Shown here: one piece after another, positions 1 to 64,000 of the stretch
Layout of the letters: each line of letters starts with the position of its first letter
Numbering within the stretch: the first letter of the stretch is position 1
Origin: Octopus sinensis
Lineage: Eukaryota
Reading direction: 5' to 3'
Assembly: GCF_006345805.1 (NCBI RefSeq)
Contig: NC_043018.1
Location: forward strand, 22,692,001 to 22,756,000
DNA: 64,000 nucleotides
The notes under the pieces: generated by a model
What the model saw: only the letters and a program-made list of their open reading frames with translations
Databases searched by the model: none
What the model was told of the DNA's origin: nothing
Position numbers and translations under genes: made by a program

Positions 1-387
1 ATTTCGGCTGATATACCTTCCAGCCTTCATCAGGTGTCTTGGGGAAATTTCGAACCTGGGTTCTCATTATTTGATGTTATCATTATTATTATTGTTATTA
101 TTATTATTTAGGTCACTACCTGGAATCGAACTCAGAATCTTGGGGTTAATAGCCCGCGCTCTTAACCACTACTCCATATGCCCAAAGGCATATGGCATAG
201 TAGTTAAGAGCACGGGCTACTAACCCCAAGACTCCAAGTTCAATTCCAGGTAGTGACCTGAATAATAATAATAATAATTGATGATAATAATAACATCAAA
301 AAATACCTTAGGAATGAGAACCCTGGTTCGAAATTTCCCCAAGACACCTGATGAAGGCTGGAGGGTATATCAGCCGAAACGTTGTGT
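1..387. mobile_element. Head-to-head inverted pair of a tRNA-headed, hammerhead-tailed short retroposon
   Basis: 1-68 is the reverse complement of ~313-380, and 110-182 of ~187-260, centred on GCCCAAAGGC (~180-189). Each arm has an A-box/B-box-like head (minus copy TGGAGTAGTGG...GAGTTCGATTCC), an (AAT)n linker and a hammerhead core. The left arm is cut by the window edge. Confidence 0.75.
344..387 (+). ncRNA. Minimal type I hammerhead ribozyme motif (Penelope-like-element type)
   Basis: ACAC-CTGATGA-A-GGCTG(loop)CAGCC-GAAA-CG-TT-GTGT: stem I ACAC/GTGT, intact core, 5-bp stem II, palindromic ACGT stem III, GUU triplet. A second copy with intact core lies on the minus strand at 1-38. Confidence 0.75.
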
Positions 388-862
388 TAACAACAATCAA
401 GATGAGGATAAATATCCATCAAATGTAAACAATGTATATATAAATAAACACACATGTATATATATGTATAAATATATACATATATATACATGTGTCTGTA
501 TTTGTACCCCACCACCATCATTTGACAACCAATGTTGGTGTGTTTGCATCCCCATAATTTACAGTTTGCCAAAAGAGACCCATAGAATAAGTACAGCCTT
601 ACAAAGAATAAGTCCTGGGGTCAGTTTGTTTGACTAAAGGCAGTGCTCCAGCATGGCCGCAGTCAAATGACTGAAACAAGTAAAAGAATATATGCACACA
701 CACACACATGCAGGTTAGTTTTGTGTGTATATGTGTAAGAGAATAATTGTGGGTATATATTTTCTCAATGAACATATATAAACCTATTTTCTGAACTGTA
801 TGTTTTAAATCCCTATTTTTTTTATCTTTCATCTTTTTTTTTTTTTGTTCTTCTATCTTCAG

Positions 863-1026
863 GAATTCTCTATAAAAGAATTGTCTACTCAGCAGAAGGA
901 ACTGAACTGGTACCAAACCGGGAAGGATGGGCTTCCTTTTTCACTCTAGTCAAAGACGGTTACTTGTTTTTCATCAGCCCCTGCCTTGGTAACACCATTG
1001 ACTATCGATATTACCAGCGACTCTGA
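863..1026 (+). CDS. Terminal coding exon of a cation-dependent mannose-6-phosphate receptor / ATG27-like membrane protein (cytoplasmic tail)
   Basis: A long polypyrimidine tract ends in TTCAG at 858-862. The phase-1 exon reads (G)ILYKRIVYSAEGTELVPNREGWASFFTLVKDGYLFFISPCLGNTIDYRYYQRL*, matching the CD-MPR tail pattern GxLYxRxVxxAxGxExxPxxxxWxxxxxLVxDG. It ends in the YxxPhi motif YQRL. Upstream exons lie outside the window. Confidence 0.75.
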
Positions 1027-1316
1027 ATAACACCAGTCAGTTTCTCCCACCCACAAATATATATGTATATATATATATATATGTTTGTGTGAGTGTGTGT
1101 ATGTATATATACATGCTAATATCAAACAGTCAGAATGAGTGTTCGACACTGCATTGGTGGATGAATATTCATTTGTGGGTTAACAAAGCTAGAGATGGGT
1201 TCATGTGAAGTGGTATTCCCATCCAAAAACTGTGACATACTTGAACAATTGTGAAGACCTCTCTGCATGAAACCATTGGTAGTCTTGCAAACACACAAAT
1301 AAAAGAAAACTATGAA

Positions 1317-1368
<52 letters not shown>

Positions 1369-2049
1369 TATACACACACACACGTGTATTTTGGTATTGT
1401 TCTGTTTGTTATTGTCTGATATGTATCCTTTTATATATTTTTGTTTGTTGTTACTTGCTGTTATTCTTTAACTTGCTTGATATTTCTGTTAATCTATGCA
1501 TATGTCTGTGTGTATAAATATCTGTATGTATATATGTTGTTGACATCAGAAGAATTTATAAACCTTCAAGAGAACACGAAATAATTCAGATTTGGAACAG
1601 TGACAATGGCATGTAAATGTTGGGTTGCAAGGTCAAAGGCCACTATAATCTTTAGCTTTACGTGCTTTGAGACCTACTGTTCCTAAAAAAGAATATATAT
1701 TTATGTATATCTGCAGATGTTTGTATGGAAGGAGTGATGTCTCACTTTCAAAACTCTAGTCTTAGTTCAGCTTTTGTTGCTCTTAGTCTTTCATATAATT
1801 CCAAAAACAAAACTGAACGAATCCCGTACACGTATTTTAAATCTTATATGTCACATTATAGTAGTTTGTGACTAGGAAGTAATGTGGGGGGTAGGGAAAG
1901 GATGGGAATGTGTGCCACGGTGCTGGACCATATCATTGAACATCATGGCACAATGCATTCATTAAAACCATGTATACGTGGCACAAAAAATATTTGATAC
2001 AGCTTGGTTACACAGATCAAATTTACTGTTAGTTTCAGATTGTGTTGTA

Positions 2050-2370
2050 ATATGCCAGCTACAGCTTGTGTTACACTGTGCTAGTTACAGCTTGTGACAT
2101 ACAGTGTTAGTTATAGCTCATGTCACACTGTGCTAGTTACAGCTCACAATACACTGTGCTAATTACAGCTTGCGTCACACTGTGCCAGTTACAGCTTTTT
2201 ACAGTATATTTCATATTAAAATCTCTAAATATTCCAGTATACTCCTTATTAAAGCCTCTTTCACAGTACAGTATTAACTACATTACAGCCTGTCACAGTA
2301 CAATGTAAGCTATTAAAACCTCTGTCACAGTACAGAATAAACTATGAAAGCCTCTGTCACAGTACAAATT
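2050..2370 (+). repeat. Degenerate ~25-bp minisatellite (ACACTGTGCTAGTTACAGCTTGTGTC-like)
   Basis: Repeated ACACTGTGCTAGTTACAGC and TGTCACAGTACA motifs. Confidence 0.55.
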
Positions 2371-2932
2371 ATGCAGTTTAGATTTATTGTAAAATTGTGC
2401 TGATAGAAGTGTGTGTTGATGTAATTAAAGTTTTTGCCTCTGTATAGATTATATTTTGTGTCACACCATACTGCAAGAATACAGGCCATGTCACACCATA
2501 TCACAAGATATGTATATGCGTTTCACACCATACGTCGCAAAACATAGGGCATGTCACCTCACGTATATGACATAAAATATAGTTTGTATTAGAGTCTGCA
2601 CATAATATAGGCTGTGTCACAACACACATTCTAGACCAGTGGTTCCTAAAGTGGGTGGTACCGCCCCACCCCCACCCGGTGGCAGTGGGGGGTGATAATG
2701 GGGTGGACAAAAGGTGGCAATGGATGTAAAGACGATAAGATAATGAGTTAATTAGGGTAAAGTTTTTTTCTGTGAAATGCAGTTGTTTTGAATTTGATGA
2801 AAAAAGCAGCCTTTTTTTTATGGTGGGGAGGGCACTAGGAATGTGGTGTGGGTGCCAAGGGGTGGCAGCCTGAAAATGTTCAGGAATTATTGTTTTAGCC
2901 CAAGTCAGGTAATAATATGTAGTAGATTATGA

Positions 2933-3146
2933 GGTGGCGAGCTGACAGAAACGTTAGCATGCCAGGCGGAATGCTTAGCAGTATTTCGTCTGTCGTTACG
3001 TTGTGAGTTCAAATTCCACCGAGGTCGACTTCACCTTTCACCTTTTCAGGGTCAATAAGTTAAGTACCAGTTGCATACTGGGGTTGATCTAATCGACTGG
3101 CCCCGTCCCCCAAAATTTGGGGCCTTGTGCCTAGAGTAGAAAAGAA
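2933..3146 (+). mobile_element. tRNA-derived SINE, family B (GGCGGCGAGCTGGCAGAA head)
   Basis: Head GGTGGCGAGCTGACAGAAACGTTAGC, B box GAGTTCAAATTCC, body GACTT..CCTTTCA.CCTTT..GGGGTC. Many copies occur in the window. Confidence 0.8.
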
Positions 3147-5348
3147 TTCATAGATTATAAGGTATATAATGCCATCCAGTCATTAACCAGTTATGCTTGT
3201 GTCATTGCGGGACCAAGCAAAAATTTCTTCTTCATTAAAGTGTTGGTGTGATGGATAAAGTTGGGCTCAGCAATGATGATGGGTCCATCTTTCAACAATA
3301 TGTTGTGGACCATCTCCAAAATTTTCACATGGGTAAGATAAAAGACAGGCTGTGACATTCAATCCGTAACCCACGATGCTGTTATTTACCCCCTGCTCCC
3401 ATCCCACCAATAAACTATTACTTCTTATTGGTTAGGTTGTTGTTTTTTTTTGTTATGTTTTCTAATGGAAGGTCACACAAGAAAACAAAAATCTGTTTAT
3501 GGGGTGGGTTTCATGTGGTCACAGGACCTGCTGGCTAAAGCAACCAAGTTATTTTAAATCATGTCTTAATCTTAAAAAATAAAGGTCACATTGGACAATT
3601 TAATCCAAGATATACCTAGAATGAAAAAAGACATATCTAGGACTCCATTATATAACAAGCCCTTTCCTGTTGTTTGTGGAGGTGTGTGGCTTAGAGGTTA
3701 GGGTGTTGGATTCGGGATTGTAAGATTGTGGTTTCAATTCTTGGACCGGGTGACGCATTGTGATCTTGAGCAAAATACTTCATTTCACATTGCTTCAGTC
3801 CACTCAGCTAGAAAAAAATGAGTTAATCTTGCAAGGGACTGGTGTCCCAGGTAGGGAATTTATCCACCAGGAAAATCAGGGAAACTGACCCTTATGAGCT
3901 GAGAAGGGAACTTTACCGTCCTTGTTGTTTAACCCCGGTTAGATCTGATCCAACAGAATTATGATCGAAAGTGTTCCAGTTAAGACCAGCTTGTCTTATA
4001 TCTAGTCATTGTATACCTCAGACTAGCAGATGTATTCCTTTGTGTGTGCCAACCCAAAGGCTGTGGCCACACTGGAGCAATGCCATTTAAAAATAAAAAT
4101 TGACACTCGGAATTAAACCAGAGACCTTTGTATGATCAAAGTTGTTCCAAGTGTGACCATCCTGCCTTTTATTCAACCATAGTATATCTAGGACTACATT
4201 GTCTTAATGTATCCTTCATTTTTAAGACAAACAGTAAGATATGATGTGAGGGTTATTTGGCTGTTATTTCTAGCAGATCTAAAGAATAAGTAGTAAACTC
4301 TACTTGTCTCCTTGCAGAAGTTGATGCAAAGTACCAGTAATTTCCTGAGGTCAAAGTAAAGTCAATTTAATCAACCATTCCTGCCACTCTTTCTTCTAAA
4401 TTATGAGGGAATTCAATACTTTTAGTTGAACATATTTTCCCTTTTCATTTAAAATTTTTTTTTTGTTTTTCATTTATTTTATATTTTGGCCTATTGTCAA
4501 CACCCCTCCCCCCCCTTATTTATTTTATAATTTTTTAAAAATATTTTCCCTTAAAAAACTTTTGCAATTTTTCTTCGTATTTTGTCCCTGCCTTCTAATA
4601 TTTATTTAATTTTATAATTTTTTAAAAAAATATATTTTTGATTTTTATTTATTTTTTTTAACGTCATATATTTGTCTCTTCTTTATTAATAATTTGAAGG
4701 CGGCAAGCTGGTGGAAGCATTAACACACCAGGAAGAATGCTTCATCAGTCTTTATGTTCTAAATTCAAATTCCACCATGGTCAACTTTGTCTGTCGTACT
4801 TTTGGAGTCAATAGAATAAGTACCAGTGATACACTGGGGTCAGCGTAATTGATTTATCCTCTCCACAGAAGTTGCTGGCCTTGTGCCAAAATTTGAAAGC
4901 ATTATTATTATTATTATTATTATTGTTAAAGCAGTGAGCTGACAGAATTGGGCAAAATGCTTAACTGTATTTTGTCCATCCTTACATTCTGAGTTCAAAT
5001 TCTGCCACGGTCAACTTTGCCTTTCATCCTTTCTGGGTCAATAAAATAAATACCAGCTGAACACTGGAGTCAATGTAATCAACTTTTCCCATTCTCCCAA
5101 GATTGCTGGCCTTGTGCTAAAATATGAAACCAATGTTTATTTTTAATTTTACATAATTCTTTATTAACAACACGTTGACAAGCTTTGGGCTACATTAATA
5201 AAGACTATTTTACATGCCAATACTTCTATATACATATTCTATATGGAAAACAACTTGTTTGATTTTATAGTTTTAAAAATATTTTTCGATTTTTTTATTT
5301 TATTTGTATCACTTATTTTTGTTTATCCTTTTTTTAATATTTAATTAA

Positions 5349-5569
5349 CCCTTTTGTTACCGTATTTATTTTGAGATGCTCTGTGTTTCTTTCAATTACT
5401 TTAAATATAACAAAGAATTTAGTAAAATAACTTAGTTATCATTAAGCTGGTGTTAGGAACATAAATTGTGACTAAGGTTTGGTGGAAGATTTTATTTCAA
5501 AACTTATGAAAACAAGACATTTGTACTACAGAGCCAGAGGCGGTTCTAGCCATGTTGGTATCAGAAGGG
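5349..5569. mobile_element. piggyBac-type MITE (TTAA TSD, CCCTT termini)
   Basis: TTAA|CCCTTTTGTTACC...GGTATCAGAAGGG|TTAA. The left end resembles the right end of the piggyBac at 26668-27736. Confidence 0.7.
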
Positions 5570-6078
5570 TTAACAACATATCTCCAAGCTTTGGGCTACA
5601 TTAATAAAGACTATTTTTCATGTCAATGCTCCTATATTTATATTCCAAATGGAAAAAAAGACTTGTTTAATTTTATATTTTTGAAAATATTTTTTGATTT
5701 TTTATTATTTATTTGTATCACGTATTTTTGTTTATCCTTTTTAATATTTATTTAATCTTAATCTTTCATAAGTCTTTAATGAGGATGCCTCTCAAAGCTT
5801 TGAGTTCCATCATTAACCTTTTAAGCACGTAAGCCAATTACATGTCTCAAATATTCTACCTTTTTTTTTTTACATTCATATCAGTGAGATTCGGCCTCTC
5901 ACACCTACCCTACAATGTCATTCTAAAAACAAACAATTGCATCATTGAAACCTTGAAACTAAGAGATAACAGGCAGAGATGTGGCTGTGTGGTAAGAAGT
6001 TTGCTTTCCAGCCACATGGTTCCAGGTTCAATACTACTGTGTGCCACCTTGGGCAAGTTCTTTTTCCCATAGCCCCAG

Positions 6079-6411
6079 ACTGACCAAAGAGTTATGAGTG
6101 GGTTTGGTAAACGGAAACTGAAAGAAGCCCATTATATATATATATGTTTGTGTCCGTGTTTGTTTCCCACCACTGCTTGATAACCAGTGTTGGTTTGTTT
6201 ACATCCATGTAACTTAGCAGTTCATCATCATCGTTTAACGTCCGTTCTCCGATGATGATGATGAACTGCTAAGTTACATGGATGTAAACAAACCAACACT
6301 GGTTGTCAAGCAGTGGTGGGAAACAAACACAGACACAAACATATATATATATATATAATGGGCTTCTTTCAGTTTCCGTTTACCAAACCCACTCATAACT
6401 CTTTGGTCAGT
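6079..6411. repeat. Near-perfect ~155-bp fold-back inverted duplication inside a family A SINE
   Basis: 6079-6233 is the reverse complement of 6250-6411. The loop is a stub of the (CAT)n-tailed retroposon end (CATCATCATCGTTTAACGTCCGTTCTCC). Confidence 0.9.
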
Positions 6412-6648
6412 GAGAATGATAGAATAAGTCCCCAGCTTAAAAGAAGAGGGAAGTATTGATGTCAATTTGCTTTGACTGAGATTCTTCTTCAAGGCAATGC
6501 CCCCAACATGACTAAAGTCTAATGACAGAAAGAAGGAAACGCTGCAAGACAATGCATGGTTTATTCAAGACTTATGGGAATAAATAAGCATTACATTTGC
6601 CAGAGGAATCTGAATGCTAAAGGGTGAATAAAGATTTATTTACATATA

Positions 6649-6812
6649 GCGCAGGAGTGGCTGTGTGGTAAGTAGCTTCCTAACCAACCACATGGTTCTG
6701 GGTTCAGTCCCACTGCGTGGAATCTTGGGCAAGTGTCTTCTGCTATAGCCTCGGGCCGACCAAAGCCTTGTGAGTGGATTTGGTAGATGGAAACTGAAAG
6801 AAGCCTGTCGTA

Positions 6813-6857
<45 letters not shown>

Positions 6858-7052
6858 CTGTGTGTTTGTCCCCCTAGCATTGCTTGACAACCGATGCTGG
6901 TGTGTTTACGTCCCCGTCACTTGGCGGTTCAGCAAAAGAGACCGATTGAGTAAGTACTGGGCTTACAAAGAATAAGTCCCGGGGTCGATTTGCTCGACTA
7001 AAAGCGGTGCTCCAGCATGGCCGCAGTCAAATGACTGAAACAAGTAAAAGAG
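6649..7052 (+). mobile_element. tRNA-derived SINE, family A (GGCGCAGGAGTGGCTGTGTGGTAAG head, internal (TA)n(TG)n, ends ATGACTGAAACAAGTAAAAGAG)
   Basis: Near-identical full copies also at about 9319-9672, 14862-15235, 16271-16680, 30195-30586, 32691-33070, 33432-33828, 34399-34811, 55940-56395 and 56608-57045. Confidence 0.85.
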
Positions 7053-7279
7053 TTTGACTTGAACTGTTTATATTCTAAATGTAAATAAGCATTTAATTTC
7101 ACATATTTTTCCTAAATATTTCCTTCACATAACTTTGTATTTTTTCTCCTCATACTTTCGTTTCCCTCCTCCCAACTCCTCATCTTTCTAAAATCTATTT
7201 AATTATATCACATCTTTCTTTAATCATCATCATCATCATCATCAGACACTTTCCCTTTCTTAAATACTCATTTATTTTG

Positions 7280-7316
<37 letters not shown>

Positions 7317-7780
7317 ATGTGTGTGTGTCTGTGTGTTTGTCCCCCTAGCATTGCTTGACAACCGATGCTGGTGTGTTTACGTCCCCGTCACTTGGCGGTT
7401 CAGCAAAAGAGACCGATTGAGTATGTACTGGGCTTACAAAGAATAAGTCCCGGGGTCGATTTGCTCGACTAAAGGCGGTGCTCCAGCATGGCCGCAGTCA
7501 AATGACTGAAACAAGTAAAAAGAGTTTGACTTGAACAGTTTATATTCTAAATGTAAATAAGCATTTAATTTCACATATTTTTCCTAAATATTTCCTTCAC
7601 ATAACTTTGTATCTTTTCTCCTCATACTTTCGTTTCCCTCCTCCCAACTCCTCATCTTTCTAAAATCTATTTAATTATATCACATCTTTCTTTAATCATC
7701 ATCATCATCATCATCAGACACTTTCCCTTTCTTAAATACTCATTTATTTTGATATATATATATATATATATATATATATC
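6826..7780 (+). repeat. ~480-bp tandem duplication bounded by (TA)n
   Basis: SINE 3' half plus unique flank (GACTTGAAC.GTTTATATTCTAAATG...CTTAAATACTCATTTATTTTG) repeated almost identically. Confidence 0.9.
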
Positions 7781-8070
7781 ATCATCATCATCATCGTTTA
7801 ACGTCCGTTTTCTATGCTGGCATGGATTGGACAGTTTAACTGGGGTCTGGGAAGCCAGGAGGCTGCACCAGGCTCCAGTCTGATCTGGCAGTGTTTCCAC
7901 AGCTGGATGCCCTTCCTAACGCCAACCACTCCGAGAGTGTAGTGGGTGCTTTTTCAACGTCCCACTGCCACAAGGTCAGAGAGGGCTTTTTACATGCCAC
8001 CAGCATGGAAGCCGGTCAAGGTGGCACTGGCATTGGCCACGTTCAGATGGTGCTTTTTACGTGCCACTTG
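7779..8070 (-). mobile_element. (CAT)n-tailed non-LTR retroposon 3' fragment, family C
   Basis: (CAT)nCGTTTAACGTCCG...CTGGATGCCCTTCCTAACGCCAACCACTCC. Other copies at about 15670-15965 (opposite strand), 19215-19677, 29003-29357, 31107-31285 and 40820-41070. Confidence 0.75.
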
Positions 8071-8318
8071 CATAGGGACCACAACTACAATTTCCACTTG
8101 ATTTTATTTTGACTCAGTAGGCCTCCTCAAGCACGGCATGTTGCCCTACGATCCAAGGTACTTTTTGAGTGAGCTGGTTATGCAACACTGGTGTAGGCTA
8201 CAGCTGTGATCACACTTTATTTGCCGGGTCTTCTCAGTCACAGCATACCTCCAGAGGTCTCAGTCTTTCATCATTGCCTTTGTGAGGCCCAACATTCAAA
8301 GATATTATATATAGTGTG

Positions 8319-8615
8319 TGGAGGCGCAATGGCCCAGTTGGTTAGGGCAGCGGACTCGCGGTCGTAGGATCGCGGTTTCGATTCCCAGACCGGGCGTTGT
8401 GAGTGTTTATTGAGCGAAAACACCTAAAAGCTCCACGAGGCTCCGGCAGGGGGTGGTGATCCCTGCTGTACTCTTTCACCACTCTTTCTCCCACTCTTTC
8501 TTCTGTTGGCCTGCTCGCTTAGCCAGCAGGGTGGCGTCATTCGAAGGCTAAAACAATGCAAATGCATTGTGACCTGCGATGTGTAACTACATCAGATGGA
8601 CTGGTCGGTCACGTG
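8319..8615 (+). mobile_element. tRNA-derived SINE, family D (GGAGGCGCAATGGCCCAGTGGTTAGGGCAGCGGACTCGCGG head)
   Basis: A box TGGCCCAGTTGG, B box GGTTTCGATTCC. Related copies at about 27980-28287 (-), 42470-42770 (-), 49765-50150 (+), 57290-57520 (-) and 59875-59990 (+). Confidence 0.8.
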
Positions 8616-10819
8616 ATATATAGTGTACTGTTCCATGGGGGTAAGATCAACAAAAACAGTACTCCATCTGGTGAGAGATAAACATTATTTCATGAACTCA
8701 GTGCATGTTTTTATATGCTGTTATTATTTTCATGTGCATGAAACTAATAACAACACACATACTGCATGTCATCATCATCATCATCATTGTTTAACGTCTG
8801 CTTTCCATGGTGGCATGGGTTGGATGGTTTGACTGAGGTCTGGAGAGCCAGCAGCTGCACCAGGCTCTAATATGATCTGGCTGTTCTGTCGATTAGCAAT
8901 GTTTCTACAGCTGGATGTCCTTCCTAATGCCAACTACTCTGAGAGTATAGTGAATGCTGTTTACATGTCACTGGCACAGGAACCAGTCAGGCGGGCCTGG
9001 CATCGATCACGTTCGGATGGTGCTTTTTACATTGCCACCGGCACAGGAGCTAGTCAGGTGGACCTGGCACCGACCACATCATCATTATCATTTAATGTCT
9101 GTTTTCCATGCTGGCATGGGTTGAACGGTTTAGAACCAGTCAGGCGGGCCTGGCATCGACCACGTTCGGATGGTGCTTTTTATGTGCCACCGACATGGGG
9201 TACCAGTCTCGCAGCACTGGCAGTGACCGATGCATGAATGCCAGTGCCACCTAATTGGCATTCATGTGTGTGTATATACAAATATGTATATATATATATT
9301 TTTTTTTTGGCATATATAGGCGCAGGAGTGGCTGTGTGGTAAGTAGCTTGCTTACCAACCACATAGTTCCAGGTTCAGTCCCACTGTGTGGCACCTTGGG
9401 CAAGTGTCTTTTACTATAGCCTCGGGCCAACCAAAGCCTTGTGAGTGGATTTGATAGACGGAAACTGAAAGAAGCCCGTTGTATATATATATATATGTGC
9501 GTGTGTGTTTGTGTGTCTGTGTTTGTCCTCCTAGCATTGCTTGACAACCGATGCTGGTGTGTTTATGACCCCATCACTTAGCGGTTTGGCAAAAGAGACC
9601 GAGGGTCGAGTTGCTCGATTAAAGGTGGTGCTCCAGCATGGCCGCAGTCAAATGACTGAAACAAGTAAAGAGTATATATTGTTTTGTCTTTTATTTTTTG
9701 TCTTTCACTAGTTTTAGTCATTGGACTGCAGTCATGCTGGGCACTGCCTTGATGGGTGCTAGTCAAACAAAGAAACCCCAGGATTTGTGTTTTTAAAACC
9801 CTGATGCTTATTTTATCAGTTTTTTTCGCTGATCTACTAAGTTATGGGGACATACATACCCCAGCACCAACTTTCAACAGTTGTGGGGGGACAAACACAG
9901 ACACACACACAAACAGACTTTTGTAAGTTTCCGTCTACCAAACTCACTCACAAGGCTTTAATTCAGCCTGGGGCTATAGTAGAAGACCCTTGTCCAAGGT
10001 GGCATGCAATGGGAGTGAACCTAGAACCACGTAGCTGAGAAACAAACTTCTTACCGCGCAGTCTCACTTGCACCTACATATATAATGTACAGCACTCAGT
10101 TTCTCTGCCTACCAAATCCACTCTCAAGGCCTTAGTCAGCCCCAGGCTATGATAGAAGACACTTACTTGCCCAAGGTGCCATGGAGTGGGATTGAACTTA
10201 GAACCATGTCATTGGGAAGTATATTTCTTTTCCATACAGGTTATACCATAGTTGTGTGCTTATAATTGATTCTATTAAAATGTATGTTGAAATTGATTTT
10301 GTTAACTCTAGGTCAGCCCTGATCTAGTAGGCTTATGATCAAAGAAATTCCCTCCATGACCATCCCAGCTTTTCACATACAGTTTATCTGATACATCCTT
10401 CCTTATTAACTGCTAGTCTGCCTTGATCCAGCTGACCCATGATCAGAGATGTTCCAGTCATGACCATCCCATTTTTCATTTAGCTGTTGTGTCCTTCCTT
10501 GCTATTTAACCCCAGGTCAGACCTAACCCTGTGGACCAATGATCAAGCATTCCAAGCATGACCATCTTACCATTTATTCAGTTATAGTGCCTCAAGGCCA
10601 AGTTTAATATGTTTTCTGGGTTTTTTTTTTAATGGTAGAGTGTAATTAAAAACATATTTAGCTCCTATTTCTAGTATATCAAATGAATCTGTAAAGACTC
10701 ATTAGTTCACAATTAGGTATTATTGAATAATCCTTCGGTTTATGCTTTGTTATTTAAGTATATATGATTTTATATAAAATAAAACTTATGTGTGTGTATC
10801 TGTATATATGTCTTTATGT

Positions 10820-10859
<40 letters not shown>

Positions 10860-11270
10860 TTATATATTTATTTTTGCACTATATATGTATAAAATAGCCA
10901 TCCCTGTATCATACTCAATGTATAAATGTATATACAGTGTCAACAGTTAAGTTACTGAGGTATTTGTCCTGACATAACAACTCTTATAGATGTGTTGTGT
11001 AAAAAACAAAAGATTTCCAAGAGAAAAAAAAATAGCAACCAGCAAGAGCACTGGATGTATTTCAACAGTGCATATTCCCAACCAGTTGCATGCTTGGATG
11101 AAAATTTAATCATCTCCAATATAGAAAAAGACGAATAAGATATTCACTGATCTTGCAAAAAACTGTTTGGCTGAATAAAAGTCTGGTATACACATCTGGG
11201 TTAGTATTTAATTAAAACTGACATATATATATATAAGCTTGCCTACACATGCATTCACATACTCACCCCC

Positions 11271-11303
<33 letters not shown>

Positions 11304-11574
11304 ATTCTTCCATACACACATGCATTTGTGCACCTTAGTTCAGCTGGGTCACCATTATTATCTCCCTTTCCCTCAGCCTCTTTCCTCCGCTCATTTCATC
11401 ATGTTAAACCATTAATCCCTACACATTCTCTTTCTCCGTTTTGTTTTCCCTCTCATCCCTTTCTTTCGAAGAGCATAGGTTCGAAACATCAAAGACTTTT
11501 CCATTCTTCCCAAGCATCAAACTAATACACCTGCTTGTTGTTCCCTCATTTCTCACTTGTTTTCTGTACATTTG

Positions 11575-12026
11575 CAGTAGCATCCACCCTTAGGAGTTAG
11601 CCATATTCAAATGGCAAATATACGTCACGATGTGTTGCTGCTACTGTTTATAACTCGCTCTGAGATTTATCATTGTTTGATTTCACTTTTTCAATATCAG
11701 TGTCAATCGATACTGGAAAAAGTATATGTATTTGTGAAGGGAACCTACTTCTCATCGACAACTATGATTGTCACACGTCGATGACGGGTCAATACTCTGA
11801 AACTCGAGTCCGTGTGTATCATAAGTTGAAGACGGGAAGGATGGCTTCCCTTTGCAAATACTGATAGGGCACAGAAAGTGTGTCTATAGCCAGCTGGAGG
11901 AGGTGTCCTCCTGGGGCTACAAACTACAGTAGCATCCACCCTTAGGGGTTAGCCATATTCAAATGGCAAATATACGTCACGATGTGTTGCTGCTACTGTT
12001 TATAACTCGCTCTGAGATTTATCATT
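11575..12026 (+). mobile_element. Retrozyme-like element: 352-bp unit plus 100-bp terminal direct repeat, with an internal hammerhead motif
   Basis: 11575-11674 equals 11927-12026 apart from one mismatch seen. Hammerhead-like motif at 11772-11816. Followed by (TA)n. Confidence 0.6.
11772..11816 (+). ncRNA. Type I hammerhead ribozyme-like motif, variant core
   Basis: CACACG-TCGATGA-C-GGGT(CAAT)ACTC-T-GAA-ACTCGAGT-C-CGTGTG: 6-bp stem I, palindromic stem III, canonical GUC triplet. The core reads TCGATGA rather than CTGATGA. Confidence 0.6.
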
Positions 12027-12499
12027 ATATATATATATATATATACTGTATTGTAATATGTATAAGAAACTCCCTAATTTTTGACAAAAAGGGGTTCCTT
12101 ATACACATTAAAGTATGGTATATATATCTTCAGCAATATAACTCCACATGTGCTGTTCACAATTTCTTTCCCTTTCTCCTTTCCGACGAAGAACCTTGCT
12201 CGAAATGTCAAACTCTCTTTTCACCAAGCGTCAAGCTAATACATTCCTTGTGCATATCCTCTTGTCCAATAATTCTATTCATTTATTTGAATTGACTAAA
12301 CACACACACACACACACACACACATGGTGAGTCAAATGTGACACACCAAAATATTTGGCATTTTATTTATATTATGTAATTAATCATTTTGTTTATCATG
12401 TGTGTATTCATCATTATTTTTTTTCTGTTACTCAATTTTTAAAAAAAATCGAAACCTGTCTGACAATTTCAGACCATATTGAAGTTATTTTGTGCACCA

Positions 12500-12758
12500 T
12501 CCATCTATCTATCTGTCTGCCTGTCTGACTACCTATCTCTCTGTCTATCTCTACCTGTTTTGTCTATCTATATCTCTGTCTGTCTATCTATATATCTATC
12601 TGTCTGCCTGTCTATCTGTATATCTGTCTGTCTATCTATATATCTATCTGTCTGCCTATCTATCTATCTATCTATTTATCTATCTACCTGTCTATCTATC
12701 TACCTATCTATCTGTCTATATATCTATTTATCTATCTATCTATATATCTACCTATCTA

Positions 12759-12789
<31 letters not shown>

Positions 12790-12802
12790 GTATCTATATC
12801 TA

Positions 12803-12845
<43 letters not shown>
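12500..12845. repeat. (TCTA/TCTG)n and (TA)n compound microsatellite
   Basis: Direct reading of the sequence. Confidence 0.95.
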
Positions 12846-12848
<3 letters not shown>

Positions 12849-15349
12849 TATATATGGATGTGTGTGTATATATAGGTGTGTGTGTGTGTGTTTTGATCAG
12901 AAAGCAGGATGTTGTAATACATGTTTTATAATTTAATTTGACTAAGATAAACATGGATGTTGTTATGTGTGTGTGTGTAGCTGGGTAGTTATGTATGTAT
13001 GCGCACGTGCGCGTTTTTGTAAATTGTTACATATACAAAATAAGTTGGGTTTTTTTTCCTTTCTATTTATAAAAACATGGCTAATGTTTGCTCTGAGACA
13101 AATTTGTTTTGTTTTAACTCTCTCTACACACTGTACCCTGGTGATGAGCATGATTCTGAATGTATGAATGTGCGCAATATCTAATGCAAGCACAAATATA
13201 TATGTCTATGTATGTATAAGTGTTAATGTTATCCTCTAAATGGGTGTATATATATATATATATACATATCTAAGGCATGTATAAATAATATATGTAAAAA
13301 TGTATGTGTAAATCTCTATGTATCCTAAATATTTTTTGTGTGTTAAATGAATAATAAATATATATATATATCTATAAAGAATTTATAACATTTACAAAAC
13401 TAAATTGTTATCTTTTGTAGTATATACATCATCATAATCATCATCATCATCATTATCATTTTCACGTCCACTTTTTCCATGCTCGCATGGGTTGGATGGA
13501 ACATTGTTTATGTGGAATTTCTGCTACTGGATGTCCTTCCTGTCACCAACCCTCGCCTTTTTCGAAGCAAGGGGATATTTCCCTCATGGTCAGACATGTT
13601 ATTACAGAAGATTGGAAGCAAAGAACACATCTTGCATGATGGTGATGCTCATTTGCAGCACTGGGCGTTAGGAAGGCCACCGAGACATACAAACCATTGC
13701 CAAAACTGACATGGAGCCTGAACAGCCCTTCAGTTGGTCAACTTCTGTCAAACTGTCCAACCATTGCCAGCATGGAAAACAGACATTAAATGATGATGAT
13801 GATGATGATGTCTGTCTGTGAAGGCTGACCAGCACCATTCTGTTTTGGAATCCCTTGTCTTGCAATTTATCTGATGACTTCACTGATGCTGATGATGTCA
13901 TGTAAAAAGCAACTGGTACACTCTTTGAAGTGGTTAGTGTTAGGAAGGGCTATCAACCATAGATACCAAGCCAAAACAGACATTGGACCTTGGTGCAGTC
14001 CTTTGGCTTGCCAGTTCCTGTCGACCCCATGCCAGTGTGGAAAACAGATGCTAAACGATGACATATGTATGTGCTTTCCATGCAGTTAAATACAGCCTCT
14101 GTCTTGTGATATCCTCTCTCTCTCTTTCGGAGAGGCACAAGCACCTACACGCACATATACACACACGGCAGTAACTTCCACCTACCGAATTCAATCACAA
14201 AGCTCCGGTCGGCTCGGGGCTATAGTGGAAGACACCTACCCAAAGTGCCACGCAGTGGGACTGAACCCGAAACCATTTGTTTCTGAGTCTGTTTTATTAG
14301 ATTTGATAACAAAGACCATACTGTAGCATTAACCCTGAACAAACAGCTGGTTCACAGGAGCTGCGGATGTTGTAGTAACAGTATAATTAACAACCAGGGG
14401 CATATATTCTGGATGTGTGAAGCGAACACAATGCCTCCACTAAAAATGGTAAATTTTCTTAAGGACTTCCCCCATTGACTGGTTTTTGGTGTTCTCCCTC
14501 TCACTGAAAACCAGGCTATAGGGGTTGGGAAACCCCTAAGTATCTTGGTGGATGTGTGTGTATGATTATTAACTCTTTTACTATTACTACAAGATCCAAG
14601 ATCCTTTGCTGTTGTGAACTATCTAGTTGCCTTCATATCACCACCACCACATCTCTGGTCCACCAATCACTACTGACACCCTTGATTGTCTCAACTCCCA
14701 AATCTTACTCAAACCTCCCTTTTTTCTTTACCTTCTTTCCCCTTTTTCTAGAGATACACACACTTTAACAACCTCTTCACTTACATCCCTCAACAGTCAA
14801 GCACTGACCCTATAACCACACCAATCTAACCAGTCTGTGAAGGGATAAGGGCTTTCTATAAAGGAGTGGCTGTGTGGTAAGTAACTTGCCTACCAATCAC
14901 ATGGTTCTGGGTACAGTCCCATTGCATGGCACCTTGGGCAAGTGTCTTCTACTATAGCCTTGGGCCGACCAAAGCCTTGTGAGTGGATTTGGTAGACAGA
15001 AACTGAAAGAAGCCCGTTGTATATATGTATGTGTGTGTGTTTGTCCCCCCAGCATCGCTTGACAACCGATGCTGGTGTGTTTACATCCCTGCAACTTAGT
15101 GGTTTGGCAAAAGAAACCGTTAGAATAAGTACTAGGCTTACAAAGAATAAGTCCTGGGGTCGATTTGCTCAACTAAAGTTGGTGCTGCAGCATGGCCACA
15201 GTCAAATGACTGAAACAAGTAAAAGAATAAAAGAATCATGTATGTGTCCCCTTTTTGTCTAAATACCAAATCCTTCCACCCTCCCTAGGGATGGACCCTC
15301 TTGAATCTTTCTTTGATCCTGTCTTTTGTCTAGACCTCAACCAACAGAT

Positions 15350-18110
15350 GTTTTAGCATTTAAACTACTCTGGCTGAAATATTCTGTTCCATGTTCAAAC
15401 TCTCTGATCTGGCCTCTTATACGTACCTTACAATGTCATTCTAAACAGAAACAATCACATCTTTGAAATCATGAAACTCCAAGACAATACATGGTTGATT
15501 CAAAATGATGTGAATAAATAGACATTGCATTTCACTGAGCAACCTGAACGCTAAGGGTTAAACCAGCCATATCTGGGACCCCAAATGTTCTCTCCGTTTT
15601 ATGTTTAAACCAGCCAGTTCTGGCCTCTCACACCTATCCTACAATGTCATTCTAAAAATAAATAAATAATCACATCCGATCGTGGCCGTTGCCAGCCTCG
15701 CCTGGCCCCCGTGCCGGTGGCACGTAAAAACACCTTCGGTCCGTGGCCGTTTGCGAGCTCCGTCTGGCACCAGTGCGGGTGGCACGTAAAAAGCACCCAC
15801 TACACTCACGGAGTGGTTGGCGTTAGGAAGGGCATCCAGCCGTAGAAACACTGCCAGATCAGACTGGGCCTGATGCAGCCTTCTGGCTTCACAGACCCCA
15901 GTTGAACCGTCCAACCCATGCTAGCATGGAAAGCGGACGCTAAATGATGATGATGATGATGATGACATCAACAAAATTTTAAAGCTGTGAGATAATGCTT
16001 GATTAATTCAAAACTATGTGAATTAATGAGCATTGCATTTAACAGGGTAAGCTAAATGTTAAGGGTTGAACAAGCACTATCAGGTTGAAATATTCTGTTT
16101 TATGTTCAAACTGGGTAGATCCAGCCACTCACACCCATCCTACAATGTCATTCTGGAAATAAACCATCACATCATTGAAATTTTACAGCTACAAAATAAT
16201 CCATGATTAATTCAAAACAATGTGAATAAATTAACATTACATTTGACAGAGTGATCTGAATGTTAAATAAGGCGCAGGAGTGGCTGTGTGGTAAGTAGCT
16301 TGCTTACCAACGACATGGTTCCGGGTTCAGTTCCACTGCGTGGTATCTTCGGCAAGTGCCTTCTGCTATAGCCCCAGGCCGACCAATGCCTTGTGAGTGG
16401 ATTTGGTAGATGGAAACTGAAAGAAGCCTGTCGTATATATGTATGTATATACATATATATGTGTGTGTGTATTTGTGTGTCTGTGTTTGTCCCCCTAGCA
16501 TTGCTTGACAACCGATGCTGGTGTGTTTACGTCCCCGTCACTTAGCGGTTCGGCAAAAGAGACCGATAGAATAAATACTGGGCTTACAAAGAATAAGTCC
16601 TGGGGTCGATTTGCTCGACTAAAGGCGGTGCTCCAGCATGGCCGCAGTCAAATGACTGAAACAAGTAAGAGAGTAAAGAGTATGTAAGTGAAGTTAACAA
16701 TTTTTGTGTATTTCTCGACAGCTATGTCTTCCAAGCTACAATTGTTACATTTAATACTTTAAAGGCAGCGAGTTGGCAGAAACATTAGAACGCTGGGCGA
16801 AATGCAAAACAGTATTTCATCTGTCTTTACATTCTGAGTTCAAATTCTGCCAAGGCCGACTTTGCCTTTCATCCTTTTGGGGCCGATAAATTAAGCACCA
16901 GTTGTGTACTGGGGTCGATCTAATCGACTGGTACCTTCCCCCAAAATTTCAAGCCTTGTGCCTAGAATAGAAAAGAATACATTAACATTTAAACCAGCTA
17001 CATCTGGCCCAAATGTTGTATTTGTTTTATGTTTCATGTAAGAAGCCAGATCCAGCTTCTTACACCTGCCCTACAATGTCATTCCAGAAAATAAATCACA
17101 TCATTGAAATTTCAAAGTTGCAAGATAATGCACAACTAATTCAGGACAATGAATAAACAAGCATTACATTTGGCAGAATAATCAGAATGCTAAAGAATAT
17201 ATCGGGTTGATATATTCTACCTGTTTTATGATCAAACCAGCCAAAGTTGGCCTCTCACACCTACCCTACAATGTCATTCTGAAAATAAACAATCATATTG
17301 TCGAAATCTCAGAGCTATGAGATAATGCAACATCAAATCCAAATAAACAATCTGTTGTAATCCTTAACGATGGATTTCTATAACACCCACTGTTGGTTGA
17401 GGTCTAGACAAAAGATAGGATCAAAGAAAGATTCAAGAGGGTCCATCCCTGGGGAGGGTGGAAGGATTTGGTATTTAGACAAAAAGGGGCCACATGATTC
17501 TTTTATTCTTTTACTTGTTTCAGTCATTTGACTGTGGCCATGCTGCAGCACTGCCTTTAGTCGAGCAAACCGACCCCAGGACTTATTCTTTGTAAACCTA
17601 GTACTTATTCTAACGGTTTCTTTTGCCAAACCACTAAGTTACGGGGATATAAACACACCAGCATTGGTTGTCAAGCGATGGTGGGGCGACAAACACACAC
17701 ATACGGCAACATAGTTGTTAGACAAGTATGACACAACTAATTTATGAACGTCTACTTCGTGCTCGCTTGTATTCTCTCCATACTAAGCGACATCACCTTA
17801 TTTATAGCGACCAGCACATACCACTTGTTACATGTGAGGGGGTGTACCATTATTACTATTATCCCCACAATACAAGCATTTCATTTGGCAGAGTATTCAG
17901 AGTGCTAAAGGATCAAACTATCCATATCGGGCCGAGATATTCTTCAACCTGTTTTATTCTCAAACCAGCCTGGCATAGAAGGTGGACATTAAATGACGAT
18001 GATGACATCATTGAAATTTCAAAGCTATGAGGTAATGCAAGGTCAATTCCAAATAACGTGATCAAATAAGCATTACATTTGTAATGTAAGCTGAATGCTT
18101 GAGGGTTAAA
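15350..18110 (+). mobile_element. Interrupted tandem run of ~210-bp piggyBac-type MITE units
   Basis: Repeated GGCCTCTCACACCTACCCTACAATGTCATTCTAAAAATAAACAATCAC...CTGAATGCTAAAGGGTTAA units. A solitary copy with TTAA ends lies at 30756-30963. Confidence 0.7.
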
Positions 18111-19369
18111 CTAACCATATCTCTACATTGTATAACCTTCATGAATCATTAGCCACCTCCACCTCCTCCTCCTCCTTCCACTGATTCAATTATTGATACA
18201 GAAGATTCCTCTGCTGAATATCATAGCATAGCATCAAGGTCAGTACTCTACTCCTACTCCCAGCAATTATTTAATTAATGCATAATCTTCATGATTCTGC
18301 AATCAATTATAATTAACTAATTGCGGATCTATGTTCTCAGTTCAAATGCTGCCAAGGTCAACTTCTGCCTTTCGTTCTATCAGAGGTCAATGGGCACTAG
18401 TCTCAAAGTAATCAATTTACTCTGATTCCTTCAAAAACTGCTGCCTTTCTACCAAAATTTGAATACTCCAGCATGGTCGCAGTCAAATGACTGAAACAAG
18501 TAAAAGAGTAAAGAGAAAGTATATATGACAGAAACGTTAGCACGCCGGGTGAAATGCGTAGCCGTATTTCGTCTGCTGTTACGTCCTGAGTTCAAATTCC
18601 GCCGGGGTCGACTTTGCCTTTCATCCTTTCGGGGTTGATTAAATAAGTACCAGTTACCCACTGGGGTCGGTGTAATTGACTTAATCCGTTTGTCCCCTCT
18701 GTGTTTAGCCCCTTGTGGGTAGTAAAGAAATAATATATTTGTGTGTGTGTCTGTCCCCATGACAACCAATGTCGGTGTGTTTAGGTCCCTGAAACTTAGC
18801 AGCTCAGCAAAAGAGACCGATAACATAGGTACTAGGTTTACAAAGAGTAAGTCCTGGGGTCGATTTCTTCGACTGGAAGTTGTGCTCCAGCATGGCTACA
18901 GTCAAATGAGTGTTTATGCACATGTTTCAATTTATGTCCTGGCTTGTTGAGGCTTGGTTCAACTCAGGTGAGTTGTGTCAGAGATGTCACCATGTGTAGA
19001 TCCACCCAGGCCCACCAGTGTTTTCCATTCCTGGTGGTCCCATGCCAACCCCTCTGCATCCCCCAACATGATATCAGGCCTCTGGAATTCTTCCACAATC
19101 ACATCCAACCATCAGGTGTGGGACCTTACCACAAGATCTCATCCAGCCCGCAGCTGCTGTGGTAAATGAGAGTAAAATAACAATGCACTAATGATTCCAC
19201 CAGCTGGACACCTTATCATCACCATCATCATCATCATCGTTTAACGTCCGTTTTCCACACTAGCATGGGTTGGACGGTTCGACTGGGGTCTGGGAAGCCA
19301 GGGGCTGCACCAGGCTCCAGTCTGATCTGGCAGAGTTTCTACAGCTGGATGCCCTTCCTAACGCCAACC

Positions 19370-19677
19370 ACTCCGTGAGTGTAGTGGGTGCTTTTTACGT
19401 GCCACCTGCACAGGTGCCAGGGGGGTCTGGCATCGGCCACGATCGGTTGGAGCTTTTAACGTGCCACCAGCATGGAAGCCAGCTAAGGCGGCGCTGGCAA
19501 CGGCCACGTTCGGATGGTGCTTTTTATGTGCCACCGGCACAGAAGCCAGTTGGGGCAGCACTGGCATCGGCCACGTTCGGATGGTGCTTTTTATGTGCTA
19601 CCGGCACAGAAGCCAGTCGAGGCGGCGCTGGCAACGGCCACGTTCGGATGGTGCTTTTTATGTGCCACCGGCACAGG
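19370..19677. repeat. ~67-bp internal tandem repeat in a family C retroposon
   Basis: GGATGGTGCTTTTTATGTG recurs at about 19512, 19579 and 19646. Confidence 0.8.
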
Positions 19678-19918
19678 TATCACATGCTAGTAATAATAAT
19701 AATAATGGTTTCAAACTTTTCCACAAGGCCTCAAATTTGGGGAAAGGAATTAAGTCGATTACATCAACTCCAGTGTGTAACTGGTATTTATTTAAGTGAC
19801 CCCGAAAGGATGAAAGGTAAAGTCGACCTCGGTGGAATTTGAACTCAGAACGTAGCAGCAGACGAAATATCGCTAAGCATTTCGTCCAGCGTGCTAATGA
19901 TTCTGCCAGCTCACCACC

Positions 19919-19954
<36 letters not shown>

Positions 19955-21253
19955 GTAAAAGAACAACAACAATAATAATAAATTTATTTCTATGAGCAAT
20001 AGATATAGGAATGAGTAAAAGGAGGTTTGGTGACAAGAAAGGCCATCATGATGGTGAGGATGTTTTAAAACAAACAGGACACTTAAGGCAAGTAGAGTTA
20101 AAAATAATAATAATGAGAGTGATTTCAAATTTTGGCACAAGGCCGGCAATTTCGGGAAAAGGGTTGGTCAATTATATTGACCCTTGTGTTCAACTGATAC
20201 TTATTTTATCGACACCGCAAGGATGAAAGGCAAAGTCAACCTCGGTGGAATTTGAACTCAGAACGTAAAGCTGAACGAAATACAGTGAAGCATTTCGCCC
20301 GGTGTGCTAACGATTCTGCCAGCTCACTGTCTTAATAATAATAATCATTTCTACTAAAGGCACAAGGCCTGAAATTTTGAGAGAGGGGTTAAGTCGATTA
20401 CATCGACCCCCTGTACTCAAATGGTACTTAATTTATTGACTCCAAAAGGATGAAAGGCAAAGTTCATCTCGGCAGAAATTGAACTCCGAATGTAAAGACA
20501 GACAAAATACTGCTTAGCATTTCGTCCAGTGTGCTAATGATTCTGCCAGCTCACCACCTTAATAATAATGATAATAATAATCCTTTCTACTATAGGCACA
20601 AGGCCTGAAATCTTGGGGGAGAGGGCTGGTTGATTAGATCGACCCCAGTGCACAACTGGTACTTAATTTATCGACCCTGAAAGGATGAAAGGCAAAGTCG
20701 ACCCCACAGCATTTGAACTTCGAACATGAAGACAGACGAAATACCACTAAGCATTTCACCCAGCAAGCTAACGATTAATAATAATTAATCCCTTTTACAA
20801 TAGCTACAATGATTTTAGAGAGAGGAGCTAGTTGACTGCATTCACCCCAGCGCTTAACTCATACTCATTTCATCAGCTCCGGAAGGATGAAAAAGCAAAG
20901 CTGACCTTGGAGGATTTGAAATCAGAATGTGGAGACAGACAAAATGCTGCAAAATATTTTGTCCAGTATTGTAACAATTCTGACAGCTTGCTGCCTTTTA
21001 AAAATACTTCTTTCCGCTATAGGCACAACGCCCTAAATTTTTGGGGTGGGGACCAGTCGATTACATCAGCTGGTGCTTATTTCATTGACCTTGAAAGGAT
21101 AAAAAGGCAAACATTGACCTCGGTGGAATTTGAACTCAGGACGTTGACTGACAAAAAGCTATTGAGCATTTTGTCCAGCATGCCAATGGTTCTTCCGCCA
21201 GGAGGGGACATAATAAGTCGTAAAAATGATAGTATTAAGAACAACTGTAAAAC

Positions 21254-21287
<34 letters not shown>

Positions 21288-21299
21288 GTTTCAAATTTT

Positions 21300-23890
21300 G
21301 CCACAAGGACAGCCATTTTGGGAGAGGGGTTAAGTCGATTACATCGACCCCAGTGTGTAACTGGTACTTAATTTATTGACCCCGAAAGGATGAAAAGCAA
21401 AGTCGACCTTGGCGGAATTTGAACTCAGAACGTAGCAACAGGCAAAATACCTATTTCTTTACTACCCACAAGGGGCTAAACACAGAGGGGACAAACAAGG
21501 ACAGACGAACAGATTAAGTTGATTATATCGACCCCAGTGCGCAACTGGTACTTATTTAATCGACCCCGAAAGGATGAAAGGCAAAGTCGACATCGGTGGA
21601 ATTTGAACTCAGAACGTAGCAACAGGCAAAATACCTATTTCTTTACTATCCACAAGGGGCTAAACACAGAGGGGACAAACAAGGACAGACGAACAGATTA
21701 AGTCGATTATATCGACCCCAGGGTGCAACTGGTACTTATTTAATCGACCCCGAAAGGATGAAAGGCAAAGTCAACATCGGTGGATTTGAACTCAGAACGT
21801 AGCAACAGGCAAAATACCTATTTCTTTACTATCCACAAGGGGCTAAACACAGAAGGGACAAACAAGGACAGACAAACGGATTAAGTCGATTATATCGACC
21901 CCAGTGTGCAACTGGTACTTATTTAATCGACCCCGAAAGGATGAAAGGCAAAGTCGACATCGGTGGAATTTGAACTCAGAACGTAGCAACAGGCAAAATA
22001 CCTATTTCTTTACTATCCACAAGGGGCTAAACACAGAAGGGACAAACAAGGACAGACACAACGGATTAAGTTGATTATATCGACCCCAGTGCGCAACTGG
22101 TACTTATTTAATCGACCCCGAAAGGATGAAAGGCAAAGTCGACATCGGTGGAATTTGAACTCAGAACGTAGCAACAGGCAAAATACCTATTTCTTTACTA
22201 TCCACAAGGGGCTAAACACAGAGGGGACAAACAAGGACAGACGAACAGATTAAGTTGATTATATCGACCCCAGTATGCGACTGGTACTTAATTAATCGAC
22301 CCCGAAAGGATGAAAGGCAAAGTCGACATCGGTGGAATTTGAACTCAGAACGTAGCAACAGGCAAAATACCTATTTCTTTACTATCCACAAGGGGCTAAA
22401 CACAGAGGGGACAAACAAGGACAGACGAACAGATTAAGTTGATTATATCGACCCCAGTGCGCAACTGGTACTTATTTAATCGACCCCGAAAGGATGAAAG
22501 GCAAAGTCAACATCGGTGGAATTTGAACTCAGAACGTAGCAACAGGCAAAATACCTATTTCTTTACTATCCACAAGGGGCTAAACACAGAAGGGACAAAC
22601 AAGGACAGACAAACGGATTAAGTCGATTATATCGACCCCAGTGTGCAACTGGTACTTATTTAATCGACCCCGAAAGGATGAAAGGCAAAGTCGACATCGG
22701 TGGAATTTGAACTCAGAACGTAGCAACAGGCAAAATACCTATTTCTTTACTATCCACAAGGGGCTAAACACAGAAGGGACAAACAAGGACAGACAAACGG
22801 ATTAAGTCGATTATATCGACCCCAGTGTGCAACTGGTACTTATTTAATCGACCCCGAAAGGATGAAAGGCAAAGTCGACATCGGTGGAATTTGAACTCAG
22901 AACGTAGCAACAGGCAAAATACCTATTTCTTTACTATCCACAAGGGGCTAAACACAGAGGGGACAAACAAGGACAGACGAACAGATTAAGTCGATTATAT
23001 CGACCCCAGTGTGCAACTGGTACTTATTTAATCGACCCCGAAAGGATGAAAGGCAAAGTCGACATCGGTGGAATTTGAACTCAGAACGTAGCAACAGGCA
23101 AAATACCTATTTCTTTACTATCCACAAGGGGCTAAACACAGAGGGGACAAACAAGGACAGACGAACAGATTAAGTCGATTATATCGACCCCAGTGTGCAA
23201 CTGGTACTTATTTAATCGACCCCGAAAGGATGAAAGGCAAAGTCGACATCGGTGGAATTTGAACTCAGAACGTAGCAACAGGCAAAATACCTATTTCTTT
23301 ACTATCCACAAGGGGCTAAACACAGAGGGGACAAACAAGGACAGACGAACGGATTAAGTTGATTATATCGACCCCAGTGCGCAACTGGTACTTATTTAAT
23401 CGACCCCGAAAGGATGAAAGGCAAAGTCGACATCGGTGGAATTTGAACTCAGAACGTAGCAACAGGCAAAATACCTATTTCTTTACTATCCACAAGGGGC
23501 TAAACACAGAGGGGACAAACAAGGACAGACGAACAGATTAAGTTGATTATATCGACCCCAGTGCGCAACTGGTACTTATTTAATCGACCCCGAAAGGATG
23601 AAAGGCAAAGTCGACATCGGTGGAATTTGAACTCAGAACGTAGCAACAGGCAAAATACCTATTTCTTTACTATCCACAAGGGGCTAAACACAGAGGGGAC
23701 AAACAAGGACAGACGAACAGATTAAGTTGATTATATCGACCCCAGTGCGCAACTGGTACTTATTTAATCGACCCCGAAAGGATGAAAGGCAAAGTCAACA
23801 TCGGTGGAATTTGAACTCAGAACGTAACGGCAGGCAAAATGCCACTAAGCATTTCGCCCGGCACACTAACAAACCTGCCAGCTTGCCACC
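21300..23890 (-). repeat. SINE family B-derived tandem array: one head plus ~13.5 copies of a 184-bp body
   Basis: The junction ACCTATTTCTTTACT recurs every 184 bp from ~21449 to ~23657 (13 junctions). There is a single A-box head at ~23840-23890. Confidence 0.95.
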
Positions 23891-26319
23891 TTAATAATAA
23901 TAATTCTTTCTACTGGAAGCACAGGGTTTCAAATTTGGGAGAAGGGATTAAGTCGATTACATCAACCCCAGTGCGTAACTGGTACTTATTTAATTGACCC
24001 CGAAAGGATGACAGGCAAAATCAACTTCAGCAGAATTTGAACTCAGATTGAAGTGAGTGGCAAAATATTGCTATGCATTTCACCCAGTGTGCTAACGATT
24101 CTGCCAGCTTGCCACCTTAACAACAATATTTTCTACTAAGGCCTGAAATTTTTGTGGAGGGGACCAGTCAATTATATCGACCCCAGTATGCGACTGGTAC
24201 TTAATTAATCGACCCCGAAAGGATGAAAGGCAAAGTTGATGTCGGCAGAATTTGAACTCAGAACCTAAAGACAGATGAAATACCGCTAAGCATTTTGCCC
24301 AGGGTGCTAACATTTTTGCCAGCTTGCTGCCTTAATAATAATAAAAATAATAATCCTTTCCACTGGAAGCACAAGGGATTAAGTCGATTACATTGACCCC
24401 AGTATGTAACTGGTACTAATTTTATCAACCCCACCGAGAGGATGAAAGGCAAAGTCGACCTTGGTGGATTTCGAGTGCCAAACCTACCTAACGGTGGACA
24501 AAATACCACTAGGCATTTCTCCAAACATGCTAATGATTCTGTCAGCTCATTGCCTTTGCTAACCAACCACATGGTTCCAGGTTCAGTCCCACTGCGTGGC
24601 ATCTTGGGCAAGTGTCTTCTGCTATAGCCCCGGGCCGACCAATGCCTTGTGAGTGGATTTGGTAGACGTATATATGTATATATATATATATGTATGTATG
24701 TGTGTGTGTTTGTGTGTCTGTGTTTGTCCCCCTAGCATTGCTTGACAACCGATGCTGGTGTGTTTATGTCCCTGTTCCTTAGCGGTTCGGCAAAAAGAGA
24801 CCGATAGAATAAGTACTGGGCTTACAAAGAATGAGTCCCGGGGTCGATTTGCTCGACTAAAGGCGGTGCTCCAGCATGGCCGCAGTCAAATGACTGAAAC
24901 AAGTAAAAGAGTAAAGAGTAAATAATAATAATAGTAATAATAATAATATTTTTTTTTTTTTAAATGAACGAACTATTGAGTTTGGTTTAATGGCCTACCA
25001 ATGTATACTATGAGTTTCTTTGCCCTAGGAGTCGGGAAGACACTCGGCAAGAAATGGAAGCAAATTTGAAAGAAGAAAAAAAAAAAGTAAGAATAATAAT
25101 AATAATAAATTTATTTCTATGAGCAATTGAAATGGAAATGAGTAAAAGGAAGTTTGATGAGGAAAAAGATCATCACAGCAATGATGATGATGTTTTAAAT
25201 AGACGTGAGAGTTAAGGCAAGTAGAGTTAAAAATAATAATAATAATTTTAATAATAATGATGATGATGATGATGATGATGAACTATGTGTTTATCTCTGA
25301 AGTTTTTTTTTTTTGTTATTTCTTTTGTTGGCACCCAAAACTTCTGTCTTCAGTTCACATAATGATGATGATGAAGATGACGATGATGACGGCGATGACG
25401 ATAGTGACGGTGTCATCATTTTCATCAAATCGTTCTCCATCCTGCGTGGTGATAAAAAAGTCTGTGGTATTTTGTATGAGGTTCTGGATGGGTATATGGG
25501 TGGGTGGGGGCGGGGTGGATGGATGGATGGATGGATGGGTGGATGGGTGGGGGAGGTCTTCTTTGATTATTTGTTTTTTTTTTCTTTTCTTATTTTATTG
25601 TTTATATATAATTATTCTTCTCTTTCCCCCCACCCCACCCCCACCCGTCCTTTCTTTTTCCTGCTAAGTGGAACGAATGATCGCAGAAAGTTCTATTAGC
25701 AGAGTAACTTATTGCCATAACAACTGTCATCGCTACCATCAACATCACTGCCGCCACCACCACCATCATCATCATCATCACTATTTCTTGATAGTGTCTG
25801 TATGCCAGATGGGACATTTCATTTGGCTTAATAATAATAATAATAATCCTTTCTACAAAAGGCACAAGGCCTGAAATTTGGGGTGAGTGGATAAGTACAT
25901 TATCTCGACCCCAGTATTTCATTGGTGCTTAATTTGTCGACCCCGAAAGGAGGAAAGTCAAAGTCGACCTCAGCGGGATTTGAACTCAGAATGTAGACAC
26001 GAAAGAAAATGCCGCTAAGCATTTTGCCTGGCGAGTTAACGATTCTGCCAGCTCGCCACTAATAAAAATAATTAAAAAAATAAAAATAATAATAATAAAA
26101 AGTAATAAAAAATGAATCGTCATCGTCGCCGTCATCATCATCATCATTGTTGTTGTCATCATCAATGTCTGTTGCTGATTATGTCAATATTACAAGGTGG
26201 TGATGTTGGTGATGTTGGTGGTGGTGGTGGTGGTGGCGGTGATGGTTGTGGTGGAGGGGACATTTCCTGTCTGTGGGTTTGTTTGCTTTTTTTTTCCCCC
26301 TATTTTTTTTTCTTTTTAA

Positions 26320-26466
26320 TTAACAGTAGTCGTCGTCATCATCTTCTCGACTGTCTGTTGATTGTGCCATATTCTTCTGTGTCAGCTGCAGTTGCTGTTG
26401 CTGTTGCAGCGCATTCTGCACTTGCAGTCGTTGTTGCTGTTCAATCTGCTGCTGTTCAAGACGAGC
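26320..26466 (-). CDS. DR1: DR1 / NC2-beta coding exon 3
   Basis: Acceptor TTTTCTAG|GCT. Reads ARLEQQQIEQQQRLQVQNALQQQQQLQLTQKNMAQSTDSREDDDDDYC*: Q-rich then acidic tail typical of DR1. 147 nt, phase 0. Confidence 0.9.
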   Translation of the reverse strand, partial: ARLEQQQIEQQQRLQVQNALQQQQQLQLTQKNMAQSTDSREDDDDDYC

Positions 26467-26492
26467 CTAGAAAACGAAAAAAAAAAAACAAA

Positions 26493-26529
<37 letters not shown>

Positions 26530-26667
26530 AAGAAACAAAAAGTTTGTTGTCATGGCTTCTTTTATCTTTTATTTGTTTCAGGTAGAAGACTCTGGCCATG
26601 CTGGAGGATCACCTTGAAAGATTTTAATCAAACAAATCAAATAGATCTCAGGACTTATTTTTATTAA

Positions 26668-27736
26668 CCCTTTCGTTACCAAACCGCCCAAAGCCGCCCG
26701 AAAAAAATTTTCGTTAATGTGACCAAACCGCCCAAACCCGCCCGTATTTACCTATTCATATTTAAATGAGAATATCAGAGCAAATCTCTTTAGTACATTC
26801 GTGAAAACATATTATTCTTCGTAAAGAGTTCAACTACAGTTTTGTACAATAATCGAAGTGTAATTTTAATTCCGTGAATTTTGGGAGATTTTTTTCCGAA
26901 ATTTGTTCCTATTGTGTTTTCAAAATTTGTAATTCTGACAAAAAATGGATACGAATTTCATTATATCAAGCAGCGAGTCAGAATTCGAAGAATTTTCTAC
27001 TGAAGACCTTCGTAAATCTAACTCTATGACTGAAAAAAAAAAGCACGTGGTATTTGATAATGAATCTGATGTTTCATTTTCCGAAAGTGAAAACAGTGAA
27101 TCCGAGAGCTTCGACAGCGATAAAGAAAATGAATTGGCACCTGAATGGAGTGAAAATTTAAAAACTGTTTCGGTGATTTTTCTGAAGAAACTGGACCAAG
27201 CCAGGAGAGTAAAGCCTTAGACTATTTCTTTTTACTTTTTCGAATGAGCCTATTTGAAATCATTACGGCGGAAACGAACCGTTACACTAAATGTAAACAA
27301 AGCGAAAGAAAGGATAGTTAGTGGTTTCCCACAAACTTAAATGAAATTAAGACTATTTTGCCATAAATATTATTATGGGTATCAGAAAGTTACCCAGAAT
27401 AACAAATTCTATCGTAAAATTTTGTTGTATACCCAATTGAATATTAGCTAATAACCCATTTTCTATAGCGATGTTTGAACAAAATTTTAATAATTTTATA
27501 TTTTGTTGAATTTACCTGTATCTACCTGCAATTAGAGTCACTTTGTGACAAAAATTATAGTATAGAATTGGTTGAGAATATTTCATTAAATTATCTACCA
27601 AAAATCAGATTAATATATTGATAAATAAAAAAAGTTATAGTTGTTTAATGAAACCAGACTAAATTTATGATTATGTTAGAAATTAATTGAAACACATAAG
27701 GGGTGTATTTTGGTCAGAAATATAGTAACGAAAGGG
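26668..27736 (+). mobile_element. Internally deleted piggyBac transposon in DR1 intron 2
   Basis: TTAA TSDs (26664-26667, 27737-27740) and a 12-bp TIR CCCTTTCGTTAC/GTAACGAAAGGG. The acidic S/E/D-rich ORF at 26945-27220 continues, frameshifted, as ITAETNRY...WFPTNLNEIK...IIMGIRKLPRI, which is the piggyBac transposase N-terminal pattern. Confidence 0.85.
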
Positions 27737-29501
27737 TTAAACCTTTCACTTTTGGCAACAAATTGAAAACAACTGTATTTCACACATAAAACTTAATTAA
27801 CCTATTAATATTTTTTTTTACATTTATCACTCCATTTAGGCCATCCCATTATCATCCCACATTTCTTCAACACCCCACTAGATCTTTCCACTGCCCACAA
27901 GGGGGCAGTACTGTCCACTTTGGGAACCACTGATTTAGACGACAATTTATTCACTGTACCCAGTATGTATATATATATCACCGTGACCACCGTGACAGAC
28001 CAGGCTATCAGATATTGCTACACATCGCTGGTCACAATGCGTTTCGCATTGTTTTAGCCTTTAAATGATGCCACCCCGCTGGCTAAGCGAGCAGGCCAAC
28101 AAAAGAAAGAGTGAGAGAAAGTTGCGGCGAAAGAGTACAGCAGGGATCGCCACCACCCCCTGCCAGAGCCTTGTAGAACTTTAGGTGTTTTAGCTCAATA
28201 AACACTCACAATGCCTAGTCTAGAAATCGAAACCGTGATCCTATGATCGCGGGTCCGCTGCCCTAACCACTGGGCCATTGCGCCTTATATATATATATAT
28301 AAGGCGCAATGGCCACAACAGTACTGATGCAGGTACTGGTGCCATGTAAAAAATATCCAGTACACTCTGTGGAGTGGTTGGCATTAGGAAGAGTAGCCTG
28401 CCACAGAAACCAAGCCAAAACAGACTATGGAACTTGGTGCAGCCCCTGGCCTTACCAGCTCTGGTCAAACTGACCAACCCATGCCAGCATGGAAAATGGA
28501 TGTTAAATTATGATAAGGATAGACATACAAGCACAGGAGTGACTGTGTGGTAAGAAGCTTGCTTCCCTCGAGATGTAAAAAAAGGTAAGAGGCTAAGTGC
28601 CTTATTTTGTAAGGACGTGGAGCCCATTTGTGAAAAATGTAAGAGGCTTAGTGCCTCATTTGAAAGGACCTTGTGTCCCATTGAGGTTTACAACCTCAAT
28701 TTGTTTTTATAAAAGAGTGAAAAAGAACAATGTTTTCGGGAAGCAGCGATCATCGGGCGCCGTCTGCTTCCCTCATCAATATCATTGTTTTACTCATCAT
28801 TCACTTCATTTGTGTTGTTGTCCAGCCCGCATCTGCTTCCATTTATGTAAAGCCTTTTATGGCTAATTTGATGAAATAAAGAAGCTTGCTTCCCAACCAC
28901 ATGGTTCCGTGTTCAGTCCCACTGCATGGCACCCTGGGCAAGTGTCTTCCAGTTTTATAACTCAATATGTGAGAAATAATAGATAATTACAAAAAAATGT
29001 ATTCATCATCATCATCATCATCATTTAACGTCTGCTTTCCATGCTAGCATGGGTTGGACGGTTCAACTGGGGTCTGGGAAGCCAGAAGACTGCACTAGGC
29101 CCAGTTTGATCTGGCAATGTTTCTACGGCTGGATGCCCTTCCTAACGCCAACCACTCCATGAGTGTAGTGGGTGCTTTTTACGTGCCACCGGCACAGGTA
29201 CCAGACAAGTCTGCCAAACAGCCACGATCAGATGGTGCTTTTTATGTGCCACTGGCACGGGGGCCAGGTGAGGCTGGCAACGGCCACGAATGGATGGTGC
29301 TTTTTACGTGCCACCGGCATGAGGCCAGTCGGGGCGGCGCTGGCAACGGCCACAGGATACAGGCATGGTTCAGTGGTGGTGGTGACAATGATGGTGGTGG
29401 TGACGATTACGGTGGTGGTGGTGGTGATAAATTTAGAAAAGGAAAAACATAAAACATTTTTGAAATAAAAATGACAAAAAAAAAGAAGGAAAACCACTAA
29501 C

Positions 29502-29665
29502 TTTGGCAAATAATTCCTGCTGTTGACGTAAAAGTTCTTCTTCTGGAATGCCAAGGTTCTCAAGACGTGAGCTTCCTTTCCGTTTCTTAGCAGCAACTGC
29601 CTTGGCTTCCTCTAACACAGCGACAGCATCTTCTTTGTAAGAACTAAATCCAAGACTGTCCAATG
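29502..29665 (-). CDS. DR1: DR1 / NC2-beta coding exon 2
   Basis: Acceptor TTCTTTTAG|CA, donor AAA|GTTAGT. Reads (A)LDSLGFSSYKEDAVAVLEEAKAVAAKKRKGSSRLENLGIPEEELLRQQQELFAK, containing the hallmark RLENLGIPEEELLRQQQELFAK. 164 nt. Confidence 0.96.
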
Positions 29666-30755
29666 CTAAAAGAAAAAAAACCCACAAGAATTACATAAAA
29701 GTCAACCAGCAAGTTGCATTTAATCATTCTTCTATTCTTAGATGGTGGCCATTCTGGAGTCACATCTTTGAGAATTTTAACCCTTTTGGTACCAATCTGC
29801 CCAGGAGGGACCACCTCTGATCCGATGATACAAAATTCCTGCCTTTTAAAGCAGTCTGAAGCAGTGATTTCCAACGTTGGGGATATACCCCCACTGGCAG
29901 GGCCCAGTAATCCTTTTTTTTTTTGTGGGACAAGGAATTGTGAAAATCTTTTTTTTGCACACAGTAAACATATAACACCTATACTCAGCCGGGCCAAGCC
30001 ATCCCTCACATCATCATCATCATCATCATCATCATTATTATTTAACATCTGTTTCCCATGCTGGCATGGGTTAGATGGATTGATTGGAATCAGTAAGCCA
30101 GTGAGCTGTACCAGGCTCCAGTTTGGTTTGGCCTGGTTCCGTTCCTACGGCTGGATGCCCTTCCTAATGCCAAATTGTAATAAAATATTAAGAAGGCATA
30201 GGAGTGGCTGTGTGGTAAGTAGCTTGTTTACCAACCACATGGTTCTGGGTTCAGTCCCACTGTGTGGCACCTTGGGCAAGTGTCTTCTACTATAGCCTCG
30301 GGCCGACCAAAGCCTTGTGAGTGGATTTGGTAGACGGAAACTGAAAGAAGCCCATCGTATATATGTATATGTATATATGCATGTGTGTGTTTGTCCCCCT
30401 AGCATTGCTTGACAACCGATGCTGGTGTGTTTACATCCCCGTTACTTAGCGGTTCGGCAAAAGAGACCGATAGAATAAGTACTGGGCTTGCAAAAGAATA
30501 AGTCCTGGGGTCGAGTTGCTCAATTAAAGGCGGTGCTCCAGCATGGCCGCAGTCAAATGACTGAAACAAGTAAAAGAGTAAAGAGTAATAAAGTTGTTTT
30601 TACCCAACCACTGGTGGTGCATATAGTTTTCTGGAAAGATATATTAGGGGTGTGGGGGCCTGGGGGGGTGGAATAGGTTGGGAAATACTGGTTTAAAAAT
30701 AAACCCTGTCATCAAATCAAACATTTGTTGATTTATGTTCCAAACACCACTTTAA

Positions 30756-30963
30756 CCCTTTAGCATTTAAACCGGCCATATCCGACCAAAACATTGTCCC
30801 TTTTTTTCTGTTCAAACCAGCCAGATCAGGTTTCTCACACCTATCCTTCAATGTCATTCTAAAAATAAACAATCACAACAGCAAACTCTCTCAGCTATTT
30901 GATGATTAATACAAAACACTTGACTAACTGAACGTTTGACAGAATCATTTGAATGCTAAAGTG
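30756..30963. mobile_element. piggyBac-type MITE, solitary copy
   Basis: TTAA|CCCTTTAGCATT...AATGCTAAAGTG|TTAA. Confidence 0.7.
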
Positions 30964-31610
30964 TTAAAAACTCTTTCTAATTTTGGCTCAAGGTCAACGA
31001 TTCTGAAAGAAGGGGGCAAGTTGATTACACTGACTTCAGTATTTGACTGCTCCTTACTTTATATAGACCCTGCAAGGATCACGGCCGAAGTCAACTTCAG
31101 TGGGATCATCATCATCATCATCGTTTAACGTCCGTTCTCCATGCTAGCATGGGTTGGACGGTTCGACCGGGGATCTGGGAAGCCAGAAGGCTGCACCAGG
31201 CTCCAGTCTCATCTGGCAATGTTTCTACAGCTGGATGCCCTTCCTAACGCCAACCACTCCGTGAGTGTAGTGGGTGCTTTTTATGAGTCACATATATATA
31301 AGGCGCTGGAGTAGCTGTATGGTAAGTAGCTTGCTTACCAACCACATGACTTGCTTCTAATGAGTTTCTATGGAGACATCTGAGGATTCTACCCCAATGA
31401 ATCCTCCCAGAGAAAATGGATGGAGGGAGGGATGGAAAAAAAAATCAGTAAATTTACTTAGAAATACAATCACTGTCCAATGCTAAAAGAAATCTCACAA
31501 GAAATACATGGTCAGTTGGTCAGAAGATTACATTTTATCATTCTTCTATTCTTGGACTGTTGCCATGATAGGGACTTCTTTGAGAATTTGGATCCTTTCA
31601 GTACCAACCT

Positions 31611-31839
31611 ATTTCTTTACTACCCACAAGGGGCTAAACACAGAGAGGATAAACAAGGACAGACAAACAGATTAAGTCGATTATATCGAGCCCAGTGCGT
31701 AACTGGTACTTATTTAATCGACCCCGAAAGGATGAACGGCAAAGTCGACCTCGGCGGAATTTGAATTCAGAACGTAGCGGCAGACGAAATACCGCTAAGC
31801 ATTTTCGCCTGACATGCTAACATTTCTGCCAGCTCGCCA
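31611..31839 (-). mobile_element. Family B SINE with a 17-bp target-site duplication
   Basis: CCTTTCAGTACCAACCT at 31594-31610 and 31840-31856 flanks a full monomer. Confidence 0.9.
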
Positions 31840-31970
31840 CCTTTCAGTACCAACCTGCCCTGGGACCACTTCTGACTCTATGAGACAAACTTCCTGCTTT
31901 TTAAAATGGTCTAAAATAAACCATCTCATCAGATACAGTTATGAAACAGCCAAAGTAGAGTCATACATAC

Positions 31971-32193
31971 CTGCCAGTACATGTTCTGGTGAAATGGTTT
32001 TCTTTGTCTGTTTGTTACAGATTTCATTGGCTTCTGACGAGACAAGGTGAATAAATTCCGTACAACAATTGAGTATCAATTCACGGGAGTCATTAGCTAC
32101 ACGGATATTTGGAACAAGTTCTTTGATCATTTTGTTCAAAGCTGCTCTTGGAATGCTAAGTTCATCATCGTCTCGGTTATCTGCCATCATCAT
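31971..32193 (-). CDS. DR1: DR1 / NC2-beta coding exon 1 (H2B-like histone fold)
   Basis: MMMADNRDDDELSIPRAALNKMIKELVPNIRVANDSRELILNCCTEFIHLVSSEANEICNKQTKKTISPEHVLA, donor G|GTATGT (phase 1). The three exons join in frame to 534 nt (177 aa). A probable upstream acceptor TCTTTTACAG| at 32512/32511 implies a non-coding first exon. Confidence 0.96.
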
Positions 32194-34569
32194 GGTTACC
32201 ACTTCAAATCTGAAAATATTCCACAGTCAACTCACGAATATCTTTATTATTTTTATTATTATTATTATTGCTTTTTTACTTTTGTTCTGTTTTTCTGTGG
32301 ATTTTTCAGTTTCTTCTTTTTAAAATAGCTCTTTTCTTTCATATATTTTTCACCGTCCTAGTCTCGTGTTTTTGGTGTGTTGGTTTTTGGTAAGCACCAC
32401 CAAGTCCAGTCAGTGGTTAGTATTCTCCTCAGTTTAGTTTGGTTTGTATTAAGACACATTCTTCAGTTCCCATTTGTGGCTGCTACGACTGGAATTTCTA
32501 CATAACTGCTTCTGTAAAAGACATCAACAGATTACCTTTAAATACAGGTAAAGAAACATGTTCTTGTTAATAGCAATCAAAACAATTTAGCAAAAGCATT
32601 TGTAAATTTTAATTGCTTAGAATGAGATGAAATAAAGATGATAAGAAGAAGCAAAGAGTAATTATGGCAACAAACGTTAATATTTTGTGAGGCAAAGGAT
32701 TGGCTGTGTGGTAAGTAGCTTGCTTACCAACCATATAGTTCCGGTTTCAGACCTACTATGCGGCACCTTGGGCAAGTGTCTTCTACTAAAGCCTCGGGTC
32801 GACCAAAGCCATTTGAATGGATTTGATGGATGGAAACTGAAAGAATCCTGTCGTGTGTGTGTGTGTATGTTTGTGTGTCTGTGTTTGTCCACTCACCATT
32901 GCTTGACAACCGGTGTTGGTGTGTTTGCATCCCCATAACTTAGCGGTTCAGGAAAAGCGACTGATAGAGTAAGTACTAGGCTTACAAAAAATAAGTCCTG
33001 GGGTCGATTTGCTCAACTAAAGGTGGTGCTCCAGCATGGCCGCAGTCAAATGACTGAAACAAATAAAAGAATATGTGAATGTGTTTATGGATGTATGTGT
33101 GTATGGAGGACTCTCCTGTCATGAATAACAGATGAGGATGCTGCAATCTGTTGCCAAGCAACCTACACAGGTGACAACTGTTTATAGTGATCAGAATGTT
33201 TGCACTGCTCATTAGTTCAGACCCTCCATGAAATTGAAATTACCTGTGCAGGTGTGCACAGTGCGTCATGCATCAGATGTCACAGTGATTGTGGAGGAAT
33301 GTGAGATGAAGAGTCTTGTTCGAGAATGCAACGCATCGCTTGGTCCAGGAATCAAAACGATAACAATCGCACGTTTGTGAGCGCAACAGCTTAACCGTAA
33401 GGTCATAAACACACACATACATATATATATAGGCGCAGGAGTGGCTGTGTGGTAAGTAGCTTGTCTACCAACCACATGGTTCCGGGTTCAGTCCCACTGC
33501 GTGGCACCTTGGGCAAGTGTCTTCTACTATAGCCTCGGGCCGACCAAAGCCTTGTGAGTGGATTTGGTAGATGGAAACTGAAAGAAGCCCGTCGTATATA
33601 TGTATGTATATATATGCATGTGTGTGTTTGTGTGTGTGTGTTTGTCCCCTACCATTGCTTGACAACGGATGCTGGTGTGTTTATGTCCCCGTTACTTAGC
33701 GGTTCGGCAAAAGAGAGCGATAGAATAAGTACTGGGCTTAGAAAAGAATAACTCCCGGGGTTGAGTTGCTCGATTAAAGGCGATGCTCCAGCATGGCCAC
33801 AGTCAAATGACTGAAACAAGTAAAAGAGTATATATATATATATACACATATGATGGCTGTCTATTCGTTATACAAGCATGACCATCACTAACAAGTTTCA
33901 GCCATGCTTGCACAAAGGTTTGAAGTCAAGTACAGCTTGCAGAACACCACAATGACTCTCACTAGCGATACCAAGAAACCTATAGACAAGTGCAAGCTAT
34001 CTGGCTCAGTGGAGCAGTAGGTCTTATATATGAATTGGCCTTTTCCTACAGGGGTGCCTTAACAAAGACCAGAGGTCACTCACTTGGACACCAGCTTCAG
34101 TATTTGTATGTCCCAGTACACATACACACACAAAATTTAACAAAAACACAACAGGAAAAATTTTTACAAAAACAACAGAATATTCGTAGCTAATTCCTCA
34201 TCAGCCAACGTCCAAGATACTTACAATTTCTAACCTTTACACACACAAACATGTCCCAAAAGCCAATAAGAGAGTCTCTCTCATATGTACCACAGTATAG
34301 TTTGTTCTAAGATAACATCTACATTTAAGTGGGCATAAATAAAACCTCTCAGTAATATTCCTGCCACAGTCACTAATATATACATTCATAAATATATAGG
34401 CGCAGGAGTGGCTGTGTGGTAAGTAGCTTGCTAACCAACCACATGGTTCCGGGTTCAGTCCCACTGTGTGGCATCTTGGGTAAGTGTCTTCTGCTATAGC
34501 CCCGGGCCGACCAATGCCTTGTGAGTGGATTTGGTAGACGGAAACTGAAAGAAGCCTGTCGTATATATG

Positions 34570-34602
<33 letters not shown>

Positions 34603-37600
34603 TTGTGTGCCTGTGTTTGTCCCCCTAGCATTGCTTGACAACCGATGCTGGTGTGTTTACGTCCCCGTCACTTAGCGGTTCGGCAAAAGAGACCGATAGA
34701 ATAAGTACTGGGCTTACAAAGAATAAGTCCCGGGGTCGATTTGCTCGACTAAAGGCGGTGCTCCAGCATGGCCGCAGTCAAATGACTGAAACAAGTAAAA
34801 GAGTAAAAGAGTATATACACATACGTTACGCCTATCACTTATACCTCTCACTTGTGCAACTACTGCCTTCATCTTTCAATTGCTTGGCTGTCAATGACAC
34901 TAGGGAGAGAGGAAGCGGTGGATCTCTCTATCTCACAGCACCATACTTTCCAGCATAACTAGAGATATCTATGGAGCTTTCTGGTCTTCGCACCTCTCAA
35001 ACATGCTACCCCCAACCACCACCTCTAATCCAGACCATCCTGGTTCTCTTGCCTGTTGCAAGGCGTATCTACCATAATTCCTCCTATTGTCCACCCTCCG
35101 TTGATATCTGTCATTCACTCCTGTCATTTAGCCACTTCTATTACCATCCATCACTCACATCTATCTCTTCTTCTATCAATCACACTCATTCATCCTATTC
35201 ACAGTTTCTACCATCACTCTCGCATCACCAACATCAACCCAAGCAAACAAATGATTTATAGAATGGTAAAAGAAAGCAGGATGGCAGACTCATTAGCACA
35301 TCGGACAAAATGCTTAGAGACTAATTTCTTCCAGCCTTATGATCTGAGTTCAAAATTACACCCAGGTTGATTTAGTTTTTCACCCTTTCAGGGTTGACAA
35401 CATAAGTACCAGTCGAGTACTGGGGTATCGTCGATGTAATCAACTAGTGCCCTCCCTCAAAAATGCCTGGCCTTGTGAGTATTGTAGGAAGAATTTACAG
35501 AATGGTAGGGACTCTCATAGTTTCAGAGTTTATGGTTGTTCCACAATGAATCTACTCAGACTGTGAATGAATATCGTATAAAGAAACTGTTGAGAAGCCC
35601 ATTGTGTATGCATATATATATATATGTGTGTGTATATATATATATATATATGTGTATATATATATGCATACACATATATATATATATATATTACTATTAG
35701 TAGCTCTTTAATACATATATTGTCACCTTTAAACAATAATATTTATCTCTTGCCAAATGGAGTACTTTTTTTGTTGAATTTTCTATGACGGATTAGTACA
35801 TTATATACATACATATATATATCGTCATCATCATCATCTTTTAACTTCCACTGTCCATACTGGCATGGGTTGGATGGCTTGACCAGAGCTGCACCAGACT
35901 CCAGTCTGACTTGGTATAATTTCTACAGTTAGGAAGAGCATCCAGCCATAGAAACCACACCAAATCAGACTGGGGTCTAGTGCAGCCCCTCAGCTTACCA
36001 GCCCTGGTCAACCTGTCCAACCCATGCTAGCATGGACAACAGACATTAAATGATGATGATGATGATATATATATATACACATACATATTATGTGTGTGTG
36101 TGTGTATTTGTGTTTATACCCCACCATCGCTTGACTATCAATGTTAGTTTGTTTACATCCCTGTAATTTACCAGTTTCGCAAAAGGGACCAAAAGAATAA
36201 CAACTACCAGGCTTTAAAAAACAGAAAACACTGGGGTTGATTTGTTCGACAAAACTCTTTGAGGTGGTGCCACAACACGGCCACAGAACAATGACTGAGA
36301 AACAAGTTTTAAAAAATTAATTAAAAGTAACAACAAAGCAGAACATTGAAGCTAGAAGACCTCAAAGTAAAGAGAAGAGACAAAAGTTACAGTTTGCAGA
36401 TAAGAAGACAGGACCCCATTCATTGCCATAGAGAAAGTTTGAAAAGGTGCAGGGATGGCTGTGTGGTAAGAAGCTTGCTTCTCAACCACATGGTTCCGGG
36501 TTCAGTCCCACTGCATGGCACCTTGGGCAAGTGTCTTCTACTATAGGCTCAGGTCGACCAAAGCCTTGCGAGTGGATTTGGTAGATGGAAACTGAAAGAA
36601 ACCCATCACAAAAGGTGATGGGGTGAACAGTTGTAGGGGTCAGAAGCGGGGGGGGGGAGAAAAAATACAATTAGTAGATCAAGAGTTAGTTAATCCATAT
36701 GTTGAGAATGAGATGAAATTAAGAAATATACCAGAGAGGGGGGGAAGGCTTGTGGGCAAGACAAATTAGGCAAAGCATAACCAGCATCATAAATGTTGCT
36801 TAGTGCCCCCGATCAGCCCCTAATCTACTGACCGTCCCGATTTATATTTTTTTAAAGTATTATATGTACACCAGGCTACATTTTCTAATGTGTCATGGTC
36901 CTTTCTGTTTAAGGCGACTATGGCTTTTGAAATGCCTGACTGCTATTTCTAGCATATCGAATGACCAAGTAGAGGCATTATTGATGGTTTGCAGGAAAAG
37001 ATGTATGAAAATTGTTTTGAAGCTGTTGACAGTGACATGTCCAGTCGAGTTTTATCATTTGTGGTGTATCTAACCCTAAGTCAACCCTGATCCAGTACAC
37101 ATGTAACCAAAGACATCCCAGCCATGACCAACGCATCTTTTATTTCAGATTTGTTTCGAGAACTGCATAACCCAATGTGTTCTTTGCTTTTGTTTTGTTT
37201 TAACGACGGCATAGTGTAACTTAATAGAGATTTGACTGCTACTTCTCGTAGGTCAAGCGACCACGTAGAGGTTACATATATGCATGCGTGGCTTTGATCA
37301 GTATATGGGACTGAATGGTCATCGATAAACAAGCAGTGTGTGTTATTGTGGTTACTTAGTCCCAGGTCAACCCAGATCCAAACAGATCAACGAACGCCAA
37401 CGATGACCATCCCGTTCTGTTTGTCCACATTTCTCCTATTTAAGACGAAAGCGTTTCAAGGAAGCAATCGGGAATGTCGTACGTTGTTGGTCTGATGGCG
37501 TAAGAAAAGGGTGAAGTTCGAAGGGGGTTTTGCTGCTATTTCTAGCAAATCAGACAAGTGAGCAAAAGTGCCTACGTGTGTGTGTGTGTGTGTGTGTGCA

Positions 37601-38328
37601 CATGTACATCAATGCTTTCCATGCACGGTAACTTGAAAAGAACTTCCCTCGTCATACAATCGCTTTCTCTTAGTGTCTTTCGCTCTCATTACTTCAAAAG
37701 TTCCCGCAAGCCCCATATGTAAAAAAAAAAAAAGTTTTTTACGGAAATCGACGGAAAGGTCTACTAGGGACGAAAGATTGCCGTGTGTGCCTGTATAAGT
37801 CTATAATGGCGTGTGTGAGTACAAACGTATGTGTGGGCGTGTGTGTATTTATACCCATGTACACGCTTGTGAGTGTTAGCATGCCTTTCATCCTGTCGGG
37901 GTCGATAAATAAAGTACCAGTTTCGCACTGGGGTCGATGTAATCGATTTAATCCCTTTGTCTGTCCTTGTTTGTCCCTTCTATGTTTAACCTCTTGTGGG
38001 TAGTAAAGAAATATATATATATAGTTACTCAAGTTACGTATAAATATGAGCGCGTGTTTTAACATATAGAATGGTGCGTATGGATTGTTTTAAGCTGGGC
38101 CAGCCCCGATCCAGCTTTATTAATAACAAAGGGGCTGCAGTCATGAGCGAGATGTCTTTTATGCAGACACATCTAGGGTTTATTAATCTAATATTTCCAT
38201 GCCCCTTTTTTACGGTGGAAGGGGATGCAATTTGAGGTAGGTCGAGCTCTTGTTTGTAACAAGTGAGCGAGCATATGTAACCAAGAAAACTATAAAGTGT
38301 GCATTATATATCTTATTAAAATTATTAT

Positions 38329-38372
<44 letters not shown>

Positions 38373-38604
38373 CCAGCATGGCCACAGCTCGTGAGCTGAA
38401 ACTAGAATCAATCAATCATATATATATATATATATATATTGTTTCAAATTTAGGCACGAGGCTAACAATTCTAGGGGAGGGTCAAGTCGATTACATCGGC
38501 TCCAGTGCATGTCTGGTAATTTTGTTTTATCGACCACCGACGGGATGAAAATCTAAATCGACCTCGGCGGAATTCGAACTCGGAACGTAATGAGTGTTGT
38601 GTGT

Positions 38605-38686
<82 letters not shown>

Positions 38687-38880
38687 TGTGTGTGTGTGTG
38701 TGTGTGGGCGGAAGAGAGTTAGTCTTTTGCCGAAACGGTAAGTTTTTCACTAAAACTCAAAAAAAGGCAAAGTCTGTAAATAGAGAAATTATATATAGAA
38801 AATACAAAAATCCACACCGTAAAAAAAAAGAAAATTGATACTAATTCTAACAGCAATATAGAGGTATTCCATAGACAAAA

Positions 38881-38943
<63 letters not shown>

Positions 38944-39070
38944 GAAAGCAACATTAAACACAGGACGAATATAAACGAAGGCACAAAAATAAGGAATATT
39001 CCTGTAGACTTTGTGTTACCGAATCCGAAAAGACACCGGTCACCAAATTAGGATTCAAAAGAGATCTCAG

Positions 39071-39121
<51 letters not shown>

Positions 39122-39304
39122 GTATGTATATACATATATATATATATGTATGTTCAATCATACACTTATTTGTATATGTATATATATATATATATATGTG
39201 TGTGGGTGGGTGTGTATATTTTTAGTTTGATAGATAGATAGATAGATAGATATATACATAAATATTGTTATATACACCTCTTCTCTGTGATATTGTTTAT
39301 ATTC

Positions 39305-39405
39305 CAAGAGTCCGGGAAAAGAGCGAGGCACGCATGCGCAATCCGACGAGACGGTGATCGCTGAGTGTAGTACGCATGCTCCACTCCTGGAGGAAGTTGT
39401 TATGG
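39305..39405. promoter_or_regulatory. Candidate housekeeping promoter element, possibly for DR1
   Basis: Short non-repetitive CpG-rich patch with NRF1-like ACGCATGCGCA, a second ACGCATGC and ETS-like GGAAGT. No TSS evidence. Confidence 0.3.
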
Positions 39406-39723
39406 AAGTTACACACAACCACACACACTCTCTCTCTCTCTCTTTTTCTCTTTCTCCCTATCTCTTTCTTTCTCTCTCTTTCTTTCTCTCTATCTCTCTT
39501 TCTCTCTATCTCTATCTCTCTCTCTTTCTTTCTCTATCTCTCTCTCTTTCTCTCTATCTCTTTCTGTATCTCTCTCTCTTTCTCTTTCTCTCTCTCTCTC
39601 TCGTTCTCTATCTCTATCTCTCTCTCTCAGTATGTGTATATGTATATAGATATGTGTGTGTGTGTATATATATGGATTTGGTTTGCAAGATTCTTTATAT
39701 GAGTTCGTGTGTTGAAGCATATT

Positions 39724-39905
39724 CTGTTGTGACTGGGGAGAGTCATTTTCTTTTTGTGTCTTATAATGTAAGACACTCACCAGTAAAATTTCCACTTTTT
39801 AAAAAATTTTATTTTCCTAAAAAATAAGAAATAAGTGGAAATTTTACCGTTGAGTGTGATACATTATAAGACACAAAAAGAAAATGACTCTCCCCAGACA
39901 CAACA

Positions 39906-39906
<1 letters not shown>
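39724..39906. repeat. Inverted repeat, ~70-bp arms, of a dispersed repeat family
   Basis: CTGTTGTGACTGGGGAGAGTCATTTTC...GTAAAATTTCCAC / GTGGAAATTTTAC...GAAAATGACTCTCCCCAGACACAACAG. Related pieces at 57555-57620 and 58860-59030. Confidence 0.85.
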
Positions 39907-39949
<43 letters not shown>

Positions 39950-40053
39950 TTATTTTATAGAAGGAGCTTCTACAGGACTAGAACTGTTTCATTCCTGAAG
40001 ATTTCATCTGAATGAAACAGTTCTAGTCCTGTAGAAGCTCCTATAAAATAAAT
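39950..40053. repeat. Palindrome with a perfect 32-bp stem
   Basis: GGAGCTTCTACAGGACTAGAACTGTTTCATTC-(15 nt)-GAATGAAACAGTTCTAGTCCTGTAGAAGCTCC. Confidence 0.9.
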
Positions 40054-40299
40054 TAATTTACTCTGCTATGTATTGAGTACCTTATTTACTGTGGTTAACC
40101 CCGACTCAACCCGGGACCTACATATATATATATATCTTTTTATCAATTGATTGACATTATCTGACAAAAGCTGTTGTCAGCTTATAGTCCTTGCCTGACG
40201 GGAGTCGCTAGAAATTACACTCCACTATCTTTTAAAAGTGAAACATTTTTTAAACATCCTGATGGGTCATATCCGGAATATGTCTTTGGATAAACATAG

Positions 40300-40682
40300 G
40301 GATCTTTTCCGTTTGAACGGCAGTTTTTTAAAACAATTTCCACGTAACTAAACACTTTTAAACTTCGCATACTGGTAGAATGTGATTATAAAACATCTTT
40401 TTCTCTTGGCTTTATTGGGAAAATTCTATAGTTTGTAAGATATTTGTTTGTTTTTTTTTCTTCAATTTCTGCAATTTCAACCAATCAATGATGTCTATTG
40501 AGATGAAAACATTCTGTGCCGTATGAATATGTCCCTCGTTTAAGAAACAGATTGGGTTTATTTACATTTCTGAAGAAAAAAAAGATACCCTTACCCCCGG
40601 CCCTAACCCTAACCCTAACCCTAAAACAGATCGATACTAGGGTCATAATTATGGGTGACTGCCGTTCAAACCGAAAAGATCC
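40300..40682. mobile_element. MITE with 25-bp TIRs (GG termini, imperfect 8-bp TSD, Merlin-like) carrying (CCCTAA)4
   Basis: GGATCTTTTCCGTTTGAACGGCAGT...ACTGCCGTTCAAACCGAAAAGATCC. Flanks are AAACATAG/AAACAGAT. Telomeric hexamers at 40601-40624. Confidence 0.7.
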
Positions 40683-41224
40683 AAACAGATCTACTTTTGC
40701 ATTTTGTTCCAAGAATGGATTTGTGGTTCCAACAATTTTTTTTTTGGGGGGGTGGGGTGGAATTACACAGTGAGAGAGAGGTACTTTTTGGAGTTTACGG
40801 CAAGCTATTGATACCTCAACATCATCATCATCATCATCATCATCGTCTAACGTCCGTTTTTCCGTGCTAGCACGGGTTGGACGGTTCGACCGGGGTCTGG
40901 GAAGCCAGGGGCTGCACCAGGCTCCAGTTTGATCTGGCAGAGTTTCTACAGCTGGATGCCCTTCCTAACGCCAACCACTCCGCGAGTGTAGTGGGTGCTT
41001 TTTACGTGCCACCTGCACAGGTGCCAGGGGTCTGGCATCGGCCACGATCGGTTGGTGCTTTTAACGTTCCACAGGAACAATTGTTCCGCATCATTTCGTT
41101 CAGTCATTAGGTTGGAATTTTAGTGTAACAGTCAAACTAGCTTAGTGTATCACCGCATGGATGTACAGTCCAGCTAACTGGGCACAGGTACCATTTTGAT
41201 ATACAAGCCACCTTGCAAGTAGTC

Positions 41225-42161
41225 GGACGAAATGCTTAGCGGTATTTCATCTGCCGTTACGTTGTGAGTTCAAATTCCGCCGAGGTCAACTTTACCTTTC
41301 ATCCTTTCGGGGTCGATAAATTAAGTACCAGTTACGCACTGGGGTCGATGTAATCGACTTAATACCTATGTCTGTCCTTGTTGTCCCCTCTGTGTTTAGC
41401 CCCTTGTGGGTAATAAAGAAATAGGTATTTCAATCTGCCGTTACGTTGTGAGTTCAAATCCGCCGGGCGAGGTCGCTTTGCCTTTCACATCCTTTCGGGG
41501 TCGATAAATTAAGTACCAGTTACGCACTGGGGTCGATGTAATCGACTTAATACCTATGTCTGTCCTTGTTGTGTTCCCCTGTGTGTTAGCCCCTTGTGGG
41601 TAATAAAGAAATAGGTATTTCGTCTGCCGTTACGTTGTGAGTCCAAATTCCGCCGAGGTCGACTTTGCCTTTCATCCTTTCGGGGTCGATAAATTAAGTA
41701 CCAGTTACGCACTGGGGTCGATGTAATCGACTTAATACCTATGTCTGTCCTGTTTGTTCCCTCTGTGTTTAGCCCCTTGTGGGTAATAAAGAAATAGGTA
41801 TTTCGTCTGCCGTTACGTGTGAGTTCAAATTCCACGAGGTCGACTTTACCTTTCATCCTTTCGGGGTCGATAAATTAAGTACCAGTTACGCACTGGGGTC
41901 GATGTAATCGACTTAATACCTATGTCTGTCCTTGTTTGTTCCCTCTGTGTTTAGCCCTGGTGGTAATAAAGAAATAGGTATTTCGTCTGCCGTTACGTTG
42001 TGAGTTCAAATTCCGCCGAGGTCGACTTTACCTTTCATCCTTTCGGGGTCGATAAATTAAGTACCAGTTACGCACTGGGGTCGATGTAATCGACTTAATA
42101 CCTATGTCTGTCCTTGTTTGACCCCTCTATGTTTAGCCCCTTGTGGGTAATAAAGAAATAA
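41225..42161 (+). repeat. SINE family B tandem array, ~5 units
   Basis: Junction AAAGAAATAG|GTATTTC at about 41423, 41613, 41796 and 41976. Confidence 0.9.
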
Positions 42162-42855
42162 GTATATAGGTTATCAGAGTGAGACACAGTCCACCTGGCT
42201 GTATGTAGGTACCACAGTGAAGTACTGTTCAACTGGCAGTATTTGAGTACCAGACTGAAGTAGATTGTAGCAGTAATTCGAAACTGAATCCCTGGATAGG
42301 TAGTCAGACATCATGAGTAACACCATAGTTTCATACGATTGCTCCATTAACCAACTAATCAGTGAGAAGTGATGGCATGGACAGATTTTCTCGATCAATT
42401 TAGAATTTGAATTCCAGTCCCCTCTAAAAATCGTTTGGCATGCATTTTACAAGCCAGATTGTTGTTGTTGTTTGTTCCTTCTCGAGCCATGCCTGGCTCA
42501 TAGGGGCCGGTTTCCTGGTTTCTTGGCATATGCATTCCCCCACCTTGACGGGACGCCGGTCCGTCGCAGATCAGCTGCAAGGTGCAGGAGGAAAGAGTGA
42601 GAGAAAGTTGTGGCGAAAGAGTCAGCAGAAGTCCACCACTACCTTCTGCCGGAGCCGCGTGGAGCTTAGGTGTTTCGCTCATAAACACACACATCGCCCG
42701 GTCTGAGATTCGAACCCGCGATCCCTCGACCACGAGTCCGCTGCTCTAACCAGTAGACCATGTGCCTCCACACCTACTAGCCAGATGACCCAGCAAAACA
42801 GCTATGATAAATGATGCAGATGGATAACAGGAACTTCCATCACCACAGATATATA

Positions 42856-43273
42856 CCTATTTCTTTACTACCCACAAGGGGCTAAACACAGAGGGGACAA
42901 ACAAGGACAGACAAATGGATTAAGTCGATTACATCGACCCCAGTGCATGACTGGTGCTTAATTTATCGACCCCGAAAGGATGAAAGGCAAAGTCGACCTC
43001 GGCGGAATTTGAACTCAGAACGTAGCAGCAGACGAAATACCTATTTCTTTACTATCCACAAGGGGCTAAACACAGAGGGGACAAACAAGGACAGACAAAT
43101 GGATTAATTCGATTACATCGACCCCAGTGCATGACTGGTGCTTAATTTATCGACCCCGAAAGGATGAGAGGCAAAGTCGACCTCGGCGGAATTTGAACAC
43201 AGAACGTAGCAGCAGACGAAATACCGCATAGCATTTCACCCGGCGTGCTAACGATTCTACCAGCTTGCCGCCT
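42856..43273 (-). mobile_element. SINE family B dimer (head plus 2 bodies)
   Basis: Same junction as the longer arrays, at ~43040. Confidence 0.9.
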
Positions 43274-44836
43274 TACCATTAGTTCCCAGTTATGTTAGGC
43301 AAGCCGCATGTTGTCATATCAGTAGCTTGCCATAGACTTTAAGCAGTATTTCTCTCCAAGTATGTAATCATTGCTGTTGTTATTAGTAAAAGGCCAACTT
43401 ACTTTGTCTTTATGTGCAATAATAAAACCTCGTGTTACATGTTCATGGGTGTTGTTTGGTTAATTCTCTATGCAGCCCAAGAAACATTTACAGTCACCAC
43501 CACTGACCAGCCCCTAGAGACTGCAACAAGATTATATCAGAGAGAGGAATGACCCACCAAGTTTTATATAGGTAAAAGGATAAAGACCCCCTTCGGTCAT
43601 CAATGACCATGGGATTGCACCTAGAAAGTCCCCCTCCAAGGCACAAGTCCAAGCAAGGTTGTTTATGAAAGATCAGCAGTCGCCCATGCATGCCAGCCTC
43701 TCCTGTCCATGCCACTCATGTTATCCAACGGAAAGGCAAAGGAACTGATACAGCAACTCATTTCCACAGATGAGTGAACTGGAGCAACGCGAAATAAAGT
43801 GTCTTGCTCAAGAACATAACACACAGCCCAGCCCAGGAATCGAACTTACTACCTCATGATTTTGCGTTGCTGTTATGTTCTGAGTTCAAATTCCACCAAG
43901 GTCAACCTTGCCTTTCATCCTCTCAGGGTCAATTAAATAAGTACCAGTTACACACTGGGGTCGGTGTAATCGACTGCACCTGTTTGTCTTTGTTTGTCCT
44001 CTCTGTGTTTAGCCCCTTGTGGGTAGTAAAGAAATAGATATTTTGCGTTGCTGTTATGTTCTGAGTTCAAACTCCGCCAAGGTCGACGTTGCCTTTCATC
44101 CTATTGGGGTCAATTAAATAAGTACCAGTTACACACTGGGGTCCATGTAATCAACTTAATCCCTTTGTCTGTCCTTGTTTGTCCCCTCTATGTTTAGCCT
44201 CCTCCCTACCTGTGGGCAATAGGGTAATAAAGAAATAAATATCTGTAGCGTAATATATGACTTTCTAATTAAGGACAAATTAGTCACCAATTGAGTAATT
44301 AATTAGCTTAGATAAAATACTGACAAATGAGCAGAAAGATAAGTATAGGTAGGTACCACAGTGAAGTACATTCCATCTAGTTGTACGCAAGTACCGGAGT
44401 ATAATTCCATCTAGCTGTAAGTAGGTACCACCATGGAGCCAGATCCTCTTTGCTATAAGTGTGTTTTAGATAAATGTCCATATCAGGCTGTGTGGGTAAG
44501 AAGCTTGCTTTCTATCTGCATGTATCAGGGTTCAGTTCTGCTGCATGGCACTTTGGGCAACTATCTTCTGCTATAGCTCTTTTCTGATCAAAGCCTTGTA
44601 AGTGGATTTAGTGGATGGAAACTGAAAGAAGCCCGTTGTATATATGTTCTATTCTTCTACTTGTTTCCATCATTTGACTGCGGCCATGCAGGAGCATCGT
44701 CTTTAGTTGAACAAATCAACATCAGGACTTATTCTTTGTAAGCCTAGTATTTATTCTATCGAACCGCTAAGTTACAGAGATGTAAACACACCAACATCGG
44801 TTGTCAAGTGATGGTGGGGGACAAACACAGATATGC

Positions 44837-44880
<44 letters not shown>

Positions 44881-45061
44881 TTTATTTAAAGCAGCAGAAA
44901 ATTCAACAAAACCTGTTACTCTGACTTTCACGTTGCCGTTCGCCGGACAGTTTTTGCTAGAATAGAACTGATACGTCAATTACTCTACCACGTATTACTC
45001 TACCACTGGTATTTGAGTACTCTTTTTTCCACCTTGTTTCACATTTATGTGTTTACTCCGG

Positions 45062-45113
<52 letters not shown>

Positions 45114-45168
45114 TCCCACAGACATGGACATTTACATACACACCTACATACATTCATGTATACACAGA

Positions 45169-45208
<40 letters not shown>

Positions 45209-45356
45209 CGATGGGCTTCTTTCAATTCCTGTCTACCAAATCCACTCAAAAGGCTTTGGTCAGCCCAAGGCTATAGTAGAAGACACTTGTCCCAAGGTAC
45301 CACACAGTGGGACTGAACCCAGAACAATGCGGTTGGGAAGTAAGCTTCTTACCAAA

Positions 45357-45812
45357 AAAGCCATGCCTATTTATGTGTGTCTTTGTGTCTGTGTTTGTTC
45401 ACAAAGCCATGCCTATTATGTGTGTCTTTGTGTCTGTGTTTGTTCACAAAGCCATGCCTATTTATGTGTGTCTTTGTGTCTGTGTTGTTCACAAAGCCAT
45501 GCCTATTTATGTGTGTCTTTGTGTCTGTGTTTGTTCACAAAGCCATGCCTATTTATGTGTGTCTTTGTGTCTGTGTTTGTTCACAAAGCCATGCCTATTT
45601 ATGTGTGTCTTTGTGTCTGTGTTTGTTCACAAAGCCATGCCTATTTATGTGTGTCTTTGTGTCTGTGTTTGTTCACAAAGCCATGCCTATTTATGTGTGT
45701 CTTTGTGTCTGTGTTTGTTCACAAAGCCATGCCTATTTATGTGTGTCTTTGTGTCTGTGTTTGTTCACAAAGCCATGCCTATTTATGTGTGTCTTTGTGT
45801 CTGTGTTTGTTC
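45357..45812 (+). repeat. 46-bp minisatellite, ~10 copies
   Basis: AAAGCCATGCCTATTTATGTGTGTCTTTGTGTCTGTGTTTGTTCAC repeated. Confidence 0.95.
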
Positions 45813-46119
45813 TCCCCACCCACCGCCGACCAATAGAATAAGTATTAGGCTTACAAAGAATAAGTCCTGGGGTCGATTCCTTCAACTAAAACCCTTCAGG
45901 GTAGTGCTCCAGCATGGCTGCAGTCGAATGACTGAAACAAATAAAAGAAAAAAAAGAATAGGATAATGAAAATTTTTTGGTTCTTATTTACATTATTTAA
46001 GCAGAGTAAAATAAATTATCTTTCTGCTCATTTGTCAGTATTTTATCTAAGCTAATTAATAACTCAGTCGGTGACTAATTTGTCCTTAATTAGAAAGTCA
46101 TATATTACACTACAGATAT

Positions 46120-47797
46120 TTATTTCTTTATTACCCTATTGCCCACAGGAGGGGAGGAGGCTAAACATAGAGGGGACAAACAAGGACAGACAAAGGGATT
46201 AAGTTGATTACACCGACCCCAGTGTGTAACTGGTACTTATTTAATCGACTCCCGAGAGGATGAAAGGCAAGGTCGACCTTGGCAGAGTTTGAACTCAGAA
46301 CATAACAGCAACGCAAAATATCTATTTCTTTACTACCCACAAGGGGCTAAACACAAAGAGGACAAACAAGGACAGACAAACAGATGAAGTCAATTATATC
46401 GACCCCAGTGTGTAACTGGTACTTATTTAATTGACCCCCGAGAGGATGAAAGACAAGGTCGACCTTGGCGGAATTGAACTCAGAACATAACAGCAACGCA
46501 AAATATCTATTTCTTATAGCCACAAGGGGCTAAACACAAAGAGGAAAAACAGATGAAGTCAAATTATACGACCCCAGGTGTAACTGGTACTTATTTAATC
46601 GACCCCGAAAGGATGAAAGGCAAGGTCAACCTTGGCTGAATTGGAACTCAGAACATAACAGCAATGCAAAATACCTATTTCTTACTACCACACGGGGCTA
46701 AAACACAACGAGGACAACCAAGACAGACAAAAGATGCAGTCGATTACACCGACCCAAGTGTGTAACTGGTACTTATTTTCCCCGAGATGATGAAAGGCAA
46801 GGTCGACCTTGGCGGAATTTGAATCAGAACATAACAGCAACGCCAAAATATCTATTCTTTACTACCCACAAGGGGCTAAACACAAAGAGGACAAACAAGG
46901 ACAGACAAACAGATGAAGTCAATTATATCGACCCCAGTGTGTAACTGGTACTTATTTAATTGACCCCCGAGAGGATGAAAGGCAAGGTCGACCTTGGCGG
47001 AATTTGAACTCAGAACATAACAGCAACGCAAAATATCTATTTCTTTACTACTCACAAGGGGCTAAACACAAAGAGGACAAACAGATGAAGTCAATTATAT
47101 CGACCCCAGTGTGTAACTGGTACTTATTTATTCGACCCCGAAAGGATGAAAGGCAAGGTCGACCTTGGCGGAATTTGAACTCAGAACATAACAGCAATGC
47201 AAAATACCTATTTCTTTACTAGCCACAAGGGGCTAAACACAAAGAGGATAAACAGATGAAGTCAATTATATCGACCCCAGTGTGTAACTGGTACTTATTT
47301 AATCGACCCCCGAGAGGATGAAAGGCAAGGTCGACCTTGGCGGAATTTGAACTCAGAACATAACAGCAATGCAAAATACCTATTTCTTTACTACCCACAA
47401 GGGGCTAAACACAAAGAGGACAAACCAAGACAGACAAACAGATGCAGTCGATTACACCGACCCCAGTGTGTAACTGGTACTTATTTTATCGACCCCCGAG
47501 AGGATGAAAGGCAAGGTCGACCTTGGCGGAATTTGAACTCAGAACATAACAGCAACGCAAAATACCTATTTCTTTACTACCCACAAAGGGCTAAACACAA
47601 AGAGGACAAACAAGGACAGACAAACAGATGAAGTCAATTATATCGACCCCAGTGTGTAACTGGTACTTATTTTATCGACCTCCAAGAGGATGAAAGGCAA
47701 AGTCGACCTCGGTGGAATTTGAACTCAGAATGTAACGGCAGATGAAATACCGCTAAGTATTTCACCCAGCGTGCTAACGACTCTGCCAGTTCACCAC
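46120..47797 (-). repeat. SINE family B tandem array, ~9 units
   Basis: The junction TA(T/C)CTATTTCTTTACT recurs every ~172-185 bp. Single head at ~47745-47797. Confidence 0.9.
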
Positions 47798-48174
47798 CCC
47801 ACAGATAATGACCAACTTTGCCCAGTCTGTGTCTCCATGTGTGTTTTTTTTTTTTTTTTTACCTTTCTTCCTTCAGTTTCAGACATTAGACAATGACCAT
47901 GCTGGGGCAGTGCCTCGAAGAATTTTTACTCCAACAAATCAAACCCAGTATTTCATTGTATATTTTTTTTCCCGTTTGTTTGTTTTAAGCCTGATATTTA
48001 TTTTGTTACTGGGAAATAAACAAACCAACACCGGTTATCAAGCGGTGGGAGCAGGGGATAAACACAGACACAATCATATGCACACACACACATACATGCA
48101 CATGCACACACACGCACCACCAGCAAAAATATTTTTTCCTTTGTCTTCCCTTCTTGGGATCTTTCCTTCTCCTT

Positions 48175-48209
48175 GTTTCCGACGAAGAGCTCCGCTCGAA
48201 ACGTTAAAC
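48175..48209 (+). ncRNA. Minimal hammerhead-like motif with CCGACGA core
   Basis: GTTT-CCGACGA-A-GAGC(TCC)GCTC-GAAA-CG-TT-AAAC. Homologues at 12180-12212 (+) and 58723-58755 (-), with degenerate relatives at ~11463-11494 (+) and 57765-57799 (-). Confidence 0.55.
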
Positions 48210-48499
48210 CCTCCTTCCCTTCTTTCCTGAGCGTCAAATAATACTTTAATTGTTCCATGTCCTCGCGTTGTTGTTTTTTTCTGTGTTTTCTTGTTTGGAT
48301 TAACTATATATATATATATACGCAAAGGGCTTCATTCAGTTTCTATTTACCAGATCCATTCACAAGGCTTTGGTCAGCCTGGGGCTATACCAGAAGACAT
48401 CTGTGCTTGATGCAACACAGTGGGACTGAACCCAGGACCTTGTGGTTGAGAGGCAAACTTCTTCCAACTCAGTCATACCTGCACCTATAGCTCACCTAA

Positions 48500-48990
48500 A
48501 TTTCATACATGCATATATGCATACATATATACATGCACACATACATACATACACACAAATACACACATGCATACATATATACATACACACATATATACAC
48601 ATATAAACATGCATACATGCATATACACACACATATATACATACATACATACACATACATGCACACATACATACATGCATATATACATACACACACATAC
48701 ACACATGCATACATATATACATACACACATACATATATACACATATAAACATGCATACATACATATACACACACATATATATATCCATACACACACATGT
48801 ATACATACATACACAAATACATACATACATTCATACACATACACACATGCATACATATATATATACATACATACATGCATACACATGCATACATATATAC
48901 ATACACATACATAATGTATACATACATATACACACACACACATACATACATACATACACACATTTATACACACACACACACCACACACAC
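48500..48990. repeat. Compound (TACA/CA/TA)n microsatellite
   Basis: Direct reading of the sequence. Confidence 0.95.
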
Positions 48991-50389
48991 ATACTAAGAG
49001 AGAGAGAGAGACAGAGACAGAAAGAGAATAAGCAAAAAAATACTTTAACCAAGTCGTTTAACCCCAGGTCAGCTCCGAACCAGCAGAGGCCTTCCAATCC
49101 TGATAATTCCATGTTTATTTAAGCAAAAACTAACGTCATCTAAAACTACACTAAACAATGTCCTCATCATTTTTCTAAGAACTCCTAAGTGATTTTGATG
49201 CTCTTTCTAGGCCAAATGACCACATAAAGGCTATTTTCTTTTCAATTTGTGTTCAAATAAATACAGAAATACATATACTTCCCACTCGTGGTGTTCATGA
49301 TGGAGTTAAATCAACAGTTTTTACACGCCGAGACTATCTAAGGTTACATTAACCAATGTGTTCATCATTCTTCTTAAGGTTGTAAGATCTGAATTTGTAG
49401 TAGATTTGGTTGCTATTTCTAGCAGTTCAAACGACTACATAAAAGCTACATCTATTTTATTCAAATGTTAACCTACTTTCCACTTGTGATGGAGGTGGTG
49501 CTGGTGGTTTTTACTCGCCAATTCCTACAGGCAAAGAACGTCTAAGACAGCATTAACCATGTGGGGTCCGGGGACGGCACACGGAAGGGCCCGGCCCGGG
49601 CGGCACACACTCTAGCTACGCCAGTGTTCACAGCCTGAAATCTTAAGAAAATAGGCGAGCACATTGGTTAATGTTGTCTTAGATGTTCTTTGCCTGTAGG
49701 AATTGGTGACTAAAGATCACCGCCGCCGCCACCACAATTAGTAAGTAAATATATAAGACAGCGTGGAGGCACAATGGCCCAGTGGTTAGGGCAGCGAACT
49801 CGCGGTCATAGGATCGCGGTTTCGATTCCCAGACCGGGCGTTGTGAGTGTTTATTGAGCGAAAACACCTAAAGCTCCACGAGGCTCCGGCAGGGGATGGT
49901 GGTGATCCCTGCTGTACTCTTTCACCACAACTTCTCTCACTCTTACTTCCTCTTTCTGTTGTACCTGTTATTCAAAGGGCCGGCCTTGTCACTTTCTGTG
50001 TCACGCTGAATATCCCCGAGAACTACGTTAAGGGTACACGTGTCTGTGGAGTGCTCAGCCACTTACACGTTAATTTCACGAGCAGGCTGTTCCGTTGATT
50101 CGGTTCAACCGGAACCCTCGTCGTCGTAACCGACGGAGTGCTTCCATCCATATAAGACAGCATTAACCAATCTGCTCGCCCATTTTCCTAAGATGGCAGG
50201 TCGTGAATTTGTGTGTGATTTTGTTGCTATTTCTAACAGTTCGAGCGACTACGTACAAGCTTTTTCCTTGTCGACTTGTGTTCTAATAAATATTTACTTA
50301 CTAATTGTGGTGGAGAAAGGCAGTGGTCTTTGGTCTTCAGTCACCAATTCTACAGGCAAAGAACGTCTAAGACAACGTTAAACAATGTG

Positions 50390-51367
50390 AGGCGGCGAGC
50401 TGGCAGAATCGTTAGCACGCCGGGCGAAATGCTTAGCGGTATTTCGGCTGCCGTTACGTTCTGAGTTCAAATTCCGCCAAGGTCGACTTTGCCTTTCATC
50501 CTTTCGAGGTCGATAAATTAAGTACCAGTTACGCACTGGGGTCGATGTAATCGATTTAATACCTATGTCTGTCCTTGTTTGTTCCCTCTGTGTTTAGCCC
50601 CTAGTGGGTAATAAAGAAATAGGTATTTCGGCTGCCGTTACGTTCTGAGTTCAAATTCCACCAAGGTCGACTTTGCCTTTCATCCTTTTGAGGTCGATAA
50701 ATTAAGTACCAGTTACGAACTGGGGTCGATGTAATCGACTTAATACCTATGTCTGTCCTTGTTTGTCCCCTCTATGTTTAGCCCCTTGTGGGTAATAAAG
50801 AAATATGTATTTCGTCTGCCATTACGTTCTGAGTTCAAATTCCGCCAAGGTCGACTTTGCCTTTCATCCTTTCGGGGTCGATTAAATAAGTACCAGTTAC
50901 ACACTGGTGTCGATATAATCGACTTCATCCGTTTGTCTGTCCTTGTTTGTCCCCTCTATGTTTAGCCCCTTGTGGGTAATAAAGAAATATGTATTTCGTC
51001 TGCCATTACGTTCTGAGTTCAAATTCCGCCAAGGTCGACTTTGCCTTTCATCCTTTCGAGGTTGATAAATTAAGTACCAGTTACACACTGGGGTCGATGT
51101 AATCGACTTAATACCTATGTCTGTCCTTGTCTTTTTCTTCCCCTCTATGTTTAGCCCCTTGTGGTAATAAAGAAATATGTTATTTCGTCTGCCATTACGT
51201 CTGAGTTCAAATTCGCCAAGGTCGACTTTGCCTTTCATCCTTTCGGGGTCGATTAAATAAGTACCAGTTACACACTGGTGTCGATATAATCGACTTCATC
51301 CGTTTGTCTGTCCTTGTTTGTCCCCTCTATGTTTAGCCCCTTGTGGGTAGTAAAGAAATAGGTATTT
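50390..51367 (+). repeat. SINE family B tandem array (head plus 5 bodies) within an imperfect TSD
   Basis: Head GGCGGCGAGCTGGCAGAATCG, junctions at about 50622, 50805, 50989 and 51177. Flanks are AACGTTAAACAATGTG / AACATTAACCAATGTG. Confidence 0.9.
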
Positions 51368-51432
51368 AGTTAATAAAAAATCAAACATTAACCAATGTGC
51401 TCGCCTATTTTCCTAAGATTGCAGGCTGTGAA

Positions 51433-51572
51433 CACTAGCGTAGCTAGAGTGTGTGCCGCCCCCAGACCCCACAAAAAACACAAGTTGTCTATCTACAGCA
51501 ATAGCCTACAACAGGATGAAAAGTGCCGCACGGGCCGGGTCGCCCCTACTACCCCCATCAGCTACGCTAGCG
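51433..51572. mobile_element. hAT-type MITE
   Basis: TIR CACTAGCGTAGCT / AGCTACGCTAGCG (12/13 match) and an 8-bp TSD GCTGTGAA at 51425-51432 and 51573-51580. Confidence 0.8.
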
Positions 51573-51929
51573 GCTGTGAATTCGTGTAAGATTTCGTTGT
51601 TATTTCTAGCATTTCAAGCGACTACCTAAAAGCTTCCTTATCAACTTATTCGTATATTTACTTTCCACTTGTTGTGATAGCGGCGGCGGTGGTGGTGTTT
51701 GGTTGCCAATTACAACCTTATAATGTTACTTTAATAGTCCTCCTCTCGCGTAGTTGCTGTCATTAAGAACTTCCTGCTCACTCTGTGTTTTATTTTTAAT
51801 TATTATGTCCCGTAATTCACTTCACAGTAACCACTCAACCAACAGATGGAGCAGTTTTTCCAGTTCCTGGAATTGTAGTTTTCTCTAGATCAGGACGTAT
51901 TGTACTTGTATTTTTGTTCAGCTAGAAAT

Positions 51930-54185
51930 ATGATCGTTCATTTGTCCTCCGCGAAACATTCGCACGATTTAGTCGTTCCAATCGATAAAAGATGTAATGT
52001 TCTTTTCTCTACCAACATCGAAGAGTTTGATCATATAATTTGGTGGAAGGGTCTTTTAATTCAAGAAATTTTCATATGCTGTCATACGTTCACCGTCCAA
52101 GTGAGGAAGAACACAGAACGATCGCTTTTGGATGATACTATCAACGGACTTACTGATAAAAAAACTTTGAGACGTCTTTCTGTGGAACAAGCAAGACAAC
52201 AACAACAGCAAGAAGATAAAGAAGATGATGGTATATTATATACGACAGATACACTTTTAACTCGGGAGCAGATTGAGGAAACTGGAGCCATTCTTTTCAA
52301 GCATTCACGTAAGAAGATATCGAATGTAGTTCTTGGAATGTACGTAATGAAATTGCTTTACTGTTATATTCTACCTCGTTTGTTAATAACTCTAGAAGAC
52401 CTTCCATTTCTAAAAGCACTGCAACAACTCATAAATAAGGAATATTTTGTCATTCAAAAGGAAATTATGGATAATGATTGTAAAATTCTGCAAACGACAA
52501 ACGAACTCGCTAAAAAACGAGAGATATTGTGTTCTTTCACCGAACCTCACCAAGACAGCTTCTTTGCTGCTATTGACAAATCGTTTCTGGAGACCCTTCG
52601 TTCACATTTTATTAACGATTTATCTTACATGGAAGAACACTATATGGCATCACAAATGCAGATAAAGGAGTCGAAAAACAATTCGGATAAAAGAAATACC
52701 TTGTATTTTGAGCAAATGGAAAGTCAAAGAATTATTGAACGGACACAGAGATGGAAAAAAATATTAACAAAAATCAACCACAGACTCAGAGAACCCCTGA
52801 AACAGTCTAAAAGGAAAAGTATAAAGTTGGAAAATAATATACTGGAACTTTGTGATTACTCAAAAATTTTCCAAGATGTTAAAGAGTGCAAAATGAAAAT
52901 GAAAATGGATTGCTTTTACAAAATTAAAATTCTTGCTATTGGCGAATTGATTAAAACATCTGTTTACGAAGTTGAAACATTTTGCGAATCTTTAGGGACC
53001 AGTAATAAGAGGAATACTATTTCCAGCTTTTTGGTAACTTACGACCATGATGTGTCTTCACATTGGCAAACATGCGAAGAGAAAATTCTTATTGTTTTAA
53101 CGAACCATAATGAAATTCGACAGAAGCATTTAGACTTTATTAGCGAAATAAACGGAAAGGTTTCTCTTTCCCTGTCGGACGATACTATCTTCAGATTAGC
53201 AGACACTGATCGGTTCGATGTAAAAAGTTGTGATATTGTTGGCCAAGCTGAAAATCTAGCTGGAAGATTTGGTCCCGGAGAAGAAAGTAGTTTCCCGCAA
53301 CCGTTCAGTGAACTTACAGAGTTGACATTTATGCAACTCAAAGAGAGGATTTCTGAACATGTCTATCAAATGCACGAGGAATTAATCACAATTTCAGAAC
53401 TTGAAAAGAGCGAACAAAAAATGATATTTGTTATATATGAAGATCTGTTATTTAACGAAATCATGGAAGATTTATACAAATTGTCCAAGATTGCCTGTAA
53501 ATCTTATTGCAGGTGCATTTGGGAAAAAGTGAGTACTTTGCCTTTTAGTAGTTTGCCTATAAGCGAAGTATTTACGAAGATTGAAAAACGAATGTCGAGG
53601 TTAAGTCGTTATCACAGAAGCAAAAGTATATTCGATTTTCAAAACTCTTTCCCCTCTCTTAGTTTTGAATCTGCTTTGAAATCCAAGTCGGTATCAACTC
53701 TGTATAAGGTGGCCGACATAGATGAACAATGCCAAATGCTTCAGACACTTGATTTAGAAACGAAACCAACATCGAAAAGAAACAGTTCCGTTTACGTAAG
53801 ACGTGACACAATAACCCTTGAAGAATTCTGCGAACACTTCAAACCGGCCTTGATGAATATCAAGGAAATTTTAAAATCTCCTACCATCCTGTCAAAGCTT
53901 CATGCCATTCAACTGTCAGTAAAATGCATATCTAATTGCATCCTTGATAACCAGAAAAGGCCTGCCACGGCTGACGATATAATTACTTCTTTGTGTGGAT
54001 TACTTAAGTCACTCAATAAGGAACAGTTCCAGACATTGTGCTATCAGTTGGCGTTGGTGGACATTTTTATTCCACAGTCACATCGGATTGGACCCTATGG
54101 TAACTCCCTAATTCACTTTAACTGTTCATTACAGGCTCTCTATATTGAGAGTTGTAACGAAATTAGGCACCACGCCCAGTTCTGA
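51930..54185 (+). CDS. Intronless ORF encoding a VPS9-domain protein (VPS9D1-like putative Rab5-family GEF)
   Basis: 751 aa from the first ATG in otherwise repeat-choked DNA. The C-terminus HFKPALMNIKEILKSPTILSKLHAIQ...ATADDIITSL...LALVDIFIPQSHRIGPYGNSLIHFNCSL follows the VPS9 pattern (xKL, ADD, GxxGYxL). Acceptor-like sites just upstream (TTTTCTCTAG, TTTTGTTCAG) leave the true start uncertain. Confidence 0.75.
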   Translation: MIVHLSSAKHSHDLVVPIDKRCNVLFSTNIEEFDHIIWWKGLLIQEIFICCHTFTVQVRKNTERSLLDDTINGLTDKKTLRRLSVEQARQQQQQEDKEDDGILYTTDTLLTREQIEETGAILFKHSRKKISNVVLGMYVMKLLYCYILPRLLITLEDLPFLKALQQLINKEYFVIQKEIMDNDCKILQTTNELAKKREILCSFTEPHQDSFFAAIDKSFLETLRSHFINDLSYMEEHYMASQMQIKESKNNSDKRNTLYFEQMESQRIIERTQRWKKILTKINHRLREPLKQSKRKSIKLENNILELCDYSKIFQDVKECKMKMKMDCFYKIKILAIGELIKTSVYEVETFCESLGTSNKRNTISSFLVTYDHDVSSHWQTCEEKILIVLTNHNEIRQKHLDFISEINGKVSLSLSDDTIFRLADTDRFDVKSCDIVGQAENLAGRFGPGEESSFPQPFSELTELTFMQLKERISEHVYQMHEELITISELEKSEQKMIFVIYEDLLFNEIMEDLYKLSKIACKSYCRCIWEKVSTLPFSSLPISEVFTKIEKRMSRLSRYHRSKSIFDFQNSFPSLSFESALKSKSVSTLYKVADIDEQCQMLQTLDLETKPTSKRNSSVYVRRDTITLEEFCEHFKPALMNIKEILKSPTILSKLHAIQLSVKCISNCILDNQKRPATADDIITSLCGLLKSLNKEQFQTLCYQLALVDIFIPQSHRIGPYGNSLIHFNCSLQALYIESCNEIRHHAQF

Positions 54186-54264
54186 TTAATTAACCATATT
54201 TTGAATCGAATCTTCATATGTATTCTTTACATTAATTAACATCATTCACACACTCCCATGTTCA

Positions 54265-54303
<39 letters not shown>

Positions 54304-54326
54304 TGTGTGTGTGAGAGAGAGAGAGA

Positions 54327-54358
<32 letters not shown>

Positions 54359-54604
54359 TAGAAAGAGTGTGTGTGTGTGTGTGTGTGTCAACGTTTCATT
54401 GATTTATAAACTATCGAAACATTCAAGAGAACATACAATAATTCACCTTTTGGAACAGTGAATCTCGAAGCACGTAAATCTATAAACAATGGCATGTAAA
54501 TGTTGGGTTGAAAAAACCCTATTGGGCTGAAAAATATATACATTATATTATTTATAACATAAAGTGCTTCGATATCCTCTATTCCCCAAAAGATTATGTA
54601 TGTA

Positions 54605-54765
54605 CTGTATTTTAACGTGTATAAGGAACCCGTTTTTGTAAAAATTGGTTAAAAAAAATATGGGAGCTTCTTATACATGGATAGTATTATAATGCTTTAT
54701 AAAACCTTTCTTCCAAATTTTAAGCCCCTAAAATTAGGGGTTTCCATATACACGTTAAAATACGG
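54605..54765. mobile_element. pogo/Tc1-mariner-type MITE (TA TSD)
   Basis: TA|CTGTATTTTAACGTGTATAAGGAACCC...GGGTTTCCATATACACGTTAAAATACGG|TA. A shorter relative lies at ~12045-12120. Confidence 0.7.
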
Positions 54766-54944
54766 TATGTATGGCGCCAAACACTGCCGTGCTTATAATT
54801 ATAATTTTGGAAAATGCTTGTTAATAAACTAAATATAAAGAAATGTATCCAAAACAAGGAAGTAAATATTATTTGCTGTTGTTGTATCGCTGTTGGTATT
54901 TTGAAACATAAAATCACGCTGTCACCTTCCTGATAGTGTTTGAG

Positions 54945-54965
54945 TGTGTATATATATATGTGTTA

Positions 54966-55007
<42 letters not shown>

Positions 55008-55227
55008 TATATATATATATATATAGATATAGATAGATATTAATATATATATAATGTATAGATATATTTTATATATATATATGTATATATATATATTATA
55101 TATATATATGTATATATATTATATGTATATATATATGTATATATATATATGTATATATATAATGTATATATATATATATATATTATATATATATATATGT
55201 ATATATATATATGTATATATATGTATA

Positions 55228-55260
<33 letters not shown>

Positions 55261-55413
55261 GTATGGTGTATGTATGTATTATAGTGCCTTTCATCTTATG
55301 TATTTTCTGTTTCTGTCAGCACGTTATTTACCCTTAATGTACATATTCGCCCGTCACATATCTCATATGTACATACATGCACATTATTCATTCACATACA
55401 CGCACATACATAC

Positions 55414-55472
<59 letters not shown>

Positions 55473-55510
55473 CTATGTATATATACAATATATATGTATA
55501 TATATATATG

Positions 55511-55560
<50 letters not shown>

Positions 55561-55647
55561 ATATATAATATATTATATTATATATATATATGTAATATAT
55601 ATATGTAATATAGATATATATATATTACATATATATATATACATATA

Positions 55648-55703
<56 letters not shown>

Positions 55704-55781
55704 CATATATTATATACATATATATAATGTATATATATATATGTATATATATATATGTATATATAATATATGTTTATATAT

Positions 55782-55850
<69 letters not shown>

Positions 55851-55880
55851 TAATACAAATTATTACATATATATATACAT
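54945..55880. repeat. Long imperfect (TA)n tract
   Basis: Direct reading of the sequence. Confidence 0.95.
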
Positions 55881-56793
55881 GTTAAATAATGGGACACTCA
55901 CTCACGCATGCACGTACGCCCGCGCTCGAAACAAATGTAAGGTGTGGCTGTGCGATAAGAAGCCTGCTTCCCAACCACATGGTTCCGGTTTCAGTCCCAC
56001 TGCGTGGCACCTTGGGCAAGTGTCTTCTACTATACTCTTGGACCGACCAAAGCCTTGTGAGTGCATTTGGTAGATGGAAACTGAACGAAGCCCGTCGTAT
56101 ATATATATGCATATATATTTATACTTATATATGTGTGTGTGTATGTATGTATGTATCTATGTGTGTGTGTATGTATGTATGTATCTATGTGTGTGTGTGT
56201 GTGTGTGTGTCTATTTGTCCCCATCGCCACTTAACAACCGGTGTTGGTGTGTTTACGTCCCTGTAACTTAGCAGTCACCGATAGAATAAGTACCGGGCTT
56301 AACAAATACGTCCTGGAATCGATTTGTTCGACTAAAATCCTTCAAGGCGGTGCTCGCTCCAGCATGGCCGTAGTGAATTGACTTAAATAAAAGAAGATAG
56401 ATATATAAATAGATAGATAGATAGATAAAGATAGTTATGGTCGGTCTATGGGGTGCTTAGTTAAGCACTTTATGGTCGTGAAACCCAGAGTAACCCTATG
56501 AACCGGCCATAACTATCTTTAATCGAATTACCCTACCACTCTATAACTTAGAGTGTGTACCTCTTCTGGATTTATGATTCACTGACGATTTGTATTATAT
56601 TATATATAGGCGTAGGCGTGGCTATGTGGTAAGAAGCTTGCTTCCCAATCGCATGACTCCGGGTTCAGTCCCAATATGTGGCATCTTGGGCAAGTGTCTT
56701 TTGCTATAGCCTCGGGATGACCAAGTCTTGTAAGTAGATTCCGCAAAGGGAAACTGAAAGAAGCCCGTCATATATACACACACACACACACAC

Positions 56794-56832
<39 letters not shown>

Positions 56833-58063
56833 GTGTGTGTGTGTGTGTGTCTTTATGTCTGTGTTTGTCTCGCCACCATCGCTTGACAGCCGATGTTGGT
56901 GTGTTTATGTCTGTAATTCGCAAAAAAGTAACCGATAGAATAAGTACTAGTCTACAAAGAATAAGCCCTGGGTCGATTTCTTCGACTAAAGCCCTTTAAG
57001 GCGGTGTTTCAGCATGACCGAAGTCAAATGACTGAACATAAAAGAATAATTATAATATATATATTATATATATATTGGTGATTGAAGAAATGGAGAATTC
57101 ACCAATAATGTTTAATTTCAATTATCCGCACCAACGCACGGTTGCAACGCCAGATGGTTGTACCTCCAACCGTGCTGTTCACGCTGTGATTTTTGCTACT
57201 AAGGTATCGGTTAAACTTTTGATTAATCTACTACAAGATTATTCATCTTTCTATTTCACATTATATATATATATATATATATATGTTTGTTTGTTCCTTC
57301 TCGAACCATGCCTGGCTCATAGGGCCGGTTTCCTTGGCGTATAGGTTCCCAACCTGGACGGGACACCGGTCCGCCACAGGTGAGCTGCTAGATGCAGGAA
57401 GAAAGAGTGAGAGAAAGTTGTGGCAAAGGGTCAGCAAATTACCTTTTGCCGGTCTGAGATTCGAACCCGCGATTCCTCGACAGCGAGTCCGCTGCTCTAA
57501 CCACGAAGCCATGTGCCTACACACACAACACACACACACACACATATACTTCGCTTTTGTATTTGGTTTACAAGATTCTTGCTATGAATTCGTGTGTTGA
57601 AACAAAATTTTTTTGTGTATTGGGTGAATCTGGCAAGACAACAAAATAGATATACATTTACATATACATATATGGTTCAAATTTACAGAAAACGAAAGAC
57701 GAAAACAGGTGTAGGAACGACAAGCAGGTGTATTAAGTTTAACGCTTGGGAAGAATGGAAAGGTCTTTGACGTTTCGAGCCTACGCTCACAACAGAAAGG
57801 ATTGAAAGAAAAAGAATAAAAAAACGAGGGAAAAATTGTATAGAGATTAACGGTTCAAACATGTGTGTATGTATGTATAAACTATTTTATTGAAGCTGAG
57901 AAAAGACTGTCTGATGAACGGTTACATGAAAACCCGGGTAACAATTTGTAAAGGTTTTTTTTGTGATTTTTTTTTTTTTTTTGCTTCAATAAATACTATT
58001 TTATTCTACCTTTGGTATTCGAGTACTATTTTTCTCCACTTCGTTTTGCTTCTATGTTCTTAG

Positions 58064-58105
<42 letters not shown>

Positions 58106-58591
58106 ATGTAAGACGAGGTGCTGAATAGTTCTTGGCTTTAAGGGTGTCGCGAAGGGCCTGGCTGGAGACCCACCTTTCTTTTACAAGGCTTAGAAAAAAT
58201 TAACGTTTCAACATCCCTCGTATATGTGTGTATATATGTATGTATCTATATGTGGGTGTGTGTGTACTTATATATTCTTCTATGCGTTTGAGCCCAAAGG
58301 CTGTGACCATGTTGGGGCACCGCCAGTACCTTGCATTTTCGGTGGCCCTTCTCTGTGATTTCGCTATTACTATTTTCTTTTGAGTTTCTTGTCACGATGT
58401 AGGTTTGTCCAATTGCTCTTTGAAAGCATCTACATCTAACCCCCACTCACACTCCATGTAGATCTTTCAGATTTTTTGTCAAGTTATTAATTAGCTGTGG
58501 GCCTTTGTATTTCAGCTGATTGCAGTACCTGGCCCCGCACTCTACACGTGCTGTGTCGAATCTTTGGAACAGTGCAACGACGTCCTGTGTA

Positions 58592-58639
<48 letters not shown>

Positions 58640-59059
58640 TAATCCAAACAAGAAAACACAAAAAACACAACAACGCGAGGACGTGGAACAAATATAGTAT
58701 TTTGGACGCTCAGGAAAGGAGGATTTACGTTTCGAGCGGAGCTCTCGTCGGAAACATAGGAGAAGGAAAGATCCAGAGAAGGAAGACAGAAAGAAAAAAA
58801 TCGCCAACGGTACACACGAGGTCACATTTTGAAAGCATATATATATATATATTTCGTTTTTTTGGATTTGGTTTGGAAGATTCTTTTGGTGAGTTCGTGT
58901 ATTGAAGCATATTCTGTTGTGTCGACGAAAATTTTAGAAAAATAAAAAGAAATACGTGGAAATTTTACCGGTGAGTGTGTAAATTAAAGGCACCAAAAGA
59001 GAATGACTCTCCCCAGACACACCAGTATATACTATAGATATGTATATATATATTTTATG

Positions 59060-59126
<67 letters not shown>

Positions 59127-59354
59127 CTTACGTGATAAAAAACCAGGGTGCGTTGTCATTACCCTCTGGTCAATAACTGATGAGGAATTAGGGACCTTTC
59201 TATGTGTTTCCCGTTCGCTGTGCATTTATTATTGTTTTTTTAACTTGCCATTCTGTGTGTGTTTCGTTTGCGCATTTACTGTACATTTTTTCATTTATAT
59301 GTGTGTATGTATATGTATGTGTATATATGTATATGTATTTATATATATATGTGT

Positions 59355-59397
<43 letters not shown>

Positions 59398-59707
59398 GGG
59401 CTTCATTGCAGCTATGGTGTGGATTCGATCCTCGATCGCCAAATGTCACTTAACTGTTTAACAGCACTTTTCTCACTATAAAACAAGTTTTTTTTTTTGT
59501 GAGTGACAGCAGTTACATTTACCAAATTATGTCTCTGCCACTAGGTTATCCTTAAAAAGACGGTTTGCTGAAGACTGGAATGTCTTTGATGATAGGTTTG
59601 CTGTATCAGGGTTAATTTGAGGCTAAATAACAAAAACATTATGATCCTTAGGGAAAATCGTGCGGGTGGAAAGATCAATAGGGGGTGGGGGTTAAATTTC
59701 CGAGGCT

Positions 59708-60053
59708 TCCACCTCACCTCACCCTGTTTTTCGGACCTCAAAAAGGGTTTTGTAGGCATATTTGGAGATCACAGGAGCTTTAGGTGTTTTCGCTCAATAA
59801 ACACTCACAACAACGCCCGGTCTGGGAATCGAAACCGCGATCCCACAACCCGAGTCTGCTGCCATATGTATGTATGGAGGCGCAATGGCCCAGTGATTAG
59901 GGCAGCGGACTCGCGGTTGTAGGATCGCGGTTTCGATTCCCAGACCGGGCGTTTTGAGTGTTTATTGAGCGAAAACACCTAAAGCTCCTGTGATCTCCAA
60001 ATATGCTACAAAACCCTTTTTGAGGTCCGAAAAACAGGGTGAGGTGAGGTGGA
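59708..60053. repeat. Fold-back inverted duplication of a family D SINE head plus flank
   Basis: 59708-59863 is the reverse complement of ~59900-60053. Confidence 0.9.
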
Positions 60054-60479
60054 CAGGTTATAGGAACATAAACCTTCTTCCACGAAAAGATAGCTTAAAC
60101 AGTGCTCCTAATGGAGGTGTAGTCAAATCCTATTTTATGGACTCAACCATGTTCTAAAATAAGTCGAAAGGTAAGCTACTATAAATCGGCACGAACTTTC
60201 CGGACAACCCATTATATATATTTTTTCATAGTATCATTGGCCTAGCGTTCACTTCTACCAAGCATGGTAGATGAAGCGAAGTATAGCCCCAAAAGTAGGC
60301 CAAAGTTGTTTTAAATGTTTGCGCAAATTCATAAGTACTATAAGAATTTACCATTCCACTCGTTTCAAGGAGAAAGTTCTTAGTTTTAGAGGTATTCATT
60401 TAATTTTGATTTATTATTTGTTTTTTGTTTTCATAATTGTTATTGTAATAATTCATAATTTTTCTCACGATATCAAGTA

Positions 60480-60876
60480 CTAGCAGTATCGCCCGGCGTT
60501 GCTCGGGTTTGTAAGGGAAATAACTATATAGGCATTTTTAGAGATGTAAAGTATAATAGCCATCTCAATATGGCTAACCACAAAGGGGAGGGTGTTACTG
60601 TAGCTTTTTACGTTCTGAGATTTTAATAATAAATTTTTAGAGAGTTACTTCCCTTACATATGCCAAAAATGGCATTAAAAATGGGGAAAATTGATGGTAA
60701 TTTTTTTTTAATCGTAGACTCATCGTAGACGCGCGCTAATACCCAGAAGGGCTCGATATGAATCACGACTATAAGATACCCGGTTTTGGTTAAACTGCAC
60801 CGCAAAATGTGGGAGTAGTTAGGAATCTAAATCGTAGGAGACAGACAGCACACAACCTCACTTTTATATATAAAGA
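60480..60876 (-). mobile_element. Non-autonomous Helitron
   Basis: Minus strand reads A|TCTTTATATATAAAA...CCCGAGCAACGCCGGG (hairpin)...CTAG|T: 5' TC, 3' CTAG, subterminal hairpin, A/T insertion site, no TSD. Confidence 0.8.
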
Positions 60877-61132
60877 TAATACGTCTATTTGAATTTTTTT
60901 TTTTAAAGAATAATACGTTTAAATATGTTGTAGATCTTCTCCTTACTTATTCTATGGAAACTATGCAGTCCCGAATAGGACAATCGGTTTACCAAGAGAG
61001 AAAAAGTTACCAGGGCCAAGCAAATTATTGTTAGCCCGGGTTCCACACAAGGAAAGTTGTAGTAAAGCCAGCATCTGAAACTAACTTGGGAGAAAACATG
61101 GTAACTGCCAGGATTATATATCCCTTAAATTC

Positions 61133-61209
<77 letters not shown>

Positions 61210-61218
61210 ATATATATA

Positions 61219-61273
<55 letters not shown>

Positions 61274-61488
61274 CATACATAGTAGATAGATAGATAGATA
61301 GATAGACAGATAGATAGATAGATAGATAAATTCAGTTGAATATGGTACTTAAAAGTATAAAAATTCAGCTGAGGATTGGTCTACAATTTAAAACTGCTGT
61401 AATACTTGCATTGTTTAATTAAATGGAGTCGCATGAAACGATCGTACTGCATTACCTTTGGATATCCTTGTTGCTTATTTTGGATATG

Positions 61489-61528
<40 letters not shown>

Positions 61529-61791
61529 GTCCTGCAAAGGACTTTTACGTTCTTGGACACTCTTTTGCACTAATGCGGCAACGATGGACGCCTCTTGCAA
61601 CAGATGTTCAAAGAGGTTACACCCTCGCTGACACACGCTTCCATTCTATCGGGAAATTTTTCATTGAGTATTTTGCATTTTTGTTGAGAGCATCTCTATT
61701 ATATGTGCAACATATAATAATAGAAATGCTGAAAAATCAAGTGGTACTTGTGCTTGAAGCCTTTTAAAGTGAAGAAAGTCCTTACACGCGT

Positions 61792-61834
<43 letters not shown>

Positions 61835-61835
<1 letters not shown>

Positions 61836-61915
61836 CGGCAACGTATGCATCTGCCCCAAAAGAAGAAGTAGTCTACATCATTAGATGCAAACGAAGTGAT
61901 AGATGTTACATCAGA
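61835..61915 (+). pseudogene. Possible Penelope-like GIY-YIG endonuclease remnant
   Basis: Translates TATYASAPKEEVVYIIRCKRSDRCYIR, resembling the PLE motif CxSxxVVYxIxCxxCxxxYIG. Short and degenerate. Confidence 0.35.
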
Positions 61916-62139
61916 CTTTTCATTCCCCCCAATGGATGTTGAAACAATGACTGGTGGTCTCTCACTCTCAGCTGTTTGCTGTCCGTTGACTCTCCCGAGT
62001 TCGTCTGACCTCGTAGGTTTTGCTTTTTGCCCTACAGAATATTCGATGATACCACCTTCCTTACCAAACCTGACTTGATAGAGTTTCCAGTTTAGTCGCC
62101 GACTGCCCGACCATGCAACGAGGTAACCCCCACACACAC

Positions 62140-62928
62140 ATGTACATACATACATACATACATACATACATACATACATACATACATACATACATACATA
62201 CATACGTACGTACATACATACATACATACATACATACATACGTACATACGTACATACATACATACATACATACATACGTACATACATACATACATACATA
62301 CGTACATACATACATACATACATACATACATACATACGTACATACATACATACATACATACATAATACATACATACGTACGTACGTACGTACGTACATAC
62401 ATACATACATACATACGTACATACATACATACATACATACATACATACATACATACATACATACACACATACATACATACATACATACATACATACATAC
62501 ATACATACATACGTACATACATACATACGTACATACATACATACATACATACATACATACATACATACATACGTACGTACGTACATACATACATACATAC
62601 ATACATACATACATACATACATACATACATACATACGTACGTACATACATACATACGTACGTACGTACGTACATACATACATACATACATACATACATAC
62701 TACTACATACATACATACTACATACATACATACTACATACATACATACGTACATACATACATACATACATACATACATCATACATACATACGTACATACA
62801 TACATACATACATACATACATACATACATACATACATACATACATACATACGTACATACATACATACATACGTACATACATACATACACATACATACATA
62901 CATACATACATACATACATACATACATA
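62140..62928. repeat. (CATA)n/(CGTA)n microsatellite, ~790 bp
   Basis: Direct reading of the sequence. It is the source of the spurious 200-420 aa ORFs. Confidence 0.97.
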
Positions 62929-63146
62929 CGAAGGGGTGCTGAAAAGTTCCTGGTTTTGGATAAAAGAAAAATACAGGAGCATCAGTTAATTATGATTTTA
63001 TTCACCATATTCCCCTCTCAGATTCACACATTTATTGCAGCAGTCCTTCAGTTTTTCTAAGCCCTATAAAAGAACTCGGAAAGCTGGGCATCCGACCCGG
63101 CCTTTCGCGACACCCTTAAAACCAGGAACATTTCAGTACACTCTCG
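62929..63146. mobile_element. mariner-type MITE (TA TSD)
   Basis: TA|CGAAGGGGTGCTGAAAAGTTCCTGG...CCAGGAACATTTCAGTACACTCTCG|TA. A shorter relative lies at ~58110-58222. Confidence 0.7.
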
Positions 63147-64000
63147 TACACACACACGTGTGTGTGTGTGTGTTTGTGTGTGTAAATTATACATACGTGG
63201 AAACAACTTTTTCTTTTACGTTCTAGTTTTAAGGGGATGGGGTGTCAATTTTGTTATTGGTTTGTTTTTCTTTATATTCTCATATTTTTGTGTGAGTTCC
63301 TTGCAGTTTGCTCAGAACAGTAAGGTTTCCAAAACCACTGTCAATGTATCTAGACCTTCACAGCCTCATCTTCAGGAAGAGGTGCTGTTGGTGTAAGTTA
63401 CTCCCCCTTTTCTTATATACTAGACAGCTCCAAACTAAACTGACACTCCGTCTGTTATGGCGACGAACGTTCCATTTGATCCGACCAGCGGAACAAGCTG
63501 CTCATGAAATAACATGCAAGTGGCTGAGCACTCCACAGACACGCGCACTCTTAACGTAATTCTCAAGGAGATTCAGCATGACACAGAATGTGACAAGGCC
63601 GATCCTTTTGAAATACAGCTACAACTCATTTTTGCCAGCTGAGTGGACTGGAGCAACGTGAAATAAAAAGTTTTACTCAAAGACACAACTCGCTGCTGGG
63701 AATCGAACCCACAGCCTTACGATCGTGAACCGAACCTCCTAACCACTAAGCCATGCGCTTTCATTCTAGTCAGCGCTATGACGATTGATGTAAGCGTTAC
63801 CACCAGATTTTGAATTTCCACCGTTATGACCCGTGCGTGTGTCTTTGTAAATAACGTATATTATTTATGTTTCTTTTTATTTTTTGATGTTGTGCTCTGC
63901 TTCCATTATTTATTGTCAGGTTTTGTGAAGAATTCTGCAGACTGTTGATGTGTTGTCCACTAACGTTTTTCTTATCCCGTTTTATTGTGTACGGCGTAGG

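What the first reader, a model, noticed from the sequence alone, without database searches (positions are those of the whole stretch)
11575..12026. Retrozyme-like unit: 1.3 copies of a 352-bp monomer containing a hammerhead with a GUC site
Seen: a 100-bp near-identical direct repeat with 352-bp period, no ORF, several internal hairpins (GGGAAG/CTTCCC, GGAGGA/TCCTCC), and a type I hammerhead fold at 11772-11816 with a 6-bp stem I, ACTCGAGT palindromic stem III and GUC triplet. Known: metazoan non-LTR retrozymes are small tandem units of a few hundred nt with type I hammerheads that yield circular RNAs. Inference: the more-than-unit-length structure fits reverse transcription around a circular RNA, making this a candidate cephalopod circRNA/retrozyme family. 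Caveat: this copy has TCGATGA and mismatched bases at the base of stem II, so it may be inactive.
Basis: partly seen in the sequence, partly recalled or inferred. Interest (0 to 1): 0.8.

Follow-up and report, generated by a model that had tools for sequence, protein, structure and literature searches.

The report
Octopus retrozyme carrying Penelope insertion footprint
This is one damaged copy of a small non-coding jumping element with a hammerhead-ribozyme motif, present at well over a thousand places in this genome, whose insertion ends match those left by Penelope-type retrotransposons and whose repeat pattern likely comes from copying round a circular RNA, which would be genomic evidence for how animal retrozymes spread.

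Summary
Observation confirmed: 100-nt repeat, 352-nt period, type I hammerhead fold at 11772-11816. The copy belongs to a family with 1,205 exact hits to a 17-nt end motif; its largest, youngest subfamily (653 exact hits) has a fully canonical hammerhead. The window copy has one ribozyme with two core changes (C3U private, U4C shared by its subfamily), so it is probably a dead end. Start points are scattered but 3' ends are fixed at two sites 43-46 nt apart, next to (TA)n: the Penelope-like-element (PLE) 'tail'. In 97 of 98 inverted two-arm insertions one arm uses each site, and both arms share template variants. 97 of 110 arms read through the cleavage site; multimers up to about 8 units keep the same fixed ends and share locus-private variants in all units. 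Best reading: a non-LTR retrozyme, likely copied round a circular monomer by a PLE reverse transcriptase. Not shown: the circular RNA, cleavage, the helper PLE. The 1.3-unit structure alone does not prove a circle. The scan noted a similar palindromic PLE-type insertion on other DNA (e1-7858806). Known class, new member; the insertion anatomy speaks to an open question.

The parts
11575..12026 (+). Whole insertion: one 452-nt arm (1.28 units), variable 5' end, fixed 'long' 3' end
   Evidence: end classes
11575..11674 (+). 5' partial copy (unit positions 1-100, second round)
   Evidence: one difference from the 3' copy, private to this locus (2 of 71 aligned segments)
11927..12026 (+). 3' copy of unit positions 1-100; holds both inferred reverse-transcription start sites; predicted multibranch of three hairpins at unit 1-72
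11723..11866 (+). Long rod hairpin that extends stem I and presents the hammerhead at its tip
   Evidence: (90.5% of cells paired, 40 cells changed on both sides against 19.4 in shuffles)
11772..11816 (+). Type I hammerhead motif; single, core-mutated copy
11778..11784 (+). Core positions 3-9, here UCGAUGA: C3U nearly private (2 of 136 distinct segments), U4C shared by the subfamily
11785..11798 (+). Stem II and loop; C.U mismatch at the base; second pair is G-C or A-U across subfamilies (compensatory)
   Evidence: (pair 56-67: GC 20, AU 15, GU 2 of 39)
11802..11809 (+). Short palindromic stem III (2 bp plus 4-nt loop), the form that allows dimeric hammerheads
   Evidence: sequence; unchanged in 90 of 136 distinct segments; dimer role from PMC4209133
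11810..11811 (+). Predicted cleavage site after GUC
   Evidence: hammerhead geometry; GTCC in 135 and GTAC in 16 of 162 segments, gaps no commoner than elsewhere
11896..11911 (+). GGAGGA/TCCTCC hairpin
11981..11983 (+). 'Short' fixed 3' end of the family (unit 55-57), in a hairpin with a CACG loop; not the end used by this copy
   Evidence: 43 of 117 arms end exactly at 57; G55T recurs only at terminal copies, 11 cases
11984..12026 (+). 43-nt optional 'tail' up to the 'long' fixed end (unit 100-103)
   Evidence: tail definition from PMC11167929, PMC8557442
12027..12045 (.). (AT)n target microsatellite
   Evidence: 69 of 110 discovery arms are followed by (TA)3 or more

Best explanation
This is a 5'-truncated copy of a 352-nt non-coding, hammerhead-bearing retroelement that has two fixed 3' ends next to (TA)n and was likely made when a Penelope-like (PLE) reverse transcriptase/GIY-YIG protein, acting in trans, copied once and a quarter round what was likely a circular RNA monomer. 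Steps: (1, inferred) loci with two or more hammerheads are transcribed, self-cleave after GUC, probably as dimeric ribozymes, and the monomer is ligated into a circle. (2, footprint shown, enzyme inferred) the PLE protein nicks (TA)n DNA and primes cDNA at one of two internal sites, unit 55-57 or 100-103. (3, shown as a pattern) synthesis runs backwards round the unit with about 0.5% drop-off per nucleotide and no hard stop at the cleavage site or at unit length. (4, pattern shown, mechanism inferred) often both target strands are primed on the same template, one at each site, and the two cDNAs join head to head; otherwise one arm joins the target directly, as here. The window copy has one hammerhead with C3U and U4C and would not release a monomer by itself.
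For: Family size: 2,793 first-look candidates, 1,205 exact hits to a 17-nt end motif. Fixed ends: 106 of 117 BLAST arms in 68 discovery loci end at unit 48-60 or 95-107. One long plus one short end in 40 of 41 discovery and 57 of 57 validation inverted insertions and, by my reading, 15 of 15 in the multimer loci. Two internal start sites, a tail and extension of both strands are what a purified PLE protein does (PMC11167929). An RT/GIY-YIG PLE of this genome (781-aa ORF) shows the same long/short inverted pairs at (TA)n in 11 of 28 loci read. Both arms share template variants: 58 mismatches in 1,115 polymorphic cells (5%) against 41% between loci (77 pairs). Read-through: 97 of 110 arms that reach unit 243 pass the cleavage site; gaps there 0.3% against 0.85% elsewhere. 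Successive rounds differ by 2.8% against 8.1% between loci (35 arms). In canonical-subfamily multimers all units, on both inverted arms, share variants private to the locus (L297 four, L290 two in 7 of 7 units, L291, L293, L294, L309; within 0.76%, between 1.46%). Hammerhead kept by selection on structure; canonical core with G10.1-C11.1 in 653 exact hits. Animal retrozymes of this size are expressed as circles in coral, mussel and axolotl (PMC7229834).
Against: No RNA, circle or cleavage was observed. No helper was identified: none of 39 GIY-YIG loci has this unit as its terminal repeat, PLE fragments beside 10 of 268 element loci come from several families, and the one PLE family examined has a tail of about 80 nt, not 43-46. 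Subfamilies with U4C and a mismatched stem II base also amplified (235 exact hits), and PLE insertion in vitro did not need hammerhead cleavage (PMC11167929), so cleavage may be dispensable. A homogeneous linear multimer would give much the same read-through. The subfamily richest in multimers is also the youngest (1.4% against 3.7-4.1% pairwise), and a second subfamily with U4 and an A-U pair has few (1 of 22 arms past the second site).
Confidence: 0.68

Rival explanations
1. PLE-mobilised mini-element copied from uncut, linear multi-unit transcripts; the hammerhead is incidental to insertion and no circle is needed.
For: 97 of 110 arms read through the cleavage site; core-impaired subfamilies amplified; hammerhead mutants did not change PLE insertion in vitro and no RNA ends were seen at the site in Anolis (PMC11167929); arrays of 7-8 units exist that could serve as masters.
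Against: Mutations in a genomic array arise unit by unit, yet locus-private variants are shared by all units of an insertion and no position-specific difference between rounds recurs across loci except G55T at the primed end; each subfamily has its own homogeneous repeats; stem II keeps pairing through compensatory change.
Confidence: 0.2
2. The template is a cleaved linear monomer and multimers arise by the enzyme jumping from its 5' end to the 3' end of another monomer.
For: In the discovery set 9 arms stopped within 6 nt of the cleavage site against 4 in the flanking 48 nt, 3 exactly at it.
Against: Not replicated in 100 independent loci (4 against 16, p 0.59); gaps at the junction are rarer than elsewhere; jumps between monomers would mix subfamily variants, which is rare (33 of 588 polymorphic cells).
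Confidence: 0.06
3. The repeat is a local DNA-level duplication or satellite expansion (unequal crossing over) of a dispersed monomer, as proposed for retrozyme arrays in the 2026 preprint.
For: One 7-unit array shares a core-inactivating change in 6 listed units; whole insertions are duplicated at L238, L293, L305.
Against: Multimers are dispersed, end at the two fixed sites beside (TA)n and occur on both inverted arms of one insertion with shared private variants; arm lengths fall off smoothly from 40 nt to over 1,000 nt. It may still explain the longest arrays.
Confidence: 0.04
4. The unit is only the orphaned terminal repeat (pLTR) of an autonomous PLE, left by 5' truncation.
For: Same end anatomy as an autonomous PLE of this genome; Xenopus retrozymes are homologous to pLTRs (10.64898/2026.07.22.740005).
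Against: Long arms run on into further units, not into an ORF; 5' flanks of 65 single-arm loci share no common upstream sequence beyond scattered unrelated pairs; no match as terminal repeat in 39 GIY-YIG loci, which are a small sample of 5,029 candidates.
Confidence: 0.04

Closest known systems
Metazoan non-LTR retrozymes (Cervera and de la Pena 2020, PMC7229834; mussel 350-390 nt, axolotl 330 and 350 nt)
   Same: Non-coding unit of 352 nt, 42% GC, highly self-paired, type I hammerhead with 6-bp stem I, 4-5-bp stem II and short palindromic stem III, tandem dimers to multimers; a pyrimidine mismatch at the base of stem II as in axolotl HHR_Amex2.
   Different: Circular RNA and cleavage were shown there and not here; that paper's text does not mention cephalopods, inverted copies or microsatellite targets and names PLEs only as a strong candidate for mobilisation. 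Here most copies are sub-monomer truncations with fixed ends.
EN+ Penelope-like elements and their insertions (Craig 2021 PMC8557442; Arkhipova 2013 PMC3846280; Frangieh 2024 PMC11167929)
   Same: Partial tandems, 5' truncation, inverted 5' copy, optional tail at one end, AT-rich or (TA)n target, two internal start sites, hammerhead in the repeated end.
   Different: No ORF; tail 43-46 nt rather than 30-40; hammerhead of canonical rather than minimal architecture; the whole element is the repeated unit.
Vertebrate retrozymes as non-autonomous PLE derivatives (Li, Clavereau, Pollet 2026, 10.64898/2026.07.22.740005)
   Same: Monomer, dimer and multimer forms; co-occurrence with PLEs.
   Different: That work rests on co-occurrence and pLTR homology, includes no mollusc among the species classes it names, and invokes local amplification for arrays; here no parent pLTR was found, but the ends and the shared variants point to multimers made at insertion.
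Non-autonomous Chlamys PLEs such as MRC1 (PMC8557442)
   Same: [quoted passage not shown]
   Different: Those generally share 3' sequence with an autonomous family and most Chlamys lack canonical hammerheads.

Membership tests
non-LTR retrozyme | Non-coding unit of about 150-450 nt, low GC, no LTR/PBS/PPT layout | tested here: met
   352 nt, 42% GC, no ORF over 64 aa, no tRNA
non-LTR retrozyme | Type I hammerhead with intact core in the family | tested here: met
   653 exact hits for the canonical form, 191 for CTGATGA, RF00163 32.2 bits on L180, compensatory pairs
non-LTR retrozyme | Intact core in this copy | tested here: not met
   C3U and U4C, C.U at stem II base; U4C is a known natural variant of reduced activity (PMC3088659)
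non-LTR retrozyme | Tandem arrays with two or more consecutive hammerheads in the family | tested here: met
   25 of the first 100 listed canonical hits are same-strand neighbours at 344-356 nt (counted by eye); arrays. The window copy itself has one hammerhead
non-LTR retrozyme | Highly self-paired monomer | tested here: met
   z -7.2; 67% of bases paired when folded as a circle
non-LTR retrozyme | Expressed as unit-length linear and circular RNA | tested here: inconclusive
   No holder on record as RNA; only contigs were available
non-LTR retrozyme | Self-cleavage | not testable with these tools
   needs in vitro transcription; the genomic proxy (pile-up of 5' ends) did not replicate
PLE-mobilised (non-autonomous) element | Two fixed 3' ends with an optional tail, at one end of an inverted insertion | tested here: met
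   97 of 98
PLE-mobilised (non-autonomous) element | 5' truncation, partial tandems, inverted 5' copy, (TA)n target | tested here: met
PLE-mobilised (non-autonomous) element | Sequence shared with the terminal repeat of an autonomous PLE | tested here: inconclusive
   none in 39 GIY-YIG loci, a small sample of 5,029 candidates
autonomous PLE | RT plus GIY-YIG ORF | tested here: not met
   long arms repeat the unit

The most novel reading that the evidence does not exclude
A PLE protein dimer primes both strands of one (TA)n target on a single circular retrozyme RNA, one subunit at each of two fixed sites, and runs round it by rolling-circle reverse transcription, so that multimers are born at insertion; the family is a thousand-event genomic record of retrozyme circRNA retrotransposition, with ribozyme-intact and ribozyme-impaired subfamilies side by side.
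Probability: 0.45. Interest if true: 0.75.

Novelty: new member of a known kind. Interest (0 to 1): 0.55.

Why it matters
How animal retrozymes get back into the genome is proposed, not shown: PLEs were named as candidates (PMC7229834) and supported by co-occurrence and repeat homology (2026 preprint). Here the insertions themselves carry the PLE two-start signature, with a near-absolute one-long-one-short rule and shared template variants that constrain the PLE mechanism in vivo, and multimers look made at insertion rather than by later satellite growth. A 352-nt RNA with known start sites, natural intact and impaired ribozyme variants and intact PLE ORFs in the same genome makes a compact test system for whether circularisation matters. 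My searches found no paper describing a cephalopod retrozyme.

Tried and rejected
RNA: no RNA holder listed; the four runs laid are contigs guessed to be RNA, so they show neither ends, strand nor level, and a circle junction cannot be told from genomic tandems; a loose end followed up led to one old truncated copy. Canonical core as mere CpG decay of CCGA: rejected, the mirror change CCAATGA has 18 hits (6 in one array) against 191. My early view that the youngest subfamily is the U4C one: wrong, an artefact of querying with the window copy; the youngest is canonical. Pile-up of 5' ends at the cleavage site: seen in discovery, not in validation. L109 and L099 as parent PLEs: rejected, the unit sits there as a separate insertion in (TA)n. 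A single helper family beside the element: not found. 'Intact ribozyme gives longer arms': 6 of 22 against 4 of 64 arms pass a second cleavage site, but it is post hoc, one lineage, and confounded with age. Microhomology at inversion junctions: BLAST overlap median 1 nt, 29 of 98 at 4 or more, no control run, so not claimed. Rfam microRNA rows lie on microsatellites, below gathering scores. The PLE protein had no relative in viral contigs.

Full report
Observation. The repeat is real: 11575-11674 and 11927-12026, 99% identical, 352 apart, against at most 13 nt in shuffles. The unit has no ORF over 64 aa and folds with z -7.2. Positions below are unit positions (window = 11574 + n).

Family. 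The own-genome search gave 2,793 candidates, 40 scored, 93-98% identical apart from the window itself; a 17-nt end motif has 1,205 exact hits and its control none. There are at least four recent subfamilies plus older copies at 77-91%. Exact motif counts: core CCGATGA 235, CTGATGA 191, CCAATGA 18, and a fully canonical form with CTGACGA and G10.1-C11.1, 653. The canonical subfamily is the youngest (1.4% pairwise against 3.7-4.1%) and matches RF00163 at 32.2 bits, below the gathering score of 34. On 39 diverse copies (43 picked, 4 with large indels left out) the rod plus hammerhead keeps 90.5% of cells paired, with 40 two-sided changes against 19.4 in shuffles; the number of pairs with such a change (8) is not above shuffles, and relatedness inflates these measures. 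The clearest case is stem II, G-C in 20 and A-U in 15. The window copy belongs to the U4C subfamily and adds C3U, seen in 2 of 136 distinct segments. U4C lowers activity in vitro but is tolerated in a viroid (PMC3088659, passages read). With one hammerhead and two core changes this copy is probably a dead end (inference).

Ends. I took every locus among the first 100 listed hits of the end motif (68 loci) and 100 further loci picked from lists of end-plus-(TA)n motifs (one gave no alignment). 106 of 117 discovery arms end at 48-60 or 95-107, 43 exactly at 57; 69 of 110 are followed by (TA)n. 5' ends are scattered round the unit. Inverted two-arm insertions have one long and one short end in 40 of 41 and 57 of 57 cases; independence would give about half. 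The two arms differ at 5% of polymorphic cells against 41% between loci (77 pairs with enough overlap), so they come from one template sequence. The only recurrent difference between an internal and a terminal copy is G55T, which makes the end read as target (TA)n (11 cases) and fits priming by the nicked target. A purified Anolis PLE protein cleaves and extends both strands of AT-rich DNA and starts at two adjacent internal sites, which define the genomic tail (PMC11167929, main text read); tails at one end of inverted insertions and (TA)n bias are described for PLEs (PMC8557442 and PMC3846280, passages). This genome has intact RT plus GIY-YIG ORFs, and one such family shows long/short inverted pairs at (TA)n in 11 of 28 loci by my reading, with a tail of about 80 nt. 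So PLE-type mobilisation is well supported; the helper itself was not found.

Template. Drop-off is about 0.5% per nucleotide with no hard stop; 46 of 272 arms exceed 352 nt and 5 exceed 704 by BLAST length, which includes up to about 11 nt of (AT)n at long ends. 97 of 110 arms pass the cleavage site; an excess of stops there in discovery (9 against 4) vanished in validation (4 against 16); gaps at the site are not raised (162 segments). A cut linear monomer is therefore not the usual template. In 20 canonical loci chosen for multimers or inversions, arrays of up to about 8 units keep the same two ends, and variants private to a locus are shared by all its units, on both arms (for example four in L297, two in all 7 units of L290); within-locus divergence is 0.76% against 1.46%. 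That is what repeated copying of one monomer predicts; a linear master array would pass on unit-specific differences, and none recurred. A freshly homogenised linear array is not excluded. Same-strand neighbours at unit spacing are 25 of 100 listed hits for the canonical form against 2 and 0 of 100 for the others (counted by eye), but age and a U4, A-U subfamily with few multimers weaken any link to ribozyme strength.

RNA. Untested in effect: no holder on record as RNA, only contigs.

Comparison and verdict. It meets the DNA-level features of non-LTR retrozymes (PMC7229834: results parts 2-3 and discussion read; supplements not read) and works like a non-autonomous PLE (10.64898/2026.07.22.740005: parts 1-3 read, supplements closed; PMC4209133: parts 1-2 read). 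Searches for cephalopod or octopus hammerheads and for retrozyme insertion anatomy showed no description of this family or of the end rule in retrozymes; a 2026 octopus repeat annotation lists 31 recently active Penelope-like families and does not use the word ribozyme (PMC13282606, passages). Species lists in unread supplements or Repbase could already hold it. Verdict: new member of a known kind, interest 0.55, mostly for the insertion anatomy rather than for this damaged copy.

Noticed in passing
window 11430-11574: The insertion directly follows the end of a different, older, abundant repeat (hits in 26 of 339 loci plus window 57678-57808) with a minimal-hammerhead look (GAAGAG...CTCGAAAC); probably another PLE-type end.
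   Followed up: partly
window 12165-12254, 48173 and 342: Further minimal-hammerhead-like motifs; those at 12182 and 48173 have the core CCGACGA.
   Followed up: partly
L077, L102, L109:2242 (minus): Unrelated hammerhead-like motifs near PLE ORFs also read CCGANGA; U4C may recur in several families of this genome.
   Followed up: no
L103:674-6591: Tandem PLE with an intact 781-aa RT/GIY-YIG ORF, an overlapping upstream 479-aa frame and 99% identical 653-bp direct repeats; near-identical ORFs at several loci suggest recent activity.
   Followed up: partly
L294:814-815: A PLE ORF fragment is joined without (TA)n to a short inverted fragment of the element; a chimera or a deletion.
   Followed up: no
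L111:1512-4141: Seven-unit array whose units carry the inactivating core change CCAATGA, still with the long/short inverted end pair.
   Followed up: partly
validation loci such as L203, L224, L236, L240: Many 26-nt stubs start at unit 74-77, where the unit reads TTTATA, flanked by (TA)n on both sides; likely 5' joining by similarity to the target.
   Followed up: no
window 51879-54182 (+): A 768-codon open frame, not examined.
   Followed up: no
window 21330-24344, 41241-44199, 46547-47730, 50438-51367: Several arrays of a 182-227-bp satellite of one family.
   Followed up: no

What the first reader, a model, noticed from the sequence alone, without database searches (positions are those of the whole stretch)
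21300..51367. SINE arrays built as one head plus (184-bp body)n with a shared junction: rolling-circle-like multimers
Seen: arrays at 21300-23890 (~13.5 units), 41225-42161 (5), 42856-43273 (2), 43860-44238 (2, an inverted copy of part of the next), 46120-47797 (9) and 50390-51367 (5). Each has private diagnostic bases, yet all join the SINE 3' end to the same internal position: AAAGAAATAG|GTATTT, with minor variants. That position is the 3' arm of a head hairpin (GGCGAAATGC-TTAGCG-GTATTTCGTC), so repeats keep the B box but lose the A box. The unit begins GT and ends AG. The 50390 array lies within one TSD and ends in a further GGTATTT stub. Inference: either SINE RNA is cut at the hairpin loop and circularised, then reverse-transcribed as a rolling circle, or RT re-primes at GAAAT microhomology, or a dimeric master copy expands locally after insertion.
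Basis: partly seen in the sequence, partly recalled or inferred. Interest (0 to 1): 0.75.

Follow-up and report, generated by a model that had tools for sequence, protein, structure and literature searches.

The report
Self-targeting SINE builds tandem arrays
The head-plus-repeated-body arrays of this tRNA-derived SINE are real, and their shared joint lies exactly at the element's own favourite insertion motif (GGTAT), so they were likely started by new copies landing inside older copies and likely enlarged afterwards by unequal crossing-over, not by rolling circles.

Summary
All six arrays exist at the stated places. The joint is genome-wide: 42,475 exact hits.

The SINE ends exactly at ...AAAGAAATA. 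Target-site duplications (TSDs) start right after that base, and in the T-tail subfamilies they often start with GGTA. The joint is therefore the SINE 3' end placed on an internal GGTAT.

- A G just before GTATTT is required: 42,475 joints have G and 431 have C, although 23 of 48 monomer heads carry C there.
- A second joint, AAATA|AGAAACG at head position 15, has 2,796 hits. In my sample it goes with the subfamily whose TSDs start AGAA.
- 81 loci show old head, then 11-20 nt from GGTAT, then A-rich filler, then a new head. In 15 of 18 fetched, that segment recurs right after a SINE 3' end. This is direct nested insertion with a TSD.

Most multimers are dimers of unlike subfamilies. The long arrays in the window carry private variants and multi-unit blocks, which indicates later DNA-level amplification.

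Rolling-circle RNA is not supported: units are mixed and no ribozyme was found. RT template switching remains a live rival for the single-head forms.

This is a new variant of known SINE behaviour, of moderate interest.

The parts
23845..23890 (-). A1 head (tRNA-like 5' part with the A-box-like word)
   Evidence: blastn with the window's own head
21451..23840 (-). A1: 13 full 184-bp units, each joint AAATA|GGTATTTTGC
   Evidence: The joint 29-mer is private: 13 copies here and 1 elsewhere in the genome. Block-wise shared variants.
21254..21450 (-). A1 3'-most unit with the tail of the short-type subfamily and its (ATT)11 tail. Likely the founder element.
41222..42160 (+). A2: 5'-truncated head remnant plus 5 units (TAAT type)
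42857..43272 (-). A3: head plus 2 near-identical units (4 differences). The 3' flank starts GGTATAT.
43859..44342 (+). A4: inverted segmental copy of the 3' end of A5 with its flank (46016-46504)
   Evidence: blastn 93.9% over 490 bp
46125..47798 (-). A5: head (47751-47798) plus 9 units with indels. The last unit has an insertion in its tail.
50391..51368 (+). A6: head, 5 units in the order TAAT-like, TAAT-like, TAGT-like, TAAT-like, TAGT-like, then a GGTATTT stub
31594..31855 (-). Reference monomer: head plus one body ending AAATA, flanked by the 16-nt TSD GGTTGGTACTGAAAGG, with no A tail
18526..18732 (+). Second monomer of the long-tail type, 5'-truncated in the head

Best explanation
The arrays are multimers of a tRNA-derived, tail-less SINE. 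Their shared joint is the element's exact 3' end (...AAAGAAATA) set against an internal GGTAT, which is also the family's preferred target-site start. The joint is likely made when a new copy is target-primed into that motif inside an older SINE copy, and the long arrays in this window likely grew afterwards by unequal crossing-over.

**Shown**
- The exact element end, the TSDs and their start motifs.
- The requirement for G at -1 of the acceptor.
- A second joint at a second target-like motif.
- Nested full-length insertions at this site, with their own TSD and A-rich filler.
- Mixed-subfamily multimers.
- Private variants and multi-unit blocks in the long arrays.

**Inferred**
- In the common single-head forms (H-B-B), the 5' end of the incoming cDNA was resolved on the homologous old copy. 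Alternatively, a double-head intermediate later lost one head by recombination.
- Some multimers were afterwards copied whole by retrotransposition.
- The array growth was by unequal exchange rather than by another DNA process.
For: 1. **Element end and TSDs.** In 29 of 39 monomers in the table, a shared word of 7-23 nt starts directly after AAATA. An A-rich filler lies before the head.
2. **Target starts differ by subfamily** (counts read by me):
   - TAAT tail: GGTA in 9 of 14.
   - TAGT tail: TAT in 16 of 33 and GGTA in 8 of 33.
   - CAAT tail: AGAA in 27 of 100 and GGTA in 3 of 100.
   - Fisher p = 6e-8, 6e-4 and 7e-4; GGTA against chance, p = 3e-29.
3. **Acceptor base.** Joints with G at -1 number 42,475 and those with C number 431, while monomer heads show G in 21 and C in 23 of 48. 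p = 3e-34.
4. **Second joint.** AAATA|AGAAAYGTTAGCA at head position 15 has 2,796 hits against 0 for the control. It follows a GGGCAA/GGGCAG-type tail in 4 of the 5 cases in my sample.
5. **Direct nested insertion.**
   - The pattern old head end + GGTATTTCG + 0-28 nt + new head start has 81 hits against 0 for the control.
   - Of 18 fetched, 15 repeat the between-heads segment (>=11 nt, <=1 mismatch) right after a SINE 3' end. At least 9 of these include private variants.
   - 14 inserts are a head plus one unit; one is a head plus three units.
6. **Carry-over at the unit start.** In 44 adjacent unit pairs that are not recent duplicates, shared non-majority bases at body 1-16 number 25, against 13.9 +/- 3.0 for shuffled partners (0 of 2000 shuffles reach 25). 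At body 33-105 the count is 30 against 30.9.
7. **Relative age.** The upstream unit is less diverged than the downstream one in 15 of 20 dimers (Wilcoxon p = 0.025).
8. **Head type.** Heads of multimers whose first unit is TAGT carry the C-type loop in 13 of 49, against 20 of 33 TAGT monomers (p = 0.003).
9. **Later local growth.**
   - A1 units differ by 4.4 on average but by 13.9 from the majority.
   - The A1 joint 29-mer occurs 13 times in A1 and once elsewhere.
   - There are block-wise shared variants in A1, a duplicated two-unit block in A6, and repeated haplotypes in L075.
Against: - **Numbers.** Double-head nested forms are rare: 81 exact hits against 42,475 joints. The model therefore needs nearly all nested events to be resolved on homology, or one head to be lost later. 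Neither is shown.
- **Excess over expectation.** By my own rough arithmetic (not a tool result), SINE-internal GGTAT sites are a few percent of all GGTA sites. Yet they take about two thirds of the GGTA-type ends in the list. That excess needs an extra cause.
- **Truncated composites.** Four composites (L008, L014, L090, L107) start with a 5'-truncated upstream unit that abuts non-SINE DNA. Nested insertion cannot give this; co-insertion of a multi-unit cDNA can.
- **Weak age signal.** CpG retention is 0.84 against 0.80 in dimers (p = 0.063), and 0.68 against 0.62 in long/short pairs (p = 0.12).
- **Where the start-sharing sits.** It lies mostly at the polymorphic positions 13-16 (25 of 62) rather than at 1-12 (6 of 34).
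- **Sampling.** The samples were seeded on exact 16- or 23-mers in one 14-Mb stretch of one contig, so old copies are under-sampled.
Confidence: 0.55

Rival explanations
1. RNA-level template switching. While copying one SINE RNA, the reverse transcriptase reaches GGUAU and its nascent cDNA end (...ATACC) is re-primed on the 3' end of a second SINE RNA. Several units are then made in one insertion event.
For: - Multimers are frequent and fall off with unit number: 51, 22, 4, 4, 2 and 1 elements have 1, 2, 3, 4, 5 and 10 units.
- Four composites have a 5'-truncated first unit next to non-SINE DNA.
- One TSD-delimited insert holds three units (L125).
- Units of most dimers are as far apart as unrelated copies, with no shared private bases (14 of 16). 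This fits joining at the time of insertion.
Against: - It does not predict carry-over of the downstream unit's first ~16 nt into the upstream unit.
- It does not predict the older downstream unit.
- It does not produce the double-head forms with TSD.
- It needs an unproven 3' extension GGUA on the acceptor RNA to explain the G at -1.
- None of 8 headless single units starts at the joint site, so there is no sign of a stop there.
Confidence: 0.2
2. One or a few dimeric or multimeric master copies are transcribed and retrotransposed whole, and the copies then expand locally.
For: - Among multimers the mode is 2 units: 29 of 39 in the joint-seeded sample and 22 of 33 in the end-seeded sample.
- The majority unit has no run of four T (as read), so read-through by RNA polymerase III is conceivable.
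- 5'-truncated composites exist.
- Local expansion itself is supported.
Against: - The last units belong to many subfamilies: several short-type tails, plus CAAT, TAAT and TAGT. The same joint must therefore have arisen many times.
- CAAT ends are almost never followed by a unit (2-3 of 100), so CAAT elements are mainly monomers that sometimes gained an upstream unit.
- Nested events with their own TSD show de novo births of the joint.
Confidence: 0.1
3. DNA-only origin. A monomer that landed on a GGTAT target has the body flanked by two GGTAT words, and slippage or unequal exchange between them duplicates exactly 184 bp.
For: A3 has two units 4 differences apart, 2 shared private bases, and a flank that starts GGTATAT. 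L007 has two units 9 differences apart.
Against: Most dimers join unlike subfamilies or unrelated copies, which duplication in place cannot give.
Confidence: 0.07
4. Rolling-circle reverse transcription of a circularised 184-nt SINE RNA cut in the hairpin loop.
For: The joint lies at the start of the 3' arm of a predicted hairpin. Arrays have one head and many bodies.
Against: - Mixed subfamilies occur within arrays, and last units carry foreign tails.
- Subsets of units share variants in blocks.
- No ribozyme or other Rfam family was found in the arrays at E<=1.
- The acceptor needs G at -1 and equals the TSD start motif.
- A second joint exists at another target-like motif.
- The hairpin is no better than 19 of 200 shuffles.
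Confidence: 0.03

Closest known systems
Nested, target-site-specific insertion of non-LTR retroelements into their own kind (recalled examples: Zepp of Chlorella; Dong/R4 in (TAA)n). Recalled, not looked up.
   Same: A new copy is target-primed at a preferred short motif that the element itself carries, giving head-to-tail or nested clusters with TSDs.
   Different: Here the motif lies inside the SINE body, 47 nt from the 5' end. The result is therefore one head plus repeated bodies. The usual product has lost the second head.
Composite and dimeric SINEs, and module exchange by RT template switching or non-allelic recombination (Kramerov and Vassetzky 2011, Nishihara 2006 and Akasaki 2010, as cited in passages of PMC4758252 read; dimeric SINE of shrew mole, PMC13023118, search listing only)
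   Same: Two or more SINE modules are joined head to tail and propagated.
   Different: These are not fixed dimers. The joint is re-made many times between different subfamilies, at one motif, with 1 to 14 units.
SINE- or MITE-derived tandem arrays and satellites (recalled from the reptile and bivalve literature; my searches did not return those papers)
   Same: An interspersed element seeds a tandem array that then grows by unequal exchange, with higher-order blocks.
   Different: The arrays stay short (<=14 units seen), are dispersed by the tens of thousands, and keep a SINE head and flanking TSD.
Retrozymes and hammerhead-bearing tandem repeats that give circular RNAs (recalled)
   Same: Short tandem units of 170-400 bp.
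   Different: No self-cleaving ribozyme was found, and the units are not uniform within arrays.
Octopus CORE-SINE OR2 (Ohshima and Okada 1994, as cited in PMC4758252)
   Same: A tRNA-derived SINE of a cephalopod. By eye, the middle of the body resembles a CORE domain.
   Different: Membership was not tested, because no reference sequence was available to me.

Membership tests
LINE-mobilised tRNA-derived SINE | Flanking target-site duplications of variable length | tested here: met
   A word of 7-23 nt starts directly after AAATA in 29 of 39 monomers in the table
LINE-mobilised tRNA-derived SINE | tRNA-like head with internal A and B boxes | tested here: inconclusive
   An A-box-like word with 2 mismatches at head 11-21. 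The B-box-like word has 3 mismatches ungapped. ARAGORN finds no tRNA. The 5' part folds with paired ends.
LINE-mobilised tRNA-derived SINE | High copy number, dispersed, with 5'-truncated copies | tested here: met
   85,000 exact 3' ends. 8 of 51 single units in sample 1 lack the head and start at body positions 7-90.
LINE-mobilised tRNA-derived SINE | 3' tail shared with a partner LINE | not tested
   No partner LINE was sought
Nested target-specific insertion | TSD made of the host element's own sequence on both sides of the insert | tested here: met
   15 of 18 fetched double-head loci, at least 9 with private variants
Nested target-specific insertion | The acceptor motif equals the motif at ordinary target sites | tested here: met
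   GGTA starts 17 of 47 T-type flanks. The joint acceptor is GGTAT, with G at -1 in 42,475 against C in 431.
Rolling-circle / circular-RNA tandem repeats (retrozyme-like) | Self-cleaving ribozyme in the unit | tested here: not met
   Rfam scan of 20000-52000 at E<=1 gave no ribozyme family in the arrays
Rolling-circle / circular-RNA tandem repeats (retrozyme-like) | Units of one array are copies of one template | tested here: not met
   Mixed subfamilies and foreign last units
Rolling-circle / circular-RNA tandem repeats (retrozyme-like) | Circular RNA exists | not testable with these tools
   No RNA holder was listed. Joint reads could not be told from array transcripts.
Tandem array grown by unequal exchange (satellite-like) | Array-private variants and multi-unit (higher-order) blocks | tested here: met
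   The A1 29-mer occurs 13 times in A1 and once elsewhere. Blocks are seen in A1, A6 and L075. TRF period 373 in A2.
Fixed dimeric SINE family (Alu-like master) | Constant unit number, and the same two halves in all copies | tested here: not met
   1-14 units. Second units are CAAT (9), TAAT (5) or TAGT (5) of 19, and many are short-type.

The most novel reading that the evidence does not exclude
The SINE carries a heritable 'target memory'. Its transcript reads a few bases into whatever follows AAATA, and those bases pair with the nicked target. Daughters therefore land on sites that start like the mother's flank: GGTA, TATA or AGAA, according to subfamily.

A copy followed by its own GGTAT motif then breeds RNAs that home to the same motif inside other SINEs. 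The result is a self-reinforcing maker of multimers, and so of seeds for satellite arrays. CpG decay of GGTATTTCG to GGTATTTTG in the next unit would supply the polymerase III terminator.
Probability: 0.15. Interest if true: 0.75.

Novelty: new variant of a known kind. Interest (0 to 1): 0.5.

Why it matters
**Scale.** Roughly four in ten exact 3' ends of the T-tail subfamilies of a very abundant SINE are joined to the inside of another SINE unit. That is 42,475 joints against about 85,000 to 113,000 ends.

**Annotation.** Standard repeat annotation would read these as fragments or as tandem repeats.

**Birth of tandem DNA.** The case gives a concrete, countable route from an interspersed element to short tandem arrays. 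A target motif inside the element makes dimers, and dimers give unequal exchange something to work on.

**Target choice.** It also exposes subfamily-specific target-site starts in a tail-less SINE. This bears on how the partner reverse transcriptase chooses and primes its targets, and it can be tested with a retrotransposition assay.

Tried and rejected
- **Rfam** at E<=1 over 20000-52000 gave only microRNA-like hits on simple repeats.
- **ARAGORN** found no tRNA.
- **Sequencing runs**: no RNA holder was listed.
- **Read laying with contigs of four runs**: high-copy repeat matches swamped the tables.
  - The only usable rows are error-free contigs of organisms B and C across both outer borders of A3.
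  - These show the insertion is shared but say nothing on unit number. No contig bridged the SINE.
- **CpG-based ages.** The first try on 8-12 elements and the larger try gave only trends.
- **The second genomic copy of A1's private 29-mer** (L136) was checked as a possible offspring or source of A1. It is an unrelated composite, about 84% identical.
- **Head type as a test** between nested insertion and template switching fits both readings.
- **A candidate TSD around the truncated composite L014** (10 nt, 1 mismatch, 13 nt off the tail) is too weak to count.
- **The comparison 'CAAT in second units against monomers'** is biased by my seed, which excluded CAAT tails, and is not used.
- **Earlier notes of this scan:** none exist for this genome.
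- **Literature.** Searches found no paper describing these arrays. Two octopus genome and repeat papers (PMC13282606 and PMC9795677, passages only) do not mention them. Their supplements were not read.
- **Partner LINE:** not sought.

Full report
**Observation**

The window is G000:C22:22692001-22756000 in a 2.72-Gb genome. From the look of its SINEs I take the genome to be a cephalopod's. That is recall; no call names the organism.

TRF and blastn with the window's own head (50391-50438) and first unit (50439-50622) confirm all six arrays:
- A1: head 23845-23890, 13 full 184-bp units at 21451-23840, and a 14th unit at 21303-21450.
- A2: 5 units at 41242-42160.
- A3: 2 units plus head at 42857-43272.
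- A4: 43859-44342, an inverted copy of 46016-46504 (93.9% over 490 bp).
- A5: head plus 9 units at 46159-47798.
- A6: head plus 5 units at 50391-51361, with a GGTATTT stub.

All 31 joints in the window read AAATAGGTATTT or a close variant.

**Anatomy of the element**

- Monomers are a 48-nt head plus a 184-nt body. One lies in the window at 31609-31841, with a 16-nt TSD.
- In a table of 39 monomers and 15 multimers, the shared flank word starts directly after ...AAAGAAATA in most cases (29 of 39 monomers, words of 7-23 nt).
- A few extra A-rich bases (TAA, AAA) lie between the 5' TSD and the head. There is no A tail.
- The element therefore ends at AAATA.
The fold is not better than 19 of 200 shuffles.
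- An A-box-like word lies in the head and a B-box-like word in the body.

**Census**

| Pattern | Exact hits | Reversed control |
|---|---|---|
| Joint 23-mer | 42,475 | 0 |
| 3' end GGGTARTAAAGAAATA + 18 free bases + a non-G base | 85,000 | 15 |

I fetched two samples:
- Sample 1: every locus in the first 100 places of the 3'-end list. This gave 76 loci in C1:0-9.05 Mb.
- Sample 2: 40 loci from the joint list, in C1:9.05-13.6 Mb.

In sample 1, 84 elements hold at least one long-tail unit. Of these, 51 have one unit, 22 two, 4 three, 4 four, 2 five and 1 ten. In sample 2, 29 of 39 multimers have two units. Both samples favour young copies and copies with many units.

The last unit of a multimer is a short-type body with its own tail in 18 of 33 cases (sample 1) and 24 of 39 (sample 2) (sequences).

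The window is unusual. Four of its 9 elements have five or more units, against 3 of 84 in sample 1 (p = 0.0013). I have no explanation for this clustering.

**The joint equals the target motif**

Long-tail units fall into tail types TAGT, TAAT and CAAT. I read the flanks from the lists:

| Tail type | Flank starts |
|---|---|
| TAAT | GGTA in 9 of 14 |
| TAGT | TAT in 16 of 33; GGTA in 8 of 33 |
| CAAT | AGAA in 27 of 100; TAT in 22; GGTA in 3 |

- These differences are significant, and GGTA is far above chance.
- In the TSD table the GG is present in the 5' copy too, so it is target sequence and not part of the element.
- The internal acceptor reads GC|GGTATTT. Monomer heads end in G there in 21 cases and in C in 23 of 48. 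Joints with C number 431 against 42,475 with G.
- A second recurrent joint, AAATA|AGAAACGTTAGC, puts the 3' end on head position 15. In my sample it follows a GGGCAA/GGGCAG-type tail in 4 of 5 cases. It has 2,796 exact hits.

Each joint is therefore the 3' end of a subfamily set on an internal word that looks like that subfamily's ordinary target start.

**Direct evidence for nested insertion**

- A pattern for old head end + GGTATTTCG + 0-28 free bases + new head start has 81 hits against 0 for the control. Some of these lie in 65-76-bp 'head arrays'.
- Of 18 loci fetched, 15 repeat the between-heads segment (>=11 nt, <=1 mismatch, counted from GGTAT) right after a SINE 3' end. In at least 9 the repeat includes variants private to that locus.
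- The segment is followed by the same A-rich filler seen at ordinary 5' junctions.
- In 14 of the 15 the insert is a head plus one unit. In one (L125) it is a head plus three units.
- These are ordinary target-primed insertions whose target was the GGTAT inside an older SINE. They create exactly the shared joint.

**Single-head multimers, the common form**

*For a nested origin:*
- Adjacent units that are not recent duplicates share non-majority bases at body 1-16 more often than shuffled partners do: 25 against 13.9 +/- 3.0, and 0 of 2000 shuffles reach 25. At 33-105 there is no excess. This is expected if the old copy's TSD-length start is carried into the new upstream unit.
- The upstream unit is less diverged in 15 of 20 dimers (p = 0.025).
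- Heads of TAGT-first multimers are depleted of the C-type loop: 13 of 49 against 20 of 33 (p = 0.003).

*Against, or for co-insertion:*
- Double-head forms are few compared with joints.
- SINE-internal sites are used far more often than their share of GGTA sites would predict (my rough arithmetic).
- Four composites begin with a truncated unit next to non-SINE DNA.
- CpG-based ages differ only as trends.
- The start-sharing sits mainly at the polymorphic positions 13-16.
- The head-type result also fits a model in which only RNAs with a G-starting flank can serve as acceptors (5 of 14).

I conclude that the retrotransposition machinery makes the joint at GGTAT. I hold nested insertion with homology-assisted resolution, or later loss of one head, to be the main route (about 0.55). 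RT template switching comes second (about 0.2). Some whole-multimer retrotransposition is likely on top of either.

**Long arrays**

- In 14 of 16 dimers the two units are no closer to each other than to unrelated copies. In A1, A3, A5, A6, L075, L011 and L054 the units are each other's nearest relatives. L094's neighbouring units differ by only 1-8 positions.
- A1's units differ by 4.4 on average but by 13.9 from the majority. The A1 joint 29-mer occurs 13 times in A1 and once elsewhere, and that other copy is unrelated.
- Seven columns in A1 carry variants shared by subsets of units in blocks, and most units have no singleton variants.
- A6 reads TAAT-like, TAAT-like, TAGT-like, TAAT-like, TAGT-like, with units 3 and 5 alike at 12 of 13 informative columns. 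This indicates a duplicated two-unit block.
- L075 repeats haplotypes in pairs. TRF also sees a 373-bp period in A2.
- This is the pattern of stepwise DNA-level exchange, not of one burst from one template.

**Rolling circle**

Nothing specific supports it:
- No ribozyme family matched.
- Units within arrays are mixed, and last units carry foreign tails.
- None of 8 headless single units starts at the joint site.
- A circle explains neither the G requirement nor the second joint.

**Comparison with what is known**

Template switching and non-allelic recombination are the routes discussed in print for SINE module exchange (passages of PMC4758252). My searches found no description of these arrays. 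I read only passages of the two octopus papers opened and none of their supplements.

Filed as a new variant of known SINE behaviour: nested target-specific insertion, followed by growth of the array.

**Caveats**
- The flank motifs were counted by eye from the printed lists.
- The majority references were built from the sampled copies themselves.
- All sampled loci come from one 14-Mb stretch of one contig, plus 20 loci chosen by pattern.
- No relative's genome could be compared.

Noticed in passing
window 20134-20776 and 23720-24344: Head-to-tail arrays (period 226-227 bp, 2.8 copies each) of complete short-type SINEs with (ATT)n tails flank A1 on both sides, in the same orientation. They look like repeated insertion into the microsatellite tail of the previous copy.
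   Followed up: no
L135 (G000:C1:195358000-195360200); also C3430, C7:15322782-15323084, C4:103048075-103048275: 'Head arrays': up to 10 tandem copies of SINE head + ~16 nt of body + AA (period 65-76 bp). These are presumably a double-head nested insertion that was expanded by unequal exchange.
   Followed up: partly
genome-wide: The first bases of the TSD depend on the SINE subfamily, and even on the base at head position 48, which lies 185 nt from the 3' end. With G there, the flank starts with G in 16 of 21. With C there, it starts with T in 13 of 23. The cause is unknown: different partner LINEs, or RNA read-through into the flank.
   Followed up: partly
window 21300-51367: Four arrays of five or more units lie within 30 kb, against 3 of 84 elements in the genome sample (p = 0.0013). 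There is also an inverted segmental copy (A4/A5). The regional cause is unexplained.
   Followed up: partly
window 42470-42780: A different high-copy tRNA-like element lies on the minus strand. It has a GGTTCGAATC-type B box and very deep cover in all four laid runs.
   Followed up: no
window 15681-15797, 19387-19676, 29171-29319 (also about 41000-41070): A 62-67-bp tandem repeat family (GGTGCTTTTTAYGTGCCACCGGCAC...) recurs at several places in the window.
   Followed up: no
window 6811-7777 and 45357-45812: There is a 472-bp duplication (2.1 copies, 98%) bounded by (TA)n, and a 46-bp x 10 array (99%) between A4 and A5.
   Followed up: no
window 54949-55877 and 62143-62929: Very long microsatellites: (TA) about 477 copies and (TACA) about 199 copies.
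   Followed up: no
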